Shown: one piece after another, positions 1 to 64,000 of the stretch
Numbering within the stretch: the first letter of the stretch is position 1
Layout of the letters: the number at the start of each line of letters is the position of its first letter
Source of the DNA: Obrimoposthia wandeli
Lineage: Eukaryota
DNA: 64,000 nucleotides
Assembly: GCA_977020255.1 (NCBI GenBank)
Contig: CDROCS010004434.1
Location: forward strand, 62,001 to 126,000
Direction of reading: 5' to 3'
Translations under genes and position numbers: made by a program
The notes under the pieces: generated by a model
Seen by the model: only the letters and a program-made list of their open reading frames with translations
Told to the model about the DNA's origin: nothing
Database searches by the model: none

Positions 1-30
1 GAGAAGGAAAAGTTCAAGAGAGGCATCTTA

Positions 31-470
31 ATGATAAGATGGCCTAAAGTGAGCTACAGTGAAATTCCACAAGCAGAGGAAAAAGACAAAAAAGATAATT
101 CCAGAAGAATTCTGAAATCTAGGATATCCAATGAGAATCCCAATGCTCCACCACAAGTAGCAGTAACATTGAACGGAAGAGAATATCTTGCCGAAGTTGA
201 TACCGGATCAGCAGTATCAGTACTGAGTAACGAAATCTAGTACCAAAAAGAATTAAGAGAAGTCTGTCCTAGAAACCAGAAATTTGTAAAAGTGAATGGT
301 CCAGATGTAGTGTCGACAGGAAAACTGAAATGTCCATTGAATATAGATGGAAGAGCATTAAAGTTAAATGCTAGAATATTCACAGATTGCGGTAGTCCAG
401 TCCTGATTGGGATGGACGTAATACGAATGTTTGAAGGAATAATTATACTACCAAACAACAAGAATTATAA
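31..470 (+). pseudogene. Retroviral-type aspartic protease, copy 1 (one in-frame TAG at 238-240)
   Basis: LAEVDTGSAVSVLS active-site motif. ORFs 31..240 and 292..747 share a frame, continuing to the C-terminal motif VLIGMDVI. Confidence 0.85.
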
Positions 471-682
471 GAATGACAGTTCAGTGAGAGAGATGAAAAT
501 GTTGAGAGGACATATAGTCGAAAAGGAAAAATGCACTACGTTCCGTATGGGAAGTTCGTACCCAGACAAAAAACAGGAAAGCGCTAGCAAAGTCGATACT
601 TCACTACAAAAATGTAAATTTCGGACCACAAGATACGACGAGGAGAAAAATAACATATGTAAATCTGTCAGAAAGGGATCCC

Positions 683-1700
683 ATGAGATTCGAGAGAAAG
701 AGACGAAATATATTAGAACAGTACTATTCAAAAGGAATGGCACGTAAAATGGCAAGATCAGGTTTAGAAATGTTAAACGCGACAAGCAGTTATGGTCATG
801 AGGAAGTCGTACGATGCGTATGGTGTAGAGTAAAGTTTAGAGAATGGGAACAGAATGAAAACCCAATGAGACGTCATAAAAGAGATGCACCAAATTGTCC
901 ATTTCTTTTGAAACTGAAAACGTCAAACGTACCAGAAATCCAAACGGAAAAAGCACCCGATTTCGATTACAGTGACGGGATTCCAAAAGGAGAATCAGCT
1001 CTAATAACAGGTAGAGTAATAACGAATAGTCGAATTGAAGATATATTCGAAGTTATGCGAGAAGTGAACGAATGTGACGAACAGTATCGAGAAATAACTT
1101 TCGAAGACCCAAGACTTAAAAATTGGCAAAAAGGGACTTTTTGCTATAAAAAAGGATGGTAAAGACGTAATTAAATGCCACAAGTGTAAAAAGGAACGGA
1201 ATTATCGACAGATACACTCTTGAGCTACCTAACAAAATTTTACATCATGAATTTTGCGAATTTTGTACTTTTAAAAACAAAATAAAGCAAAAAGAACAGA
1301 AAACCGAATGTATAATCGAATACCAAATCACACGGAAAGAGATTTTGGCTCAACAAGACACACCGGTAGTGTCATTCGTGAGAAGATTATATCCAAAAGA
1401 AGCAGAAAGAATCAGAGAATTGGTAGAATTAAAAATAAAAACTACGCGAAACGGATACGGATCGATTTTTGAATTACTGCGAGATAAAGACGACAGTACA
1501 ATTGAAACAAAAGAGAAAGAGTACATAAATGAACTGGAATACGTACTAGAAGATCCGTGATGCGCAGTTTGTGGTCAACAAAATAGAAGTTGCCTTTCTA
1601 CCATGCGGACATGTAAGAACATGTCGGAGATGTGCGAATGAAATGGTATCATGTCCGATTTGTCGAAGAATAATAGATCGACAAGTGAGAAACATTAGAT
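683..1700 (+). pseudogene. Inhibitor-of-apoptosis (IAP) module inside Pol: BIR1, degenerate BIR2, C-terminal RING
   Basis: BIR1 CVWC-x16-H-x6-C has exact BIR zinc spacing. A second BIR-like DVIKCHKC...LHHEFC spans frameshifts at ~1150-1270. IAP-type RING reads CAVC.VNKIEVAFLPCGHVRTCRRCANEMVSCPICR at 1561-1670, after a TGA at 1558-1560 and a 1-nt frameshift. Confidence 0.88.
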
Positions 1701-2506
1701 TTCACTATCCAAATATAGGAAGTGGACGGACAGAGTGTAATAATTTGATAAATACAATATACCATATGGGAAATATAAATGGAGCACAGCGACCAGCAGC
1801 TATCATTAGAGTAAATAATTTAAGAGTAAAAGCCTTAATTGATACAGGTGCTGTAGCCTCGATAGTAAGTGAAGACTGTTTGACAGAAGAACAGAAACGA
1901 ACAATGGCAGAACCAGATGAATTCTTGGTATCGGTCAATGGAGACCCTGTTAAAGTGACGGGAATATTACCATGTACATTTATAATTGGACGTAATACGA
2001 TCACTATACCAGTTAGAATCATGAAAGAATGTCCTGAACCTACAATTTTGGGAATGGATGTATTATCACAACTCAAAGGGATAAGTATTGATTTACAAGA
2101 TCCAAGATTGAAGGATAGCACATCAAACAGACAAATAAACCAAATTGATGTAATTATAGAGAATCCTATAAAAATCGGTAAAAGATCGCAATTTCTCATT
2201 CAAGGTCACACATTATCAGAAGATAAAGGACCAGTTGTGTTCGAACCATCACGAGATTTCATAGAGAAATACGAATTACCAGTTGTGAGTACAGTATGCC
2301 TGATCGAAAACCACAAAATACCAGTTAGACTGATGAATACAACCAACAATGACATCCTATTATACAGAGGAATGAGGTTGGGAAAGATAGCACAGATGGA
2401 GAATTCCACTGTATGCGCTATGAAACTCGATAAAGATACGAATGATTACGAAGAAATAGTAATCCAATCAGAAAGACTGACAACTAGAAAAGAAACAATT
2501 ACTTGA
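1571..2506 (+). CDS. Pol fragment: IAP RING fused in frame to aspartic protease copy 2 and the pre-RT beta-rich linker
   Basis: One ORF contains the RING, ALIDTGAVASIVS, PTILGMDVL and the IPVRLMN...LYRGMRLG segment common between PR and RT in Gypsy elements. Confidence 0.85.
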   Translation: MVNKIEVAFLPCGHVRTCRRCANEMVSCPICRRIIDRQVRNIRFHYPNIGSGRTECNNLINTIYHMGNINGAQRPAAIIRVNNLRVKALIDTGAVASIVSEDCLTEEQKRTMAEPDEFLVSVNGDPVKVTGILPCTFIIGRNTITIPVRIMKECPEPTILGMDVLSQLKGISIDLQDPRLKDSTSNRQINQIDVIIENPIKIGKRSQFLIQGHTLSEDKGPVVFEPSRDFIEKYELPVVSTVCLIENHKIPVRLMNTTNNDILLYRGMRLGKIAQMENSTVCAMKLDKDTNDYEEIVIQSERLTTRKETIT

Positions 2507-2529
2507 TCTAATACATAAATTTCCGAAAG

Positions 2530-3980
2530 TAATTGCAAAAATCCATATGACATAGGAGAAACACCTGTCATAAAACATACAATACCACTGACAGAAGACA
2601 AAGTAGTCAGAAGAAGACCATATCGAGTACCATTACAGTTACAAGATGAAGTAAAAAGTCAGATAGAAGATATGTCTAAAACAGGAGTAATTAGACCGAG
2701 TTTTTCAACGCCATTCTCAGCACCTCTGTGGTGCTGGTGTGTAAAAAAGAAGGATGGGAAAATGAGATTCTGTATAGATTTCGAGAGAACTGAACAAGAT
2801 CACAAGAAAAGATGTGTATCCATTACCTAGAATCGAAGAGATGCTCGATAAATTGGGTAATTCAGATTATTTTACGACATTGATTTGCAGAGTGGATACT
2901 GGCAAATCGAGATAGAGGAGTGAAGAGGATAAACACAAACAGCCTTTTCCTGCGGAGATGGATTATACGAATGCGAAAAAAGATGCCATTCGGACTGACA
3001 GGAGCTCCAGCAACATTTTCACGTTGCATGAATTTTGGCCTCACTTGCATCAGTGTGCAAACACAGATGGTTTATATCGATGACATAATAATATTTTCGA
3101 AAACGTTCGAAGAACATTTAAAAAATCTTGAAGTTGTATTTAAAAGACTGGAAAACGCTAAATTAAAAAGTAAAACCTACAAAATGCGTAAGTGCTAAAG
3201 AGCGAGTAACATTTTTAGGACATATAGTATCGAAAGAAGGCATTCGACCTGATCCAGCAAAGATCGAGAAAGTAAAAGCGCATTTAGCACCAAAGACTGT
3301 TAAGGAGATACAGCAGTTTTTTAGGTCTTGCGAATTACTATAGACGATTTGTTGAACATTTTTCAGATATAGCAACACCATTGAGAAAGTTGACGAGAAA
3401 AGATGAGAAGTTCATATGGGGAGAAGAAGCCCAACAAGCGTTCGAGCATTTAAAAGAAAGACTGATAAAAGCACCAATATTAGCGTTTCCAGATATAAAC
3501 CGACAATTCATACTCATGACAGATGCAAGTAACTATGCTGTAGGAGCAGTATTGGGACAAGAGGATGACGAAGGAAGAGAACACGTCATCGCGTATGCGA
3601 GTAGAGGATTAAACAGAGCCGAAAAGAGGATACTCTGTTATCGAAAAGGAAATGTCTAGCCATAGTGTATTCATGTAGACAGTACAGACACTATTTGCTA
3701 GGACAAAAAGTATTCCGGCCTGTATACAGATCACAAACCACTACAGTTCTTGTATAAACATAGAGATGAGATGAGTAGATTAAACAGATGGTTTCTAAAA
3801 TTGGCCGAATTCGATCTAGAAATCCGTTATAGAACCGGAAAGTCGAATGGCAACGCAGATTGTTTATCGAGATTGACAAATGTAGACGAGAAAGGAAACA
3901 TAATTCCAGAAGAAGATAAAACCAATGACCAAAAAGGAGAAGCAAATCTACTGACGATTTTGCTAAAGACGGTAAAATAG
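2530..3980 (+). pseudogene. Reverse transcriptase and RNase H, frameshifted
   Basis: Motifs RRPYRVP, MPFGLTGAPATFSR, YIDDIIIFS, LMTDASNYAVGAVL and NADCLSR are spread over several frames. Confidence 0.92.
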
Positions 3981-4099
3981 ACAAAGAGATCATCAAAGAA
4001 CAGAAAAAGAAGATGAAGAACTGAGTCTAATCAAAGAATTGTTGGTGAAAGGAGATCTAAACGATGAAATGACGAAAAATACTCGATAAAAGAAGGAAT

Positions 4100-5300
4100 C
4101 TTGTATATTGTCAATAATGTCGGAAAGATAGTAGTAGTAATTCCGAAGTCATTGGAAAACAGCAGTGATGATCCAGTATCACGACGGAACACTAGGAGGT
4201 TTACATCTGTCAGGGCGAAAGACAATAGCCAGAATCAAAGAGAAGTACCATTGGGATGGTATGGAAGACGACATAAAACAATGGTGTAAACAATGTAAAG
4301 TATGTTTAACCAGAAAAGACACCGGAACTCGTACTAAAGTTCCGTTGAAACCAATGCCAGTTCCCTTGGCACCAATGGAATTCACAGCGATGGATATATT
4401 GGGACCATTGAGAGAATCAAGTAAAGGAAACAAGTATGTCATAGTATTTACGGATTACATGACGAGATGGGTAGAAGCATATCCCATGCAGAACCAGAAA
4501 GCTGAAACAATAGCGCAAATCTTAGTGGAAGAGATAATATTTCGATACGGAGTGCCTAGAAAGTTGTTAACGGATCAAGGTAAGAACTTCACTGGAGAAG
4601 TCATAAAAGCAGTATTGAAGATATCTGGAATTATGAAGTTACAAACTTCACCATATCATCCACAGACAGATGAATCGGTGGAAAGGTTTAATAAAACTTT
4701 ATGTATGATGGTGACAATCCTATTGCTCAGATAAGCAAGAGGATTGGATAAATATTTACCTTCATGTTTATATGCTTACAGGAATTAGTTCGAGAGGCGA
4801 CAGGTCACACACCATTCTATCTGATGTATCTCAGACAGAACAATATGCCAATGGATCTGGGACTGAGCCAACATCTCAGTACCTAGAAACTGAACAATAC
4901 ATTGTCGTCATGAAGGAAAGATTACAAGATGCTTGGACCAAAGCCGGATTGAAGTTGAAATTCAATCAAGAAGGTTACAAGGAACAATACGACAAAAAGC
5001 AAAACCGCATGAATTTAGAGCCGAGATCAAGTGATGATATTTTATCCAGTCATCGAACCAGGTCTATCGTTTAAACTTCATAGACCATATAAAGGACCAT
5101 ACAAGGTGATCCAGACAACCTCAACAAATTTGAAAGTAATCAACGAAGAGAATCGGAACAAGGAACCGATGATTGTACATGCAAATCGATGCAAATTAGT
5201 ACCAAATAAAGATAATGCGTCACGATATGAGTTAAGATCACAGAAATCGAAATCGAATACCAATACCATTAAACTTACACTATTAATGAATGGTAAGTGA
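4100..5300 (+). pseudogene. Gypsy integrase (HHCC zinc finger, DDE core, GPY/F tail), frameshifted
   Basis: HDGTLGGLH...CKQC, AMDILGP, LTDQGKNF, VERFNKTL and RPYKGPY are all present. Confidence 0.92.
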
Positions 5301-5354
5301 TCGGAACTACATAAACATGATGACGAGTGGTGGCGAAGAAAACCAGAGAACGGT

Positions 5355-8300
5355 ATGCTCAGAATGAAGTACCAAGAGGAAAAGGAAGTAATCCGACACA
5401 TCGCACCACAGGAGATATTAGAAGAAGACGAAGAGATAATAGTCGTTTTCGAAAAAACACAACCAACAGACGTAGCTAAAGAAGTCATTGTGAAAGATGC
5501 ACTAACAAACGAATTTCTGTGCGAACTTAGAGTGTCATACTACGACGGAAATACACTAGTCGCAGCACTTTATCAAAATTCCAATGTGTTTACGACTGAG
5601 AAAGTGATAATCGAAATCACATTGACACCAAACATAGTTGCATGGCAGAACTATGACAGTACTGAAGCAGGACTAGCCAGTCAGGAAGAGAAGGAACCGG
5701 CCGGTGGTCACATACTGCATGGTACACCAAAAAGACTCAAACAAGAATACCACGATGTAATAATGGTATTACGTAATTCACATGGGGAAAGAGATATCAT
5801 GAGAGTCCATTTAATCGACGCTGACACTGAAAAGATAATTTGTCAGATGGACACCAAATATTTTGATGGAAAGACAATTGTATGTTGTATACCAGAATCT
5901 CACCGGTTAGACACAGATCAAACGGAAGTATCTGTAAGGTTGAGCGTAATAGAAGGATTCCATTCGCCAACTTATCCGGAAGTGACTAACAATAAAATCA
6001 TCAAAGCAACGGCAGAGTTACGCATTGACAGCGGATACCGGAAGTGGGAAGCTAAAAATAAAAAGCCACAAAGAATCAATATGATCCGAGAACAAGTAAC
6101 AACTTCAAACCAGCCAAAATATCATGCTGAAATAGTATCATCCGCGCCAAGTGTAATTACATCGATAAACGACGAAATTATAATTTTACTAAAAAATCGA
6201 TGGCCGTCATCAACCGAGATACGAGTAAACTTAATTAATTATGCGAAGACACCGATATCTAAGCTGAATGTTACCTATTTTGATGGATTGTCCATCATGG
6301 GTAAATTGGAAACAATTGTCATGTGCTATGGAGCACAGTTCCAAGTTGAGATACTTAAAGATAGTGTAATACCGTATCCGATTCACAAATACGAAGGGGA
6401 AATCAACCCAATTATTCTAACCCCTTCATTAATTTCAGTTCAAACAGACATACCAGAATACCCTTCGAGCGAGTCTAGTGAAGACAGCGAACCGGAAAGT
6501 AACGATACAGAATCAACAGAATCCGAAGATAACATAATAGAGCGATTCGGAAGAACCATTGAGGTTGAATTCGCTAAAGAGAGCAGAAAAAGACAAAACA
6601 TAGAATTCGTGAAACAGAATATACAAGAAAGACGAATTAAATCTGCAGAAGAGACCGAGTCGGAAGAAGACTCAACAAAGAAACAAACATCAGAGACAAA
6701 GATGAATATCTCTCCAGCAATACGAATGCTGAGAGGAAAGAAATTGGCGAAACTATCCAACATCGACGAACAAATAGAGAAGAGATTAGAAAGACTAAAA
6801 CTTGAAGAGTCAGAATTAATGCCACCAATGAGTGAGATCATTCCAGGTAAGTTATACCTCGGAAATGTGGAGGATGCAACAGATGAAAAGAAACTGTTGG
6901 AACAAGGGATAACATATGTGATCAACGTTACAATGAATCACAAATCGCAATATCAGACGATCAGAGCTATGACATTAAGAGTAAAAGACTCAATGGACGC
7001 TAATCTTCTCGAATGGTTTGTAGAAACAAACGAAATACTTCACAGAGAACTCCGAAACCGAGGAAAAGTGTTAGTACATTGTCAGAAAGGAATTTCTCGA
7101 TCAGCAACCCTAGTATTAGCATATCTAATAAAGACTAGACGAATGCAGGTACTAGAAGCGTTAAAATACCTACAGGAGAGAAGAAGTATTGCAAACCCAA
7201 ATCTTAATTTTTTGGGACAGTTGGCAAATTACCAACTTCTGTTGCAAGAACAAAGACGGATGGACGACATTCCTGAGGATCCAAAGGAAAAGAATTTCCT
7301 CCAAGCATTATCATTGACCGGGTTATTTTTAGCCGGAGTCGATAAAATCACACAGATAATGCCAAAAGTATTTTTATGTCATCCAGGAGATATAGATACT
7401 GCTGGATTAAAGTTCCATAGTATCAACCGAGTAATCAACATTGTTGAAGTCGGAAACGAGATAATTAGTCTGTGTCAAAATACTGAAGATGACACCATTC
7501 GATACATACATGCTTCCAATCGAGAGATAAACGATGCACAACAACATCTGACGAAATTGACTCAAACCATCCAAGCTGAAGTCACAGAAGGAAACGGCGT
7601 TCTGATATATCAGAAAAAAGGTACAATGTTAGCGCCTACCATAGGTGTATCCTTGTTGGTAGAGTACCATGGTCATACGCCAGAAGAAGCGATGGTCTAC
7701 ATCAAACAGAATAGACCAAATACGGAATTCAAACCGTTACTCGTTCGAGAAATAGAGAAATACACCGAAAAGAGGAAACAACAACGAGAAACAAATGAAG
7801 CTACAACAACAGTGCCCAGCTTTCAATACCAAAGATTGCTAGCGATAGGCTTGTTAAGTTGTTTAATGCCGATAACGGGAGCACAGGAGATAGGCTCCAA
7901 CCACGGAAATAGTTCCTGGTTCAACGAAATCCACAATTACACCATAAAATACCATACACCGGCACTGATGATGTTATTAGTATTGTTAGGACTAATTGAT
8001 GTATGGATCATCCGAATATGTCTTCGATCTATGAGAACCGACAGTAAAAGATTTCAGTTTGTAAAGATGAAAAGACCAAATGGACCAACGAACAAAGTGC
8101 TTGTGTATCTAGACGAAAGGATCGAAGACAACATAGTAAATGAAGCGATATTTTACCCACAAAACAGAATACTGAATCAATTCCGAATAGATTACGAAGC
8201 TGACCGACAGCGCACACTTGACCGAATATCAACAACATTCGCCGGATGCAAGCGAAGAAAACGAGTTGTAAAGGAAATACAAAAAGATGCTGATACAAAA

Positions 8301-10496
8301 GGACCAACGTATATATTCGATGGCGATGTCATCAAAACACGTGAGTATGGAAGTAAGAGAGTGATAATTGAAACGATGGAAGGACATAGAACATGCTTGT
8401 CCGCAAAAAATGGATTCGGAAAGTTGACGATACAAGGTAAACCAGTACAGTTGATTATCGGACGAGATGGAATCGAGGAGATGTCAAAACAACGACAGAC
8501 AACAAAACGAACCAATCAGAAACAGATATCTCTCAAACGATTGATAATTAAAACCCTTTGCAAAAGGTCAGTCAAGGCTCTGTGCACCGTTGCACAAGGA
8601 TTGATCTATGGAGTAGTAATTGGATTGGTACTGCAAGCCATGCCAACCAGTAAAGCCGAATTGATGACACTATCCGAATATAATTTACATTTGAGAAATC
8701 TAGACAACACCCTAGAAATAATCAAGACATCCCACAGTAGAGCCGTGATGATCATGTGTGTAAAAGGATGTCCAGGACGAATGTGTATAGTCCCAGCGAC
8801 CGAAATGATAACACTTAATGGACATTATGGAGTTAGTGTTGTCACATGTGAAGACTACATATTTGGACAAACTAAAATAGTGCTTCTCAGTGACATGTCC
8901 AACCAAAGTGCACACAAATTTAGAATATTAACCATCAAGAGTAAAGGAATACCAGCAGTACGTTATGGTATTCTAGAATTGGTTAATCCAATACTGGCAC
9001 TGATCATTGGATTTATAATATTAATATTACTCATTTTGTTTTGTTGTTCAAAGATAGAGTCGAGATCAAAAAAGAAACGTCATGACCTCGCAAGACGAAC
9101 AGGTCAAATGAACTTACAAAAATTCAACACAATTATACCAAGACCACCATTTCTAGATGAACCAGCACCAGAGTACCAGCCAACGATATATGAACATATT
9201 GAGGAAAGACCGTACTATATGAGTAATTTGACTTGTTTCATTGAAGTTCCTGAGTTTAGGAATCGAACGATCATAGGAATCATGCTGATCGTACAAATCA
9301 CCACTACCAAGGCTAGTTATGAGATCATGATCAGTAAATGGAGACAAGACGTAATACGGGCAATATACATAGAAATTCCCTTACTAAAAACAAATCACGT
9401 AGTAGACATTCATCTACAGACGTCAGCAACTGACAATATCGATCAGAAATTGTATGTCATCCGACAGGTCAGAATAAAAATCCACCAAAATACACCCGTT
9501 TACAATTTAATATTATTGTATCATGAAAGAGTGTTATACCTACGGATAACAATATCAAAGAGGAAGCGGATTATCCAAAGTATCCGAACAAAGTCATTAA
9601 TATTACCTAGAGATGAGCGCATCTGGAAAATTGTCGACAGGATTATGATCACAGGTAGACGACGTAAAGCCGTATGGAATTCCGTTAGGATATTTTTCAG
9701 ATTGCTAGAAACTGACAGCGTGACAGTAATGAGTCCCAACCCAGATGGCGTAATCAGATTCGAAATCCAAAGCCAAATGTTAGTACCACATTTTAACACA
9801 GAATGTCTGTGTAATCGAATTGCCAGTAATTCTACAGAGACCTCGACCATAATCATGATAATAACAGGTGAAATATTCTACATAACTCTAAGATACCAGA
9901 ACCGTCGATTTCGTAGATACGGTATAAGTATCAAACCCAGGAAAATCATTCCCAGAAGACCAATCCTAGTCAAAAAGAAGGCAAAGGTAATCGAAAGTAA
10001 ACGCCATTCCAAAAAACCGACAGTGATCAGAACAAAGACAGAAGCGAAAGAAAAAGAGCTAAATCCCAGAAACCAAAGTACAATTATTAAGAAGACAAGA
10101 GTGAGGGGAACGATCCCACTAGATCCCAAACATCATTTCCAATCCAAAATAATAATACCTGTTCCATCAGAAACAAAACACCCAAATCCCCGAATTTTTA
10201 GAAAATCGGACATAATACATGGAAACCGATCAAAACCCATGGAAATGTCATTCGAACCAACAAACAACAAAATGAAGTATGATTATAAATCATCAGACAG
10301 CGGAATAACAGCGGTCAATGCCCTAATTGGAATGGCCGTAGTGTCAACAGCAGTGGTTTTATTGACAATCGTGCGTAAAAGGCAGTCACCAGTATGCCCA
10401 GGAATACGACGAAAATGCGAAGGATTGCGATGCTGTGACACACCCATCATGGAGGAAGTGGAATTAGACTTACCTCCGCCTCCCATCAAGATATGA
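5355..10496 (+). CDS. 1713-aa cargo polyprotein: three beta-rich repeats, dual-specificity phosphatase, pseudo-phosphatase, serial signal-peptide/TM (env-like) region
   Basis: Uninterrupted ORF. DUSP fold at ~6828-7245 (LYLGN, VHCQKGISRSATLVLAYL, NPNLNFLGQL). Second DUSP-like copy at ~7345-7770 lacks the catalytic Cys (LIYQKKGTMLA). Hydrophobic segments at ~7830-7885, 7960-8025, 8570-8660, 8990-9050, 9265-9315 and 10310-10375. Confidence 0.85.
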   Translation: MLRMKYQEEKEVIRHIAPQEILEEDEEIIVVFEKTQPTDVAKEVIVKDALTNEFLCELRVSYYDGNTLVAALYQNSNVFTTEKVIIEITLTPNIVAWQNYDSTEAGLASQEEKEPAGGHILHGTPKRLKQEYHDVIMVLRNSHGERDIMRVHLIDADTEKIICQMDTKYFDGKTIVCCIPESHRLDTDQTEVSVRLSVIEGFHSPTYPEVTNNKIIKATAELRIDSGYRKWEAKNKKPQRINMIREQVTTSNQPKYHAEIVSSAPSVITSINDEIIILLKNRWPSSTEIRVNLINYAKTPISKLNVTYFDGLSIMGKLETIVMCYGAQFQVEILKDSVIPYPIHKYEGEINPIILTPSLISVQTDIPEYPSSESSEDSEPESNDTESTESEDNIIERFGRTIEVEFAKESRKRQNIEFVKQNIQERRIKSAEETESEEDSTKKQTSETKMNISPAIRMLRGKKLAKLSNIDEQIEKRLERLKLEESELMPPMSEIIPGKLYLGNVEDATDEKKLLEQGITYVINVTMNHKSQYQTIRAMTLRVKDSMDANLLEWFVETNEILHRELRNRGKVLVHCQKGISRSATLVLAYLIKTRRMQVLEALKYLQERRSIANPNLNFLGQLANYQLLLQEQRRMDDIPEDPKEKNFLQALSLTGLFLAGVDKITQIMPKVFLCHPGDIDTAGLKFHSINRVINIVEVGNEIISLCQNTEDDTIRYIHASNREINDAQQHLTKLTQTIQAEVTEGNGVLIYQKKGTMLAPTIGVSLLVEYHGHTPEEAMVYIKQNRPNTEFKPLLVREIEKYTEKRKQQRETNEATTTVPSFQYQRLLAIGLLSCLMPITGAQEIGSNHGNSSWFNEIHNYTIKYHTPALMMLLVLLGLIDVWIIRICLRSMRTDSKRFQFVKMKRPNGPTNKVLVYLDERIEDNIVNEAIFYPQNRILNQFRIDYEADRQRTLDRISTTFAGCKRRKRVVKEIQKDADTKGPTYIFDGDVIKTREYGSKRVIIETMEGHRTCLSAKNGFGKLTIQGKPVQLIIGRDGIEEMSKQRQTTKRTNQKQISLKRLIIKTLCKRSVKALCTVAQGLIYGVVIGLVLQAMPTSKAELMTLSEYNLHLRNLDNTLEIIKTSHSRAVMIMCVKGCPGRMCIVPATEMITLNGHYGVSVVTCEDYIFGQTKIVLLSDMSNQSAHKFRILTIKSKGIPAVRYGILELVNPILALIIGFIILILLILFCCSKIESRSKKKRHDLARRTGQMNLQKFNTIIPRPPFLDEPAPEYQPTIYEHIEERPYYMSNLTCFIEVPEFRNRTIIGIMLIVQITTTKASYEIMISKWRQDVIRAIYIEIPLLKTNHVVDIHLQTSATDNIDQKLYVIRQVRIKIHQNTPVYNLILLYHERVLYLRITISKRKRIIQSIRTKSLILPRDERIWKIVDRIMITGRRRKAVWNSVRIFFRLLETDSVTVMSPNPDGVIRFEIQSQMLVPHFNTECLCNRIASNSTETSTIIMIITGEIFYITLRYQNRRFRRYGISIKPRKIIPRRPILVKKKAKVIESKRHSKKPTVIRTKTEAKEKELNPRNQSTIIKKTRVRGTIPLDPKHHFQSKIIIPVPSETKHPNPRIFRKSDIIHGNRSKPMEMSFEPTNNKMKYDYKSSDSGITAVNALIGMAVVSTAVVLLTIVRKRQSPVCPGIRRKCEGLRCCDTPIMEEVELDLPPPPIKI

Positions 10497-10620
10497 TGAG
10501 TCAGGAGGAGGTTGTAGATAAATTAGTGTGTGAAATATGTAGAAATATCTAGAAGCGATTGTACAAATAGTAGAAGTATATAAAACTCATGTAGAAATTA
10601 ATCATCATCATGTATTTAGA

Positions 10621-10920
10621 ATGGCCGAAGAATGCCCAATATGTTTGGAAGATCTAACCGAACGAAGAACAAGACCCGAAACCTGCAACCATTTACACCA
10701 CGAGGAATGTTTATCGACATGGATCAGAACTTATGGACAGTTCGGACACCCAACATACCCTCGTTGCCCTGTATGCAGAAGACAATTCGCAAGATTCGTC
10801 ATGTTAGAACCCAACCAAGAGGATGTATATGTACAGGTGGTATTCTGTTGGAAGAATTTCGGAGAGTGTTGGTGTTATTACTGTTTGTCAGATCGACAAA
10901 ATCAGACCACTTTTGTGTAA
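10621..10920 (+). CDS. Small RING-H2 putative E3 ligase, copy 1, with C-terminal CWK..CWCxxC motif
   Basis: CPIC...CNHLHHEEC...W...CPVC pattern. TATATAAAA at ~10577 and TTTAG immediately 5' of the ATG. Confidence 0.8.
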   Translation: MAEECPICLEDLTERRTRPETCNHLHHEECLSTWIRTYGQFGHPTYPRCPVCRRQFARFVMLEPNQEDVYVQVVFCWKNFGECWCYYCLSDRQNQTTFV

Positions 10921-10980
10921 ACATCACACAACCACCAGTCCTCAATCGAGCCCAAATTCAACATCAACCCTCCCACAGTA

Positions 10981-11310
10981 ATGTCTGGAGAATGTTCCAT
11001 CTGCTACGAGAGCATCGTGGACTTCTACACCAAGCCCAACAACTGCGACCACCTTTTCCACGTCGAATGCCTCGAGACGTGGATCCCCATCGCAAACAGC
11101 AACAATCCCCTCGACTTCCCAACCTGCCCGATGTGCAGAGCGACTCTTCTCAGTACACTACGTGTACAACCAAGACAGCCTCCAAGCAGTGGTACCCATC
11201 GTACACTGCTGGAAAACCATCTGCGATTGCTGGTGCTCGTTCTGCGTGGAGGAGCGAAGCACAGGCCAGCCCAATCCCCAACAATAATCGAAGGTAACTT
11301 TCTGACTTGA
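10981..11310 (+). CDS. Small RING-H2 putative E3 ligase, copy 2; C-terminal Cys motif is frameshifted
   Basis: CSIC...CDHLFHVEC...W...CPMC pattern. An alternative frame at ~11190-11260 reads VVPIVHCWKTICDCWCSFC, matching the copy-1 tail. Confidence 0.78.
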   Translation: MSGECSICYESIVDFYTKPNNCDHLFHVECLETWIPIANSNNPLDFPTCPMCRATLLSTLRVQPRQPPSSGTHRTLLENHLRLLVLVLRGGAKHRPAQSPTIIEGNFLT

Positions 11311-11627
11311 ACGTGACATCATGAACTACCCTGTGTATCGCATACCGCGATAAATTAGCTACCATAATTGTAATCATAATTATATAATCTTGTGAACTGT
11401 AAATTGACCATTACCATTTTTATGTATGATGTTTAACTGAAATTGTAATTATTATACTGAATTTCTAAAAAAGACAATTTTTATGCTTAGTGTGAATGCG
11501 TAAACATGCCTAAAATCTAAACAAAACTCGGTAGGATTAGATAACTAAGGATTCATTTTGAAATAAAATTTAAATTAACGATGAGAACGGTGAACCCCAA
11601 ATTGAAAGGAGTTATTTTCTCATGCAG

Positions 11628-12112
11628 ATGAAGTGCGCTGTATGCATGGAGAAAATTTGGGCGGTATCAGCATCCCCTGTCGGCTGCCGCCACAAATTTC
11701 ACGAATCCTGCCTATATACTTGGGCCCGACTTCGACCCGAAGGACATGTCAATTTTTGCCTTTCGCGGAATGGACACTACAGTGTCGAGGGCGCCACAAG
11801 GGCACCCATTCGCTCACCAGCTGTATTGGTGGCGAGCACTGCCATTGCCCCGACTGTATCGCACGCCGTCGCGATGCAAAACTCGCCCTCCGCGAGAAAT
11901 ACCGGTCAACTCGCGACCCCCGCTCATGGCAGCGTGGCCGTCAAATATGGCTCGGAAATCGCGGAATACACGGGCGATATACTACCATTTTCCACCCGAG
12001 TCAACACCTCACCATGCGCCAGCAAATGTTACTATACAATGGCGGCCCACCATCGTATCCGGAACTACCACTGGAGCAGGTCTTGCTGTTCCTGAAGGAC
12101 AGGAACGGTTGA
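11628..12112 (+). pseudogene. RING-H2 protein, copy 3, frameshifted
   Basis: MKCAVCMEK...GCRHKFHESCLYTW, then a frameshift near 11755 into the frame with HCHCPDC that ends at 12112. Confidence 0.7.
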
Positions 12113-12692
12113 CAGATCTCAAACATTCTTGTGACATATCCCAGACAATCTTGTGACATATCCCACACCCTCAATAATTTTGTGTGTAAATTTTTAGTTG
12201 TGTATAAATAATAATGTATGGTTTGAGACTTGCTCCAAATTATATATTATGTTTCCCACTAAAAACCGGAATTTTGGAAAATTTTTTTTTGGGCATGTTT
12301 GTTGAAGTTGAATGATTGATTTTGTAGGGATGAACCTAAAATCAACAGCCAAAGGCTTATTTAAGTAAAATCGATACGTTCCGGGGACGTAACTTTTTTG
12401 GAACCCCCGAGGTATGTTAAGGTCGAGAAATAAGAAAATTAAATATTTTAGTCGATTAAATACTAAAATAAAAATCCTTGAAAGCAAGGTTGAAAATTAA
12501 ATTAAAATATTAATTTTAGTTTTAAAAATTAAAATTAGTGGAATTTAGGGTAAAAATTAGGAGGACCACGAAGGTCGTGTATAATGTGAAAATGTATAAA
12601 AGTTTAAAGTTAATTAACCAAAAGGACAAAAATTAATTAAGGAGAAAATCAGACAATTAAGAATTAATTCAGAAAAGAGAAGTTAATTAAAC

Positions 12693-13006
12693 ACGTCAAT
12701 CAAGGATCCAAAGGTAAGCACATTTTCGTGCAGTAAAAAACTAAAATCTTATTTTGCAGCCGTCATTGATTGACAGGAGATACCAGTTCTCCTACTTCCA
12801 CAATTGTTCTTATTTTGCAGCCGTCATTGATTGACAAGAGATACTAGTTCTCCTACTTCCACAGTTGTCAGCCGTCAATTGATTGACGTCCAGTGCCTCT
12901 ATATAAGGCAGTATCTAGAAACCCACAATCACAACTACAAGTCGACTGGAAAAAAAGAAGAAGCAAGTAGACAGAAGACAATCCCCTCGACCACGAATCG
13001 GTAAGT
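12693..13006 (+). promoter_or_regulatory. LTR promoter: four TGATTGAC motifs, TATA box, ATG-less leader and splice donor
   Basis: TGATTGAC at 12767, 12828 and 12880, inverted at 12693-12702. TATATAA at 12900. G|GTAAGT at 13000/13001. Confidence 0.6.
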
Positions 13007-13050
13007 GGTGATTTGGGACAGAGGTAAAATTAAAATTATTTAGATTGCTG

Positions 13051-13600
13051 AAAAAGTGAACCAATATTCGAGAACCAATAGTTTGAAATATCATTGACCA
13101 ATATTTGAAATATAAAAAGTGAACCAATATTCGAGAACCAATAATTGAAATATCATTGACCAATATTTGAAATATAAAAAGTGAACCAATATTCGAGAAC
13201 CAATAGTTTGAAATATCATTGACCAATATTTGAAATATAAAAAGTGAACCAATATTCGAGAACCAATAATTGAAATATCATTGACCAATATTTGAAATAT
13301 AAAAAGTGAACCAATATTCGAGAACCAATAGTTTGAAATATCATTGACCAATATTTGAAATATAAAAAGTGAACCAATATTCGAGAACCAATAATTGAAA
13401 TATCATTGACCAATATTTGAAATATAAAAAGTGAACCAATATTCGAGAACCAATAGTTGAAATATCATTGACCAATATTTGAAATATAAAAAGTGAACCA
13501 ATATTCGAGAACCAATAATTGAAATATCATTGACCAATATTTGAAATATAAAGTGAACCAATATTCGAGAACCAATAGTTGAAATATCATTGACCAATAA
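13051..13600 (+). repeat. Tandem array of ~9 copies of a 62/63-bp unit, each with three CCAAT motifs
   Basis: Anchor GTGAACC at 13056, 13119, 13181, 13244, 13306, 13369, 13431, 13493 and 13553. Confidence 0.95.
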
Positions 13601-13763
13601 CGCGAAAGAAGTCGAAAGTCACAGTGACTTTGAGGACGATTCCGCCAGACTTACAATTTATCTCTGGAAAGAAGACGATCCCACAAGTTCGTCAAAACCA
13701 CCTACGGACCCTACATCGGACAGCATACTAGTCGCAGCGTATTGGTAAGCCAACCGACTAGAG

Positions 13764-14200
13764 CATTCATTGCCCCTAGTTGGCAATTAGGATACTGTCA
13801 TTACCCCTTGTTGGTAATTCTACATTTTAAATTAATACACAAATTCATTGCCCCTAGCTGGCAATTAGGACAACTCGACTCTTTAACACAATCATTGCCC
13901 CTAGTTGGTAATTAAGATCGGACATTTATTCATTGTCCCCAGCGACAATTAGGAATCCTACCCAGACGTTTTACCTGTAAGATTCATTGTCCCTAGCTGA
14001 CAATTAGGTTCATTCATTGCCCCTAGTTGGCAATTCGGATAAATACTCATTGTCCCTAGTAGACAATTCGGTAAGACTCATTGTCCCTAGCTGACAATTC
14101 GGTTCGTTCATTGTCCGTAGTTGACAATTAGGAGTAAGTTTTCATTGTCATCTTGACAATTAGTTTTTTAGGAGATCCATTGTCACAGTAGACAATTCGG
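13764..14200 (+). repeat. Array of 12 short inverted repeats, ATTRYC-N5-7-GRYAAT, with variable spacers
   Basis: Arm variants ATTGCC/GGCAAT, ATTGTC/GACAAT and ATTACC/GGTAAT all keep pairing. Loop is mostly CCTAGYW. Confidence 0.9.
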
Positions 14201-14794
14201 GTCAAACACACACAGATAGAGTTAAGGAACAAAGAAACATTTAGCTAGAGATAAGAAGTAGGAGCGAAGAAATTTAAGAGAGTTGCGTTATAGATTAACC
14301 AACCTGAGTAAGAAGACTAAACCTAAGAAACTTAATCACCTGAACGTAAAATCGATACGTGGTTCATCCCCACTTCTTGTAGAGACTTACAGAAGTCCTT
14401 TAGGAATTTTATCATACTTTTTAGAAATACGTACATAAACGTATTGTTGTGTTAGTTACGTGAATTACGAATAAACAATTTCCTACATTAGAACAAGTTG
14501 TTTTTACACTCTTCAGACTAAGAGACATCAAATCAAATACCTTCAGATAGTACAAGAGATTAGGCAACCATAACACTAAGTAGGCCACGACCAACTTTAA
14601 GACCTGCTTCTAATCGAACTCACGTTGGGGCCCTCCGCATTCAAGAGGCTCTATACCAAGTTTCGTATAGAAACCCCAACAAAATGAATGAATGACGCAG
14701 AATAAATGACGTTATGGAGAGTCGATAAATACACATCCGTGGACACATTCATAGAAACATGTTCTATTATTGTATACATATTTATTAATTAAAC

Positions 14795-16390
14795 TGTTGG
14801 GGCTAGAGTTGTTGACTTCTACCTAGTGAGTTCTTAAAGGCATAGGAGTTGTGTTTATAAGTGTACCAGGGTTAATATCAAATTTGAAGGTTAATCGACT
14901 TAGGGAAAAATGTATGGTACAAATAATTTAATATAACACAACATAAATCGAAAAGCAATTTTTTATAATGTAACTTCAGATAATCTGTATCACAATTTAT
15001 TATAATGCATGTACACACAATTTCCCGATTAGTAAAATGTACTGTCGTAAGCACATTCTTAACTATATGCCTACTCATATACTACTTCTGATCACCGTTA
15101 CAGGCAATTTGGGCTCTTGTTTTAAAGGACAGGCTCTGGGGTTTAAAAAATAATTACAAAAAAGAGAAATAGGTGGTAAAAAAATTAAAACTTAGACAGT
15201 CTGTCTTACGGTTCCAATGAGAGACTGATATTATGTACTGCCTGGTTTCATCTGCGTATCTGTAAATCTGTTTCCTGTGCTGTTGTACTGCTTGTGTCCA
15301 GAATAACTCCTTCGTTAAAAGAAATTGTTGTCACTGTTTCAGAGATCACCTTAGGTCAATAAACCGACTTTCTGAGTTAATTAATCACTCAAAATTCCTT
15401 TTTTGCGTTTTAATTTTGTTATTTAGTTTTTACCCTTTATGTCCTTGGCCAGGACTATAAATATGTTGGGACTATAGTTATAGAACGCCTCTAGTTCGTG
15501 AGTTTTTAATGGAATGTGACTTGCGTGGAAGGCTTATCCTGTGTTATCTCTAAATATGAAGTTTAACTGTTATGATGTATATGGGTTTTACTTTTATTTT
15601 TAAAACAAATATTAACTATCTGTTTTCAATATTAAAATTATACAACTATAAAATGGTATGACTTAGATATTTTCGATATAAAACTTACACGAATCTTAAC
15701 ACTTAATATGTTAAATAAAACAAGAATCAAATCCAGGTTTGGGAAAAACTTCTAAATCCTATGTAACTTTTACAAAAGTCTGAGACTGTTACGGGTATTT
15801 GACTTTATTTGTAGTTTTCAAAAGAAAGGGACCGTACCGGATTAACAGTTTATATTATTGAGTGAATTTCAGTTTAAATTATTATTTTAAATAATAAGCA
15901 GAAATCTGGCTGGAGAAATCTATATTAAAGGGGTCGTGTCGAGTTAATAGTTTTTTTTAATTCTTGAAAGATTGTAAGTTACTTTTAATAATTTATTTAA
16001 AATTAAAATGTCTGTCTTACGTTAATGTTTATCTGTCTTTGAGTTTTTGTCTTTGCTTTTAATCTACGAGAAGAATTTATTGTTAACGTTTATCTTGCTT
16101 TAAATTCTGTGAATCTGGGTTATTTTTCTGTCTTCTGATTCTCTGTCACCAATTTGTTTTTCGAAGTTTCATTTTTAAAAAGTTAATTCAGTTGATAATG
16201 ACATCGCTAACCAACTTTATTTTAGAACTAATTAACTCACCATCAATTTAACTTTTGGGTTTTTAATTTAAATTGGTCAGGACTATAAATATAGCTAAAT
16301 TTATTTAATATTTAAAATAACTGACCATTTCTGGACATCAACAAATAAAGTTATTTTTTAATTATTCTCCTCCTTTTCTGAACCCCAACA
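14795..16390 (-). mobile_element. Solo LTR (1.6 kb) of a related family, inverted orientation
   Basis: Termini TGTTGGGG...CCCCAACA with 4-bp TSD AAAC (14791-14794 and 16391-16394). Its reverse complement shares GAACTCAC and ACCTTCA with the other two LTR ends. Confidence 0.85.
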
Positions 16391-16434
16391 AAACTTGAAG
16401 GAAAACAAAGAAATACAATAGCACCGTAAAACAA

Positions 16435-16508
16435 TGACACGAACTGGATTCGAACCAGTAACATTCAACTAACGTGGCTTGCGTTCTACCAATTTGAGCT
16501 AATCAGGC
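16435..16508 (-). pseudogene. tRNA-like sequence (pseudo-tRNA, possibly Thr-CGT, or SINE head)
   Basis: A-box TAGCTCAAATTGG and perfect T-arm ACTGG-TTCGAAT-CCAGT. Acceptor and anticodon stems pair poorly. Confidence 0.45.
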
Positions 16509-16529
16509 AACCTATAAACCCAGACAATA

Positions 16530-19500
16530 TTTACACAAATGTCGAAAACATGCCAAAACTTGGTTGAGTCACTTCCGGTTCGTTATTTACCTTAGGTACG
16601 ACTTCATCCAAAGAAGTGCTGAGAATGATCGTTCGATTGTGGCCTTGGTATGGCATGCTAAGATAATGTAAATCAATGACCATGTCACTGATGAGTGTCA
16701 GTGATGCTTGTAACATAGTTTAATCCCCAGTTATTTGCCTAATCATAAATGCATCATCATATTTCTTTACTCCATAACTTTTTTCAAATGTCTGGCTACA
16801 ACGATTTCTGATTCAAAATGAATCGACATATGCTAAACAACTAAAACACTTGTCAAAAGGCAATCAATAAACAATACATTTATTATTATTACTCATATTA
16901 TTTATTACTACACCTGCCATTTATTATACACATCTCCTGATAACTTTATTTAAATTGTTTTTTATCATTTAGAAAAGTATATTATAATTGATCATTACGC
17001 AATAATATGTTTACTTTCATTATTCAACATACTATCAAGATACTAAGCAATTATAACACCTATAAAAAATGGATACAGTTTTTCATTATCAATATTTTAC
17101 TTATGAATAAAACGTTGATTAACCACCATTTCTCTATCACTATCATTTGAGACTTTAAGCCAAGAGTAATTCTTAATTCTCTTCATAATGACTCCATGTA
17201 CAAATTTATGTTGTTTCCTGAATGTAACTACTATTTTATCCTCTGACATACTCTTTGCATGTACTTATATTCCTATAATCGAATTTTTCTTCTTTTACTA
17301 CAATGTTAAACAATTTTAGTCTCATTTAATACTAATATGTCATCGACATAACAAATGACCTCTTTTAAACCGTTTAGAATATGCTCCATCGATTTCTGAA
17401 ATACGTCTGGCGTAGAGCTTAATCCAAATAGCAACTTATTGTATCTATATCGTCAAAATGGTATACAGAATACCAGATACTTCCGGCTCTCATCATCCAC
17501 GAGGATTTGATGATAACCCTTATTTGTGTTAGGATTAGGAATTTAATAATTTTCAAAATAATTAATTATTAAATAGTAAAATAAATCCTTGAAAGCAAGG
17601 ACCGAATCGGATAACAGAGGCCTAGCTTGCTGCACCAGTAAAATCGCGGTGAGAATTGTGCGTCATAAATTGCTTATCATTTATTAGTCCGAAAGATATA
17701 AATTGCTTATCATTTACTAGTTCGAAAGATATAAATTGCTTATCATTTATTAGTCTGAAAGATATAAAGTGAACCCTTATCATTTATTAGTCCGAAAGAT
17801 ATAAATTGCATATCATTTATTAGTCTGAAAGATATAAAGTGAACCCTTATCATTTATTAGTCCGAAAGATATAAATTGCTTATCATTTATTAGTCTGAAA
17901 GATATAAAGTGAACCCTTATCATTTATTAGTCCAAAAGATATAAAGTGACCGTTATTATTTATTGAAGCCGAACGTCATAAATTTATCGGTTCTATAAAA
18001 TCAACCCATATTTTTAGAGCAACCAGCTCTCTAAAATCTACAACCTTAAATTGACCATATTTTTAGAGTAAAGAAACGACCCTCAATTAAAATCGATACG
18101 TGGATCATCCCCACTAGTGTAGAGACTTTGTGCAAAGTAACTAGGATTAGTATTATTGTTTTTAGAACGTGTTAGAACGTAATTTAGTGTGTCTTAGAAA
18201 TAAAGATTTCCTACATTAGGCAGTGTTGTATTGAACAGAACCCTTGCAAGCAAGTAGGTGTCAACTACTCCATATACAACACCACACTAAGGGAATTTTG
18301 CAGTAACCGTATACACAGCTCTTCACACATTTCGCAACACATAGACATAATAAACCTTCAGATAGAAATTGAGATAGGCAAGCTCAACTTAAGTAGGCCA
18401 CAAACAGCTACAAGCCCTGCTTCTATAGAACTCACGTTGGGGCCCTCCATTCAAGAGGATCTATCTGAGAAGTTTCATATAGAAACCCCAACATTTGTGT
18501 CCTTGACTAAAAGAAAGCACTCAATTTAATTTAACCATTATTTCGGGAAAATGTGGCATTTGAAAATTATGGCATACATAGCCTCATATCTCCATTTTCT
18601 TGATTACTGGTATGAGTGAAGAACACCATTCATAGCCTATTACCTCTTCTATTAATTTATCTAGTTCCTTTTTCACAGATTTTTTATAGCTGATACTGTA
18701 CGTCTTGGAGCATAGCATTTTGGCTCAATTAATTTATTTTAATTTTATGCTTAATATTCCTAATGCAGTTACTCTTTACCCGGTCATCTTTCAGGAATGA
18801 AACGGAACACACTGGTAATGTAATTAAATGCAAGTCACAGCATAACTCTGCACTTAACTAAATAATATCTGAATTAACCGACATCCCATAAAATTCGGTA
18901 TTTACACTTTTTTCTTAATAAGTTACAGTAAAGTATTATACCCCAATAATTTTAATTTGTGATTATTATACGTAGTTAATCTTACTGTGGATGGTTTCCA
19001 TCTCATATCCGGGGAAAACTTTACTGGCATTATGTTTACGATAGCCCCTGTATCAATTTCACACATCAGTATTTTTTATTTATATTTAATTTACATTTTT
19101 ATAATTTACGCCTAACTTGTTAAATATTTTAAATTCTCTCAGTCACCGTAATTTTATCCTTAATAAACAAAACTTCTCACAATGGCTTACTTTACCGCAT
19201 TTATACCATTTAAAACTCTTTGTTCTACAATATGAATCATTTGCTAAATGTTTTACCGATCTGTAACGGAAACATTTAATGTGCATATTAGATTGATCAA
19301 ACTTACCAAAATTATTACCTCTTTTCTCATAAGGTTCACTATTATAAGGGACATTTCGTTTTATTGCATTTATATTACTATCAACTTTAGTGCCATTAAC
19401 ATATAAACAATCACCGCATCTAGTTATAAATACGCTTTCATACGCTTCAGCTTGTTATCGCACATTTTAGATTTATTTTACTAGGGTCCTCTCACATCAT

Positions 19501-19720
19501 TACAATAGTCAAAAATAATAATAGCAACTGTAGATTCCAGTTGTTTTTTTAAATCCTCGTCGGCAATTGTTTAATCCCGAGTTAATTGTCAAATCATAAA
19601 TCCCAAGTCATAAACGCATCATCATACTTCTCCAATCCAATTTTTTTTCCAAATTCCTAGCTACAACGATTTCTGATTCAAATGAATCGACATATGCTGC
19701 TATGCAGCTGAAATATACAA
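16530..19720 (-). mobile_element. Heavily decayed Gypsy gag-pol, interrupted by the solo LTR at 17527
   Basis: Minus-strand RT motifs RYNKLLFGLSSTPDVFQK (~17395-17450) and VICYVDDILV (~17330-17362). The gag-start segment is duplicated (~16720-16830 and ~19590-19700). Confidence 0.7.
17527..18493 (+). mobile_element. Solo LTR (~970 bp) related to the element-1 LTR, with an internal 33/36-bp tandem array
   Basis: Termini TGTTAGG...CCCCAACA with TSD TTTG (17523-17526 and 18494-18497). About 8 units of TTATCATTTATTAGTCYGAAAGATAT at 17667-17945. Confidence 0.88.
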
Positions 19721-20289
19721 CAAACATCTGTCAACACACGGATAGATCCGACCATTAGGTCACAAGTTTTCCTTTCACCATTAAGTGACTGCAGCAACAG
19801 GTCCTAGAGTTGGCGGTACATTCTCGAGTCAAGGTAGTCAAATCGCCTCTTGATAAAAGTGATAGCTATATAAAAAATGTCAGAGTTTTGCTGATAGCAG
19901 ATGTCTTTGCACTGGCAGAAAACTGAGGAGCGGTGCTGATCTCATACTTTCTCGGAACTTTGTGTCACCTTAACATATGTGGCTTATCCACATTCAGTAT
20001 ATACGTAAATGACAACCTATTTTATATCATATGAAACATATGAAAAGAAAGATTGGTTTGTTTCATTAAAAATATTAAGGGTACTAGGCTTTCTTTGATT
20101 ATTAAATCAAGAAATTAATCTACAGTTTATGCGTACTTCTAAGAAAATATTCAATAAGTTGTAATCCCAAAGAATGTGCTTTAAATATTTTTAAATCAAA
20201 TCATTAAATGAGCCGCCAAAATTTTAAAATCTGTCGTGAAATTAAAAACAGATTTTTTTAAAGTTGTATTCAACTGTTCGTTTTAGGGA

Positions 20290-20685
20290 TATTGATCATT
20301 ACAGCCGTTTAATAAAGGTGCAGACACTTGAATATATGAGTAAAGATGTATTTGAAATAACAACTAGTTTGTCCTGATATTTCCGACAAGAATCTCTTAC
20401 TATTAGATCAAGACTACCTTGAGTGAATGTTTGCGATGTTTTAAAAATCAATGAAATTGAAAGAATTATTGGTTGGTATCATTCAGGACCAAAAATAAAG
20501 CCAAATAATTGTAAAATAAATTAATGATTTAGTACATATTACGATAAATCCCTAATGGTTATTATTGGTGTTGATCAGCAAGATAGTGATTAATTAACAA
20601 CTAAAGCATATCTTGCTATTGGCAAAATAGTTTGACTTTGGAACTTTGACTACTAAAACTTTTAAATATCTTCCATCGAAAAAAC
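20290..20685 (+). pseudogene. PSMD7: Proteasome lid subunit Rpn8/PSMD7 (MPN domain) pseudogene fragment
   Basis: LDQDYLE*MFAMF, RIIGWYHSGPK, MVIIGV, TKAY and GTLTTKTF align with the remembered PSMD7 motifs LDHDYLENMYGMF, RIVGWYHTGPK, LVIIDV, TEAY and GTPTSKTF. Stops and frameshifts present. Confidence 0.75.
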
Positions 20686-21895
20686 TTTATAGTATACGCA
20701 CAATTTAAGTTTTACTAAGAAAATTTGATTCATTTACAAAAGTTGTTTAAAATTTAAATTATAAAATTAATTATATATACATTTCATAACGTGACTCAGC
20801 ATTCTTACTAAGTCACTTTGTTGTCAGCCGAAGGATTGGCCAATTAAGGCCTCGTTTATTACTTCTGCTCTTTAGAGTGCGTGTTGTTTATCTGACATTT
20901 TGCGATGGTGTCAGTTGGTATTTTGATGTTGTACTTTGCCACAATAACTTGAAGTTCAGTTTTGTCAGTTAAGGTTTTACAGTACAATTGAAGAAGAAAA
21001 TTTGTAATATACAATAAGGAAGATGGGATTGTATGTACAAATGTATATTAGCTCATTTAATTATTTTAGATTTTAATATATTTTAACAATTTATTGAAGA
21101 AGAAAAGTTTGTGATTAATAAAAAAAGTCAACAAAGGGTTTAATTTTTCCCATAGTGTGAAAATATATCTTATAAGCCATACCACTATTTAAAGATGAAT
21201 TAACAGTCTCATCTTTAGTGGTGCACATTTAAAAAAATCCAATTAATAACACAGTCTTCTTAGTTGTTGAAACTGATTGTGCAACAGCTGGTCTTGAGGT
21301 TCTGGTAGATACTACACATTAGTATTTGATCGCCATGACTGAGGAGATATTTTCCCGGCTCTAATTTCTAATTAAGAAGTTCGTTTAGTGGCATTTGATT
21401 AAACAATTATACAAAACCTTTTATGCTATTAACTCTTTGCTTTCTGATCATTTTGAGGTACCCAAACACTACAATTCTTTCTAAAATATGAATATTGAAT
21501 CAAAATAATCCTTACTGTTACGCGCTTTATTCAAATAATTGCATCAATGTAAAGAGTTACTCTAGGATCATTCTTGATGAATTATTTAACTTAAATCACA
21601 AATTCTTTTTTCGTATTGAAGGTCAATCACTTTATGGTCCATCAGATAATTGTTTTATTTTAAAACTATTTGAAATCCTTATATTAATCGAAATAAAGTT
21701 TACATAGATTGTACATGTGTTCCTCATACATTTAGCAACTTTTCATGAATATCATTAATATGGATTCCATTTTTATTTCTGTTTATGCATAAAAAGGGTT
21801 GAAAATATTAAATATTCAATTTTATCTACAATGTTAATGAAATTTAAATATAAATATGTATAGCAAAATTATTATTTGGATTTTGAAGACTAGAT

Positions 21896-24069
21896 CAGTG
21901 GTTCTCAAACTTTTTTAAAAAATATGCTTTGCGGTCCATTTGAAATTGCGTACCCGGCCAACGGACCCCTGATCAGTAATATTGATTAGATATATTTAAA
22001 TAATAAAAATTTAAGTACATTGTCCATGAACATTAAAAAGAATAAATTTTAATATTTAATTTTGTAATGAATGATGAAAATTATAATTGTAATTTAATGA
22101 AAACGAAAATAATTAATGAGATGGATGTTCTTGCTTACCATTTGATAGTTCAGTAATTCTTGGTTCTGTTTTAGATAGAGCACATCGTAAGTCATCGCAA
22201 ACATAAAGTCTGTTTATGGATTTTGTCTTTGTATGGACAAGTGCTGAAAATGCTGCCTCACATTCGTAAGTTGTTGGAAACGGCATGAGTATTCGAAAAA
22301 CCATTTTTGAGATATGAGGATAGCTCTGTGCCATTGCTACCCAAAATTCAGTTGTCGAAACTTCTCTAAACTTCATTTTGGCTGAACCATCATTGATAAG
22401 TTCTATGAATTCTTCTTGAACCACCAATTCATCAGTTGGTATCATTTCACCATCAAAATTGAACGGATTTATTATGAGTTCATTGTAGATATCAGCATCA
22501 TTTAGTGTAGGAAATTAGCGAGAGATCTCATCTTTAAGAGTAGAAAGGTGCTCTTTGATTGCTTCGTGCAAAGGATTATCAGCAATAATTGTTATGTTTG
22601 TTTCATCCAAGTATGAATTGAATATAGGAAACATAGCATAATTACTTCGTGCAGTCTTCTTTATCCAGAGTTCAATTTTCATTTGAAATGCTTTAAATTT
22701 TTCATTGCAGTCGATGACAGTAATATTCTTTCCTTGTAAGGACAAATTAAGAACACCCAATGCTTCAAAGATGTCCACAAGATAAGCCATTGAAGACAAC
22801 CAAGCAACATTGCTGAATTTTTTGTGCAATGCATGATCAGAATTTTCCAGAAATACTTTTATTTCACCACGAAGTAAAAATGCTCGCTTTAATGCTTTAC
22901 CTTTCGACAACTACCTCACATGTGTGTGTAACAGTAGTGTCTCGAAGTCAGCACCATTTTCATTGCATAATGATGCGAATAGACGACTATTGAGAGAATT
23001 TGCTTTTATGACGTTGATTGCTTTTATAACTTCATTCATCACAGTCTTCAAATGATCAGGTAATGTTTTAGCAACCAGAGCTTGTCGATGTATGGTGCAA
23101 TGAATTCCAATCACTTTTGAAGATCTCTCCTTCACAAGAGTCTGAAATCCAGATCTACATCCTACCATTGTAGGTGCACCATCTGGGCAAACTTCACACA
23201 AGTTTTCCCACTGAAGTGAATGTATTTCAAAGAAATTTACAACTTTCGTAAAAACTTCCTTGGCTGTAGTTCTGGTTTCAAGATTTTCACAAAAGAGGAA
23301 TTCATCTTCGAAATCTCCATTATATATATAGCGCACAAATACACAGAGCTGTGCAAGATTTGCTATATCTGTGGTTTCGTCGATCTGTATTGAAAATAGT
23401 CCAAATTTTGATTCTTTGATTTTTCCAACAACTTGTTCAATAATATCATGTGACATAACTGTGTCGTTAGACAACGAAACCATTTTCAATTTTGTACTAA
23501 CATCTTCATCAAGAATAAGTGAGATAATATCTTTGCAAGCTGGAAGAATTAAGGTCTCACCAATGTTATGTGGCTTTCTGGATCTTGCAATTCTCTGTGC
23601 TACTCGGTAGGAAGCTTCAACACCAGCTGCATTAGATGTAGCTGCATCTCCTTTTGAATCAAACCTTGATCTTACCAAATGTGCTTCAAGCCGTTTGAAA
23701 TAATCTATATATTTTCCATTGTATTTCTTGTGCTTCGTTTCCAGATGACGTTTCAGTTTACTTGGTTTGAGAGATGATTCTGAAAGTACTTCAAAACAGA
23801 CAACACATTGTGGCTTTACCACTTCTCCCTGGGCGATCTCAGTAAATCCAAATTGAATGTATGACTCGTTATACTTTCTCTTCTTGCTGTCCATGTCTAG
23901 TGTCTAAAATCAACGAGAATGATAATGAATAAAAAGAGAAGATTTAAATCAATATTATTATTGACAAACAGTTAAAGCTTACAAAGTTGAATATAATTTT
24001 TTGTCACGGACCCCCTATCTTACTGTCACGGACCCCTGGGGTCCGCGAACCCCACTTTGAGAACCACTG
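21896..24069 (-). mobile_element. hAT (Buster/Charlie-type) DNA transposon with disrupted transposase
   Basis: 14-bp TIR CAGTGGTTCTCAAA at 21896 and 24056-24069. Flanks GACTAGAT/CTTTAGAT resemble a diverged nnnTAnnn TSD. ORFs 22911-23894, 22515-22910 and 22113-22445 carry the CVVC...RHLETKH zinc finger, IDETTD, DGAPTM and CEAAFS. Confidence 0.92.
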
Positions 24070-24507
24070 CTTTAGATGTTTGTATAATTAATTATTAACT
24101 TATTGATTCAATAAAACAATTGACAGTGAAAATTTTATTAGTATCAAGACTTTCCAGTCATGCTAATATATTAATATTTCATCACAAGTGAATAAAATCT
24201 AAAATAAATTAAATTTTTCAGTAAAGATATAAAATGTATAAGACTTTTATCTGGAAAAATTAATAAATTGTATAAAATATTTACAAAAATACCGGCAAAA
24301 CATTTTGAAATTTTATCGTATATCCCATGCAACTTCGGAATTATTTATGTATTTGAACAAATAATATAACTAACCTTTTATTGAAAAAACACTGATTAAA
24401 TTATTATTTGTTAACAAAAATTACAATATTATGAAATAATGCGTTGCTGTTTTTATTTATTTGCCACAGCTTTAGTAACAAATTAAACAAGTTATATTTT
24501 CTTTTAG

Positions 24508-32187
<7,680 letters not shown>

Positions 32188-33774
32188 ATTGGGACTAATT
32201 CAAGCTGGAAATTTCATGTTTTCATTTTCAAGTAACTGCATAATTTCAATTTACAAATTAAGATACAACAAGTTAAAATTACTAATTAAATCTATTCAGA
32301 TAATTAATTTCCAACAGGTAATCGATAATGGTTTTTTTTATAATGCTTTGAATCTTGAGATTGAAATATCCAATTTTATTTGTATAAGATTATAGATGTA
32401 CAAAATTCCCTGACAGAATTGTTTATGCTCTCGTATGACTTAATAAAAGTTAAATTTTAACGTTGTTCCTAAGTGTGTATAGAATGAAGTATATTTCAAA
32501 GATTTTTTTTGAAGGCCTAATTCAAAGCTTGTTATTACAAGCAAAAAATAATTTTATTTTTATCAAACCGCATATAAATATTAACTGTTCTGGTTCTTTA
32601 TTATAAAATTTCGCTGTTCAGTTCGATTCAAGTACAATGATAATTAAGAAATTTTATTAAAAGAACATGTTAAATCAATACACAAATTATTTATTCAATC
32701 AAATGTATTTTATTAATTAAAAATTAAATTCAGATACAAAATTCTCTTTTATAACTTTTTCCTATTTATGCACGAAAAAATATTATTCGGTTTTTTTATC
32801 GTTTAAATAGAATTTATAAAATAACAGTATGGTTCGGTTTCAGATCAACCAATATATATTGGTTAATTCTTGTTTTTGATTCTGGTTCAGATCTCTGAAA
32901 TAAACATTTAAATCTTCACAGCCATCTGTTTTAGTTTGTTTAAATCAAGGACTGAAGTTTGTATCCCCAGATAATTAATAAATAATCGCCGTGGTGAAAA
33001 TAAAATGCTTGTTTACCCTAACTTTGAAACTAAATATCCATAATTATTACTGTTTTGTCTAACCACAGTGTTAGCAATTGATTATTACACAGTACATTAT
33101 GACATTAAATTGTCATCAAATACACAATATGTCATTTATCAGGATTAACCTATTTGTTTATTAATTTTTAAATGCTGCCATAATAGAGATTTCAATGTCA
33201 GTGGTGGAATACATGGCTTCAAAATGAATCCACAAGTTAGGTCGATTTCTATTTATTGAAACACTTATTGTAACTTAGTAAGTTAGATTAAGAAATTTAC
33301 TAAGTTAAAAAAAAAAAATTGTAACTAATATGAATTTAGAGTTAATATAAAGTAGTTAACATGAATTTATGATCAATTTTATTGTATTTCCTTAAAATTA
33401 ATGTCCAAATAAAAGCAATTTTTAAATTTCATCTTCATTATTTAGTTTTAATTAAAATTAAGTATTAATTGTGAAAAAATTATAAATTTCCGATAAGTTC
33501 AATCAAAAATTTTCTAAATATCATTCGAGAAATCCAGTTAAAATTCCTATGCACAAAATTGTATTTTCTTGTTATAAATAGTTACTAAATTCCTTTTAAC
33601 TCATCAAAAATAGTGCTCTTCGATTTTATTCTAACTTACTATGTGGGCCAGAAACTATATATAAAATATCCAAACTTAGTAATTTATTTCTATTACAAAC
33701 AATGTTTATATGGTTCAATAAAATATAACAGAAGAATCGTACATATATAAAGATTAACTGTAATGGCAATTCAT

Positions 33775-34900
33775 TATAGCATTATTTGCAAGTAGTAGCC
33801 ATATGCTCTTTGCAAATGGACTTTTTACAAAGATAACACAAAGAAGTTGATTATTTATTTTTATCTCGCAACATTGTCTTCATTGTCGTTTGTTGCTTGT
33901 TGAGGTGATAATAAAATAATCACTTTTAGATTTACCCAGCATATCCAAGGCAAATCTAATTTGTGGTGAACTGACAATTTTTGACTTTACTTGAAAATTT
34001 ATATGTTGATTGACAAATTGGTAACCACTTTTTAATGAATTTTAATGTCACCCGTGCAATGCCTATCAAATCACACAAAAAATAACTGGCAGTCTTCTGC
34101 TCTTACATTTGCAAGAATATGTACAAACTTGTTTATCCAGAACGTCCACGTCAGATTTAGTACCATTATAGAATATTACCTTTTCAGGTTTTACACCGAC
34201 AGACGGAACTTGAACGAATGATGTCTGTTAGTAGGATTGGAAATTTTCCATTATCCGAAAATGATATAAGGTGATTTCCAATTTCATTTTTAAATACAAC
34301 GGTTTCCTTCTTCCGTCAATTTTCTGTGTTCTTAGCCGTTGCAGTTAAGTATCTTCTATTATTTTTAATCGTCCTACAACTGTTGTATTGTTTTTCTTCT
34401 TCTCAGGTAATCTACTATGGATAGAAAAGTAAACCAGTTGTCAATTGCTACTTTATTTCAGAGTCAAGGGAGATAACAACTGCTTCTGAGACAATATGCA
34501 CTATTCCAATGAGACAATATTCCGTTGAAGAATCCGTGATCCAAATGAATTTATTACCAAATTTGCTTGGCTTATATTGAGTAAACTGGAGAAATTGCAC
34601 TCTAATGTGGAATTCGAGCAGCTGTTCATCTTTTGTTAGATTACATTCTGGTAAAATGCATGTTTGGAAGCGTTTTGTCACAAGCTGATAAACATATCGA
34701 ATGGGAGCAAGATGATCTGTACTATCCCTTCGAGTGGGGTCATCAAAAATCGGCTGTGGCTACAAAGATTTTACAATAGCGATTGTTTGTTGCTTATTTT
34801 ATTAGTCTTTATGCATTTCTACTTTGCAAAAGCAACAATTATTCTTGTTATTATACTAACACATGAGGTTTCGATGAACGAATCAAATAACAACATGTAA
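33775..34900 (-). mobile_element. piggyBac transposase relic
   Basis: TKDEQLLEF..QYKPSKFG, IDNWFT, FYNGTKSDVDVLD..YSC..RRLP and the C-terminal CYLCKKSICKEH. Several stops. Confidence 0.85.
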
Positions 34901-35149
34901 AACTAACTACAGTGATCAATTTTGATCAACATGATTGAGTTAACGACAAAAATGTGACTTTTCTTTTTTTTTTCCTTTACTAAAATGGTTTTTCATTTTT
35001 CCATACACATTTTAAATTTATCTGAGTAGAACATTAAAAAATTCTCCAACAGAATTTGTAGAAAACTTCTTATCGCGGACATATTTTATCAGTTGATTCA
35101 TTTCTTTTTTGAAATCATAACGCATATTGTGAAGTACCACAATCGATAA

Positions 35150-36990
35150 TGGTCAAATAGCGTAAACCATTGAACTTGGTAACATCGATGGCTAGTCTCA
35201 GTCAATTTTATTTTTACTGACAAATTAACTTTTGTCCATTTTATTGGTTATGGATCAATTTATTGGCAACGATTGCATTCTCCTATTAGGGTACTAATTG
35301 TATCATCAGATACGTTTATATCAAGTTACGTTGCCAAAAACTTCATCCTATGAAATCCCATATGACATCTTTCATGTATTTCTTTAATTTTATCAACATA
35401 TTCACCATTACTACTGCAACTGTATATTTACTCCATCCTTGAGGCACTCTGGTTAGTCCATAATCTTTATTTTCAGCGGAAGATACAAATTAACTGACAC
35501 ATCTAATTCGTATTCAGTTGCAGCAATTATCGATAACTCTAGTCTTCGTCCTACTAGAATTTCGGAATTATTTTATTTTCCGTTAGAACATCTTGTTCCC
35601 ACCCAACTACAACTTTATTATCAACAATCATCAAAGTTAATTCTTTGGCATACCAATTCAATGCTAAATTTAATCTTTTTATTGTCGCTTCTAATTCTAC
35701 CAGATTAATATGCCGACAATCAGTAGACTTTCTCAACCAAGACGCATCTTCAACTTAAACTCTTAACAATATGGAACTTTCGTCACACCATATAGTACAT
35801 TTGTCACCATCATTACAATTCCACAAACCTTTAGCCGGATCACCTATGTTCACTTGTTTCTCCATCCATTCTAGTTTCTTTTTACATTTTCATCGATATA
35901 ATCATCCAAGTTTCCTTTCGCTTCTCTCTTTAACATGCCACAACCTACTCGTAACCACCTAGCTATAGGATAAATATCAACCAATTGACCACACAAAGAA
36001 AATAATGCTCGCTTCGTTAACACATTGGATTCACATATACGTCAAGCATTACCTCGCTTCCATTGAAGTTTTCCATTACCGTTAAATACCGCTATACCTA
36101 GAACCTGAACTGACTTCTTACCCAACCTTTTTTGGAAATTTAGATTCTAAATCATACTTTATCGAATGATGCTTAACTTTGTCAACGCATATATTTGACT
36201 CATCTATGAAAATGTCATATATATACATCAGCATTCATTTTTATGTGAGGTTGTAGGGACAACACGTTTTCGACAAGGGCCGTCATAATAGATGGAGCAA
36301 TATTCAGTCTGAATCCCATTCTTGTTAACACATAACGATTACCTTAATTTATCACAACGTATAGCGCTGGTATCACTATATACGTCAATATATTGATTCA
36401 TATCTCTGAAATCAAATACAGTTCTAACTTTTTTCTTGTTTTTCTGAACGATAGCAAACAGTGGTAACAAACCTTTAGCGGGTCCCATTTCCTTTTCATC
36501 GTATAACATTAAATATATTTTGTTAATCCAATCATTGAATTTACTATCGAATTATAAAATTGTCCCTCCTCCGAATTCTCTAATAGCATACATGCCTAAA
36601 ATACCAGCAATACAATACATTCATTTTTTCACAAGTAAATATGATAAAAACTTTTCAACAATACCTATTTTGATTTTTACAATAGATTCACCTGCCATTT
36701 TTGTAAAGTCATTTCATTTCAACAACTGGAGTCAATTAAGAAACGTTCTTTAGATCCATTAATAATTAAGAGTCGAGTTATAAACAATTATGAGTGAACA
36801 CATTTTGTGTGCTCCCTAATCTATTTTTTGATGAACACTATTTTGAAGTATGTTCTTTTCCTCCACACGTATAACACAATATATTCGTTCTGCGATCTCT
36901 ACTGAATTGTGTCATCCTTCCACTTCCATTTTGCTTAACATTTTTGGTTCCCTAATTTCTTCGTGCCGCTTAACATTAAATGCTAGGTGC
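35150..36990 (-). mobile_element. Decayed LTR-retroelement pol (RT/RNase H)
   Basis: LTRMGFRLNIAPSIM (RT) and VEDASWLRKSTDCRHINLVELEA..LNLAL (RNase H) among stops. Confidence 0.65.
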
Positions 36991-39900
36991 CTCTGACCTA
37001 TATATATTGATAGTAAGTCTCTAGATAAAGTTATTTACATTTTGTATTTTTAAATTGACCGCTGGTGTATTTAACATCCCATAGATTCAGCTGACCATCA
37101 ATGACAACAATTTGACAACAGTTTGAGTTGGCAAGAGCTTGCAGCATAAAAATAATTATTTAAATTGACAGTGACACACTTTAGGCAATTGTAAATCAGC
37201 TGACATCATTGAGATAATAAGTTCTTCTTTGAATAATTACAATTCCATGAAATTCAAAATGTCGTTAAAATTTTGTAAAAATCTATTTTAATCCGCAATA
37301 TTTTATATTAAAAAATATCCAAGATTTGTAAATAAGCACGATGAATGAACATTTTACAATGCAGCTACGATACCATGAACAGTGAGACACAGCAATAATA
37401 TATGAGTAGAGTTAGTTTCTTCAAATATCATATGGTAAACATTATAAACGACCATCGAAATCAAAATAGAATATAAATATTACGTTTGGAAAAAACAACT
37501 TTGGTATAAAACCTATCATTTATCTAATATGTACAATAATTGATATATTATAGAACAATCAACACTTTATTTCTTAATAGAAACTGGTAGCATATGTGGA
37601 ATCAGGTCTAAATTTTATTGTAACGTTCACTTACAGAACAAAAAAATATAAACATATAGCTGGTTGTTTATCATTTCCAAAATCCTTCAAAAATAAAACA
37701 CAAATAGTACTTCTTTAATTTATAAACATTCTTTCAAAACTAACAAACACCAGCCTTGCTGAGCCACTCTTGGCTTTTATATGGCCTGGCTTGCCTACAC
37801 AAACCAATCCCATGACCAGGCCTCCTACTGCTAATATTGGTGGTTGCTATACCATAATCCACCTTTGGGATTGTCTTGACAACAAGCAACTTTTAAAATG
37901 AAATTTTAGTACCCATAACTCGTTCCTCCACATATTTTTTATATTATAAATACAATTTTAAGTTTTAATTATAAAGTCACGTAAACTTTGAGGGCATTGA
38001 AATCGACATATGTTTGTTTTGGTCAGGAATTCCCCTGTAAACAGATTTAGTGTTTAGTTGAATATTTGGTTAAACTCCAGAAAATTAAAGAAATGAATAA
38101 GCCTCATAATTTTGACTTATATGTACTCTTATTCCTTAGCATACTTCTTGTGCCTTAGGCTTTGACCGAAGGATTTATATTCGAAGTTCAGTACAGACAG
38201 TTAAATAGAGCGAAATTAATATTTTTCGTCAAAACCATCGTGGTTGTCGTCATAATTATAGATGGCTATTAATTATGAGGTACCATGACTATTGAAACCC
38301 TGATTGTTTTTAAAATTTTCTCTCTAATCCGTTTATTAATTTTTTTGAATATTATTTTTTCTTGTTGTTTCTTGACCCTTTGTTTAATTTGTTATTACAA
38401 AGCTCAACATATGTCATTATATATCCAGAATAGGCAGATGTGTCTGGTGTAATCATATCCGTACCCCTAGGAGACGGTCTACCCTGTCTTTTAAAATCGT
38501 GCATGTGTGTATGAATTTCACATCCAATCTCTGGACCTCAAAATGTAATAATAGTAGACCACTTGTCGTAGACGAGATTTTAAATAGTAATTTTGTATGA
38601 ATAAATGACTTAATTTTTATGCATGTTGGAAGGATGGAAATATGTAGTTCAGACTTACATATTTTTATGAGAAAAATAAAATACACAACAAAAATTAATT
38701 TCAATACATTTGTTAAATCAAATATAAAACATCATATTAGTTCAAAGAGGTTGTATTTTTTTTCATCGGCTTCAGCATAATATACATTAAGCCGTAATGA
38801 AATATTCCATATTTCTTCATCTAAAAGTGGGGAAATCAAATAACCAAGGTTATATCTAAAAGAGAGACTGGCATCACCTTCAATCTGAAAAGAATTTCCT
38901 TAATATGCATAATCAGATATGAAAAATTCCAAAATATCAGATGTTGTTAACATTTCAATTAAATATTTATTTTCTACTTTTGAAATTTCCATAGAATACA
39001 TAACTCGTATAGTTTGATACATCTTTAATATATTACATGGCTTTTCTTTGGAAAGTCTTTCCGGATAATAAAAAAAACGTACATAACTCAGAAGAGGATC
39101 CATACTAAAAATAAAGAAATTGATTAATAAAGCAATATTTATGAAAAATATATATTTAAACAAGATACTATTATGAAATAAAAAATTAAGATTGATTACA
39201 ATTTATTACTTGAATACAAGCAGAAATATACAAATGAAAGAAACATGGTACAAATAAAGTAACATAGAAGAAAAGAAATTGTTAAAACATAGGAATATGA
39301 GCATGTTCAATTGTCCACATAGTTAGCTTTGTTCTAATTTCATTCTTCAACCATAAAGCCGAATTGTTACAGTCCATAGCTTCTTTTTCGGAAACGCGTA
39401 AACATCTATTTCTCTTCTCTATTGATCTAAATATTATGCGTCAGCTCCTTGGATATAAAATTCATTCTTATTGAATATAAAATTTGGAACTGTATTTTCA
39501 GCTTTCTGTTATATTGAAAATCTGATTTTAGAATATTTGATAGATAATATCTGAACTTTCTTCTTTTAATTGTCACAGGATTTACTAAAGCATTTAGTTT
39601 AGCCTTCTTATTATTGTCAACATCTTTAATAGTATACATTACCAGATTACTCTTTTGATAAATTCTACTTTAACCAAATATTTCATCACTCCAATTCTGA
39701 TCAAAGTGTTTAATAAATGAATTAGAGTTAATTTAGAGATTCGAACCTATTCATATTTCTTATATGTCATTTTTCTAACATTTTCTTTTGTATTCCTGTC
39801 TATCCATATATCCATAGAGTTTTTATCAGTAACATCTACCAGTCTCATTCCCTTGAAACATCTATGTTCAGAGTGATTATATGCATGTATGATTTTGAGT

Positions 39901-42900
39901 AAAACTTGTATCAACTTTTTATTTAATTCTTTTGTGAAATACGTTTTTAATCGATCACTTAAAGTAGCATTAAAGTTTTCTATTATGCTGCTTTGTACTT
40001 CGAAAATACAGAGTAGTGATTTTGTTAAGATTAGGAAAGGGAAAAATAAATTAAATAATGATAATTATATACTAAAATTCTAATCATAAAATCAAAGGTC
40101 AAAATAAAAATTAAATAATTAAAAAATTAGATATTGTTAAAATTAGGGAATAAAAATGAAATAATTTAAGACTTTGAATAGGTCATGTGGAGTATGCAAA
40201 TATGTAGGGGAATGATTTTGATTAACTAGTCCCAGAAAAAGATAATATCAAATCTTTGAATAAATAAATTAATAACGAGTGAGAAAACCCCAGCTGCTAT
40301 TTGTTAGTCGAGAAACTCCAGTAGATATTACTTAGTGAAGATTATGAGAAGAAACTTTGATCAAGGCTTTAAAGGGTATGCTTCTTTGTATTTTCATAAT
40401 TTAAAAAAGTTCATTTTAATATTTTTTATATTCGAAGCTATTTAAGTTTTCATTTACTTCGATCTACAGACTTGATAAATTTATTTACCTCTTTTTTCTT
40501 GCTCTTTCTTTTTCTCGATGTCTTAGGCTTTACTTTCTCTTTGTGATTACAATTTAATATCAACTTCTTAAAATGCATTATAAATTTATTTTTATAAACG
40601 CTCTCTGTTTGCTTATAAGCAGTTACTTTCTTAGAATTAAATGAAACTGTTAAAAACACTAATTCATCTGGACAAGCTTGTGTAAAGTCGATAAATATAT
40701 ACATGTGCCTGTATAGCAGCTTTATGAAATGTATCAATTAGAAAGTTCTTATTTTAGGGAAAAGCTTGTCTGGTTTTGAAATCTAAAACTGTTTGATATT
40801 TCGGATTTTTAAATAATTCTAAGTAATGTACATTAAGATGTTTTGTTATAATATGACCTCCTAGATGTAAAAGATTTTGAGTGATAAATATAACAGTTAC
40901 TTCGCGATCTCTTGCTATTTTTGTACGAAATGTGTCTTTCCACTTCCACTGCGATCAACTATTTGAAATACGGCATTATTATTACATATACTCTTTCATT
41001 TTAATATTGTTTATATAGAAGTTTCCTTATTGAAAAGTATAATGCCAGAACTACTGTTGATGAAGTACAAAATTAAATAATGAATATTTGGCTATAATTT
41101 TATTTATTTGCGTTCAATTTCTAAATTCTTTAATAATATTTAATCTAACCAATATTTCAATATTATCTCTTGCAGTATCATTATTTTTTAATTAATATAA
41201 AATTCGTTTCCCCTAAATGTTTCCCGAAAAAATTTCGTCAACAAGACGATCCGCTTCATTATCATTGTTTATAGTATTATTCATTTGATTTTTTATTAAT
41301 TTAAACGTTTTTTTTATAGTTAAGAAAAACAAATTAAAAATAAGAAAATATATTTTGTAAAATTGATTCAATGGTAATAATCCAAATTTCTGAATCTCAA
41401 TATTATTACTCTACCACTGGAAAATATATTTACACATAACAGTGTAAACTTCAAATATTTGACTGCAGGAAAATTTTCAGGTTCAAACATGCATTCTTAT
41501 TTTATTTTCTAGGCTATTTTATACAGATTTATTGGTTTTCTGAGATTTTCTAAAACTGTGATCTATCATAGGATGCTGTTTTTAATTCCAAATGGTTGAT
41601 TTATCTCATTCAACAGAGGTTTGAATCCCATAACACAACAAACTCCTAGAAAATTTGAATATAAAAATAAAATAGAAACTAATTTGAAGGAAAAAATAAC
41701 ATCAAACTTTATCACATATTGTCTTGGCTTCCACTCATTGAATGATAAATATGAAATATCATCGTCTGTTCTTTCTTTAAAATTTATATTTTTATAGTTC
41801 CATTAGACTAAAATTGTTTTCTGAAAATTATTTTTTGGATATGTATGAACTTTTCATTTTATTGCTCATTTCTTGTAAATATCTTACAAACCTTTATTAA
41901 TTGAAGTATTGAAATATAACATTTTCTTCCATTCAAATTTAATTTTAAAAATGAATTTGGTACAATCGAATTCAATGATTTAGTTATATTAACTAATTAG
42001 ATTTATTTCTGTGTTACAAATTAGTATTAAAAGATGTACCATTGGAGAACAAATCATTATAAATACATTCATGTCTAAGACAATTATCAATGATAGAAGA
42101 TAACCAACAAAGACTGGCGATGATGAAGATTTAGAAATGTTTGAAGATTTGAATAAGAATATGTATGAAGAAGTGAAACAATATTTTGCTTTTGAGATCA
42201 ATGATACATATGATGCAGCTGCTGAATAATATATATTTTAAATGTTACATCTAAAGCATACAAACATCGACGTAGGCACTCGCAAGGGCAGGGGCATTGT
42301 AGCCATTGATGTAGAAGTCATTAGTGTTGTTGAAGATATTTCTAATAAAAAAATCTAACATTAAATCATTTATATTACCTATTCATTAATTTTTTTATAA
42401 TAATAATAACAAATAATCACTTCTGAAATTCAATGAAGCAGATCCAACTGTTGGTGTAGCCTGTTGGGGAAGAAAGTCTTCTTCGTCGATGGCATGTATC
42501 TAGTTGTCATCGGTCAACTAGAAATCGGATTCGCCAATTATGTCCAACCAGTTATTGACGATCCACTGAGATGAAGGCTTCTCCATCTCTAAATCCGACT
42601 GGGGGATTTGATCCATCTAGTCGTTATTCGAGAAATGTGTTGCTGGCTCTAGTGCAGTGATCTCCTCCTTAAAGCATGTTTGGCTGATGACATCCAGTCA
42701 CGCATTGTTAATAAGTTTGAGGATGACAAATGGAACGATTTCTGGACCAAAAACAAATATTTGTTCGAAAGTAACTGCTGATGCTTGAGCTTGGGCTGGA
42801 CTATTTGAATAAGAATACACCAAGTGACCGATGCTCTTCTTCGTGTTATTGACTGTGAAGCTGAATATATAGGCCTGATGTTCGTCAAAGAACACCAGAT

Positions 42901-42959
42901 ACTCCTTGTTCTCGACATCAACTTCGTCGAACGTAGATTTGTGAAGAAACAGTTTGCAT

Positions 42960-43520
42960 TAAAGCATGAGAATGCTAAATACAAACATTCCAAGCCCCAA
43001 AAGCCAGGCGCAGTCAAGGACCATGATCTTTCCAAATTGTATCGTGTAAACCCCAAAGAAGCAATCAATCAGAGTATGATCGAGAACATTGATATTCATA
43101 GTACGCCAGGCAGGGGAAACATACTTGGCATCTTTGAGACTAAGATTTCAGAACCTATACCGACAGATTGGAGTACACTACCCGACGACCTTTTTTGAAG
43201 AGGAGAAAGTACCTTTAAGTGTGATATCATTACTGCAAAGATGGTAAGTTTCACTCTCAGAAAAGCTTCTGTCAGTGCTCCAGGGCCTGATGGGATAACA
43301 TGCTCTGACATCGGGAAACAAGACCCAAATTGTAATAAGATAATCTCCTTGTTTAACAAGATACTGGAAGCCAGTACCATGCCTACTGCATGAAGAATCT
43401 TCAGGACCAAGTTTATTCCAATAGCTAGAAAAGATTCTTTTAGCGACATTACTGCGGGAAGACCAATTGCGGCTATGAGTTACAAAGTACTGGCAAGTGT
43501 AATTGCTTCTGATCTACAAA
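42960..43520 (+). mobile_element. Non-LTR retrotransposon RT N-terminal fragment, R2/NeSL-like
   Basis: LYRVNPKEAI, SAPGPDGIT..DP..LFNKIL...P.A* and RPIA...YKVLASVIA. Confidence 0.7.
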
Positions 43521-45661
43521 ATTTTCTTTTTAGAAGAAGGGCCCTAATCCTGTTGATATTGCAGTACCATTTTCTTTTCTGCCTGTCATCTATCCTACAA
43601 CTAAACCTTCTTTTTCCAATCAGTGGCAACAGCAATATACAGCTGCTGGCTAAGGAACTTCTTGCGAGGGTGTTTTTTCTTGACATGCTTTCTTATATTT
43701 TCTGCTATCCATGCCATGAGCTCCTTCATTTGTGGAAATTCCATTTTTTGAATAATGAAATAAAAAATAAAAAATTAATATTAACTTCGAAATAATTAAA
43801 TTCAATTATAATCTGTAAAAAGGAATTAATTTTGATTTTTTTACCATTTTAATATACAATTGAAAATATCGCTGCTGTGCCATATGTAACTCATGGCTGC
43901 ATTGTCTGGCGATTATCTCCGGTTCCAGTAGCCTCTCCTCCAAAGTCACAGATGAGGCCATATCAAATTTGAGTTTCTAAAGAACGATAAATTAAAAAAA
44001 CATAATATTTAAATAAATAATCTAACCTGATTAGTCGCCTTTATTATTGTTGCTCATCTCATTGGAGATCGTAGCCTTTGAAGTATGGGTTCTGGCAACA
44101 TTACTGTGTCATTTGCAGTAGGAGTTGGAGTAGTAGCAGTTGATGGATAAGACCGTCCCATTCGTCGGTGAAGTGGCGCCAGTTTTCATAGTTCAACTCA
44201 GGTATGATGGAATCTATTCTGGCTGGAGCTTCACTGCTTTATGGAAGATTTGGCGTAACACCGTTCCATTCATCGAAGAAATAAGTTATATTCTCATCCT
44301 CGTCATTCTCAACCATGAAGTTGTTGCTGATTGCTCGTGTGACAGAATTTGATGGGAGAGTTGGAGTCCCTCCATCCCAATCTTCTACGAAAGAAGTCAA
44401 ATCTTCATTCTCCTCCTCCTCCTGTGTTGCAGGCACAAGACCTGTTTCATCAATATCAGGTTCTTCATCGCTGAACAAGTCCTCGTCGGAGTTTGAAGTA
44501 TAATGATATCAATGCTGCTTCTCGTGCTTCTTCTTGTCTCATCGTAGCGAGAGATTGGCTCACAACAATCAAGTATTGACTAAGTAAATCAATATATTAC
44601 GACAGTGGTGGCGTTCGTCGCTGCACTGGAGAGAGGTCTCCATACAGATCCTCCTCAATATCTTCTTCCAAGTCAACGTTGTTGTAAAATTGCGTTTTTA
44701 TTAAGTTAAAAATAATGAAAAGAGTTCTACTTATATACACTAATATGAGACTATTCCTTTTTCATTGTCCAATGAGAGCGTGTTATTAAAATAATTTAAT
44801 TTAAAATTCGGTGTATTTTCTTAAGTTTTTGACTACATCTGTGTGTGTGTGTATCATGGGGTAGAAAAATATTTTCAAATAATTTATTCAAAAATCATTG
44901 TATTTTGTTAAGATTTTATGACTGTGTATGTAGTCAGAGCAATAGAGATTTTGTGTTATAGGGGTAAAAACATCACATTGTTTTGAGTGTATATGAATAT
45001 AAATAATTACACAGAAAGTATAGTTGCATCCGACAGGTGCAATTTTTTTATTGCAACCCTATCTATATATCGATTCGCTCAGAGTATCACCAGGGGCCCG
45101 AAGGGCCCACATTGACTCTTACATGGCCTCTCAGGCAGATAAGATAGGAACACGGGAAGCTAAATGGCACGAGTGTACAAAAATTATAAGGACCTCATTT
45201 CAAAAGTACTATAATAAGCGAAATATTTGAATTCGTTTGAATGCATTGTATTTAATTTGCATACATCAAATAATTTATGTAAATCTAACAATATTTATTC
45301 AGTAATAATAATAATTTTAAATAATTTTTTGTTTGTTTTAAACTTAACCAATTTTTAGGTACTTTTAAGAACCTAACATTTTCTCTGGCCTAGGCCTATC
45401 ACTTGCTTGTATAAAAAAAATCAAAAACATAAGCTAAAATCCATTCAGGTGATTTTTTACCATAGCCGATATCTGGGAAGAAAACTTCTTACATTTATTT
45501 TAAATGAGTCACAGTATACTCTGATAATAGAGCGTACTTCTACTTATGTTTTTTGTTGTTTTAAATTTGACTAAGACAAAATTTATTTTGTGTTTATTAA
45601 TTTAACATTTATAATTAATATATTTTTTAAATATAGATGTATCAAAATATTTCTTTGTTAT

Positions 45662-48600
45662 AGTTATGTAATCAGAAACCGGAATTATCTTACTTTCGAT
45701 AATTTGTTAGGGAACTGATATTTTATAATCAGAATATAAATTGTGTTGTGAAATCTAAGATTTGAATTATGTCTACGATAGAAAACATAACTGGCGATCA
45801 CGCCGAAATAAATGTAATGACGAGAAGTCAATCAAAGAAGAATATCCTCGAGACTATGCCTAAAGAACAAAGAATGATGTTCCAGTATAACATAAGAAGA
45901 TACGATGGAATGAGTTCAAAGGAAGGTGAACAATGGTTAAAGGATATAGGAGAATGGGTTGACGCAAATCAGATTAATATTGGAGATGCATTTAAGTTGC
46001 TGTTGACCGAAGATTATTATGAATAGATGCCAGTGAAAGATTAAATTCAGATATCGAAGTCAAAAATATGGTTTGAAGAAAATTTCCTAGAAAGGAAATC
46101 CATAGTTGACAAAGTTTGCGAACTTGCAGACGTAAAGCAAGTAGAAGGTGAGCGTTTCTCAGCGTTCAGCATTAGAGTGAAAAAACTCGTTGATGCTATG
46201 ATGGAAAATAATGTTAGCAAAGATGAGCTGACTGACGCATTAAGATAGAGTAAGAAGTGAAGACCTAAAGGAGCAGTTTTTATTAAAACCAATGATGCCA
46301 AAAGAAGAAATTAGAGGCGATGGCAAAGCTGTACAGCGAAATCGAGAAAAGAATACCGTGATTGCACAAATTCATAATACGTATGCAAATACAGTAAAAA
46401 GAGAATTCAACCGTTCTGACAACCGTCATTTCACAAACAATACAAAGAAACCAGTATCAGTACCAGTACATCAGGAACAAAGAAATTATGTTAATGAATA
46501 AAAAGGATACATAAATAGAGACGCCAAAAATCAAAATAATAGGAGACCAATGCCAAGGTTTTCTTTAAAATAAATAGCTAAAAGAAAATATAACTTAGCT
46601 AAGGGACTGCCTGTCACAAAAAGTAAAGAACTTCAACCAGGAAGATGTTTTTGTTGTGGTGAAAAAGGTCATTTTCGAAATCAATGTCCTCTCAATCACA
46701 AATGTTTGATTTGCGGAAAAGAAGGTCACAATTTCAACAGCTGCTAAATTTTAAAGAACCTACATCAAACTACAAGAGTACTTTGTATAACAGAAGAAGC
46801 GAAAGGAAATAATCAAAATTTAGAAGATTGTAATAATGATGACATGATAATACATTATGTTAATCAGGGATACGTGAGCGATCCCATTGCTCCCATTTCG
46901 TCGGTGGGATCGAGCATATAGAACCAAAGCGGAATGAAAAGATGTATATGAAGAATGATGGTCGTGAATGGAGTATAATGAAGATTAATGATGTAGATGT
47001 AGAAATGCTGTGGAACTCCGGAGCATCAGTTAATGTAATGAGTAAGAATTGTTGGAAGAAAGTAGGATGTCATAAAATGAGACAGAGTAATTTATATTTG
47101 AGTGGAGTTTTTTTCGAATAATCATGAACAGCCTTTATCATTACTAAATTGTTATGGAATGGAAAGGAGAATGTTTTGGAAATAATCTTTGTAGAAGAAA
47201 TTAAACCAGAATTTATTGGTGTAATCGATACAATGAAAACATTTGGAATAAAGCTGCAGGAAGTATGTAATATGGACTTGTCTTGCATGATGAAAACGTT
47301 TTCCTCGAATAAAGAACATATAAAATATGTAATTCTTTAAAATGCGATAGAGACTCAATTTTAGGACATTATATTGTGAAATTTGGGAGAATATTTATGT
47401 GTTCTAAATTTGATCTAGGATATACCAAAATTGTCTCTCATAAGATTGAGACTATTGCCAATCCTATGTGCCAAAATTCTAGATGACAACCGATGCTTTT
47501 AGAAAACCAAGTTGATGAAATGATTGAAAATGTACTCAATGTAAACGTAATTAGGCGTTGTGAAAGTCCTTGGAACTCGCCATTGGTCATTGTGAAGAAG
47601 CTAGACAATACAATTCGAATGTGTGTTGACTACAGACAATTGAATGCTGTAACCTAGAAGTTTACATTTCCAATACCGGATGCACAACTCTTGTTCGATT
47701 CTATAGGTGATGCTAAAATATTTACGACATTAGATATTGGACAAGCTAATTTTCAGGTAGATCTAGAGAATGAGTCTCAGGGAAAAACGGCTTTCAGTAC
47801 AAAATTAGGACGATTTTGTTTCAATCGCATGCTATTTGGGTTGGCTACAGCACCGGCAACATTCCATAGTTTTGGGGTAAAATATTGTATGGTTTGTTGT
47901 TCAAAGGAACAATTGTATATCTAGATGATATCGTTGTTTATAGTAACAACCAAGAAGAACATTATAAATTATTAAGAGGTATTCAAAAGAATTGCAGCAG
48001 CAGGCCTTAAAATAAACCCTAATAAATGCTACATTGACCAGAAACAGTTAAAATTCCTAGGTCATATCATAACAGAAAGCGGAATACATACAAATCAGTC
48101 GAAAGTCAACGAAATTATAAATTTTAAAGAACCAGATTGTAGTGAAAAATTAAAATCATTTTTAAGAATGGCAAACTATTATCGACGATTTATTAAAGAT
48201 TATGCAAATATTTCAGCTCTACTATATGTAGCGGGGTCTGGAGATAAGAAGTCAATACAAACAAGTTTTGAACTCCTGAAAGAAAAATTAACAACAGCTC
48301 CCATATTAGATTTCCCCAGGTGAAATAGAAAATGTATAATTGATACAGACGCAAGCTTTGGTGCGATTGGGACAGTTTTGAGCCAACTGGATGAAATGAG
48401 AAACGAAAAAGTGATTGTGTACGCTTCAAGACATTTGACTTTCCCTGAGAAAAGATACTGTGTTACCAGAAAAAAACTTTTAGCAGTATACGAATTTATT
48501 ATGCATTTCAAACAATATTTATATGGAACTGAATTTTTGGCAAGAACACATCATAAAGCATTAGTATTTTTAAGAACGACTAGAAAACCAATCAGTCCTC

Positions 48601-51406
48601 AATTTCAAACATGGTTGACAAATTTATCAGAATTCAATTTTAAATTAGAACATCGTAAAGGTATTGACCATGGTAATGCCGATGGTATGTCAAGATTGAA
48701 TGAAACAGTATGTGATCAGTGTGTAACTAAACATATAGAGAAGAGATATAAAATAAGATATATTCACTCACTAAATAAAGACAACTTCTTGAGTAAGATA
48801 AGGAAAATATAACAAGAAGATTATAAAAAGTGAAAGAAATGAACGTTTTCATCCATCTGGAAAGTAAGGATTTATCAGAAGAATGCAAAATAAGTGAGAT
48901 TTATCAGATAAAAGAGAAACTCAAACTCCGCCAGGATATTCTTTATTTTAAACAAAATTTTACGTCATTTATGGAAGAAAAAAAAATTAAAGCATCAAGT
49001 GCAACGACAAAAAATAAAGAAGATATCATTCAAGACGTAAGGAAGAACCAACAAATCGTAGCTGAAAAGTTAAAGAAATTAGATAATGAAGAGAAGAGGG
49101 GAAAGGATATTTGAAGTAAATGAATAGGTGCTTGTTAAAAAGGATCCAATTAAAAGAAGCAAGAATAGTGACCAGTTTGAAGGCCCATATAGAATAAAAT
49201 AATTTTCGAGTCCATGACAGGTATTAATTCCGTTTCTAAGAAGAATCCTACCCAGGAGAATCGAATTGTTGAAGAAGTGCTAATTTGAATAGGGAAGGAG
49301 AAAGTTATGTAATCAGAAACCGGAATTATCCTACTTGCATTTATTTGTTTAAGTATTATTATTTAAACCTTTATAATATAAATTGTGTTGTGTAATCTAA
49401 CTCTTGAATTATGTATCCAATAGAAAACATAACTGATATTATTCACCTTTTAGTTTATACCATAATTATTCGTCAACTACAAATCGTTAAATTGTTATTT
49501 TGGTTTAAAAAACGTGTTTTCTGATCATGTTGATATCTAAAAAAAATCTGAAAATGTTTAATTACATTTTCGTAAAAAGTTAACATATTTAGACAAGAAG
49601 TTTACTATTTTGTTAAAGGGAAAAAAAGTTATTTTTTATTACGCAGTGTTATTATTAAAAATGTAAAATATATCTGACGAATTCATACATAATAGAAAAT
49701 GTATAATTGATACAGACGCAAGCTTTGGTGCGATTAGGACAGTTTTGAGCCAACTGGATGAAATGAGAAACGAAAAAGTGATTGTGTACGCTTCAAGACA
49801 TTTGACTTTCCCTGAGAAAAGATAATGTGTTACCAGAAAAAAACTTTTAGCAGTATGCGAATTTATTATGCATTTCAAACAATATTTATGTGGAACAGAA
49901 TTTTTGACAAGAACACATCATAAAGCATTAGTATTTTTAAGAACGACGAAAAATCCAATCAATCCTCAATTTCAAGTATGGCTTGCAAATTTATCAGAAT
50001 TCAATTTTAAGTTAGAACATCTTAAAGGTATTGACCATGGTAATGCCGATGGTAGGTCAAGATTAAATGAAACATTAAGAAACATTATTAAGATAAGGAA
50101 AATTCAGCAAGAAGATATTCATGTGAATGAAATGAAAGTTTTCCTCCAACTGGAAAGTAAGGATTTATCAGAAGAATGCAAAATAAGTTGGATTTATCAG
50201 ATAAGAGAGAAACTTAAACTCTGTGGGGTTATCCTTTATTTTGAACAAAACTTTACAGATTTAATTGTCATACCTCCGAAAAACGCTAATGAAATTATTA
50301 ATGAAATTCCCCAATATCTTTGTCACCTAGGAATACAAAAAGTTTATAACTATATGAAAGATAACTTTTATTTAAAAGGAATGTTTCAAGAAATAAAAGA
50401 ATGTATATCAAAGCGCGTTTACTGTTCCAAAAGGAAATTTTAAACAAGCAGAACAAAATAAATATATATTGCTCTAATCAAAGAAATTTTTTAGATCAAA
50501 TAGTTATCGATATAGCTCACATGAAGGAAGGAAGATCTAAATAGAAATATATGTTGATAGTAATCGATCGATTTAGTAAACTGGTATCACTATCAGCAAC
50601 CTCGAAAGAAGATGAAATAACAATTACTAAAGCCCTCCAGACAAATTGGACATATAAATTTGGAAAACCTAATAGAATTTTAACAGATAGAGGACGAATA
50701 TTTACTGGAAATTATTTTCAGAATTGGCTAGGAAAATTTGGTATTGAACAAGAGCTTACAGCACCTTATCAACACCAAGCTAATGGTCTATCAGAAAGAG
50801 TTATATGCACGGTAAGAGATATGATTGTAATGGCAATAGCGTCTACTAAAACAGGAAAATGTTGGCACGATTTATTGCCACAAATTGAATTTGCTATAAA
50901 TGCAACAGTAAATAGTTCTTCAAAACATTTACCGTTTGAGGTTATTTATGGAAAATAACTTCAAGCATCAAATACAACAACAAACAATAAAGAAAATATC
51001 ATTCAAGACGTAAGGAAGAACCAACAAATCGCAGATGAAAAGTTAACTAAGTTAGACAATGGAAGAAGAGGGGAAAGGATATTTGAAGAAAATGAAAAGG
51101 TGCTTGTTATAAAGGACCCAATTAAAAGAAGCAAAGATAGTGACCAGTATGAAGGCCCATATAGAAAAATATAATTCTTGAGTCCACGACAGGTATCAAT
51201 TCAGTTTCCAAGAGGAATACTTCTCAGGAGAATCGAATGGCTGAAGAAGTGTAAATTTGATTTGTTTAGGGGAAAGTTATGTAATTAGAAACAGGAATTA
51301 TCTTTACTTTTGATAATTTGTTTAAGAGCTGATATTTAATAATCAGAATATAAATTGTGTTGTGAAATCTAAATCTTGAATTATGTCTACGACAGAAAAC
51401 ATAACT
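45662..51406 (+). mobile_element. Decayed Gypsy element with three ~131-bp LTRs (45662-45792, 49303-49434, 51275-51406)
   Basis: LTR termini AGTTATGT...ACATAACT. PBS TGGCGATCACGCC overlaps the first LTR by 1 nt. Purine tracts precede LTR2 and LTR3. 5-bp TSD GTTAT (45657-45661 and 51407-51411). Two CCHC knuckles at ~46650-46745, plus RT, RH and INT relics. Confidence 0.9.
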
Positions 51407-51919
51407 GTTATAATTACAGGTATTTTTCAATTTTTATTAACAAAATTAAAATTATTTTAAAGATAAAAATGTTTGGAAGATAATTGTAGAATACAAACTG
51501 TTATGGGCAAGAGGCATTTTGTGATAAAAATTATTTTTTAACATTTAATTTTTTTAATATTAAATAAATATTTTAAAATTTTTGGATCAAAAGTTAGTAA
51601 GTTATATGTTTTATCTGTTTGTGTAAAAGTTGTACGAAAAATTGAAATTGACTGTATAGCATAATATTTAATATAAACTGTAGATATTGCAGCGTAATTA
51701 GTAAATTTAAATAGTGAACAAAATTTCTAATATATTTTTACTTGCACATAATTTATAATACATTTTAAGATATGTTCTTCTCGTTATTCAATTAAATCAA
51801 AGTAATTACATTTTAAAAATACGGTATTTTATGTATTCGAAAATAATATTTGTTCATGCTTAGCACAGCTTTTGTTTAAATATTCGTTATTTACGTAATT
51901 TTTAAAAATATTGAACGTT

Positions 51920-53709
51920 ATGGCAGACACTAAATTATCAACTGGATTTTCGTTATTAACTATTGATGATAACCCTGATGGATGGGGTCCTTATACAGTC
52001 CCGGAAAAATTTGCAGATCTTCCTTATCAGCCATTTAATAAAGATATAAAATTAGGCAAATTTGCAGATTGGACAAGCAATTATAATCCTGACTTACGGA
52101 AGAAGATGGATAAAATGAATAATATGAATTATCAAGGAAATCAATATGCATATGTACATGAAGATGATGAAAGTACTTTCCATATGGTCAATACTGTTAA
52201 AGATCAGAAATCGAGCTTTTTAAAGCAGAAGAACAAATTTGCTGCCAATAGAACCCGCAGAGAAAAGGTCGCTCAGAAACAACAGCAACAACTCGAACAA
52301 CAATCTCGCTTAGGATTGACTAAGAAACAGAAGTTTATAAATAGAGAAAGGCAACAAGATATGAGAAGGATTAATAAGCAACATGGTCGCTTAAATAATG
52401 CTACCGGATGGGGTAATGATTATCGTAGACAAGCTCGAATTCATAGAGAGGCTTCGGTTCAAGTTAAAGATACATGGAAAGTAGTTGAGGAGATCGAATT
52501 TAGTCGATTCAACAAACTATCAATGATCCTCTCAGAAGAACCAGAAGATCTTTATACTTGTGGTGAATTAAGATATTATGATAAGAATCACGACAGAATT
52601 ACTACACATAATACACAGAAATTGAAACTTATGAATCGCATAATTCATAATGTTGCCACTGGAGATGATCCTATAATTCGTAAATTGGCTAGTGAAAAGG
52701 CTGGAAATGTTTTTGCTACCGATGCTTTAATATCGGCACTTATGTGTTGTACACGTTCTGTTTATTCTTGGGATATTATCGCCCAGAAAGTAGGAGATAT
52801 TCTTATTTTAGACAAAAGACCGGGCAATAACAATTTCCATTTTGTTACTGTAAATGAAACTGCAAGTGAGCCTCCAGTTGAAGATTCGAATAATATTAAT
52901 TCTTCTAGCAGTTTGTCACTGGAAGCTACATTTATAAACCATAACTTTACCCAACAAGTTCTTCAACAGGTAATTGGTGTTTTAATGTATTTTAAATAAA
53001 ATAACTCTTTAAATATTTTATTAATTCTATTTATTTTCAGAAAACATTTGCCTTCGATAATCCGAATCCATTCTTGGATGAAGACGAGGACAAATTAAAC
53101 CTGGGTTCAGTGGGTTATCGATATAGAAAGTTTAACCTTGGTAACGATATCAAATTGGTCGTGCGATGTGAACACGATGCGGTTATAGAGCGAGGACAAA
53201 CCACCGATGCTGACTCAGATACAGTCGCTTCTACTCAACCTCAATTCATGACCGTGCGTGCCCTTAATGAATGGGACTCGCGCATGTGTGGTGGTATTGA
53301 CTGGAGAAACAAATTAGATGTACAGCGTGGTGCCATTCTTGGAGCAGAAATAAAAAACAATTCATACAAGTTGGCTAAGTGGACCCTAACAGCTTTGCTG
53401 AGCGGCAGTGACCAGATGCGTTTAGGATACGTGAGCCGAGAGAACTGCAAAGCCAATAGCAGCCACACCGTTCTTGGAGTACAGCAGTTTAGACCCACCG
53501 AATTTGCGTCACAGATCAATCTCAAGATGGAAAACGCCTGGGGTGTTCTGCGCTCCATCATTGATCTAGTAATGAAGCTGGATGCCGGTATGTACCTCAT
53601 CATGCGTGACCCCAACAAGCCAGTTATGAGAATCTATGAGTGTCCCATGGATGCTTTTGAGGAGGATGCTGACGCCGACAGTGACGAAGAAGAGGACGAG
53701 GAGCAATAA
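51920..53709 (+). CDS. EIF3D: Eukaryotic translation initiation factor 3 subunit D; exons 51920-52969 and 53041-53709 (572 aa)
   Basis: [42 protein letters not shown] and LAKWT motifs. 71-nt GT-AG phase-0 intron. Confidence 0.97.
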
Positions 53710-56700
53710 TATGTGGAACTATTTCACTTTTTGAGATGCGTTAATAGACGATGTTACGTGGTTTTCATGTTTTGATCTTAAAACCGTTTTCCGGTTGATT
53801 TTTGCTACATTTTTAGATGTGTCTAAAATCATTGCTTCTAGATTATTTTTAATAATAACAATTACTAAATTTTAAGTGAGTTTTTTTTGTCTAAAATCTT
53901 TGCTTCTAGATTATTTTTTAATAATAACAATTACTAAATTTTAGGTGAGTTCTCAAACATTTACTGACGTTTCAAATATTAACATAAGAAAGTGTCACCT
54001 TTCAACAATAAACTTCCTTTACGTATGATATACAATAGGTAATTTAATTGTTAAACTGGCCCAGTAACATGTCTAAAGATATATATAACGTTTGCTTGCT
54101 ACGAACAATCAGAGTCAACTAGATCCTGACATACTACAAAAAGACGATATATTATATAAATGGAAGGCCGAATGTTACATAATTTCTTTAAAATTGTAAG
54201 TATAAATATAACTTGTAAATTCATTCAACAAAATATGGCGATTGCAATAATTTTTAAATTCTCAATTCTTAGAAGTTTAAATAAATTAGGTAGGTCTTCT
54301 AAGGATTTAATCTTAACCAAATGTTTGCTCAAACTCTTGAATAATCCCTTAAAATAACTCTTATTTTATGTCAGGCCATCTGCATTATGTAAGGTCAGTG
54401 GAATAAATGCAAACAAATTCATTTACCCATCCGTGTCTTTAGATGATTCGGAAACAATTAAATTCTTTCCGGATTTTCCATGATGGTTGAGTATGTCTTT
54501 TGATCTACATGAAAATTTGTATTTTAGTGCTATATGGATTTATAATCAAAGGTGAGAATTAATTCAAGGGCATTTTCAATCTATTTATTCTATAAAGTAT
54601 GGAGGATCGAGTTATTTGATGATTGTACATTGACCAAATAAATTCTCAGCGTGGATTATGGCTTAGAGACCGCTGGAATTAACAGTTGGTGGCCTGGTCA
54701 TGGGATTGACTTGTTTAGGAGAGCCAGTCCTCTTCAAAAACCGAGTGTCTCGATAAGATTTGAAGAATTTATGTTTTGGTTTCTTAAAATAAATTAAAAA
54801 TACTATTTGTGAATTTTAATATTCATTAAACATGAAGAAATTATTAATTGAAGAAAAATACAAGAAGAAACAAAGTGAAGGGTTATCAGATATTTAAAAT
54901 ATTTAAGTGAATCGTGATCACATTGTATCAAAATTTCAGATATCAGTAAAATGTGCTACATTCAATACATTCAATGAGGCTATTTATACATAATTAGATG
55001 AATTTAGGGTTATTCCATGTTTATTTGATAAAACATTTTACATAATGAAATTATTAACAATAATATTGGAATTATTGATTTGGATTGGCTGTATAATATT
55101 GTCAAATTTCAATTTGGTTAACACTAGAACTACGAATCAGTGTTTTCCTACCGCAATTTCTTGTTATCATACCTAGAGCTTACATTTTCTGGGTAAAAGT
55201 GACACCAGATTTATGTATTGGGAGATAAATTTATTAATTGTCAGTGTGGCCAAAAGTGACTGTTGAATTGTATCTGTCACATTTTACTGTCAAAATCACT
55301 TTAAGAAATACTATTTGTATCTACAGGATGCTCCAGTTGATTGTGTCAAAAAACAGATAGAAAGTTGGTCATGTACAAAATAAACGGTTCATATTATTTT
55401 GCTGTGTAAACTATATTAAAAAATATAATAAAAATACGTCAGAGCATCTCAGAGGTCACTGAGGTATGCTCTGTAAGTGTAAAAATTCACAAATTATCCA
55501 AACAGTCATTTGGTTGGATCAGCAACTTTATCTGTTGTTGAGAAGAAGGCTGCCACACAAGTCTTGTCAGAACTGTACATGTCTGATAAACAGAAGAAGG
55601 TATAATTTTTTAATATTTAAATAAAGGTAAAAACTTAATTTTATTGAAATTTATTCAGATACCTATCTGATTTTATTACAAAGAATATGATTTTAATTTA
55701 ATTTATAGAAACAATTAAAATAGTTTCTTAAAATATTTACACTATGAAATAAGATTTGTCTTATAATAATTTTAGAATACGTTTTTAAGTGAGAATTTGT
55801 TTTTAACATTTATTGATTCACATTTTTTTAAAGCAGCAGTAAAATGTATTTTTGTTGTTAAATATGTAAAAGAATGTTAGACATTGAATATGTAATTAAA
55901 AAATAACAATACTTCTATATTTTTAAAATATCATGTAACTATTTAATACGATTAGGTTCACTCAAGAAATTATTTTTCTTAAGGTTTCAGAAATGGACAA
56001 ATAAAATTATAAATAAAAGTTAAATTTTACTGAAATTAAATGGAGATTTAGTAAGTTTAATTTATGTATCTGACGTAGTAATTTAAAAAAAGTTTTGAAT
56101 TTGTTGAGAAGCCGAAACTTCTGGGACTGAAATAGTCACTTGACTACATTAGGCACATGAATTGAGAGTCTCAAAAACATGTAAGGCAGAACAATTGAAA
56201 TCGAAGATTTGATCACAAGCTGAAGTAGCCTTCTATTGGCCGATTAAGTCCGTAGCAAGAAGACTTTAAAACAATGCACAAAGATCACTTTAAACAAATT
56301 ATAGTGATAATTGTAGACGAAAATCTATTTTCAACAAATGACAAATTTCGATAGAAACAATAGCCTCATTCAGAAGAAGAACAGAAGGCAACGTCACAGA
56401 ATCTCTGACACACAAGTCCCACCAACGATCACATATGCTATCCAGAACAATAAGAGGACGGTGAGAACAATATTGCACGCATAGACATAAATTATTATCT
56501 AAAATTCAGAAAACTTAATAATTTTTAATATAAATTAATTGTATGCATTTTAATAGTTGTGGATCCGGAACGGTATAAGGCCAAAACAATCTGAGTTAAC
56601 TCAGCATGGTAACCAATAATAACAAACATAATATTTATGAGTTTTGATGTAATTGTTTCTATACTTTTTAGTCAATTTGATTCTGTGAACAACGATATAT

Positions 56701-57399
56701 TTTATTCAAAAATTGTTAAGTATTATAATTTTATTTTTGAATTGACAAATTTTGTTTACTCTGAATTATCTAGCTCTAGAGAGTACGCTCATAGGAAGAA
56801 CCCTACCTTCAACTTCGATTTAAGACAGACTATTTTAACCTTCAGATTTTAAATTATAATCAGGGTAGTCCCTCTAGACAGACTTATACATTTACTAACT
56901 CACGAGTTAGATTCTTCCTTATTAAATGAAATAACTCTAGCCCTAACTTCTGTAAGGCTTACACAAACTAAAAATAGTTTTGTAAACGATTCACGTCGGA
57001 TAACAGTTGCTTATTTGTTTTATAGTGCATATTTCAAACGACCGAACATTACATTGCATTTAAATACAACACGTTTCTATTCTGTATTTTCTGTGAATAA
57101 AATTCAACTTTGATTATTTTGTTATAAGAATAAAGAAAGGTTTAGTCTTTACCAAAACTGACTAGGTCGTGGTGGCTTTTTGACTGATACGTTTTAAATG
57201 CCGATAAAATATATATCTTCAACGATGGAAGTGGTTTGTTTTTCTAATTTTTTAGAACTCTGTAAACGAAGTATAATGGATTTCAAGGTGAAAAAAAATA
57301 AAAGAACATAATAACAGAATTTAATTTTAGAATTTTAACCAAAATTTACCTAAGTACCCTATTTACATTGCACATTTCACACACCTACAAATTTATAGC

Positions 57400-57560
57400 C
57401 GCTAAATCCATCTTTGACAACTTCCTAAAAAAAGAAACAATAAGACCATCAAAGTCACGTTGGGATTCTGCTTGAATGAAGAAAAGGGAAACGTCTGGAG
57501 AATGGAGATGTTGCAAAGACTACAAAGCACAGAACATTTTAACAGTTTCAGACGTATATC
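57400..57560 (+). pseudogene. Short Gypsy RT N-terminal fragment
   Basis: TIRPSKSRWDS...GEWRCCKDYKA resembles the conserved IIRPSKSPWAS...WRPCGDYRALN. Confidence 0.6.
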
Positions 57561-58478
57561 TGATAAGTTACAAAAAATAACTAAATTGTATTTTCATATA
57601 ATTGAGTCTTTGTAATGATAAAGTCTTTTCTTCTTCAGAATAAATGTGTTAAAAGGATAATCAAAATAATACTGTTTTAAACTTATTCAAATTATTGTGT
57701 GTAATTGTTATGGTTCCACTAATAATATATAGTCTGTAGAGACATGCAGCAGGAAATCAGCGCTGGAGAAATGTCGGAGACAGAGAAATTGTGTCTTCTT
57801 TTGGCGACGCTTTTTCTAGTGCATAGATAAGAGGAGAAAGGGAGCGGTCATGGAGAAAACCACTTGTTATCTCCGGGGCAGGGAGACAGACTGCGGCATC
57901 TGTCAAAGGTCGAGGATAAATGGCAGCTTTTGGCAACTCGAACTGGGCTGACCGCGTATTTGGCATTTGTTGCTGAAGTAGACCATCTATACCGCTCACA
58001 CACCCATGCACAACAGGCAGCATAGTGAGAGAGAGGGATTGAAAATCAATAGGGCACAGCTACCAATCTAGATACAAGGGAGATTGAGACGGGAAGAGAT
58101 TACGGCTGCTGGTTGTCGAGGATAAACGATTGTAAGGATAATCCAGGCAGTCTGATCTGACGATGTCGGGAAAGCGGGGAACTGCATTGGGTAGTACGCA
58201 CACGAGTTGGATGGAAATAGATGCAGTTTGGGTTGGTTGAAGTGGCAGCATTTAAGAGTGGACACACCAGTCGACTGGGATTACCGAGAAGGATGATGAG
58301 GAAGGAATGTGGAGGAGAGGCCGCTGCAATCCGGGGAAGGCAGTCCGGGAAGGTGTGGAAGATGGGTGACTCTGCACAACCTGGGCGACTGTGTGCAGGT
58401 AAGTGCCCTTTATTTTTTATCTTTTATCTCTGACTTCGCGGGCATTTTGCCCACCGCGAAACCAGAGACAAATCCGCC

Positions 58479-58528
58479 GTCCCCCTGACGAGCCCGGCAG
58501 GGCGAAACCGGTTAAGCCGGTCGGGGAC
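58479..58528 (+). ncRNA. Minimal type I hammerhead ribozyme; predicted GUC cleavage after 58522
   Basis: Stem I GTCCCC/GGGGAC, core CTGACGA, stem II GCCC-GGCA-GGGC, GAAA, stem III ACCGG-TTAAG-CCGGT. All core nucleotides are present. Confidence 0.88.
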
Positions 58529-58855
58529 TGAACTAAATAAACTGATTATTAAATGCCAAAGTGCATTTCACTTACCCTAAAATATTTCCCTAATTAAGGA
58601 AATTTCTCTCGTTATTTCTTAATTAAGAAATAATTTAAATTTTTAAATTGTATTTTTATTTTTTAAAATTGTAATCCTAACAATCCTCCGGCTAATAAAA
58701 GTTCTGGCCTCAGAATTCAAATTTCCAGTAAAACACAAATAAAAATCAATTTTTCACAATTAAATTACTTAAAAATTGATAAAACTTTTAAACATTGAAA
58801 ATATTCTTGATAAAAATAGTAATACTTATTAATGAAGCAATAATAATACCTTAGT

Positions 58856-60013
58856 TTATACGTTGTCTACAATAAAACATTCATCGGAGTCGGAGTCGGA
58901 GTCTGTTATCTCACTTGGGATACTCAACAAATCGTTTAGACGAAATTCCTCCACCAGTCTATCTCTACGTTTTTCAAAAACTCGCTTGATATTCTTGGTA
59001 TCCTCTAAACATGTGTGAATCTTCTTCTGTGTTTCTTCTCCAAAATATTTTGATATCATTGTCTTTAATCCTATTTTTGGATGGTTATGGCCAAGTTCTG
59101 TTCTTATTTCAGTTGATGCACCCAGGTCCACGATTCTAGCAAAATGTTGTTTTTCTAGTCTTAATACTTTCAAATCATTTTCTAATCCTGCACCTATCAA
59201 AACATTTCCTACTAATATTGATTGTGCTTTTTCAATGACTTCCTCTGCATCAGTTTTTCCTGTCAAAGATTTTTCGGTGAAACCAGTTATAAACTTAACA
59301 TAATTTCGTATTCTTTCTCTTGGCGTTACTATTTCATGTAATACAATCTGATCTTTTTCATCTATGATTGTAATGCTAGCCAATGTTTGTTTTTTGTCTA
59401 CCGTGATGGCCATTTCGCAATCCATGAAATATTTAATTGGAGTTTTTGATATATTTGCATTTTCTAAAAACATTATTTTATTCGTTTTCCAGATTAACTC
59501 TATAAAAAATGTATTTCTTCTGGGACTAAATTTTAGGAGATATTCGCTTCTTAATTCTTTTTTATCAATGGTATAAGAATGATTTTGTAAAAACATGTTA
59601 CTTAATTTCTTTTCTTGTTTACTCATTAAATGGGCTCTTCCTTCTGCCACATGAATTTCTATTTCTTCTACGTCTTGTAAATCTCCTACTAATTCTGATA
59701 AATTTATTCTTACATTTTTGGTGTGGTGCATAGTAAAAATTACACTTTTTCTGCTAGTCTTTGTAATTTTTAATTTATTAGGAATATGCGTTTGGTCTTG
59801 GAATATCTGTTTTCCTTCTCCATTTTTAAAATATCTATTGCTATACTGTCTTAATCTTCTATATAGGAATTTCGCAAAAATGTTCATTGTTGGAGTGCAT
59901 AATGGTTCTTCCTCTAAACTATTGGTAAGGTCTACGACTGATGGTGAAAAATCGTCCAAACAACTTTCCCCTACAACTCGGATCCATTTCCGTTTGTTTG
60001 TTGAGAACTCCAT
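58856..60013 (-). CDS. DEDDh 3'-5' exonuclease (REX4/ISG20-like) with unknown N-terminal domain
   Basis: ExoI FMDCEM, ITGFT, ExoII IGAGLENDLKVL and ExoIII HTCLEDT. Intact 385-aa ORF. Confidence 0.85.
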   Translation of the reverse strand: MEFSTNKRKWIRVVGESCLDDFSPSVVDLTNSLEEEPLCTPTMNIFAKFLYRRLRQYSNRYFKNGEGKQIFQDQTHIPNKLKITKTSRKSVIFTMHHTKNVRINLSELVGDLQDVEEIEIHVAEGRAHLMSKQEKKLSNMFLQNHSYTIDKKELRSEYLLKFSPRRNTFFIELIWKTNKIMFLENANISKTPIKYFMDCEMAITVDKKQTLASITIIDEKDQIVLHEIVTPRERIRNYVKFITGFTEKSLTGKTDAEEVIEKAQSILVGNVLIGAGLENDLKVLRLEKQHFARIVDLGASTEIRTELGHNHPKIGLKTMISKYFGEETQKKIHTCLEDTKNIKRVFEKRRDRLVEEFRLNDLLSIPSEITDSDSDSDECFIVDNV

Positions 60014-60179
60014 CTGTTACATAATTCAGTCGGAGTAAAAATAGAATAATGAAAAAATAAATAATAAAGAAAAATTTTCATGCAATTGTAGAATATGTAG
60101 TCCTAATTTTTGTACAACAGATTTATTATATATTGATCAAGTTATCATTCTGGCCAAATTAGCCCAATTCGGATTCATT

Positions 60180-60524
60180 TCAGGAATCATGTCCATAAAT
60201 AAAGTTTCGATTCCTGTTGGGAATAATGAGTCTGTCCATTAAATGTTGGGTCTGTGACTGCAGAGCTAAAATTACTCTCCGTTGAGAACTGATTCTATGA
60301 TAAAGATCATCAATTTTATGTGAATCAGATTTGATTATTTGTTCAAATTCATTCATTTCGATATTTTTACTGAGATTTTCTTCCACCAATCTTTTAATAT
60401 TCGATTTCAGTTTGTCATTTTGTTTTATCGTTTTTATAAAATAATCATCATGATGTTGTTTAATGTCTTGGATTTTTCTTTTTAATTTATGGCATTGACT
60501 GCAGACTTGAAATTTTTTGTTCAT
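60180..60524 (-). CDS. Small coiled-coil accessory protein with N-terminal CxxC
   Basis: CSQC followed by heptad-like L/I periodicity. Acceptor-like TAATTTAG lies 2 nt before the ATG. Confidence 0.5.
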   Translation of the reverse strand: MNKKFQVCSQCHKLKRKIQDIKQHHDDYFIKTIKQNDKLKSNIKRLVEENLSKNIEMNEFEQIIKSDSHKIDDLYHRISSQRRVILALQSQTQHLMDRLIIPNRNRNFIYGHDS

Positions 60525-60695
60525 TTCTAAATTATAGTTAATATATATTGTCGGGTCTTTATCCCGATATTTGGTTTTTTCTAAATTAAGTTTTTTACAC
60601 TTTTACAAATATCTATACACACATACATACTCATCCTCATCTAATATTTATTTGAATATTCTGTTTTAATTAACTCATAAAAATAATATATCTGT

Positions 60696-62228
60696 TTATT
60701 GTCTATTGATTTCGACAACTGTATTCATTGATACGTTTGATGAATTTAAAGAACTTGGTATTATTGATGTTATAAATGGTCCTGGAGGTTTATAAAATCT
60801 AATTTGACGAGTTGGCTTTGAATTTTTCTGATGTTTTCTCATTTTTATTTTCCATAATATTTTTATGGCAAGTATCAATATTTCAATTATTACTGTTGCC
60901 ATTATGATTTCTATTTCCCTTTTATGGTGTGAGTATTTTTGTTTATTATTATACATTTTATAGCTTGAATTTGTGGATTTGTACGATATAATTTTTGTTG
61001 TTTTTAAAATAAATTTAATTTTTTTAATTTTTATGGTTCCAATCTGACCTGTAGTTTTATAAGCTTCTGTTGTGAATTTTTTTATATGTAATATCTGTTT
61101 TGTACTTATTTCTTTGGTATATTTGTCAACTTTAATTACTGACCAATGACCACAATAAATTGTAGGTTGATATAATTTGGATATCTTATTTCCTAAAATT
61201 GTTAACTTTGTTAGGTTTTTAATAGTTTCAAACTGTTGCCCCCATTGTCTATACATTAATGGTTTGTTAGTGACTACGCATTCTCTATTATTCATGATTA
61301 ATTTGTTCGGATATCTAATATTTTTTATGGTTAAATTTGTTTTAGTTTGGGCTCTTTCCAATTGTTTTTCTGTATCTTTCCAAAAATGTGAATTTGGTCC
61401 TCTATATCTAATTCTTATGACTGCCTTATCCAAATCATCTATTTCAAGTTGAATTTTCCATTTTATCATGATACTGTATTTGGTTATATGTTTTGCCATT
61501 GTCTTCAAGACTGATGCCAAGTACATATGAGTTTCTATAATTCTTTCATAAAGTATTTAATTTGTTAAATTTGATGTAACTCTTATTTGGTATTGTGTTT
61601 CTGTTCTTAAAAATGGTATTGTGTATTTTTGTGATTTTATTCCGGAAATAATTATGTTTTGCCTTCTGTCTGTTTGTGTGATTTGTATATTTCCTGTTTT
61701 GTTTGTAAAAAGTGAAATTTTTAATTTTATTGATGTGATTTTAGGTATTATTGTAATTAAACCGAAATATTTTATTAGATGTGTTGTTGAGTCGTATTTA
61801 TTTACTAATTTATTATCATTTATGTCTGTTGTACTTACTTTATGTAAATTGTTATTTGTTATATAATATATTATAAGTAATATCATTATTTTTATGATTT
61901 CTTTTATCGATATTTTTATTGTATTTTTTATCTGATGATTTTTATTAATCTTATTTTGTTTCTGTGAGTTTTTTATTGTTAACATTTGTAAAACAGTATT
62001 ATCGTTAGTTGATCTCAGATTATATCTATGACTTTTTACTTTTGTATTTTCCTCAGGTACTTGACGACATCTATTTATATGTGCTCTTATTTCTTTTGAT
62101 CTAGGGTCATTGTCAAGTTTAGCGGTTATGTTAGTTCCGTTGGTACTAATGACTGTGTATGGTCCTTTGTATGGTTTTGATAGTTTGTGTGACAGACCTA
62201 CGCTGATTTGTGGATTGTGAATCATCAC
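60696..62228 (-). CDS. Integrase C-terminal tail extended into an env-like accessory region; one in-frame TAA at 61557-61559
   Basis: ORFs 61557..62228 and 60696..61526 share a frame, linked by ILYERIIETH. Hydrophobic segments IIKIMILLIIYYI and IIMATVIIEILILAIKILW. Confidence 0.6.
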
Positions 62229-63420
62229 TTTACTTCCATTTTTATGTTTGATGGTTTAGTTCTTCTATCATAGTATTCTTTGTAGTTTTCTTGTATGTTT
62301 TTTACAAATAATTTGGCTTTTTCAAAAGCTAGTTTTATTCTCTCTCTAATTTCTATTTTGTATTCTGGTATTTCTAAGTATTGAGTGGTGGGTTGTAATA
62401 ATGTTAAATCAATAGGCATCTGTGGGTCTCTGAGGAACATAAGGTAAAAAGGTGTTTCTCCTGTTGATGCATGTACTGATGTTCTATATGCAAAAAGGCA
62501 TGGAGGTATGTGTAAATCCCAATCTGTTTGGTTGTTGTTAGTGTATGATGCCATCATATCTTCGAGGGTTCTATTAAATCGTTCCACTAATCCATCAGTT
62601 TGAGGGTGATATGGTGTTGTGTTAATCTTTTTTATATGAAATATTTCAGCTATAGATGCTACCACATTATTTATGAATTCAGGACCTTTGTCAGTTAAAA
62701 ACTTTCGGGGTGCACCGAAAGTAAAAATTATTTTTTCGACTAAAACCTTCGCGATGGTTTCAGCCTTGTGATCTTGTGTTGGGAAAGCCTCTGGTGTTTT
62801 TGTAAAATAGTCGGAAAATACTATTATGTAGCGATTTCCTCGGGGTGTTTCAGGTAATGGTCCCATTACATCCATGGAAACGATTTCCATGGGGGCTGAT
62901 GGATAAGGTATTGGTTTTAAAGGAACTTTAGTGGTACGTAACGTGTTTTTTCATTTAAGGCATATTTTGCATGTTTTGCACCAATTTTTTACATCTTCTT
63001 TCATGTCGATCCAATAATATTTTAAGTTTAACCTTGAAAATGTCTTTTTTGATGATAAATGTCCACCTAGTGCTCCATTATGATATTGAAGGAGTAGTTG
63101 ACATTGTATGTCTTTCGGGATTACTAGTGAGTATAAATTTTTATCGTTTAAATAATATAATATTTCATTACTATATTTATATCGTGTTTCGTGAATTTTT
63201 AAGTGTTTCCTTAATTTTTCATCTGTTGGAATTTCGTCTATGCTGATGTATTTAGCTACCTGTTGGATTTCAGTATCTTTACTTTGAAGTTCTGTAATTA
63301 CTTTTTCGTCGTATCTAGCTTTTATTATTGTAAAAAGATTAGATGCTGAATCGTCAGTATTTAACATATTTATATCATCTCTTATTCTAGATAAGCAATC
63401 TGCATTTGCATTCGATTTTC
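62225..63420 (-). pseudogene. Integrase zinc finger and DDE core of element 2, frameshifted
   Basis: ORFs 62951..63367 and 62225..62890 carry the HHCC and D-D-E motifs. Confidence 0.92.
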
Positions 63421-64000
63421 AGTAGGTGGATGTGTCCGGTCTAATCCACACCCCCTCCCCCCTTGTCCTTTAAAACCGTGTAGGTGTGTGGAGTGAAATT
63501 TCGTGCATGTGTGTGGAGTGAAATTTCGTGTAGGTGTGTAGAAAAATTTTCTAACCCCCCCCATCCTAAACACTCAAAAAAAGAAAAAAAAAGAAAAAAA
63601 ATTAACTCCATTTAACACCCTGTAAATTTAAAAATCTCATAATGCTCCCAAAATTTTGATTAAGGTCCTGAGAGGCCAAAAAATTGGCAAAAGCGTGCCC
63701 TACGGGCCTGCGGTGGATCAACGAGTAATAAATACAGGCTCGCGAAAAAATTTTCCTTATAAAAATTTATATCCATACATATATACAAGGTCATAAAAAA
63801 ATATTTTTTTATAAGAATTTATAAGAAAGATACATATATAGGGTCACAAAAAATTTTTAAATAATCAACTACATAAATTCGAAATAATTTGCATTTTTAT
63901 TTGATGAGTCATCAAATTAGTCATCATGACCTTAAGTGATCTTGACCTCATGATGACCTAGACAACTGTGTACCCTTGACCTCATGATGACCTTAAATGA
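63421..64000. repeat. Terminus of an unidentified repeat that abuts the truncated element 2
   Basis: Abrupt junction within the Gly codon before KSNANADCLSR. Begins AGTAGG, has a duplicated GTGTGGAGTGAAATTTCGTG and repeated TGACC/GGTCA motifs. Confidence 0.45.

Follow-up and report, generated by a model that had tools for sequence, protein, structure and literature searches.

Predicted anti-apoptotic cargo in a Burro-like Gypsy retroelement of Obrimoposthia wandeli and related genes in Mavericks of the same genome

The window analysed here, a stretch of 64,000 nucleotides of Obrimoposthia wandeli DNA, contains part of element 1, a Burro-like Gypsy retroelement that carries an Env and whose giant polyprotein includes an inhibitor of apoptosis (IAP) and two phosphatase domains. 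We consider it probable, at roughly 0.6, that the element's proteases free the IAP and phosphatases, that these stop the death of the host cell while the element multiplies, and that the cargo was drawn from a pool common to Mavericks. Manipulation of the host by this cargo is something we infer.

Element 1 and its polyprotein

Element 1 is a 24 kb LTR element (23,982 bases from LTR to LTR) with the hallmarks of Gypsy elements: LTRs with TG...CA ends, a target duplication and the order protease-RT-RNase H-integrase. At least 150 near-identical copies were found, and the element accounts for about 5% of the host DNA sampled. One natural copy has a single open frame of 5,478 codons from stop to stop, and three more have open frames of 4,822-5,295 codons. 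The first half of the frame encodes Gag, a ubiquitin-like domain, a possible BCL-2 domain, Env, a protease, the IAP and a second protease; the second half encodes RT, RNase H, integrase, three Ig-like repeats, a phosphatase, a pseudo-phosphatase and membrane segments. Three RING-H2 ORFs lie 3' of the giant frame. The polyprotein of the window copy begins some 6 kb upstream of the window, and its frame, open in other copies, is broken by frameshifts. Contigs of the pol region are very abundant, and either real frameshifts or assembly errors would fit. The features of element 1 are as follows.

G000:C4434:52700-54842 (upstream of the window): 5' LTR, followed by the Gag, ubiquitin-like, BCL-2-like and Env regions
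157..420, + strand: aspartic protease 1 (Pfam E 4e-8)
662..1714, + strand: IAP with BIR, degenerate second BIR, UBA-like helices and RING; frameshifted in the window copy
1787..2413, + strand: aspartic protease 2 (Pfam E 1.5e-8) and a conserved 100-residue domain
2534..5180, + strand: RT, RNase H and integrase, with many frameshifts in the window copy
5355..6377, + strand: three repeats of about 100 residues, predicted IPT/TIG-like Ig fold
6825..7247, + strand: dual-specificity phosphatase, MAP-kinase-phosphatase-like, intact Cys-x5-Arg (Pfam DSPc E 1e-40)
7380..7787, + strand: pseudo-phosphatase, DSPc fold without the catalytic motif (Pfam E 6e-7)
7830..10496, + strand: polyprotein tail of alternating signal-like and transmembrane segments (from hydropathy)
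10621..10920, + strand: RING-H2 ORF 1 (Pfam E 5e-10)
10981..11310, + strand: RING-H2 ORF 2 (Pfam E 4e-9)
11622..12095, + strand: RING-H2 ORF 3 (Pfam E 5e-5); window copy frameshifted before the last cysteine pair
12415..14681, + strand: 3' LTR, TG...CA, with a 62/125-bp internal array and a 4-bp target duplication

The sequence-only reading had described two related Gypsy retroelements with cargo, and all the parts that it named are present. For element 1 it was right about the IAP, the dual-specificity phosphatase and its pseudo-enzyme, the RING-H2 proteins and the membrane segments, but it had taken the IAP, phosphatases and membrane segments for separate proteins. We rejected a stand-alone IAP and a 1,713-residue protein, both of which are pieces of one polyprotein in other copies. 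The 3' LTR is 99.8% identical to the 5' LTR, and LTR pairs reach 99.9% identity. When divergent sister families were sought with Pfam, element 1 itself came back, and Rfam and tRNA scans were empty. As for the host, conserved Asn positions of its multi-copy COX1 are encoded by AAA, as in the flatworm/echinoderm code, and its eIF3d matches named animals, echinoderms among them, at only 46-50%.

Between Gag and protease 1, in frame, lies an Env-like fusion glycoprotein (PF24664, E 8e-47 and 2e-39) that elements 1 and 2 share and that was not visible to the sequence-only reading; sequence searches found no solved relative of it. The region just before Env resembles BCL-2 weakly (Pfam E 0.06). A BCL-2 profile built from the host was itself weak, with two other windows scoring above this region, the structural model had a pLDDT of 38, and Atlas and PDB searches gave no placement; a BCL-2 domain here is a possible, weak call. 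Further upstream, a ubiquitin-like domain matched Pfam ubiquitin at E 0.003 (under the cut-off), and nearly all of its 54 PDB matches were ubiquitin-fold proteins, the best single-domain values being about 3e-4 to 1e-3.

The catalytic Asp of protease 1 is kept in all 22 copies that cover it. In other copies the IAP lies in frame between the two proteases. It has a BIR (Pfam E 6e-11), a second, degenerate BIR (E 0.08) and an IAP-type RING (E 9e-12); its best PDB match was cIAP1 (E 1.5e-15), with the UBA segment matching weakly. A search of 5.8 billion proteins at polyprotein lengths returned one IAP, of 300 residues. Between the RING and the next likely cut lie about 25 further residues; IAP-type RINGs can be silenced by C-terminal extensions. 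A proposed cleavage-site motif was no commoner than in shuffled sequences (7 versus 4.5). The conserved domain after protease 2 lies between protease and RT, where Burro has a dUTPase-like domain; one of three aligned members matched dUTPase at E 0.14, and a PDB search found no match.

The phosphatase aligns with DUSP10 (E 2e-24), including the His-Cys-x5-Arg loop and the upstream general-acid Asp, and its Cys and Arg are kept in 24 of 24 copies. It has the residues expected of an active dual-specificity phosphatase and is predicted to be one. Comparison with poxviruses, made in the sequence-only reading, survives as a loose analogy: animal MAP-kinase phosphatases are the closest relatives, poxvirus VH1 is absent from the best 60 of 76 PDB matches, and we rejected a poxvirus origin on these grounds. 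Among 5.8 billion proteins at polyprotein lengths the phosphatase pair had four weak matches, three fungal and one fungal-like, and a search of viral contigs found no relative. The Ig-like repeats are 25% identical among themselves. Their model (pLDDT 53) gave Z scores of 6-7 to plexin IPT and NF-kB domains; the repeats scored 0.89-0.90 against Atlas TIG clusters, at low recognition; Foldseek gave no match at E 0.001, and a PDB profile search was uninformative. No family was assigned to the polyprotein tail by Pfam. RING-H2 ORF 3 has the complete pattern in other copies.

Element 2 and selection on the cargo

Element 2 is a smaller sister family of element 1, also with at least 150 copies. The sequence-only reading ended it at 63420, where in fact a 17.5-kb Maverick insertion splits it. 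The rest, RT and Env among it, lies at G000:C4434:142898-146022 and beyond. Within the window its features are the following.

58364..58682, - strand: 3' LTR, matching that of another copy at 89%; its start is fixed and its far end approximate
58856..60013, - strand: ORF for a DEDDh 3'-5' exonuclease (RNase_T E 1e-6; SDN1 E 2e-8), its N-terminal domain conserved
60180..60524, - strand: coiled-coil-like ORF with weak Pfam matches only; different sequence in the second subfamily
60696..62255, - strand: tail after the integrase, with signal-like segment, ectodomain and transmembrane segment (from hydropathy)
62228..63420, - strand: integrase and end of RNase H
63421..64000, no strand assigned: end of the Maverick inside element 2, with terminal inverted repeats and a 6-bp target duplication at 63415-63420

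The nuclease, the coiled-coil-like ORF and the membrane segments are thus all present as had been described, and in another copy the tail is in frame with pol. The DEDDh catalytic set (Asp-Glu, Asp, His...Asp) is complete in the window copy, and four of the five residues tracked are kept in 12 of 12 distinct copies; judged by its sequence, the protein qualifies as a putative DEDDh exonuclease. The integrases of the two elements, earlier called very similar, are related, with only 54% identity in the core; that of a third Gypsy in the window is 30% identical.

Cargo differs even where the integrases are near-identical. Between two element 2 subfamilies the integrase dS is 0.43 versus 1.5 for the DEDDh nuclease, and the coiled-coil ORFs are unlike. 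By its integrase a metagenomic relative belongs with element 1, but it has a relative of the DEDDh nuclease; placing both DEDDh-bearing lineages in one integrase clade was rejected (p-AU 0.012). Insertion of the cargo at a single locus was also rejected, as it occurs in at least 150 copies per family. The proposal that this lineage carries modular cargo holds up: most of it is under purifying selection, it varies from one subfamily or family to another, and Mavericks carry relatives of it.

Computing dN/dS across copies had been proposed with the sequence-only reading, and the result is that most of the cargo is under purifying selection. Omega was computed on variants shared among the copies of element 1 (n=23). 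It was 0.09 for the phosphatase, 0.09 for the pseudo-phosphatase, 0.07 for the IAP RING and 0.28 for the IAP middle; the BCL-2-like region, the ubiquitin-like region and the Ig-like repeats gave 0.10, 0.13 and 0.14, versus 0.06 for RT. Four copies found through Env gave 0.17 and 0.20 for the phosphatases, and the polyprotein tail ranged over 0.20-0.53. Chance capture of passenger DNA that is simply copied along would agree with how weakly the first BIR (omega 0.63, p 0.065), the end of the tail and RING-H2 ORF 1 (0.57, p 0.045) are constrained. Against it, most cargo domains have omega 0.07-0.28 with p below 1e-3, catalytic residues are kept, and three of four alternative frames give 1.5-1.9. 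We regard this explanation as extremely improbable, and it is already contradicted for the phosphatases, the IAP RING, the Ig-like repeats and the nuclease.

Private variants are under weaker constraint than shared ones, and stops pile up privately. Together with the highly identical LTR pairs, this pattern indicates that selection acts through transposition, and it argues against domestication by the host, in which the cargo would protect stem cells to the host's benefit. Such domestication, which could account for the tolerance of a very high copy number, strikes us as very improbable. Purifying selection demonstrates usefulness to the element and says nothing about action on the host.

Usefulness could also mean that the cargo serves the element's own replication, with the phosphatase, RING ligases and nuclease acting on Gag, particles and element RNA. 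Cargo fused to Gag-Pol would be in the particle, and 3'-end processing of element RNA has been proposed for DEDD ORFs in the part of the rotifer study available to us (PMC5408684). The selection data fit either reading. Mavericks replicate differently, however, yet keep relatives of the IAP and the phosphatase, and the element 1 IAP has a BIR, a UBA-like part and a RING, a combination for which we know of no role in particle assembly. We therefore think service to replication unlikely.

Relatives of the cargo in Mavericks

IAP ORFs of Maverick type adjoin a packaging ATPase and a Maverick integrase in all six cases examined; these Mavericks have an integrase with a chromodomain, and their capsid genes are presumably such, from the look of the sequence. 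The Maverick inside element 2 has a protein-primed polymerase, terminal inverted repeats and the 6-bp duplication and is without an IAP. The element 1 IAP scores 157-169 bits against Maverick IAPs versus 65 bits against the best public match. A pseudo-phosphatase lies beside the IAP in one Maverick family (3/3 copies; 0/3 in the other). Its score is 67 bits with the element 1 phosphatase; the best PDB entry reaches 41 bits and no host piece exceeds 20. In a tree with long branches, where most host rows are intron-cut pieces, the mobile phosphatases form one group (support 96/93); joining the phosphatase to the Maverick copies with the pseudo-domain left out does not give the best tree.

The relatives of both proteins in Mavericks of the same genome make exchange between the two kinds of parasite likely, and the genes concerned are predicted to prevent host-cell death. 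Separate captures from the host, with host control as proposed, would require no exchange. Consistent with them, a host phosphatase exon is very near that of element 1, at 74 bits across 61 residues (host genes gave 74, 72 and 69 bits versus 67 for the Maverick copy), the Maverick copies of IAP and phosphatase are only 31-37% identical to those of element 1, and no host BIR-RING IAP was recovered, a search for one having returned, among the rows listed, Maverick-type frames alone. The IAPs nevertheless align over their full length, including the BIR-RING middle (E 3e-13) and the last residues, and the Maverick pseudo-phosphatase scores only 8 bits against a full-length host phosphatase. Separate captures are in our estimate rather unlikely. 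A still more specific version of the exchange is possible, at a little under even odds: that the trade was direct, with a stand-alone Maverick-type IAP slotted between two proteases that excise it, and a captured MAP-kinase phosphatase passed between the classes and turned into a pseudo-enzyme on two occasions. The element would then be a complex invertebrate retrovirus with an anti-apoptotic and anti-signalling kit in its particle-forming protein.

Proposed action and known systems

In the reading that we prefer, host control with a common pool, one transcript would yield one polyprotein, so that the cargo would be made one-to-one with Gag. Among RNA data sets none was listed with the cargo region, which speaks neither for nor against such a transcript. 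Env and the tail proteins would be carried across the ER membrane by internal signal peptides, while the stretch from protease to phosphatase would stay cytoplasmic, and the element's proteases would release the IAP and phosphatases. The IAP, and perhaps the BCL-2-like domain, could then block caspase activation; the phosphatase would inactivate stress MAP kinases that act upstream of apoptosis, the pseudo-phosphatase may bind substrates but leave them intact, and host restriction factors may be ubiquitinated by the RING-H2 proteins. Element 2 would use the same Gag-Env-Pol backbone with another 3' cassette.

Activities of these kinds are known to be virus-borne, from the IAPs of baculoviruses to VH1 and the RING ligases of poxviruses. 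The likeness is analogy, not descent: among solved structures the IAP is nearest to cIAP1, and the phosphatase to animal enzymes. The lead to Burro, giant Gypsy-like LTR elements of planarians (Dugesiidae), was right in kind, since the accessible part of the Burro report (PMC6431247) describes the same layout. Burro has a single ORF of about 4,900-5,100 residues with Gag, Pol and accessory domains, among them Env, BIR, BCL-2 and ubiquitin-like domains; interference with apoptosis and with ubiquitination has been suggested for it. Burro/GYPSM1 and element 1 share an ORF of about 5,000 residues, a Gag CCHC knuckle, high copy number and a flatworm host, as well as a ubiquitin-like and possibly a BCL-2-like region before the in-frame Env, a BIR, and protease, RT, RNase H and integrase. 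Burro is over 30 kb long, compared with 24 kb, and a Pfam scan of the element 1 frame at E 0.01 found neither its MATH nor its ankyrin domains. The features that Burro and element 1 share take away part of the novelty. In that same part of the report, Burro is not credited with two proteases around a full BIR-RING IAP, with a phosphatase, pseudo-phosphatase, Ig-like repeats and membrane segments after the integrase, or with three RING-H2 ORFs.

The bdelloid rotifer LTR elements Vesta and Juno have family-specific 3' ORFs that, in the portion of the source at hand (PMC5408684), include DEDD nuclease, coiled-coil and transmembrane ORFs, as here, from a pool common to retroelement types. Their nucleases are DEDDy, whereas that of element 2 is a DEDDh of the SDN1/ISG20 kind; their Env is ORF3, whereas here it is in frame; and sharing here extends to a DNA-virus-like class. 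Adintoviruses/Mavericks have Bcl2 and IAP homologues among their accessory genes, and the main text in question, as far as accessible, mentions neither a phosphatase nor a link to LTR elements (PMC8502044). In these sources we found neither the pair of phosphatases, nor an IAP flanked by two proteases, nor same-genome Maverick relatives of both proteins.

Large DNA viruses are the typical carriers of accessory genes against apoptosis and kinase signalling. In this genome such genes sit, under selection, in a retroelement that is both young and abundant, and the published idea that Burro-like elements interfere with host-cell death becomes testable domain by domain. If true, gene sharing between parasites with an RNA intermediate and DNA-virus-like ones would reveal one way for retroviruses to acquire accessory genes.

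Organization and copies of element 1

Six-frame translation and Pfam scans placed all parts named in the sequence-only reading in the window. Further features are as follows.

Features of the window and its upstream flank (window coordinates unless contig C4434, CDROCS010004434.1, is named; the window is C4434:62001-126000)
C4434:52700-54842, plus strand: 5' LTR of element 1, upstream of the window
12415-14681, plus strand: 3' LTR of element 1, with TG...CA ends and a 4-bp target duplication
22113-23894, minus strand: hAT-type transposase remnant
38672-42646: decayed remains of a Maverick, including ATPase and integrase pieces
45700-51400, plus strand: third Gypsy element, decayed, with internal duplications; integrase 30% identical to that of element 1
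51920-53709, plus strand: two-exon host gene for eIF3d (Pfam E 4e-102 and 3e-64)

Element 1 spans 23,982 bases. Four copies, selected for frame length, contain single open frames of 4,822-5,478 codons, and the IAP and the 1,713-residue protein, previously read as separate products, are fragments of this one long frame in intact copies. The frame starts with a Gag carrying one CCHC knuckle, a ubiquitin-like domain, a BCL-2-like domain (weak match) and Env (PF24664), continues with protease 1, the IAP, protease 2, a dUTPase-position domain, RT, RNase H and integrase, and ends, after three repeats, with the phosphatase, the pseudo-phosphatase and a tail that contains membrane segments. Comparison with one long-frame copy shows 39 frameshifting indels in the window copy. 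Of 18 other copies, a sample partly selected for long frames, 15 have at most five. Because the two LTRs of the window copy are 99.8% identical, we suspect that its frameshifts are assembly errors.

A phosphatase-domain query gave 16,047 candidates at first look, a figure that does not count copies; all 150 that were scored match at 99-100% identity. Element 1 makes up 5.1% of 400 kb sampled at set places in contigs already known to carry one of these elements, and was present in 4 of the 40 stretches. From this coverage the genome, assembled at 1.35 Gb, likely holds thousands of copies, as a rough estimate. In the same sample (L250-L289, 40 x 10 kb) Mavericks are highly abundant, with 11%, 5% and 2% of the DNA covered by three possibly overlapping queries. 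The tandem array in the element-1 LTR differs among copies: it is 62/125 bp in the window, and three further copies have spacings of about 18, 34 and 36 bp. The primer-binding site (L033:2850-2870, in another extracted stretch) is presumably similar to the 3' end of elongator tRNA-Met. A short piece at the LTR end (window ~14614-14625) is presumably similar to the continuation of that tRNA end, and the two are possibly a two-part primer site.

The eIF3d of the window matches three proteins at 78% and named animals at no more than 50%, and is not close to echinoderms. At conserved sites, multi-copy COX1 in the assembly translates AAA as Asn, which together with eIF3d suggests a rhabditophoran flatworm as host. 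Numerous COX1 genes that look bacterial and are free of stops also occur, for example in contig C5352 (L231), and one further COX1 uses the general invertebrate code and looks, we assume, molluscan; both are likely contamination or prey.

Identity of and selection on the element-1 cargo

The domains of the IAP follow the order of cIAP1: first a BIR, then a second, degenerate one (E 0.08), a weak UBA-like segment and finally a RING. Among PDB entries the phosphatase is nearest to DUSP10, and poxvirus VH1 does not appear in the 60 top-scoring of 76 hits. The three post-integrase repeats matched TIG clusters of the Atlas at 0.89-0.90, with low recognition, and their model (pLDDT 53) scored Z 6-7 against the IPT domain of plexin and the dimerisation domain of NF-kB, a match that the tool flagged as perhaps a common arrangement; an Ig-like fold is predicted from these two comparisons.

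Omega was calculated from shared variants, corrected for mutation spectrum, in 23 copies (19 found via the phosphatase and four via Env, excluding the window copy). Low dN/dS across copies held for both phosphatase domains (0.09 each) and the IAP RING (0.07), and extended to the middle of the IAP (0.28), the BCL-2-like (0.10) and ubiquitin-like (0.13) domains, the repeats (0.14) and Env (0.24); RT (0.06), integrase (0.02) and the proteases (0.03 and 0) were also low. Constraint is weak in three places: the first BIR (omega 0.63, p 0.065), the end of the tail (0.53) and the RING-H2 ORFs (0.57, 0.36 and 0.40). The four Env-found copies by themselves gave 0.17 and 0.20 for the phosphatase domains, and alternative frames across the RING ORFs gave 1.5-1.9 in three of four cases and 0.63 in the other. 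The first BIR is a candidate fast-changing host-contact surface. Across this domain (window 662-916), 21 columns vary between subfamilies, and the zinc ligands are kept in 19 of 21 fully covered copies.

Element 2 and possible exchange of cargo

A Maverick of 17.5 kb, which has inverted ends and is flanked by a 6-bp duplication, interrupts element 2 in the window at 63420. Six other copies show an element shorter than element 1, about 14-16 kb where both LTRs were found. They have an in-frame Gag and Env, Pol, an in-frame tail of signal, ectodomain and membrane segments, and two ORFs, one coiled-coil-like and one for the nuclease. Identity to element 1 is 54% in the integrase core, 46% from protease to integrase and 41% in Env. 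The DEDDh nuclease is of the SDN1/ISG20 kind; all 150 scored candidates match, in subfamilies near 95% and 78%, and two of 1,197 relatives (E 0.001) align over nearly its whole length. Between two element-2 subfamilies the integrases diverge by dN 0.03 and dS 0.43 and the nucleases by dS 1.5, with nuclease omega of 0.07-0.09; the coiled-coil ORFs are unlike each other. Directly beyond an element-2 LTR in another stretch, at L065:1779-2699, is a diverged RING-H2 fragment like those of element 1.

Three loci were found in metagenomes, and one (L247:3-6448) is a close relative. Its integrase is 59% identical to that of element 1 and groups with it (support 97/98). It carries a relative of the nuclease (E 2e-8) lacking the catalytic acids, a RING ORF that differs from those of element 1 and has a close host-like relative in the O. 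wandeli assembly (41%), and an in-frame signal-ectodomain-membrane tail. A single clade of nuclease carriers was rejected (p-AU 0.012; eight rows, one short). Either loss in element 1 or transfer would explain the distribution of the nuclease.

Possible sharing with Mavericks and relation to known systems

Most matches of a BIR search were stand-alone frames, 341 or 301 codons long, and a packaging ATPase and chromodomain integrase adjoin all six whose surroundings were inspected. These Maverick IAPs align end to end with the element-1 IAP at 34-37% identity (157-169 bits), against 65 bits for the single public hit, and two short host BIR pieces score at most 20 bits. The matches listed in the genome search include no host BIR-RING IAP. 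A pseudo-phosphatase adjoins the IAP in 3/3 Mavericks of the 341 type and 0/3 of the 301 type. It scores 67 bits against the element-1 phosphatase, 41 against the best PDB entry and at most 20 against 11 host-candidate pieces. In a tree of 17 rows, with two short pieces left out, the four mobile rows group together (96/93) amid long branches and intron-cut host rows. Since host genes match the active phosphatase domain of element 1 equally well (up to 74 bits), sequence comparison points to capture from the host as the probable first step.

Burro elements have in-frame Env, BIR, BCL-2, ubiquitin-like, MATH, ankyrin and dUTPase-like domains, and were proposed as possible proviruses that interfere with apoptosis and ubiquitination; the word 'phosphatase' is absent from that text (PMC6431247). 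From this published description we call element 1 Burro-like, because it works in the same way but differs in size and in two domains (MATH and ankyrin). In the portions available, PMC11410931, PMC13238120 and PMC10175614 merely name Burro, rotifer retroelements share DEDDy, coiled-coil and membrane ORFs (PMC5408684), and Bcl2 and IAP are noted in adintoviruses (PMC8502044). A literature search found no phosphatase in an LTR polyprotein, with Grohme 2018 and its supplements, Jurka 2007 and Repbase, which may list more domains, outside its scope; it found no sharing of IAP or phosphatase between LTR elements and Mavericks, with adintovirus supplementary figures likewise outside.

Replication would be ordinary LTR retrotransposition, possibly with enveloped particles. 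Hydropathy suggests internal signal peptides in the polyprotein, and the two proteases, which keep their catalytic Asp in 22/22 copies, may release the cargo. Short similar motifs occur at many domain borders, a pattern picked post hoc and not enriched. The cargo is predicted to target caspases, stress MAP kinases and restriction factors.

Follow-up and report, generated by a model that had tools for sequence, protein, structure and literature searches.

Burro1 (GYPSM1) carries BIR, ankyrin, MATH, ubiquitin-like, BCL2-like, in-frame env, and dUTPase-like domains in a single frame of 4,873 aa (PMC6431247). Its B-IAP, composed of a BIR and a RING, is reported to guard planarian stem cells against caspase-dependent apoptosis (PMC13465017), and the idea of an anti-apoptotic factor within the polyprotein of a retrotransposon is already published for Burro1. 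Homologs of IAPs were also noted in adintoviruses (PMC8502044).

The window analyzed here is a stretch of 64,000 nucleotides, positions 62001 to 126000 of contig C4434. One LTR pair with TG...CA ends, a primer binding site (PBS), and a 4-bp target site duplication (TSD), AAAT, enclose an element of 23,982 bp. The 5' LTR (contig positions 52700 to 54842), the PBS, gag, and env are located upstream of the window, between positions 52700 and 62000 of the contig, and the 3' LTR is within the window. Both LTRs are identical at 2,142 of 2,143 aligned bases. The primer tRNA for the PBS had one genomic match, which was not called by ARAGORN. With its PR-RT-RH-IN order, the TG...CA LTRs, the TSD, and the PBS, the element is a Ty3/gypsy LTR retrotransposon. 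It is best filed as a Burro-like giant gypsy element and not as Burro1 itself because it measures 23,982 bp and gave no ankyrin or MATH matches. The features of the window copy are listed in Table 1.

Table 1. Features of the element copy in the window, all positions referring to the window
Feature	Position	Strand	Evidence or remark
Protease 1, env-proximal retropepsin with xIGMD motif	151..447 (DTG 199-207)	+	Match to PF13975 in natural copy L014, E 1.1e-7
BIR1 with intact zinc ligands; its surface residues vary strongly between copies	689..925	+	PF00653, E 5.7e-11
Degenerate second BIR (BIR2-like), C-C-H-C kept, last helix shortened	1085..1266	+	hhalign against canonical BIR profile, 93%, E 2.9e-7
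UBA-like helical domain between BIR2-like and RING	1309..1485	+	hhalign against IAP UBA profile, 95%, E 4.9e-8
IAP-type RING and tail	1561..1702	+	PF13920, E 1.7e-9; best PDB matches cIAP1/cIAP2/XIAP RINGs
Predicted protease junction INTI, which would free the IAP C terminus and the protease 2 N terminus	1748..1759	+	Motif learnt from relatives only; low specificity
Protease 2, canonical Pol-proximal retropepsin	1793..2092 (DTG 1841-1849)	+	PF13975, E 1.8e-8; PF00077
Conserved segment upstream of RT, following protease 2	2120..2420	+	27-47% identical to the counterpart in all 20 RT-bearing relatives
RT, RNase H, integrase	2570..5200	+	PF00078, PF17917, PF17921, PF00665; many frameshifts in the window copy
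C-terminal part of the polyprotein, separate frame only in the window copy	5301..10496	+	PF00782, E 1.1e-40, two stretches
Three short accessory RING-finger ORFs	10543..12095	+	PF13639, E 5.3e-10, 5.9e-9, 5.8e-5
3' LTR, TG...CA	12415..14681	+	LTR pair

In the window copy, a DTG protease is followed by a BIR, a BIR-like segment, a RING, a second DTG protease, and then by RT, RNase H, and integrase. The proposal made from the sequence alone, that an IAP resides within Pol between two aspartic proteases, was thus confirmed in this order by the motifs and Pfam matches of Table 1. Both proteases have conserved the DTG and a downstream hydrophobic-G-x-D motif and share 30% identity with each other. 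The top matches of a fold search with BIR1 were the BIRs of XIAP and the cIAPs; the peptide groove of BIR1 is presumably only partly canonical, if the assumed XIAP BIR3 numbering applies. The segment described as BIR2-like had no Pfam match and was recognized as such by its profile match, and the UBA-like domain aligned weakly with the UBA region of cIAP1. The BIR2-like and UBA-like profiles were built from ten related IAPs, with cross-controls at 0.1% and 0.6%. Because these profiles confirm the second BIR and add a UBA-like domain, the module between the proteases is, as judged by profile comparison, a full BIR-BIR-UBA-RING IAP. The predicted model of the IAP had a mean pLDDT of 56 and was confident only for BIR1, the BIR2-like domain, and the UBA-like domain, with values below 50 for the RING; a RING homodimer prediction without alignment scored 0.01 and yielded no usable dimer model. 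The conserved segment downstream of protease 2 had no Pfam match. It occupies the same place as the dUTPase-like domain of Burro, a label taken from PMC6431247.

Upstream of protease 2, the frame of the window copy is broken by stops and frameshifts, as had been stated: the stops are at positions 238, where protease 1 is interrupted, and 1558, and the frameshifts near 580, 1122, 1132, 1199, and 1571. The BIR2-like domain is frameshifted, and the stop at 1558 together with the frameshift near 1571 hits the RING. Of the single open frame claimed to run from the RING to protease 2, positions 1550 to 2506 are indeed open, a stretch that begins midway in the RING and includes protease 2, but the first two cysteines of the RING are in another frame. 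The suggested origin of the TGA at 1558 from CGA did not hold and is unlikely, because an arginine is read at that column in none of the 82 copies. Between window positions 1 and 5400, the stretch compared contains 22 frameshifts, the highest number among the 82 copies, and 19 of these are unshared; the region from 5301 to 10496 has no break, and the two LTRs differ at a single base of 2,143. The frameshift excess in window positions 1 to 5400 is therefore likely due to local assembly errors.

At least 150 copies of the element are present in the genome, and the matches listed from the protein search were all 100% identical over 210 aa. The 82 copies examined were taken from two sources: 30 matched the window best, and 52 came from a set of 103 that matched a distant IAP. 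Both protease motifs were found in 77 of these 82 copies, and in 44 of the 77 one natural open frame holds both motifs, which are 548 codons apart in 38 of the 44 open-frame copies. Natural frames of 5,478, 4,645, and 4,088 codons were found, so that the continuous ORF expected for sister copies exists in natural copies. The frame of 5,478 codons contains, in this order, Gag, one CCHC knuckle, a weak ubiquitin-like domain (Pfam E value of 0.13), env (PF24664; E value of 3.5e-95), protease 1, the IAP, protease 2, RT, RH, IN, and two phosphatase domains. In the polyprotein of contig C2129, residues about 1105 to 1280 form a helical segment that contains an NGGW motif and is placed between the ubiquitin-like domain and env, in the position of the BCL2-like domain of Burro; this segment had no PDB match, and its single-sequence model reached a pLDDT of 38.

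The part downstream of the integrase, which is continuous with Pol in the natural copy on C2129, contains a dual-specificity phosphatase (DUSP) with an HCxxGxSRS motif, another DUSP-like domain lacking the Cys motif, and hydrophobic segments. The tandem DUSP domains, at window positions 6852 to 7754, the first with an intact catalytic motif and the second without, were not found in the 21 relatives compared. In one marine metagenome run, pieces of the element of up to 965 bases were present, mostly 95 to 99% alike, which, coming from a single run, is no more than a hint that the host is marine. Contigs of three sequencing runs provided no usable junction and no sign of splicing. A search for homologues among longer proteins gave no match, which is weak evidence.

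Outside the element, a host eIF3d gene is located at window positions 51899 to 53709. Its product shares no more than 50% identity with named animal proteins, 47 to 49% with echinoderm eIF3d, and 78% with three unnamed proteins. The window contains another gypsy element on the minus strand (58856 to 63418), whose ORFs downstream of the integrase include one that appeared exonuclease-like by eye. Further RNase H fragments (48324 to 50443) and a transposase-like ORF (22911 to 23903) are located on the same strand. Copies of cox1 on two large nuclear contigs read best under table 9, which, together with the identity of less than 50% between this eIF3d and its echinoderm counterparts, makes a flatworm host likely. 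The assembly also holds foreign contigs, as indicated by cox1 genes of bacterial type and by another cox1 of animal type on C5352.

The reading favored here, which is probable but by a considerable distance not certain, is that of a 24-kb, many-copy, env-bearing Burro-like Ty3/gypsy element with a frame of about 5,480 codons, in which an IAP between two intact retropepsins is likely cut free and likely acts as an anti-apoptotic ubiquitin ligase. A single protease is usual in LTR elements, and the polyproteins of Ty3/gypsy elements mature by means of the element's own proteases. Because of this mode of maturation, the proteases of the element may be expected to cut the IAP out of the polyprotein at junctions of the family type. 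The C-terminal cut would be near INTI, so that the product would continue for about 20 residues after the tail Phe; the N-terminal cut was not located, and the stretch from protease 1 to BIR1 contains no clear junction site by the motif of the relatives. The released IAP would act as an anti-apoptotic ubiquitin ligase that keeps the host cell alive, and, by analogy, it likely works as the B-IAP of Burro1 does. One IAP would be made per Gag/Env/Pol, which would tie cell survival to the expression of the element.

Evaluation of the constraint on the domains needs to consider how omega was obtained: it is a tree-free count of the variants per codon column that were shared by at least three of the 82 copies, and these copies were chosen by similarity. 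It was 0.07 for protease 1 as well as for protease 2, 0.08 for the RING, 0.13 for the UBA-like domain, 0.24 for the BIR2-like domain, 0.46 for BIR1, and 0.03 for RT, and 0.47 to 1.45 for singleton variants, stops included. The DTG motif was kept in 77 of the 82 copies in protease 1, the other five all being singletons, and in 80 of the 82 in protease 2. Both proteases and the RING are under purifying selection. In BIR1, 9 of 80 codons possess at least three shared amino-acid alleles, and 18 of 160 codons do so if the preceding segment is included. Polymorphic zero-fold sites account for 62 of 306 in BIR1 plus this segment versus 13 of 1,046 in the core, a 16-fold difference (p = 5e-30), and compared with the four-fold sites (86 of 334, p = 0.11) they are about as polymorphic as neutral sites. 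The variability of BIR1 fits relaxed or diversifying selection, between which the test does not discriminate. Relaxed constraint explains it equally well because the variation does not exceed the neutral baseline, and positive selection on BIR1 is not supported, the variation being no larger than that of the four-fold sites.

These values bear on an alternative function in which the IAP, released or still partly fused, would not block caspases but ubiquitinate proteins of host defence or signalling, or products of the element itself, with BIR1 as a substrate-binding surface in an arms race. The excess of zero-fold polymorphism over the core next to a constrained RING would agree with such a function, as would the phosphatase, the three additional RINGs, and the putative ubiquitin-like domain of the same element. 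However, relaxed constraint accounts for BIR1 to the same extent, and the module published for Burro1 is reported to be anti-apoptotic, so that this function appears unlikely, even if it is the strongest competitor of the released anti-apoptotic ligase.

The protease pair itself was compared in 21 relatives: 17 of the 120 matches listed, which carry the env family, two close unnamed matches, and two from a separate search. An RT is borne by 20 of the 21, and three of these 20 are incomplete at the N terminus. Two proteases before the RT were present in 10 of the 20 RT-bearing relatives, and the cargo between them consisted of C2H2 fingers (four), ankyrins (one), or unannotated inserts of 78 to 162 residues (five); the first protease of the relative with the ankyrin cargo reads DTA. 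No BIR or RING motif was found in the relatives compared. A protease after the integrase was present in eight relatives. In the relative represented by P0013 and P0096, one protein has four clear protease domains downstream of env, and the other has two more upstream of the RT. The pair occurs in 10 relatives that lack an IAP, so that the earlier view of a pair dedicated to the IAP is not supported. The protease pair before the RT is, judging by these sequences, a trait of the lineage and a cargo slot rather than an IAP-specific excision device. A shared origin of the pair with that of the relatives is likely. In the protease tree, in which the row of P0013 at 469 is a spurious match, the accessory proteases of the relatives cluster with loose support (88/87), and protease 1 of the element is unplaced; the element sits in an unresolved fork of the trees. 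A literature search by title gave no publication on a duplication of the gypsy protease or on an exchange of IAPs with Polintons, and Grohme 2018 and Lee 2026, with their figures and supplements, may already report a second protease or explain where the IAP originated.

The position of the C-terminal cut depends on the tail of the RING. Among 141 IAP-like RINGs of the library, the tail comprised 13 residues in 117, and Phe or Tyr occupied position 11 in 118. The RING of the retroelement is internal and not C-terminal, its tail has Ile or Val at position 11 and Phe at position 13, and the linchpin Arg and the tail Arg equivalent to R606 and R614 of cIAP1 are kept. The Phe at position 11 of cIAP1 is needed for ubiquitin transfer (PMC6349121). 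The sequence-only reading had regarded the two proteases as a dedicated excision device with a precise cut after the tail Phe, between the F and the H of RFHY, which would generate a canonical aromatic C terminus. In accordance with this, the Phe at position 13 matches the length of the 117 library tails, the stand-alone P0006 ends exactly at this Phe, and FHYP is unchanged in 79 of the 82 copies; the aromatic-Pro bond two residues past the Phe, which resembles the type-1 sites of retroviruses, was also counted in its favor. Such a cut is nevertheless unsupported, because the IAP genes of the Polinton-like elements described below share the F-H bond and continue for five residues past the tail Phe; three other stand-alone relatives were likewise counted as running on (+6 in P0002, +14 in P0003). 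The junction motif was learnt unsupervised from 60 junction windows of the relatives (score of 504 versus 390 to 427 for five shuffles) and is low in specificity, with many top matches inside folded domains. By this motif, all 6-mers across RFHY scored negative, from −5.7 to −18, and INTI/YH, about 20 residues past the tail Phe, was in 12th place when the 6-mers of the 5,478-aa frame were ranked. With the protease pair present without an IAP in the 10 relatives, a dedicated device is improbable. For the favored release of the IAP near INTI, the missing aromatic residue at position 11 and the tail extended by about 20 residues, more than in Polinton (+5) or the other stand-alone (+6, +14) tails, count against release or activity.

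That the arrangement arose by nested insertion, or that decayed copies carry it as a neutral passenger, may be dismissed as highly improbable: the many breaks in the window copy and the low identity between the proteases would agree with this, but the single LTR pair and the single 4-bp TSD around everything, enclosing together with the PBS the entire 23,982 bp, rule out that the proteases come from separate nested elements, the frame is open in 44 of 77 copies, and every domain is under purifying selection.

By a BIR search of the same genome, free-standing IAP ORFs in multiple copies were located next to genes for a packaging ATPase (PF04665), an integrase, and a capsid-like ORF (PF21738, weak), in one case also beside a pPolB. 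By this gene content, the free-standing IAP ORFs can be assigned to Polinton-like elements. Their products are 32 to 36% identical to the IAP of the retroelement over the module, and the RINGs are 64 to 73% identical at the DNA level. The top BLAST score to the retroelement IAP was that of P0002, an unnamed protein, and the second that of a Polinton IAP. In the whole-module tree, a quick version compatible with either direction of transfer, the retroelement IAP falls into one group with those of the Polintons and with three stand-alone proteins that are unnamed, and 33 IAPs of the cellular type are separate from this group (SH-aLRT of 100); the RING tree has few columns. A Polinton-like unit on C609 (145755 to 160039) and C777 (L109, L110, L118, and L119) has 4-kb inverted repeats, each with a 341-codon IAP ORF, and an inner ATPase-integrase-capsid block in opposite orientations between the two copies; no DNA polymerase ORF was seen inside this unit. 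Many of the best 150 BIR matches listed in the genome lie in 341-codon frames. In a second Polinton-like family (C3067, C2440, C472, and C3291; L111-L113, L116, L117, L120, and L121), an IAP of 293 to 301 codons without a second BIR is located directly upstream of the packaging ATPase, and a pPolB ORF is near a truncated IAP copy in L116. Polinton-like ORFs (ATPase, capsid-like) are also located just upstream of the 5' LTR of the retroelement, at positions 32001 to 47300 of contig C4434.

Since the IAP is shared with Polinton-like elements of the same genome, gene exchange between the retroelement and DNA viruses is pointed to as its source, beside host capture. A free-standing IAP gene may have been inserted into an already existing slot between the two proteases. 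A broader model is possible but doubtful: the enveloped giant clade would possess a swappable slot between two active and specialised proteases, the IAP would be exchanged with Polinton-type viruses of the same genome and released in each Gag-Env-Pol round, and BIR1 would be in an arms race with the host death machinery. The two-protease lineage trait, the Polinton-borne kin of the IAP, and the tail and junction evidence against a cut within RFHY go beyond the published record found. In this lineage, selection maintains two or more proteases while the cargo between them changes. The presence of at least 150 near-identical copies, with the variation concentrated in BIR1, makes the release of the cargo and the role of the second protease testable.

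Compared with the cellular IAPs cIAP1/2, XIAP, and DIAP, the IAP of the element has the same BIR-UBA-RING domain order, RING sequence, and linchpin Arg but differs in that the RING is not C-terminal, Ile instead of Phe or Tyr occupies position 11 of the tail, and the second BIR is degenerate. The IAPs of the Polinton/Maverick (adintovirus-like) elements belong to the same subfamily, with the pre-BIR segment, the UBA-like domain, and the VRN[IV][RK]FH tail. Unlike the retroelement IAP, they are encoded by separate ORFs of 293 to 341 codons, each terminated by its own stop and neighbored by genes for packaging ATPase, integrase, and capsid, their second BIR is shortened or lost, and one family resides inside 4-kb inverted repeats. 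Unnamed env-bearing giant gypsy polyproteins (P0033, P0189-P0208, and others) resemble the element by an RT that is 57 to 71% identical, by the PF24664 env, and often by two proteases before the RT; unlike the element, they contain C2H2 fingers, ankyrins, or short inserts in the slot and neither BIR nor RING, and several have a protease after the integrase.

No named Burro sequence was among the 120 matches listed, and Burro1 was compared by its description. The element is 24 kb in size, Burro1 more than 30 kb; it had no Pfam match to ankyrin or MATH at an E value of 0.5, whereas Burro1 carries both, and it contains phosphatase and RING cargo after the integrase, unlike Burro1. Two proteases surround the IAP in the element, a feature that is not mentioned for Burro1 in the text of PMC6431247. 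On the other hand, both are giant Ty3/gypsy elements with a polyprotein of about 5,000 aa that contains Gag, CCHC, a ubiquitin-like domain (putative in the element), and an in-frame env between gag and pol, followed by a BIR, PR, the segment between PR and RT, and RT-RH-IN, and both possess a module of BIR and RING; like Burro1, the element likely resides in a flatworm. The env of the element belongs to PF24664, kin of the mononegavirus-type fusion glycoproteins, and is placed in frame between gag and pol as in Burro.

Follow-up and report, generated by a model that had tools for sequence, protein, structure and literature searches.

A phosphatase-bearing reading frame of Obrimoposthia wandeli as the probable cargo half of a giant Ty3/gypsy polyprotein

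Analysis of a 64-kb stretch of Obrimoposthia wandeli DNA (hereafter the window) indicated, with somewhat better than even confidence, that an intact 1713-aa open reading frame (5355..10496, + strand, from the ORF translation) forms the C-terminal cargo half of a polyprotein encoded by a giant Ty3/gypsy LTR retrotransposon, and that the TGA preceding it is a lesion of this copy, which we call element 1. This reading starts from direct observations of domain content, clade membership and in-frame continuation in relatives. Element 1 occupies 11–12 kb inside the window, with its 5′ half lying upstream of window position 1, and displays the protease–reverse transcriptase (RT)–RNase H–integrase order of Ty3/gypsy LTR retrotransposons. 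Its integrase possesses a Zn finger, a core and a GPY/F tail and groups with gypsy integrases by Pfam and in a tree. The element further carries a BIR domain, a RING finger and two aspartic proteases, and long tandem repeats (13051–14149) lie beyond its coding region. Database searches with the 1713-aa ORF as query returned no homologue, and no homologue of the cargo domains was detectable in clade relatives, which counts against the favoured reading.

Upstream of the cargo, all on the + strand, the first feature is an aspartic-protease-like domain with a DTG motif (139..441), detected by tblastn with relative P0004 and the element's second protease and interrupted by a TAG at 238–240. It is followed by a BIR (inhibitor of apoptosis, IAP) domain in a frameshifted block (734..907; Pfam BIR, 5.7e-11), the C-terminal part of an IAP-type RING finger (1577..1681; Pfam zf-C3HC4_3, 1.7e-9) and a second DTG aspartic protease (1787..2080; Pfam gag-asp_proteas, 1.8e-8, and RVP, 5.7e-7), which sits in a clean 318-codon frame (1550–2506) with no breaks. 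The RT–RNase H–integrase block (2450..5030; Pfam Integrase_H2C2 and rve) contains 19–21 frameshifts and 2–3 in-frame stops, as counted by frameshift-aware alignment to three relatives. The integrase C-terminal tail (5031..5297; Pfam Integrase_p58_C, 2.7e-4), which aligns with 12 relatives and a second element of the window (element 2), comprises GPY/F, an RYELRS motif (5223–5240) and 19 codons more.

An integrase search identified 13 proteins 57–67% identical to the integrase core, beyond which identity drops to 49% or less; none of the matches was named Burro or GYPSM1. These 13 proteins and elements 1 and 2 formed one clade (support 0.997 in a tree of 46 sequences), with element 1 nested among its relatives. 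Twelve of the 13 continue in frame past the position of the TGA, running stop-free for 126–1137 aa beyond the tail motif, and the 13th ends before the tail. Because of this continuation, the integrase–cargo polyprotein is the clade's normal build, in support of the ancestral giant polyprotein proposed in the initial annotation. More than 300 aa follow the integrase core in 12/13 clade members versus 11/107 other matches. The extensions mostly comprise a signal peptide, FN3-like repeats and a transmembrane (TM) segment, with extra proteases (4/12) or ankyrins (1/12, relative P0006). The repeat common to them occurs in 20 copies in eight of the 12 proteins; its profile matched 18 PDB chains, 13 of which we take from their names to be FN3-bearing (best E 0.012), and Pfam fn3 was matched in one of the eight members (0.024). 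Against the element 1 ectodomains this profile did not score above shuffles, while one element-2 segment, among 11 tried, beat 60/60 shuffles.

As initially described, the integrase-tail frame ends at the TGA (5298..5300, +), and the ATG at 5355 lies 18 codons on in the same frame. This TGA is the sole stop in its frame over 5019–10493, and the frame is open over 5301–10496 (1731 codons), a length with a chance probability of log10 P ~ −53 at local base composition; an in-frame, stop-free 18-codon gap is expected by chance alone in ~9% of cases. When compared across relatives 57–67% identical, all of them outside element 1's own family, the stop was found at the equivalent place in 0/12 and was likewise absent there from element 2, and the DNA of one relative (L001) is open at this point. 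Since relatives make integrase and cargo as one long protein, the TGA looks like damage, namely a nonsense mutation or consensus error that is the last of many lesions in a damaged 5′ block and not a recoding signal. The pol breaks reach ~5000, so the chance of one further stop within 330 nt is 21–30%. Counting against the favoured reading, the TGA does not fall at a random spot among 1,820 clean codons but is placed 19 codons past the tail motif, where ordinary pols end. Under the lesion reading, the TGA is probably the least interesting part of the locus.

Programmed read-through, for which MLV gag-pol and SIRE1 pol-env are comparison cases, would yield a minority integrase–cargo fusion, and was proposed in the initial annotation; we now consider it highly improbable. 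It would be served by the shared frame with its open 18-codon linker and by the 200 nt after the stop, whose folding modestly exceeds that of shuffles (z −2.2 in one window out of five), but the 80- and 120-nt windows gave z of −0.8 and −0.9, with no sign of a stable structure within 120 nt, and the stop itself is not conserved. To our knowledge, TGA-TCG is not among leaky contexts, and an Rfam search of 1–16000 gave no match. Lone stops in clade copies also argue against recoding, being scattered over unrelated places and of mixed type (TGA, TAA, TAG). L001 maintains one frame over 4.65 kb with two of them, in RT and mid-repeat. Element 2 (58856..63418, − strand) encodes an integrase with a stop (TGA 62953–62951) and one frameshift, an in-frame tail with a signal-like segment, a stop (TAA 61559–61557) and a TM segment near 60908–60852, and ORFs at 60524 and 60013 (DEDD-type exonuclease; RNase_T, 1.4e-6). 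The single in-frame stop previously noted after its integrase is real as the TAA, but that codon lies ~150 codons past the tail in the predicted ectodomain, not at an equivalent place, and the TGA inside the integrase makes it a second stop.

Damage is unevenly distributed in element 1, with ~20 breaks in 2.85 kb of pol versus none seen in 5.19 kb of cargo (P ~1e-16 if damage were uniform). We rate it as likely that this contrast stems from consensus errors where the sequence is conserved and multi-copy, and likelier than that it stems from selective retention of the cargo. The latter, in which pol truly decayed and selection kept the cargo as a host-domesticated or non-autonomous cassette, is the less probable account: it accommodates the contrast itself and the clean host eIF3d gene inside the window, and a Burro1-borne IAP is reported, as cited in PMC13465017, to protect planarian stem cells. 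Weighing against retention, the pol damage is indel-heavy, with stops to frameshifts of 2–3:19–21 versus 6:3 in element 2, the third gypsy and L001 together (p 0.002–0.007), and the 7.3% of invariant columns altered in element 1 pol falls within the 0.4–9.7% spanned by relatives. The breaks also prefer runs of at least 5 (4/21, p 0.007), which errors favour, as real indels do alike.

Downstream of the cargo, on the + strand, three separate ORFs encode RING-type proteins: RING-H2 ORF 1 (10621..10920; Pfam zf-RING_2, 5.3e-10), with its ATG directly behind an acceptor-like TAG; its paralogue RING-H2 ORF 2 (10981..11310; zf-RING_2, 5.9e-9), with its ATG behind an acceptor-like CAG; and the start of RING ORF 3 (11628..11760; zf-RING_2, 5.8e-5), with its ATG directly behind a CAG and a match limited to the finger's first half. 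Of the separate accessory ORFs that elements 1 and 2 carry, 5/5 have a YAG ≤2 nt from the ATG, versus 33/366 other ATGs (p 9e-6), and judging from these sequences both elements seem to splice. The donor-like G|GTAAGT reported at the TGA is indeed present (GT at 5293), overlaps the stop and ranks in the top 6 of 541 GT sites; GTAAGT was observed four times in 11.3 kb versus 3.7 expected. An acceptor-like site with a branch-point-like CTAAC, a pyrimidine tract and a CAG (6417..6438, +) is the best of 925 AGs and in phase with this donor, and the next ATG, at 6702, is in frame.

These sites bear on another explanation, to which we assign a minor share of probability over all its routes jointly: the fusion is ancestral, the stop became fixed in element 1's family, pol terminates with the integrase, and the cargo is expressed on its own, from ATG 5355 (by reinitiation or from a sub-genomic RNA) and/or by splicing. 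Splicing would join 5293 to 6438, so that stop and repeats are cut out and the integrase is linked in phase to the phosphatase half, or would join a leader to 6438 with a start at ATG 6702. Besides the placement of the stop at the usual end of pols and the quality of both sites, this explanation draws on the apparent splicing of the elements, on a cargo that is clean while pol is dead, and on the gypsy ORF3 splicing described in PMC5408684. The acceptor score, a post-hoc measure, was matched by 27/1000 synonymous shuffles upstream of the phosphatase domain, but by 103/1000 over the whole ORF, and the ATG-free interval 6439–6701 is unremarkable (931/2000 shuffles). Moreover, splicing from 5293 to 6438 would throw away 360 intact repeat codons, and ATG 5355 has no acceptor-like YAG beside it, although all five accessory ORFs have one, and is preceded by two out-of-frame ATGs 35–38 nt upstream. 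The earlier splice-donor idea gained an in-phase acceptor-like site, but its donor is absent from L001, which contains no GTAAGT.

The cargo ORF begins with three novel tandem all-beta repeats of ~95 aa each (5382..6404, +; 5382–5654, 5703–5999 and 6117–6404), whose pairwise scores were reached by 0/1000 shuffles; their Atlas value for TIG is 0.87, and IPT/TIG-likeness is a lead only. The initial annotation mentioned neither these repeats (aa 10–350) nor the broken pol upstream. The dual-specificity phosphatase (DUSP) that it recognized by an HCxxGxSR signature (6852..7235, +; Pfam DSPc, 1e-40; best PDB match DUSP10/MKP5, 2.2e-24) displays the P-loop HCQKGISRS, the general-acid Asp545 and an AYL motif, and from these residues appears to be an active MAPK-type phosphatase. 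At E up to 0.05, no Pfam family for the rhodanese-like docking domain of classical MAP kinase phosphatases was found in the ORF. The Cys-less copy was also recovered as a pseudo-phosphatase of the DUSP fold family (7371..7757, +; Pfam DSPc, 5.6e-7; PDB DUSP, 5.7e-4), its P-loop YQKKGTML possessing neither the catalytic Cys nor the Arg.

Three membrane modules follow on the + strand. Module 1 (7836..8024; TM 7968–8024) has a signal-like segment ending ITGA and a 28-aa lumenal piece with two N-glycosylation sequons. Module 2 (8601..9047; TM 8991–9047) has a segment ending SKA, a 111-aa ectodomain with four Cys and a tail containing TIYEHI (TxYxxI), presumably an ITSM. Module 3 (9267..10370; TM 10314–10370), the weakest of the three, has a segment ending TKA and a 333-aa segment with two Cys, the last 143 aa of which are 27% K+R. 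Our signal-peptide heuristic, which was written after the sites were known and fails to pick up most signal-like segments of the relatives, picks residues 843, 1101 and 1320 exactly; at least three sites occurred in 10/500 block shuffles, and 107 other gypsy polyproteins gave 0.07 per 1000 aa. A TM segment backed by 5–6 K/R comes after each site, and the cytosolic segments between modules measure 192 and 73 aa. The internal signal/anchor processing first suggested is supported as topology, in element 1 and in relatives.

Whether these modules form an envelope is independent of how the TGA is read. An attachment and fusion apparatus captured from an RNA virus, which would make the element an infectious retrovirus-like agent, seems highly improbable. 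Signal and anchor segments do alternate, the Burro description reports an env-like region in frame (PMC6431247), and the Atlas look-alikes of module 2 are phlebovirus G2 clusters (0.79), but shuffling alone yields 0.8 in a third of cases, placing this value within the chance range. Pfam and PDB searches returned no match, whether to F, gB or class II fusion proteins or to others, and the ectodomains of the relatives look FN3-like. The ectodomains of known F-, gB- or class II fusogens are larger and hold many conserved disulphides. The predicted ectodomains of element 1 (28, 111 and 333 aa, holding 0, 4 and 2 Cys respectively) are too small and Cys-poor to fit known fusogens; the envelope-like label lacks support in that sense, and a receptor-like nature is likelier.

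We propose that pol in this lineage does not end at the integrase and that its frame goes on into captured host-type domains. The element's aspartic proteases, at putative cleavage sites, would free the integrase and the cytosolic modules (repeats, DUSP and pseudo-DUSP), internal signal sequences would thread the remaining polyprotein into the ER, and host signal peptidase, at sites picked by the post-hoc heuristic, would cut out three type-I membrane proteins of receptor-like rather than fusogenic character. The small 3′ ORFs encoding RING ligases would be made from spliced RNAs. Most likely, given these putative functions, the cargo (IAP, RING, MAPK-type phosphatase with its dead partner, and surface proteins) would damp apoptosis and stress or immune signaling in the element's host cell. 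More tentatively, the locus may represent an undescribed giant Ty3/gypsy clade whose integrase end is a cargo bay, with a polyprotein that is processed both by proteases of the element itself, often present in duplicate, and by host signal peptidase and that delivers a host-control kit, and with the kit, in this copy, domesticated by the host and kept intact after pol died. If true, this kit would hold, as in large DNA viruses, an IAP, RING ligases and a MAPK-type phosphatase with a pseudophosphatase partner, together with IPT-like repeats that maybe decoy Rel/NFAT and FN3-type receptor mimics with tyrosine-motif tails.

Comparison with known systems places the parts of element 1 in several contexts. 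Its first DUSP shares the full signature of the MAP-kinase phosphatases (MKPs; DUSP10/MKP5, DUSP1/4), which provide the best PDB matches, and its second copy resembles STYX-type pseudophosphatases in having no catalytic Cys; the element 1 ORF differs in that no rhodanese/kinase-docking domain was found and active-type and dead copies stand in tandem within a polyprotein of a transposon. In the structural polyproteins of flavi-, alpha- and bunyaviruses, internal signal segments alternate with anchors in a layout that suits cleavage by signal peptidase. The likeness to these is a topological analogy only, as sequence homology was not found and long cytosolic segments separate the element 1 modules. 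The bdelloid ORF3 LTR retrotransposons Juno, Vesta and TelKA share 3′ accessory ORFs, DEDD exonucleases (as in element 2), small TM proteins in accessory ORFs and spliced messages, but their ORF3s are short separate units (PMC5408684), whereas in element 1 the pol frame takes in 1,700 aa of cargo. Errantiviruses and other env-carrying Ty3/gypsy elements likewise have a membrane-protein coding region adjoining pol; according to PMC13524379, theirs is an F- or gB-type fusogen in a separate ORF, whereas the element 1 modules are small, Cys-poor and unmatched.

A search of the literature on such elements found no DUSP or FN3 cargo. The planarian giant gypsy Burro/GYPSM1, as described in PMC6431247, has a single ORF of ~5,000 aa in an internal region of >20 kb. 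It shares with element 1 a giant polyprotein in which accessory domains flank PR-RT-RH-IN, BIR and RING in the polyprotein, ankyrin in the lineage (here in relative P0006), accessory ORFs that are separate or within the polyprotein, and long tandem repeats past the coding region. The same text names no phosphatase, FN3-like or signal/anchor modules after the integrase, tandem proteases or 3′ RING cassettes, and places an env-like region between gag and pol. Burro is thus a precedent for a retrotransposon with host-regulating domains, one reportedly helping its host. Beyond it, a whole clade here extends pol past the integrase into swappable cargo, and the cargo of element 1 includes a MAPK-type phosphatase that appears active, a pseudophosphatase and three membrane modules of signal/anchor type. 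This suggests that cell-surface and stress-kinase signaling is within reach of retrotransposons, and that 'env-like' ORFs called only from TM and signal motifs may mimic receptors. On a comparison by description only, element 1 would work like planarian Burro.

Element 1, a giant Ty3/gypsy retrotransposon, is represented by its A-rich 3' part (1 to ~11,800), which runs in the order protease-like domain, BIR, RING, second protease, RT, RNase H and integrase, with two aspartic-protease domains (139–441 and 1787–2080) on either side of the BIR–RING. Re-derivation confirmed the coordinates and motifs of the initial annotation: the integrase-tail frame meets a TGA at 5298–5300 and reopens for 1731 codons, the ATG at 5355 giving a 1713-aa cargo ORF (5355–10496); three small RING ORFs lie 3' of it. 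Tandem arrays of 61, 62/125 and 30 nt occupy 12747–14149, a region that also contains a TATA-like site (near 12900) and, near 13000, a donor-like GGTAAGT; it may represent a long 3' LTR or belong to a neighbouring element, and a similar 33–37-nt array lies at 17665–17982. The window is AT-rich and also contains an intact host eIF3d gene of divergent sequence with a single 70-nt intron (51921–53709, +) and several transposon remnants, features from which the host is presumed to be an animal. The ORF of 330 codons at 22911–23903 (−), in which a BED/Spin-doc zinc finger is weakly matched (E 9e-4), is probably a DNA-transposon remnant, and an unrelated, decayed and internally duplicated third gypsy element (45700–51300, +) carries 3 stops and 2 frameshifts in 1.35 kb of RT–RNase H.

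Elements 1 and 2 (the latter at 58856–63418, −) belong to a clade in which the integrase continues in frame into cargo. An integrase-core search of longer proteins returned 192 matches, and among the 120 listed, 13 were 57–67% identical to the core while the remainder reached at most 49%. These 13 relatives grouped with elements 1 and 2 with a support of 0.997 in a midpoint-rooted FastTree tree of 46 sequences. Twelve of them continue in frame past the integrase tail by 126–1137 aa, and the remaining one ends before the tail; a RYxLR-type motif is common to 10 of the 12 at the junction, followed by unrelated continuations. One type of continuation comprises a signal-like segment, repeats and a TM segment, and the other an extra protease domain (P0005, P0006, P0012 and P0013), joined by ankyrins in P0006. 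Duplication of the aspartic protease, before RT or after the integrase, is common in the clade (P0004, P0005, P0006, P0012 and P0013). In P0010, a module of signal, FN3-like repeat and TM also lies 5' of the protease (residues 40–200), indicating that the membrane cassette can occupy either side of pol. An iterated profile collected 20 repeats from the proteins of 8 relatives; an 8-row version of it matched 18 PDB sequences (best E 0.012), 13 of which we take to be FN3-bearing proteins (sevenless, CD45, titin and fibronectin). Against the ectodomains of element 1, this profile gave no score above shuffles; element 1 and its relatives thus have a common layout, and homology of the ectodomains finds no support from the profile. 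The DNA of relative P0001 is a clade retrotransposon (L001, 1–4655) whose contig is assigned to a bacterial MAG, evidently as a eukaryotic contaminant, and further gypsy integrases occur in MAGs (L002–L018).

In the junction alignment, no relative had a stop at the position of the TGA, the comparison covering relatives of other families (57–67% identical) and element 2, with no same-family copy among them. In L001 a single frame spans 4.65 kb and passes the integrase–cargo junction without a stop; its lone stops fall in RT and mid-repeat. The single in-frame stop initially attributed to element 2 after its integrase extension does exist, inside the ectodomain, but is accompanied by a second lone stop inside the integrase. 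The pol of element 1 itself has 19–21 frameshifts and 2–3 stops, the last frameshift near 5000, and at this density a further stop within 330 nt has a 21–30% chance. Because relatives have no stop there, lone stops are scattered in L001 and element 2, and pol is damaged, we consider the TGA somewhat more probably than otherwise a lesion in a polyprotein. Against this, ordinary pols end at the very place where the TGA falls, a gap that stays in frame has a 9% chance anyway, and the donor-like G|GTAAGT overlapping the TGA (GT at 5293) is in phase with the element's best acceptor-like site, at 6438, whose score, assessed post hoc, was reached by 27/1000 shuffles locally and 103/1000 ORF-wide. A split at the TGA fixed within the family stays a minority reading. 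Read-through, as initially proposed, is very improbable: no relative stops there, no stable RNA structure was found within 120 nt after the TGA, and an Rfam search gave no match. Likewise, the conservation across copies suggested as a check was absent from the clade relatives and element 2, a set without same-family copies.

Under uniform damage, ~36 breaks would be expected in the cargo ORF and none was observed (P ~1e-16), a count that compensated pairs in unmatched parts would escape. Retention of the cargo by selection after pol decay is a possible explanation of this clean frame. Damage in pol is, however, indel-heavy, with stops to frameshifts of 2–3:19–21 vs 6:3 in three other copies (element 2, the third gypsy and L001; p 0.002–0.007), and its substitution load at invariant columns (7.3%) lies inside the relatives' range (0.4–9.7%); we therefore lean towards consensus error in a conserved multi-copy region.

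Database searches with the cargo ORF found no relatives. Residues 10–350 comprise three all-beta repeats of ~95 aa (any pairwise score reached by 0/1000 shuffles), for which an IPT/TIG-like identity (Atlas score 0.87) is a lead, without confirmation from Pfam, PDB profile or fold searches. An acidic linker precedes a complete DUSP domain (DSPc 1e-40) with Asp545 and HCQKGISRS, best matched in the PDB by DUSP10 (2.2e-24), and a second DUSP copy lacks the Cys and Arg (DSPc 5.6e-7). The sole perfect CAG|GTAAGT donor of element 1 (6844–6852, +) lies at the DUSP domain start and may be a coding coincidence (Pro-Gly-Lys). Six hydrophobic segments, alternately short and long, form three predicted type-I modules: the short ones terminate in small-x-Ala sites (three; equalled in 10/500 shuffles under a heuristic devised after the sites had been seen), and 5–6 K/R follow each long one. 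The predicted lumenal parts of modules 1, 2 and 3 span 28, 111 and 333 aa with 0, 4 and 2 Cys, and no module had a Pfam or PDB match; the tail of module 2 contains TIYEHI.

All five separate accessory ORFs of elements 1 and 2 (10619–11630, +, and 60527–60013, −; three RING, one coiled-coil-like and one DEDD exonuclease) have a YAG within 2 nt of the ATG, vs 33/366 other ATGs. These YAGs are probable alternative splice acceptors, which suggests spliced expression; the ATG at 5355 has no adjoining YAG. Element 2 encodes a DEDD-type exonuclease domain (RNase_T 1.4e-6) within an intact ORF of 385 aa (58856–60013, −). The 5' side of element 2 is truncated at 63470–63418 (−), following a G-rich tract and then a 20-mer (TGT...ACA) that looks like what is left of the end of a different LTR element.

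We propose that the replication enzymes, cytosolic regulators and surface proteins would all be released from a single polyprotein by the element's own proteases and signal peptidase, with the RING ORFs expressed from spliced RNAs. BIR–RING might restrain apoptosis, the DUSP might restrain stress-kinase signalling, perhaps tuned by its dead copy, and the kit, with the TIYEHI-bearing tail, might restrain surface signalling. Proteins of the IAP, DUSP and ankyrin kinds serve such purposes in large DNA viruses.

The element is real and unusual; what makes it of interest is the integrase–cargo clade together with the kit of phosphatase and membrane modules, rather than recoding. We found no published gypsy/LTR element with dual-specificity phosphatase, phosphatase-domain or fibronectin type III cargo, subscription journals, Repbase reports and supplements being outside the scope; a description of the clade may exist there. 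The accessible parts of PMC8532177, PMC13238120 and PMC6338049 hold nothing on this cargo. In gypsy elements that carry an env, the encoded fusogen is of the F or gB type (PMC13524379), and the DEDD-type exonuclease ORF of element 2 parallels the spliced ORF3s of bdelloid elements, DEDD exonucleases among them (PMC5408684). Compared by description, the closest published system is planarian Burro, whose 4,873–5,140-aa polyprotein (PMC6431247) combines BIR and RING with regions of BCL2-like, ankyrin and env-like type; the Burro1 IAP is reported to protect stem cells, as cited in PMC13465017. The word 'phosphatase' is absent from the Burro paper (PMC6431247), whereas element 1 carries a DUSP and its dead copy. 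By analogy, element 1 may work like Burro, a likeness of working and not an assigned membership.

What the first reader, a model, noticed from the sequence alone, without database searches (positions are those of the whole stretch)
10600..60545. All five small cargo ORFs have a splice-acceptor-like AG 0-2 nt before the ATG
Seen: TATTTAG|aATG (10621), CCCTCCCACAG|taATG (10981), TTTTCTCATGCAG|ATG (11628), and on the minus strand TAATTTAG|aaATG (60524) and a T-rich tract then GTAACAG|ATG (60013). The LTR has a TATA box, an ATG-less ~70-nt leader and a strong G|GTAAGT donor at 13001, with a second donor near 13744. Known: complex retroviruses express accessory genes by splicing one leader to many acceptors, and flatworms and nematodes resolve polycistronic RNA by SL trans-splicing. 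Inference: the cargo cassettes are expressed by one of these routes. Caveat: AG is a common dinucleotide.
Basis: partly seen in the sequence, partly recalled or inferred. Interest (0 to 1): 0.7.

Follow-up and report, generated by a model that had tools for sequence, protein, structure and literature searches.

The report
Retrotransposon cargo genes use splice acceptors
Five small extra genes in two jumping-gene families of what is likely a flatworm each have a splice-acceptor signal right before the start codon; for one of them, three genomic copies lack exactly the intron ending there, so splicing likely happens at that site, and the genes are probably switched on by splicing from the element's own leader rather than by their own promoters.

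Summary
The five AG sites are present as quoted, and all are YAG. About 11% of other ATGs in these elements have one, so 5 of 5 is about 2e-5 before post-hoc correction. The ORFs belong to two different Gypsy families: a 24-kb Burro-like element (three RING ORFs) and a 12.5-kb element with its own LTR (a coiled-coil-like ORF and a DEDD exonuclease).

No RNA run was available. The genome itself records splicing: three copies, from two independent lineages, lack exactly 11294-11627 (GT...AG), ending at the RING3 ATG; 0 of 14 other deletions are GT-AG. The donor used lies 6 nt after the RING2 stop, not in the LTR.

The 13001 donor has a local partner 43 nt away (an LTR mini-intron). The 13745 donor is the better long-range candidate. 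The leader has no ATG for 3.5 kb. No leader-to-cargo or SL junction was found, and such RNAs would rarely be copied into DNA.

Best reading: real acceptors fed by cis-splicing from the leader (0.5); SL trans-splicing is the main rival (0.3). Earlier scan notes describe this family on other contigs, but not its splicing.

The parts
10618..10619 (+). AG (TAG) acceptor-like site before RING1
   Evidence: 30 of 30 copies, but the spacer is 63 of 67 columns invariant, so this says little
10621..10920 (+). RING1 cargo ORF, 99 aa, RING finger plus Cys-rich tail
   Evidence: Pfam zf-RING_2 E 3e-10
10977..10978 (+). AG (CAG) acceptor-like site before RING2
   Evidence: kept as TAG in diverged copy L126
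10981..11310 (+). RING2 cargo ORF; this copy is frame-broken near 11145; most copies encode 101 aa that end 6 nt before the 11294 donor
   Evidence: (74 of the RING2 starts tallied, by far the largest class)
11294..11627 (+). 334-nt GT-AG intron (GTAACT...TGCAG) between RING2 and the RING3 ATG
   Evidence: absent precisely in L088 (=L107/L302) and L093 (=L296), and with one junction substitution in L295; donor GTAACT in 30 of 30 copies; both ends kept in L178, whose intron is 73% identical
11628..12095 (+). RING3 cargo ORF (frame-broken in this copy; 3' part has strongly diverged alleles)
12415..14681 (+). 3' LTR of element A (5' LTR at L033:700-2843, 99.8% identical, 4-bp target duplication AAAT)
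12595..12601 (+). first TATA; the ATG-free leader begins here
12714..12759 (+). 46-nt GT-AG mini-intron module after the first TATA
13001..13043 (+).
13745..13750 (+). donor without a local acceptor by my criterion; candidate long-range donor
   Evidence: present at the matching place in 17 of 21 LTRs
14470..14475 (+). AATAAA, likely shared poly(A) signal
   Evidence: about 212 nt from the LTR end in 20 of 21 LTRs
60527..60528 (-). AG (TAG) acceptor-like site before B1; AATAAA 126 nt upstream
60180..60524 (-). B1 cargo ORF (114 aa here, 121 aa in 23 of 30 copies), only weak sub-cut-off Pfam hits
60014..60015 (-). AG (CAG) acceptor-like site before B2; T-rich tract; AATAAA 114 nt upstream
   Evidence: A 30 of 30, G 29 of 30
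58856..60013 (-). B2 cargo ORF, 385 aa, DEDD-type 3'-5' exonuclease domain
   Evidence: PDB SDN1 E 1.8e-8, ISG20 E 5e-4
57561..58682 (-). 3' LTR of element B (end approximate), unrelated to the LTR of element A

Best explanation
The YAG before each cargo ATG is likely a real 3' splice site; three genomic copies lack exactly the GT-AG intron that ends at the RING3 ATG, and the RING cassettes are most likely expressed by cis-splicing from the ATG-free LTR leader. Proposed working: one LTR promoter makes the genomic RNA. A donor in the R region without a local partner (13745 or a neighbour) joins the leader to one of three alternative acceptors, so the cargo ATG is the first AUG. All three mRNAs would end at the LTR poly(A) site. 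The 11294 donor closes the RING2 exon and can splice on to RING3. When this happens on genomic RNA, the spliced form is reverse-transcribed and integrated. Shown: the motifs, the intron-less copies, the ATG-free leader and the local partners of 12714 and 13001. Inferred: that the intron-less copies arose by splicing, acceptor use at RING1, RING2, B1 and B2, and every leader-to-cargo junction. Element B probably also uses its acceptors, but its donor is unidentified.
For: Precise GT-AG loss in L088, L093 and L295. L088 and L093 are 96% identical upstream and 69% downstream, while each has intron-bearing relatives at 98.6-99.1%, so two events. L295 is a sister of L088 (99.85% upstream). L088 and L093 are otherwise collinear elements with LTRs. 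0 of 14 other distinct deletions of 30 nt or more are GT-AG. The RING3 AG is invariant in 34 of 34 haplotypes while positions -12, -11, -9, -7 and -6 vary in 6-12 of 34. Leader: no ATG between L033:878 and 4442; 6 ATG against 241 CAT in 33,464 nt of LTR zones. Shared AATAAA in 20 of 21 LTRs; no AATAAA before RING1 or RING2, and in only 29 of 69 haplotypes before RING3. Precedent: bdelloid LTR ORF3s are said to be expressed typically from spliced messages (PMC5408684, passage); Cer1 CERV comes from a spliced mRNA (PMC10309623, passages).
Against: No leader-to-cargo junction in any search. These had blind spots, and RNAs spliced from R lack the primer site, so the blank is weak. No intron-less copy was found for RING1, RING2 or B2; B1 was not searched. 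The 11293-to-11628 joint was not among the 11 joints in the four public contig sets. The RING2 acceptor has a poor pyrimidine tract (13% T in 60 nt). AG conservation cannot be told from background at four sites, because the spacers are 67-100% invariant. The leader donor would have to skip about 20 kb. The ATG-free leader is explained equally well by scanning to gag.
Confidence: 0.5

Rival explanations
1. The acceptors are real, but they mainly receive the host spliced leader (SL), which cuts the element's long RNA into single-gene mRNAs like a flatworm operon. The cis event on record would then be a minor use of the same site.
For: The host's commonest cox1 type reads AAA as Asn and ATA as Ile, the flatworm/echinoderm code (recalled). 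Flatworm operons have about 100-nt spacers (PMC8629364 part 2; PMC12582326 passage, median 99 bp). Both B acceptors have AATAAA 114-126 nt upstream and B2 has a 57% T tract. Cis- and trans-splicing share acceptors in parasitic flatworms (PMC12582326 section 11). Cer1 subgenomic mRNA occurs with SL1 (PMC3315495 passages). Partial SL sequences lie in flatworm LTR and LINE elements (PMC12582326 passage).
Against: There is no poly(A) signal before RING1 or RING2, and it is in only 29 of 69 haplotypes before RING3. Operon-type SL sites show the least cis-splicing (PMC12582326 section 11), yet RING3 shows cis use. An SL ending in AUG would open a long out-of-frame ORF at RING1 (read from the sequence). 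It would be in frame at RING3 and B2 and stop within two codons at RING2 and B1, so this test is neutral overall. No SL-joined copy was seen. SL RNA genes were not looked for in this genome.
Confidence: 0.3
2. Each cassette has its own internal promoter, or is reached by re-initiation. Only the RING3 AG is an acceptor, for a 3'-UTR intron of the RING2 transcript.
For: A TATATAA lies 43 nt before the RING1 acceptor end, and TATA-like sequences lie 21 nt before B1 and 119 nt before B2. The only recorded splice leaves RING2 stop, 6 nt, RING3 ATG, a spacing that could allow re-initiation (inference).
Against: The RING1 TATA is TATGTAA in 11 of 49 haplotypes (the set is enriched for mutated copies). 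RING2 has no TATA within 250 nt. Upstream ATGs lie 10 and 31 nt before the RING1 acceptor and 9 nt before B2. This reading leaves 4 of 4 further YAGs to chance (about 1e-4 from the rates).
Confidence: 0.15
3. The AGs are chance, and the 334-nt loss is an ordinary DNA deletion at a 2-nt AG microhomology.
For: The junction carries the AG on both sides by nature. The loci were picked by patterns anchored at these sites, which biases the deletion sample.
Against: The same two breakpoints occur in two lineages whose flanks differ within about 12 nt on both sides. The other clean deletions have 4-11 nt homology and no GT-AG ends. YAG in 5 of 5.
Confidence: 0.05

Closest known systems
Burro/GYPSM1 giant Gypsy elements of planarians (PMC6431247, section 7 read)
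   Same: One very long gag-env-pol frame with a mononegavirus-type fusion domain between gag and protease, CCHC, BIR and RING, plus accessory ORFs; thousands of copies.
   Different: 24 kb rather than over 30 kb; DUSP domain; three separate 3' RING ORFs. MATH, BCL2 and ankyrin were not found by Pfam at E 0.001. The section read says nothing on how accessory ORFs are expressed.
Spliced ORF3/env of Gypsy elements, including bdelloid Juno/Vesta DEDDy ORF3 (PMC5408684, passages)
   Same: An extra 3' ORF typically expressed from a spliced message; DEDD exonuclease cargo as in B2.
   Different: One ORF3 there, against two or three tandem cassettes here, each with an acceptor abutting the ATG. B2's best solved relatives are SDN1 and ISG20, not the RNase D-like type.
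C. elegans Cer1 subgenomic cerv mRNA (PMC3315495, PMC10309623, passages)
   Same: A Gypsy element whose genomic RNA keeps usable splice sites; an acceptor precedes the initiator ATG; the mRNA is found with and without SL1.
   Different: One multi-exon accessory protein there, against several single-exon cassettes here. The donor and SL use are unknown here.
Complex retroviruses (one major donor, many acceptors, shared poly(A); recalled, no call)
   Same: Predicted architecture of the RING region.
   Different: A Gypsy element. The candidate donors are in R, 5' of the primer site, and no Rev/Tat-like regulator was tested.

Membership tests
Burro-like giant Gypsy | single giant gag-env-pol frame with env between gag and protease | tested here: met
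   open frames of 2129 and 3333 aa in adjacent pieces of a copy; Monjiviricetes_fusion E 8e-96 between zf-CCHC and protease
Burro-like giant Gypsy | BIR/RING anti-apoptosis module in the polyprotein | tested here: met
   BIR E 3e-9, zf-C3HC4_3 E 4e-11
Burro-like giant Gypsy | MATH, BCL2 and ankyrin motifs | tested here: inconclusive
   no Pfam hit at E 0.001; no profile-profile search done
Burro-like giant Gypsy | total length over 30 kb | tested here: not met
   24 kb from LTR to LTR; hence 'Burro-like', not filed as Burro
Burro-like giant Gypsy | RT phylogeny with Burro1-4 | not tested
   no reference sequence on hand
one-leader, many-acceptor cis-splicing | acceptor before the accessory ATG is used | tested here: met
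   RING3 only:
one-leader, many-acceptor cis-splicing | leader donor joined to cargo acceptors | not testable with these tools
   no RNA run listed; genomic junction searches blank but largely blind to it
one-leader, many-acceptor cis-splicing | shared LTR poly(A) signal and no conserved internal one | tested here: met
   element A: (sequence motif only)
SL-resolved operon | poly(A) signal about 100 nt before the acceptor | tested here: inconclusive
   present at B1 and B2, absent at RING1 and RING2, 29 of 69 at RING3
SL-resolved operon | SL RNA genes in the host | not tested
SL-resolved operon | SL on the cargo mRNA | not testable with these tools
   no RNA run listed

The most novel reading that the evidence does not exclude
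A giant enveloped Gypsy element runs a virus-style expression programme for a battery of captured ubiquitin ligases. A modular LTR of swappable TATA-plus-mini-intron units and a 3.5-kb AUG-free leader feed alternative acceptors placed flush against each start codon. Alternatively, above all in element B, the element has become an operon resolved by the host's spliced leader. Intron-less daughter copies give a fossil record of this splicing.
Probability: 0.35. Interest if true: 0.75.

Novelty: new variant of a known kind. Interest (0 to 1): 0.52.

Why it matters
The Burro review section I read lists accessory ORFs without saying how they are expressed. Here the splice sites are mapped, one has genomic support, and the open question (LTR leader or SL) comes down to one RT-PCR or 5' RACE. 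An SL result would show a retroelement using operon processing for several cargo genes. A leader result would show complex-retrovirus-like regulation in an invertebrate Gypsy element. The intron-less copies also show that splicing of genomic RNA reshapes the cargo region and that such copies can multiply. I found no paper on spliced multi-cassette cargo in Burro-like elements (searches; the library lacks most subscription papers, and Grohme et al. 2018 was not seen).

Tried and rejected
RNA evidence: no RNA holder listed. The four runs are one sample of unrecorded kind with even depth. Their joints showed no GT..AG skip: 0 of 11, and 0 of 15 shown, with 60 not shown.

Local mini-intron before each cargo ATG: rejected. 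The GT at 10576 is AT in about 70-74% of laid depth, and the GT at 11590 is absent in many haplotypes.

Donor at 5293 with acceptor at 5346: rejected. In most copies it lies inside the continuous polyprotein frame.

L178 (LTR fragment abutting RING2): not counted as splicing. It keeps U3 and its mini-introns, and the related LTRs show no clear donor at the joint.

L113/L121 (deletion before RING2): has filler bases and is not a clean GT-AG loss.

Acceptor-side searches: RING1 0 of 11 and 0 of 30 examined of 36; RING2 0 of 30 examined of 38; B2 0 of 2; 13001 donor, 0 matches; B1 not searched. These patterns miss junctions whose base at -3 equals the genomic one (C at RING2, RING3 and B2; T at RING1).

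LTR mini-intron loss: 1 of 34 modules under strict flanks, against 0 of 378 shifted controls. A second pair (L009/L012 against L011) was seen by eye only. A looser scan gave 2 GT-AG among 68 events, mostly repeat noise.

No homologues for RING1 or B2. No Rfam hit in the window. eIF3d homologues gave no taxon.
Full report
Observation. All five quoted contexts are in the sequence and all are YAG. Among ATGs on the sense strand of the two elements, 122 of 454 and 17 of 94 have AG 0-2 nt upstream; 50 of 454 and 10 of 94 have YAG. Five of five is about 6e-4 (AG) or 1.5e-5 (YAG) by my arithmetic, before allowing for post-hoc choices. The TATA at 12900 and the donors at 13001 and 13745 are there too.

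Two elements, not one. Element A ends in an LTR at 12415-14681. Its 5' twin is at L033:700-2843, 99.8% identical, with a 4-bp target duplication and a primer site, so it is 24 kb long. The first look found 3634 candidates in the genome, 40 of them scored. Other copies hold long open frames across the region that is frame-broken here. Domains are CCHC, a mononegavirus-type fusion protein, protease, BIR, RING, protease, RT, RNase H, integrase and DUSP, close to the Burro layout (PMC6431247, section 7 read). Three RING ORFs follow. Element B (minus strand) is a 12.5-kb Gypsy with an unrelated LTR of about 0.85-1.1 kb (935 candidates). Its cargo is B1 (no Pfam hit above cut-off) and B2, a DEDD exonuclease related to SDN1 and ISG20. 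The commonest cox1 type in the assembly reads AAA as Asn and ATA as Ile at conserved sites, which points to a rhabditophoran flatworm (code assignment recalled).

No RNA was available, so I looked for a genomic record. An LTR element copies its RNA into DNA, so an intron spliced from genomic RNA is missing in the daughter copy. I searched for cargo starts with a foreign base at -3, and for the donor followed by a non-G.

For RING3, 1 of 5 hits, 2 of 24 donor-side hits and 3 of 20 hits of a wider pattern join window 11293 directly to the ATG at 11628. They lack 334 nt that begin GTAACT and end TGCAG. These are three copies: L088 (=L107, L302), L093 (=L296) and L295, the last with one substitution at the junction. 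L088 and L093 are otherwise collinear elements with different LTR types. They are 96% identical upstream and 69% downstream, and each has intron-bearing relatives at 98.6-99.1%. The loss therefore happened at least twice. L295 is a sister of L088.

As a control, none of 14 other distinct deletions of 30 nt or more, in 191 oriented loci, has GT-AG ends (that script mis-set the right end of the RING3 junction because of allele differences, and one search shows the true junction). The RING3 AG is invariant in 34 of 34 upstream haplotypes. Both donor and acceptor survive in a copy whose intron is 73% identical. Against: this joint is not among the 11 joints listed from four public contig sets, possibly because the alleles differ from the window just after the ATG.

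The donor used is local. It lies 6 nt after the RING2 stop of most copies and is GTAACT in 30 of 30 copies. No junction was found for RING1 (0 of 11; 0 of 30 examined of 36), RING2 (0 of 30 examined of 38) or B2 (0 of 2). B1 was not searched. At these four sites AG conservation cannot be separated from background: spacers are 63 of 67, 56 of 56, 111 of 166 and 84 of 115 columns invariant.

The LTR. Promoter zones differ greatly between copies whose interiors are 98% identical. They contain GT-AG modules of mostly 41-45 nt (26 of 34 distinct modules). One is present in L026/L217 and precisely absent in L020 (1 of 34; 0 of 378 shifted controls). It therefore needs no distant acceptor. The 13745 donor has no local partner by my criterion and is present in 17 of 21 LTRs, though inside a block that is conserved as a whole. 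From the first TATA to the gag ATG there is no ATG for about 3.5 kb; LTR zones hold 6 ATG against 241 CAT. AATAAA lies about 212 nt from the LTR end in 20 of 21 LTRs.

Mechanism. The acceptors sit flush against the ATGs, remove nearby upstream ATGs, and at least one is very likely engaged by the spliceosome in cis. In element A there is no conserved internal poly(A) signal (none before RING1 or RING2; 29 of 69 haplotypes before RING3). A nested set of spliced mRNAs sharing the LTR 3' end is the simplest model (0.5). RNAs spliced from R lack the primer site and cannot be copied by the element, so the lack of leader junctions in DNA is expected (inference).

SL trans-splicing remains a strong rival (0.3). 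Flatworm operons have about 100-nt spacers (PMC8629364, parts 1-2 of 4 read; PMC12582326, passages and sections 7 and 11). Element B has AATAAA 114-126 nt before both acceptors. Cer1 makes an SL1-bearing subgenomic mRNA (PMC3315495, passages). Internal promoters (0.15) fit poorly: the 10577 TATA is broken in 11 of 49 haplotypes (biased set) and RING2 has none. Chance: 0.05.

Comparison. Spliced expression of a 3' extra ORF is known for Gypsy elements (PMC5408684, passage; PMC10309623, passages). What is new here is several single-exon cassettes each with its own acceptor, a fossil record of splicing, and a modular, intron-bearing, AUG-free LTR leader. PMC8532177 (passages) mentions Burro expression but has no occurrence of 'splic' or 'intron'. 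No supplements were read. Earlier scan notes on other contigs describe the same family, its RING genes and its variable promoters; a word search for its splicing found nothing.

Verdict: observation confirmed, interpretation partly supported, new variant of a known kind, interest 0.52.

Noticed in passing
window 12595-14681 and L033:878-4442: About 3.5 kb of leader (LTR, primer site, repeats) has no sense ATG; primer site to first ATG is 1254-1784 nt in 18 of 19 copies.
   Followed up: partly
window 12714-12759, 13001-13043; L020 against L026: LTR promoter zones are mosaics of TATA and 41-45-nt GT-AG modules with presence/absence between copies.
   Followed up: partly
window 13765-14200: Array of short inverted-repeat units in R, 5-8 units in 17 of 21 LTRs; folding z -2.28; interleaved with GTAAGA donors; possible export or packaging element.
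   Followed up: partly
L033:2900-3170: Tandem repeats containing TTTCAG, an acceptor-like word, right after the primer site.
   Followed up: no
L033:4071-4442: The gag frame is open for about 118 codons before its first ATG in all six copies viewed; a non-AUG start is possible.
   Followed up: no
window 11640-12100: The RING3 3' part has alleles only about 69% identical among copies that are 96-99% identical just upstream.
   Followed up: no
window about 58400 (+ strand), element B LTR: A conserved antisense G|GTAAG donor, with hypervariable sequence beyond it in the LTR.
   Followed up: no
window 60640-60581 (-): A further TAG|ATG opens a 19-codon ORF upstream of B1.
   Followed up: no
L178:4457-5300 (-): A diverged copy in which an LTR fragment of a related family abuts the RING2 start.
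   Followed up: yes
L031, L032, L034, L035: Polinton-like ORFs flank the window, and one block interrupts element B (identification by eye from motifs).
   Followed up: no
window 51920-53709: Host eIF3d gene with a 71-nt intron at 52970-53040.
   Followed up: partly
G000 cox1 hits: The assembly holds many bacterial-type cox1 genes and a second animal-type mitochondrial cox1 (L072), so it is contaminated.
   Followed up: no

Follow-up and report, generated by a model that had tools for sequence, protein, structure and literature searches.

Inside a long terminal repeat (LTR) of a giant retroelement, a row of twelve short inverted repeats raises the question whether these units work as RNA hairpins, as DNA sites or not at all, and what such a row would do for the element. 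A sequence-only reading of the window, that is, of the whole 64,000-nucleotide stretch of Obrimoposthia wandeli DNA analysed here, had taken them for RNA hairpins presented to a protein, with palindromic Sox sites as an alternative. Only for few retroviruses is it understood how an LTR element that has identical ends and splices internally retains its unspliced RNA and brings it out of the nucleus. Thousands of genomic copies here amount to a rare natural mutational scan, in which a comparison of G·U with A·C combinations reads selection on RNA structure from DNA alone.

Host element and LTR organisation

The element, a Burro-like member of the gypsy group, measures 23,982 bp (~24 kb) between its LTR ends. 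It codes for a Gag that has a single CCHC knuckle, for a fusion protein of mononegavirus type, and for protease, BIR, RING and protease, then reverse transcriptase (RT), RNase H (RH), integrase (IN), a DSP phosphatase and three small RING open reading frames (ORFs); in the window copy, the coding region (Table 1) is broken by stops and frameshifts. In giant size and domain layout it matches Burro by description (accessible part of PMC6431247). The accessible parts of PMC6431247 and PMC13465017 describe Burro elements as planarian gypsy-like giants with a CCHC-knuckle Gag, a ubiquitin-like piece and, separating gag from pol, a fusion protein of mononegavirus type, followed by BIR plus RING and then by PR-RT-RH-IN. 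In the window element, an Env-like fusion protein is located between Gag and protease (Monjiviricetes_fusion, E=5.5e-96), BIR (E=5.7e-11) and RING (E=1.7e-9) matches mark an IAP-like region, and PR-RT-RH-IN occur in this order in an element far above the usual LTR element size, all of which are Burro-like traits. A ubiquitin match (E=0.031) was weaker than the Pfam cut-off, and no BCL2 or dUTPase domain of the element was matched in Pfam. Unlike Burro, for which >30 kb is quoted, the element has 24 kb, one knuckle was found, and a DSP phosphatase and extra RING ORFs are present.

Acceptor-like AGs (10618-19, 10977-78, and 11626-27) directly precede the ATGs of the three RING ORFs, and subgenomic splicing from an LTR donor with these ORFs as its targets is therefore likely. 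Eight matches at the second RING acceptor were discarded, none of them containing an LTR exon. Two copies, L427 and L429, have in common a deletion of ~100 bp, the end of which coincides with the AG that precedes the second of these ORFs.

The 3′ LTR has a 5′ twin at G000:C4434:52700-54842, 21.7-21.8 kb upstream; since both are 99.8% identical, the insertion is young. The primer-binding site starts ~8 nt past the LTR end and is followed by long tandem repeats (L031, 6900-8050; G000:C4434:54900-56050), which occur in all three compared copies. Right before the 3′ LTR, no clear purine tract was found. The AAAATCGATACG motif is present twice, at 12368-12379 just upstream of the 3′ LTR and at 14348-14359 in the conserved LTR block, and the same pair exists in copy B. 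U3 contains three copies of the TGATTGAC motif (12747-12890), two of them inside a 61-bp duplication, and this motif resembles a PBX-MEIS site.

From 13743 on, the window LTR resembles several other sublineages, and the promoter and exon upstream have been exchanged; the 62-bp tandem repeat is specific to the window's sublineage. The LTR ends in a block common to the examined lineages, a 22-nt piece of which has 15,253 exact matches in the genome. Among 120 distinct LTR ends, the acceptor-like AGs at 14425 and 14516 are kept in 94 and 93, respectively, and the AATAAA, the sole one downstream of the TATA box, in 118. As previously noted, this AATAAA and the TATA box at 12900 flank the array, but the AATAAA starts at 14470 and not at ~14450. 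With these two signals as borders, R would span ~1.55 kb with donors before the poly(A) signal, and a position of the array within R is plausible. Spliced retro-copies using the acceptor-like AG at 14425 were not found, the one match for 14516 proved to be a 4-nt duplication in a decayed LTR, and no donor-to-acceptor joint was among the 15 of 47 joints listed for four sequence runs (contigs of one sample, kind unrecorded, possibly the assembly's own source).

Table 1. Features of the element and its 3′ LTR in the window
Feature	Position	Strand	Remarks
Element coding region	1-10496	+	end of Env-like region through DSP phosphatase
Three small RING ORFs	10618-12156	+	acceptor-like AG just before each ATG
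3′ LTR (TG...CA)	12415-14681	+	5′ twin; 4-bp target duplication AAAT
TATA box	12900-12908	+	from sequence; putative start site ~30 nt downstream
First donor-like GTAAGT, LTR leader	13001-13006	+	
62-bp tandem repeat, 8.8 copies, CCAAT-rich	13051-13599	+	in putative first intron
Splice-donor-like GTAAG, candidate major donor	13745-13749	+	GTGAG in other lineages
Hairpin array, 12 units	13769-14196	+	6-bp stem, 5-7-nt loop
Units 1-4	13769-787, 13800-818, 13847-865, 13894-912	+	
Units 5-8	13932-949, 13986-14004, 14016-034, 14049-067	+	
Units 9-12	14080-098, 14110-128, 14144-160, 14179-196	+	
Block common to examined LTR lineages	14347-14681	+	acceptor-like AGs end 14425, 14516; AATAAA 14470-14475

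The hairpin array and its occurrence among LTR lineages

The twelve stem-loops with variable spacers are present as first described. All units follow the pattern ATTRYC-loop-GRYAAT, which matches just twice more across the remaining 63.5 kb. Stems are of the types GCC/GGC (three units), GTC/GAC (seven) and ACC/GGT (one) or contain a G-T wobble (unit 4), the loop is CCTAG(T/C)(T/A) in 7 of the 12 units, and spacers measure 11-36 nt. Because the pattern has 32,498 matches genome-wide and its reversed control has none, the array is not a product of chance. Its position just behind a splice-donor-like site was likewise confirmed: the GTAAG is located 19 nt before unit 1, and a donor-like GTRAG (GTAAG or GTGAG) was found 23-25 nt ahead of unit 1 in 91 of 94 arrays.

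The earlier reading overlooked that the place of the array, behind the last LTR donor, is a slot for hypervariable repeats. Arrays of at least 11 units were present in 8 of 30 unselected LTRs; four more had degenerate relatives, and the rest carried mostly unrelated AT-rich repeats in that slot. Arrays consist of about 10-17 units, which have been duplicated and lost between copies. The array is missing from a sister lineage whose interior is 91% identical and whose Gag has the same zinc knuckle; its slot is occupied by other repeats. Since this lineage and most unselected LTRs do without it, the array is optional for the family; as a module it belongs to a single group of lineages, and sister lineages fill the slot with other repeats.

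Further repeats were observed in this slot and elsewhere. In the stretches of up to 800 nt that precede the conserved block in L356-L385, each lineage carries an AT-rich tandem repeat of its own behind a GGTRAG donor, and many of these repeats end in small AGAG...CTCT hairpin-like units, which are missing from the window's lineage. A rare relative (L364 and L365, G000:C3) has >40 units of 22-23 nt with a CAAAGT loop; its stems (ATTGT/ACAAT, CTAT/ATAG, and ATTAT/ATAGT) covary at other pairs, and several units are broken. A loose-pattern scan of public metagenome and viral contigs yielded at least three units at 4 of 240 loci, which have other flanks and spacing and were taken as unrelated. Likewise unrelated are arrays of 47-48-bp repeats with covarying ATTAYC/GRTAAT inverted repeats in public metagenome contigs (L134, L201, and L235).

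Pairing within units and on the sense strand

The claim that both stem arms change together held across family copies. For 67 recurring unit types, 99% of the hairpin cells are paired and two pairs covary with changes on both sides, a result that none of 500 shuffles reached. In 57 distinct arrays, inner-pair mismatches amount to 14 within units versus 64 in the register of neighbouring units, and permutation of the arms (2,000 times) gave a mean of 146 and a minimum of 124. The outer three stem pairs hardly change and show no covariation. Variable columns number 18 of 144 in stems, 11 of 80 in loops and 74 of 140 in spacers, the latter changing ~4 times as often as stems. Loops are partly conserved, with C in the first position and G near the 3′ end, and flanks are fixed. 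Because loops and flanks are conserved like the stems and the outer three pairs are near-invariant, these data point to a binder reading both sequence and shape.

Each of the two variable stem pairs has a G·U intermediate or the mirror-image A·C intermediate. Both states are equivalent on double-stranded DNA, and only G·U pairs on the sense RNA. Genome-wide, we counted 3,094 G·U versus 26 A·C at pair 4 and 1,403 U·G versus 28 C·A at pair 5, so the mirror-image half-site combinations differ ~120-fold (pair 4) and ~50-fold (pair 5) in number. Background transitions, determined from the 18-kb interior of three element copies, were 35.8 (C>T) and 16.2 (A>G) per 1000 for the wobble-making and 32.0 (G>A) and 20.0 (T>C) for the mismatch-making changes; since the two kinds are equal, mutation bias does not explain the G·U excess. 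On inspection, same-sequence pairs 18-25 kb apart made up ~46 of the first 100 U·G matches listed and 0 of 54 mismatch matches, all 54 A·C/C·A matches being singletons. Because only wobbles pair up like the two LTRs of an element, we conclude that replication passes wobbles on and that mismatches arise as later damage.

As genome-wide counts reflect descent, classes were counted too. In 94 arrays, nine recurring position-by-type classes are wobbles and one is a mismatch (p=0.011), a generous p-value because wobble classes may spread by conversion between units and because, after the first 30 arrays, roughly two in three were taken from wobble lists; the genome-wide counts were not drawn from this wobble-chosen sample. 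The single replicating mismatch is a C·A in the last unit of five arrays, where the loop can add a C-G pair. The G-C, G·U, and A-U states were all seen in unit 3 across copies. In the four contig runs, two of the 21 common variant positions listed for the array fall into stems, both C>T giving G·U, and count as no independent support for pairing.

From these thousands of copies we infer that the units are very probably local hairpins under selection on the sense strand. The asymmetry between G·U and A·C and the replication of G·U argue against palindromic DNA sites, cruciforms and neutral repeats, and together with covariation within units the asymmetry supports the earlier preference for RNA hairpins over DNA palindromes. 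Sites for Sox or another dimeric protein, serving as an intronic enhancer or insulator, would fit the likeness of CATTGT to a Sox site, the other enhancer-like repeats of the LTR, and the twelve spaced sites, which recall the gypsy insulator. However, the halves accept GCC, GTC, and ACC, yet only sense-strand Watson-Crick or G·U combinations spread and not their mirror images, a direction that double-stranded sites and cruciforms do not have. With half-site combinations that are not used symmetrically and a centre spacing ranging from 5 to 8 nt, the Sox alternative of the sequence-only reading is quite improbable.

The same data largely refute a neutral origin by reverse-transcriptase slippage in a long R, with palindromes kept by template-switch correction or conversion between units. 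Conversion would make hybrids both ways, deletions joining early GCC to later GTC units would yield the missing C·A class, spacers are ~4 times as changeable as stems, and wobbles persist in thousands of copies. Although fast-changing tandem repeats are abundant in the slot of all lineages and array units are themselves duplicated and lost, we consider this origin very improbable.

Single hairpins are predicted to be weak (-3.6 to -5.7 kcal/mol), and in a whole-array prediction with a 30-nt span 8 of 12 hairpins stayed below 0.4 probability. Since free array RNA is thus not predicted to exist mainly as these hairpins, help from a protein or folding during transcription has to be invoked. The strands could not be told apart by global fold z-scores (-3.2 sense, -3.6 antisense), and a folding test on the repeats of 21 lineages had no power, the hairpin lineages themselves being near 0. 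Three other structures were rejected: an alternative fold of the loop with a UAGG tail (no covariation, 77% paired), loop-loop kissing via CUAG, which is not conserved in other lineages, and a likeness to the U1A and IRE motifs, given a paired AUUG and a variable loop triplet.

Proposed function and related systems

With a probability of roughly 0.5, the array is an RNA element of its lineage that binds protein multivalently, lies in R and where the major intron begins, and would steer splicing, export or poly(A) choice of genomic RNA. Each unit very probably forms a short hairpin of its own in the sense transcript, and the hairpins would present their partly conserved loop and fixed flanks to an RNA-binding protein, most likely one of the host, that attaches in many copies. 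Because the array would be located at the very start of the intron opened by the last LTR donor, only unspliced genomic RNA from the 5′ LTR should carry it. Bound 24 nt from the donor, the protein may damp splicing, and the intron-keeping RNA would survive and leave the nucleus; alternatively, it may modulate how the poly(A) signal, located 725 nt further downstream, is chosen in dependence on U1. Against a role confined to the intron, spliced RNAs would keep the 3′ copy of the array if R extends as suggested. Against a meaning of the position, repeats of other lineages also start near the donor, and the intron may simply be tolerant.

In foamy virus, the major donor is located in R of the LTR upstream of the poly(A) signal, and structure instead of linear distance governs donor-dependent poly(A) suppression (accessible part of PMC3694450). 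The window element has donor-like sites before the AATAAA in both LTRs and so would face the same choice between 5′ and 3′ poly(A) signals; unlike foamy virus, it has a putative R of ~1.55 kb that holds repeat arrays along with two donor-like sites, and a row of separate hairpins in place of one donor-centred fold. This precedent and the selection of pairing itself would suit a purely structural role, in which hairpins without a specific binder compact the stretch between donor and poly(A) signal or block long-range pairing. Such a role is improbable, given that loops and flanks are conserved to the same degree as stems, the three outer pairs are near-constant instead of covarying, and the hairpins are weak.

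The main rival of the protein-binding reading is packaging. Retroviral packaging signals lie behind the last donor, and nucleocapsid prefers unpaired G. Hairpins of the array, right behind the last donor, would offer unpaired G to the single zinc knuckle of Gag and give their lineage an edge for Gag supplied in trans. A loop G is present in at least 90% of unit types, and variation of loop length and sequence is tolerated. Furthermore, in most other lineages the slot repeats contain more G than C on the sense strand, and TTGA is above shuffles in 20 of 21, which are related samples. This packaging enhancer nevertheless appears doubtful, since the array is missing in the sister lineage despite its 91% identical interior and same knuckle, and in R it would be carried by spliced RNAs too. 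Behind the primer-binding site, where packaging signals are usually found, all three compared copies carry the long tandem repeats described above, which are a better candidate for a family-wide signal. The more general packaging or condensate role suggested earlier is weakened, most family LTRs lacking the array despite common machinery. Like retroviral psi (accessible part of PMC12789967), the array has several loop-G hairpins behind a candidate major donor, but a second copy of it is present in the 3′ LTR; unlike psi, it is not found in all members with the same Gag, being absent from the sister lineage and most unselected LTRs.

Returning to the protein-binding reading, HTLV-1 RexRE, MPMV CTE, and HIV RRE are single larger folds with known binders that favour unspliced RNA (accessible part of PMC12789967). 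Like them, the array is a structured RNA in the LTR, judged by G·U asymmetry and covariation, and binding and export would be common to both. In contrast to them, it consists of 10-17 independent 6-bp hairpins in variable number and is absent in most sister lineages, and no Rex/Rev-like protein was identified. An Rfam search of 12300-14800 gave 0 matches up to E=5. The array thus resembles RexRE, CTE, and psi in its working but is a member of none, as it has no Rfam match, is optional and is a variable row of separate hairpins. The Xist A-repeat and MS2 arrays are repeated-hairpin scaffolds whose conserved small units and variable spacers are suited to multivalent binding. The array shares these two properties with them; it differs in that there is no sequence relation and covariation favours pairing within and not between units.

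A wider idea, for now tentative and rather unlikely, is that what follows the last LTR donor serves as an exchangeable address cassette made of RNA, in which each lineage evolves a multivalent array for a different protein. If so, it would be comparable, at the RNA level, to enhancer swapping among the roughly 15,000 LTRs with one common replication machinery and would determine in which cells the genomic RNA avoids splicing, undergoes export or prevails in packaging, and the hairpin array would be its best-optimised example.

In the literature covered, no such array is described, and the accessible parts of the Burro descriptions (PMC6431247, PMC13465017) contain no hairpin array; the 2026 Dev Cell Burro1 paper and Grohme 2018, both possibly relevant, were outside this coverage. 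As planarian stem cells are reportedly supported by elements of the Burro type (work cited in the accessible part of PMC13465017), an RNA control module in such an LTR would be a handle on their regulation, and a short, tunable hairpin array with a putative binder is an easy target in vitro. Elsewhere in the window, we observed an eIF3d-like gene with two long open stretches (51899-53709) and remnants of other retroelements (48000-51400 and 58856-63418).

Follow-up and report, generated by a model that had tools for sequence, protein, structure and literature searches.

The window, which is the whole 64,000-nucleotide stretch of the Obrimoposthia wandeli contig CDROCS010004434.1 analyzed here, carries at 58856–60013 on the minus strand an open reading frame (ORF) for a protein of 385 amino acids, comprising a disordered N-terminus, a double-stranded beta-helix (DSBH) domain, a predicted DEDDh 3'-5' exonuclease and an acidic tail. 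This ORF very probably belongs, as its last accessory gene, to a giant Burro-like Ty3/Gypsy long terminal repeat (LTR) retrotransposon, most of which lies outside the window and for which "Burro-like" denotes a resemblance, not class membership. Related elements keep the exonuclease gene under strong selection, which suggests that it is used against host defences; the likeliest role is that of a counter-defence nuclease (probability about 0.5), with both its activity and its target predicted.

Exonuclease Domain and Catalytic Residues

All 385 codons of the ORF are open without interruption in the translation of the window. The exonuclease domain (residues 193–359; 58937–59437, minus strand) contains the ExoI D-x-E, the ExoII D and the ExoIII H-x4-D, with D198 and E200 in the DCE motif (residues 198–200), D280 at the end of GAGLEND (residues 274–280), and H333 and D338 assigned by alignment. 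The first-pass annotation had described all DEDDh residues as intact, and each of them was found; so were the other motifs it had listed, namely VVDLT (residues 26–30), NKRK (residues 6–9) and the acidic-hydrophobic C-terminus, DSDSDSDECFIVD, at residues 371–383. The acidic disordered tail (58859–58909, minus strand) has DSDSDSDECFIVDNV as its C-terminal end. The residues observed predict a 3'-5' exonuclease of the DEDDh type whose two-metal site is intact. Ala275 occupies the position at which the ExoII "GH" of REX-type enzymes has histidine.

Comparison of the ORF protein with the PDB by phmmer gave SDN1 as the best match (E 1.8e-8), followed by ISG20 (5.2e-4) and ISG20L2 (0.014). The isolated nuclease domain matched Pfam RNase_T (PF00929) with 30.4 bits at a cut-off of 24, while the whole protein remained below this cut-off; in the ESM Atlas the whole protein gave leads below 0.9 to RNase_T clusters and nothing better. 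The AlphaFold model has a mean pLDDT of 82.7, with values below 50 at residues 1–36 and 369–385, which contain both SUMO-interaction motif (SIM)-like sequences. ISG20 was at the top of the fold search with this model (Z 21.3, rmsd 2.0 Å, 161 residues), and DnaQ (Z 15.9), ExoX (Z 14.4) and RNase D (Z 10.3) were found further down. The nuclease is of the His type (DEDDh) and not of the RNase D-like Tyr type (DEDDy), RNase D scoring lower than ISG20.

N-Terminal Double-Stranded Beta-Helix Domain

Modeled alone, the region of about residues 46–175 (59489–59878, minus strand) adopted an AlkB/cupin-like DSBH fold with a pLDDT of 89. The first-pass annotation had overlooked this domain. Fold searches with this domain returned Ofd2 (Z 9.8, rmsd 2.9, 123 aligned) and ALKBH6 (Z 9.7), with prolyl hydroxylases and cupins tying with AlkB proteins at Z 8.7–9.1, and Foldseek gave weak cupin-type matches (best E 4e-4). 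Among viral models, matches comprised cupins and the replicase polyproteins of plant RNA viruses, which carry AlkB domains and supplied several of the top viral fold matches. The ESM Atlas contained no match for residues 40–180.

Four residues of the domain (Y51, P78, H121, and G125) are nearly invariant across the relatives. AlkB proteins and other 2OG-Fe(II) oxygenases bind iron through the triad motif HxD/E...H. This triad is absent from the DSBH domain of the query, as judged by alignment and not by coordinates, and of 32 rows only 5 contain an HxD/E string within the expected stretch, never at a conserved column. An active AlkB demethylase was rejected on account of the missing metal triad. 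For the N-terminal domain only the DSBH superfold is established by the models, and the domain is probably a non-catalytic module for binding a substrate or a partner. The pairing of DSBH and DEDDh is a domain combination covered neither by Pfam nor by the ESM Atlas.

Position of the Gene Within the Element

Upstream of the ORF, the same strand encodes the end of RNase H followed by a Ty3/Gypsy-type integrase (63418–62010). The RNase H end with the integrase zinc finger occupies 62951–63418 (minus strand, E 6.7e-18) and is followed by an in-frame stop at 62951–62953. The integrase core lies at 62225–62950 (minus strand, rve E 2.6e-11), and the C-terminal part of the integrase with a polyprotein extension at 61557–62255 (minus strand) is in a frame different from that of the core, the frame change being near 62240–62255 and a further stop at 61557–61559. 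Two more open frames separate pol from the exonuclease ORF on the minus strand: one of 286 amino acids (60696–61556), probably the polyprotein tail, with a single hydrophobic stretch (hydropathy 2.53 over 19 residues) and no Pfam match, and one of 140 amino acids (60180–60602), an accessory ORF or a polyprotein tail, with no significant Pfam match. Similarity to pol stops at 63418. The DNA at 63419–64000 is unrelated, contains short internal repeats, begins exactly where the pol similarity ends, and is probably a nested insertion.

Downstream, a candidate 3' LTR of about 977 bp with inverted termini TGTTA...TAACA (57706–58682, minus strand) begins 173 nt past the stop codon of the ORF. It is directly preceded by the purine tract GGAGGA (58683–58691, minus strand), a weak signal alone, which resembles the tract ahead of the LTR of another element in the window (about 10505–10515). 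A second copy of the candidate LTR was not found in the 64-kb window, so both the LTR and its boundaries are putative.

Base composition links the ORF to pol independently of gene order. The coding-strand AT skew is +0.12 to +0.34, and the strand is A-rich without a break from 63500 to 59000, that is, from pol through the ORF. The share of adenine at third codon positions is 47% for the ORF, 48% for the integrase and 43% for the second element of the window; in the host eIF3d exon, by contrast, these positions are 32% A and 43% T. Skew and codon use support the membership of the ORF in the element. The proposal of the first-pass annotation that an LTR retroelement carries the nuclease is thus upheld, with the ORF as an accessory gene, by its location 3' of the integrase on the same strand, the distance to the candidate LTR, and the shared A-rich codon use.

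A bystander host REX gene, or a retrocopy of one, located beside a decayed element could be suspected from the broken upstream pol and the single LTR seen. This possibility is largely refuted and very improbable in view of the element-type codon use, the strand skew and the place of the ORF between pol and LTR, together with the same layout in distant relatives and the existence of a family with its own clade and its own N-terminal domain. The intact frame itself needs no special explanation: by our estimate, 1.16 kb may well stay open next to 3.2 kb that have collected about three or four breaks. For the same reason, the intact ORF was rejected as proof of selection on the window's own copy. 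This copy sits in a decayed element and therefore need not be active today.

The window contains several other features. A second giant Gypsy element (683–12112, plus strand) encodes a BIR domain, protease, integrase and a 1713-aa ORF that includes a phosphatase of the dual-specificity type (E 1e-40); beyond the purine tract of this element, apparently inside its LTR, are RING-finger frames. A host eIF3d gene with a 350-codon exon is located at 51920–53709 (plus strand), and its product is 49–50% identical to the best named proteins (mollusc, nemertean, and annelid), 46% to that of Macrostomum and 78% to three further proteins. The zinc-finger-bearing transposase fragment at 22911–23894 (minus strand; zf-C2H2_12, E 9e-4) is presumably hAT/Buster-like. 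Duplicated blocks with a spacing of about 1.3–2.0 kb occupy 45690–51407 and include a third, decayed Gypsy RNase H-integrase fragment (49868–50443). Tandem arrays at 13051–13582, 17673–17985, and 26362–26571 have periods of about 62–63, 33–37, and 71 nt, respectively. Among sequencing runs, four DNA runs of a single study contained 55–59% of the sampled words, and none of the runs listed was of RNA.

Relatives and Phylogeny

An exhaustive protein search yielded 1197 proteins at E up to 0.001; among the best 150, which were examined, two matched the ORF protein over nearly the full length, with 31–34% identity. A word-indexed search found no homologue among 2279 candidates. A profile built from 15 N-terminal regions matched 28 of the 150 proteins at E <0.01 (15 of them by construction), the next score being E 0.76. 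Identity of the relatives is 21–35%.

The nuclease-domain tree comprised 155 rows, after 19 near-duplicates had been left out and 10 short or duplicate rows dropped earlier. Forty rows, representing the family, fall on one side of a branch with an SH-aLRT support of 89: 27 labeled by the independent N-terminal test, six by their place in a first tree, the query, and six proteins from the loci described below. The named REX4 proteins P0018 and P0029 lie across this branch, most cellular rows being unnamed, and a long-branch row labeled REX4 (P0056) joins the family with a support of 97. The family is not nested among REX4 proteins, and forms its own DEDDh clade with no special link to any cellular subfamily in the tree. 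Orthology to REX4 was rejected, and orthology to ISG20, the best fold match but with no named representative in the tree, is not supported. The earlier designation of the protein as ISG20/REX4-like holds for its fold and motifs and is not supported in the sense of orthology. The window's own subclade consists of P0001, P0002, and P0006, and its genomic context comes from this window alone.

The 19 family clusters examined are mostly from metagenome or run assemblies, with contigs of 1.5–25 kb and uninformative names. A member of the P0016 cluster recurs on contigs of 15.6–17.0 kb in 12 of the 15 listed records; a collapsed element may have this length. Searches of viral contigs for a relative that showed two family alignments, or the integrase, came back empty, and prokaryote genomes contained no relative.

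Genomic Context of the Relatives

Twelve loci of relatives were obtained in one scan. All originate from one metagenome assembly and therefore represent one data set. The exonuclease gene is a single open frame in each locus. Pol or gag is present on the same contig in three of them (L002, L009, and L006); the short contigs of the other nine lack any core retroelement gene. In L009, a polyprotein comprising RT, RNase H, integrase and ankyrin is followed by a paralogue and then by the exonuclease gene. In L006, the exonuclease gene is followed by an LTR-like stretch (about 3033–4614), a sequence resembling a tRNA primer site, and gag. Locus L002 codes for a polyprotein of at least 3207 amino acids in which a fusion protein of the mononegavirus type (PF24664, E 5e-94) precedes the protease in the same frame; this env-before-protease layout was observed in the relative, and the corresponding region of the window's element is missing. 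Across 120 integrase-bearing polyproteins, none had the exonuclease fused in frame.

A purine tract with TGT occurs 115–190 nt past the stop codon of the exonuclease gene in 5 of the 12 loci, the distance in the window being 173 nt. Genes for RING and TRAF/MATH proteins are located upstream of the exonuclease gene in L003 and L005, and the accessory cargo near the exonuclease in relatives also includes ubiquitin and ankyrin. A ubiquitin-like ORF (E 6.6e-7) lies downstream of the exonuclease gene at L010:4038–4625. In two subfamilies the exonuclease gene adjoins an ORF of 145–158 amino acids (L002:11571–12005, L003:4185–4637, and the upstream ORFs of L004–L006), which has no Pfam match, appears coiled-coil-like by eye and ends in a proline-rich PPxY-like motif.

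At the DNA level, L003–L005 are 74–84% identical to L006 or among themselves, and L007, L008, L010, and L011 share 70–74% identity with L009 in the nuclease part. Identity of the window's integrase is 57% to that of L009 and 52% to that of L002; its nearest relatives in the database are a tight group of 14 (54–62% identity) whose contigs reach 21.7 kb.

Selection and a Tandem Pseudo-Nuclease

None of the rows of alignment A1 that cover the five catalytic positions (19 or 20 of 21 rows) has lost any of them. Of 20 rows, 13 have D and 7 have E as the third acid, and 14 lack the ExoII His. The dN/dS ratios were obtained by simple counting over 16 active-copy pairs; for the nuclease domain they were 0.02–0.05 in the eight pairs with computable dS, several of which were near saturation, with 0.02 in the least saturated pair. 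The N-terminal part gave 0.04–0.30. The family is thus maintained as a protein under strong purifying selection.

At L009:6867–8246, L010:64–1434, and L007:2–607, the exonuclease has a tandem paralogue whose ExoI acids and ExoIII His are replaced. This paralogue is nevertheless under purifying selection, with a dN/dS of 0.09 in its N-terminal part, and a 13-residue acidic-hydrophobic motif at its end is identical in all three copies. The dead paralogue is a candidate pseudo-nuclease regulator or decoy, and the family offers a natural pair of active and dead genes.

SIM-Like and NLS-Like Motifs

The SIM consensus consists of a short hydrophobic core of the type (V/I)(V/I)DLT, usually with an acidic flank and in a disordered region. 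The VVDLT of the query (59924–59938, minus strand), followed by acidic residues in a segment with pLDDT <50, agrees with this consensus. The strict pattern [VI][VI]DLT appeared in 52 of 20000 shuffles of the ORF protein, the motif having been picked after the sequence was viewed. It is not conserved in the family: the strict SIM was found in 1 of 33 members (the query only), a loose SIMb in 2 of 33, a number that 30 of 300 shuffles reach, and a reverse acidic SIM in 7 of 33 versus 6.2 in shuffles. The SIM described in the first-pass annotation is thus a textbook match in the query, while SIMs as a family trait were rejected. Given that the relatives are just 21–35% identical, non-conservation is a weak test either way, and this lineage may possess a genuine SIM. 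The sequence NKRK does not conform to the classical nuclear localization signal (NLS) consensus K[KR]x[KR] and was rejected as such; the query contains no classical NLS.

Acidic tails are present in 22 of 25 rows. Four post-hoc patterns were counted in the tails, 16 of 41 rows having no usable tail; the loose pattern [VI][DE][LI][TSDE] was found in 9 of the 25 usable tails versus 4.0 in shuffles (17 of 1000 shuffles), the rows being related, and the other three patterns were not enriched.

These data bear on a variant of the counter-defence role, overlapping with it but adding a targeting step, in which SIMs would bring the enzyme to SUMO-rich nuclear silencing sites. The VVDLT with its acidic flank in a disordered end, the acidic tails with their loose pattern, and the invariant motif of the pseudo-nuclease copies speak for such targeting, while the scarcity of SIMs in the family and the three unenriched patterns, post-hoc and drawn from related rows, speak against it. 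The SUMO-site part of the earlier model relies on one motif in one copy, as SIM-like motifs are not family features, and targeting of this kind is unlikely.

Probable Function of the Exonuclease

Judging by the position of the ORF, the exonuclease would be a protein in its own right, probably translated from a subgenomic RNA. Being separate, it would most likely act on the host cell and not inside the particle. There it could destroy single-stranded nucleic acids that would otherwise alert or guide the host, the proposed targets being either small RNAs that act in silencing or RNA and cDNA by-products of the element itself. Degradation of silencing RNAs is plausible as a predicted activity. 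Counter-defence is favored because a free accessory protein among host-signaling cargo of RING, TRAF/MATH, ubiquitin, ankyrin, BIR, and phosphatase types most simply acts on the host.

The identity of the best PDB sequence match, the small-RNA nuclease SDN1, supports this role. The likeness to SDN1 is, however, generic, with ISG20 at the top of the fold search and the tree showing no link to a cellular subfamily. Two points of background count against counter-defence: REX-type DEDDh enzymes have many substrates, and the 2'-O-methylated ends of piRNAs resist many 3' exonucleases. In the available part of one account, arenavirus ExoN is described as a suppressor of innate signaling (PMC7968707). 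A further argument against is that the DEDDy ORF3s of rotifers have no clear link to copy number, according to the accessible text of the report (PMC5408684).

The main rival, with a smaller but appreciable probability, is a helper in replication. The nuclease would aid the reverse transcriptase by proofreading cDNA or by trimming primers or cDNA ends, enabling faithful copying of 20–30 kb elements as ExoN does for nidoviruses. The size of the elements fits such a role, as evidenced by the contigs that carry the nearest integrases and the polyprotein of L002, and so do the strong purifying selection on the family and the presence of DnaQ and ExoX among the fold matches. Terminons, which are other giant retroelements, also have DEDD nucleases (PMC6431247, in the part available), and ExoN has been tied to the growth of nidovirus genomes (PMC7968707, likewise in part). 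The separate 3' ORF argues against this role: fused to pol in none of the 120 polyproteins examined, the exonuclease would need an extra signal for packaging. Moreover, the nuclease belongs to the REX/ISG20 branch and not to polymerase proofreaders, the window's other large element has no such gene in the part present, and small LTR elements of rotifers also bear DEDD ORF3s. In a bolder, quite improbable version, a captured proofreader acting in trans let giant Gypsy elements exceed the size limit set by an error-prone RT, in parallel to nidovirus ExoN, with the DSBH domain as a clamp to the primer-template and the dead tandem copy as a regulator. Complex prediction for the RT-RNase H and the exonuclease of L009, run without alignments, was uninformative (score 0.00).

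Cargo for host physiology is a doubtful explanation. A REX4-like enzyme could perform 3' maturation or turnover of structured host RNAs (rRNA and snoRNA) and thereby help the carrier cell to grow or survive, and the nearest cellular relatives are indeed of the REX4, ISG20L2 and SDN types. Burro elements, as described in the available text, bear apoptosis and ubiquitin domains and one midasin-like region (PMC6431247). Against this, the long divergence from cellular enzymes, the frequent loss of the ExoII His and the new N-terminal domain suggest a changed targeting, and the query has no classical NLS.

Comparison With Known Systems

The protein shares its fold and the DCEM, GxxLxxD, and HxxxED motifs with ISG20, ISG20L2, REX4, and SDN1. 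It differs from them in an identity of only 17–20% in structural alignments, its own clade, the loss of the ExoII His in most members and the extra DSBH domain. SDN enzymes carry an RRM, which is absent from the ORF protein.

The closest parallel among retroelements is the DEDDy exonuclease ORF3 of the bdelloid rotifer LTR retrotransposons Juno and Vesta and of Terminons (PMC5408684, PMC6431247; both available in part), for which the same candidate roles have been proposed (PMC5408684). In both cases, as far as these texts show, a captured DEDD 3'-5' exonuclease is encoded by a separate ORF after pol, catalytic residues are kept and the function is unproven; the DEED variant is also common to both, corresponding to E at the third acid here. 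The rotifer enzymes are RNase D-like DEDDy nucleases, whereas the enzyme described here is of the DEDDh type and belongs to the REX/ISG20/SDN branch, and this family is therefore an independent capture. The DSBH fusion, the giant elements and the strong purifying selection further distinguish it from the rotifer ORF3s in the portions of these reports available.

In the Burro elements of planarians, an env in the same frame precedes the protease, and ankyrin, MATH/TRAF and BIR domains also occur (PMC6431247, available in part). Similar Burro/GYPSM1-like features are the fusion protein before the protease in L002, ankyrin in L009, the TRAF/MATH and RING ORFs in L003 and L005, and the BIR domain in the window's other element. 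The available part of the Burro account names no exonuclease (PMC6431247), and that of another paper mentions Burro without its domains (PMC13238120).

Orchid Gypsy elements encode an AlkB domain that is an active m6A demethylase (PMC9289625, available in part). What both have in common is that an accessory ORF of a large Gypsy element encodes a DSBH domain. Unlike the orchid protein, a close AlkB relative according to the same text, the domain here shows 5–12% identity; its fold scores for AlkB proteins are matched by those for cupins and prolyl hydroxylases, and the metal triad is missing. The arenavirus NP exonuclease and nidovirus ExoN are likewise host-derived DEDD nucleases of RNA-based parasites, serving immune evasion or proofreading, the two leading roles considered above; as described in the available text, they belong to other nuclease subfamilies with zinc fingers, and the parallel is an analogy only (PMC7968707).

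The literature searched, largely titles and abstracts, contained no report of a REX-type DEDDh nuclease or a DSBH-DEDDh fusion in LTR retrotransposons; an unpublicised exonuclease annotation may exist in Burro or Repbase entries. To our knowledge, no nuclease of animal retrotransposons has been shown to counter small-RNA or nucleic-acid-sensing defence, and no RT proofreader is known from them, in agreement with the literature search. The family provides a small, apparently soluble and strongly conserved enzyme for in vitro tests of both counter-defence and proofreading. It shows that invertebrate LTR elements have captured a DEDD nuclease a second time, independently, and such repeated capture suggests a recurring need.
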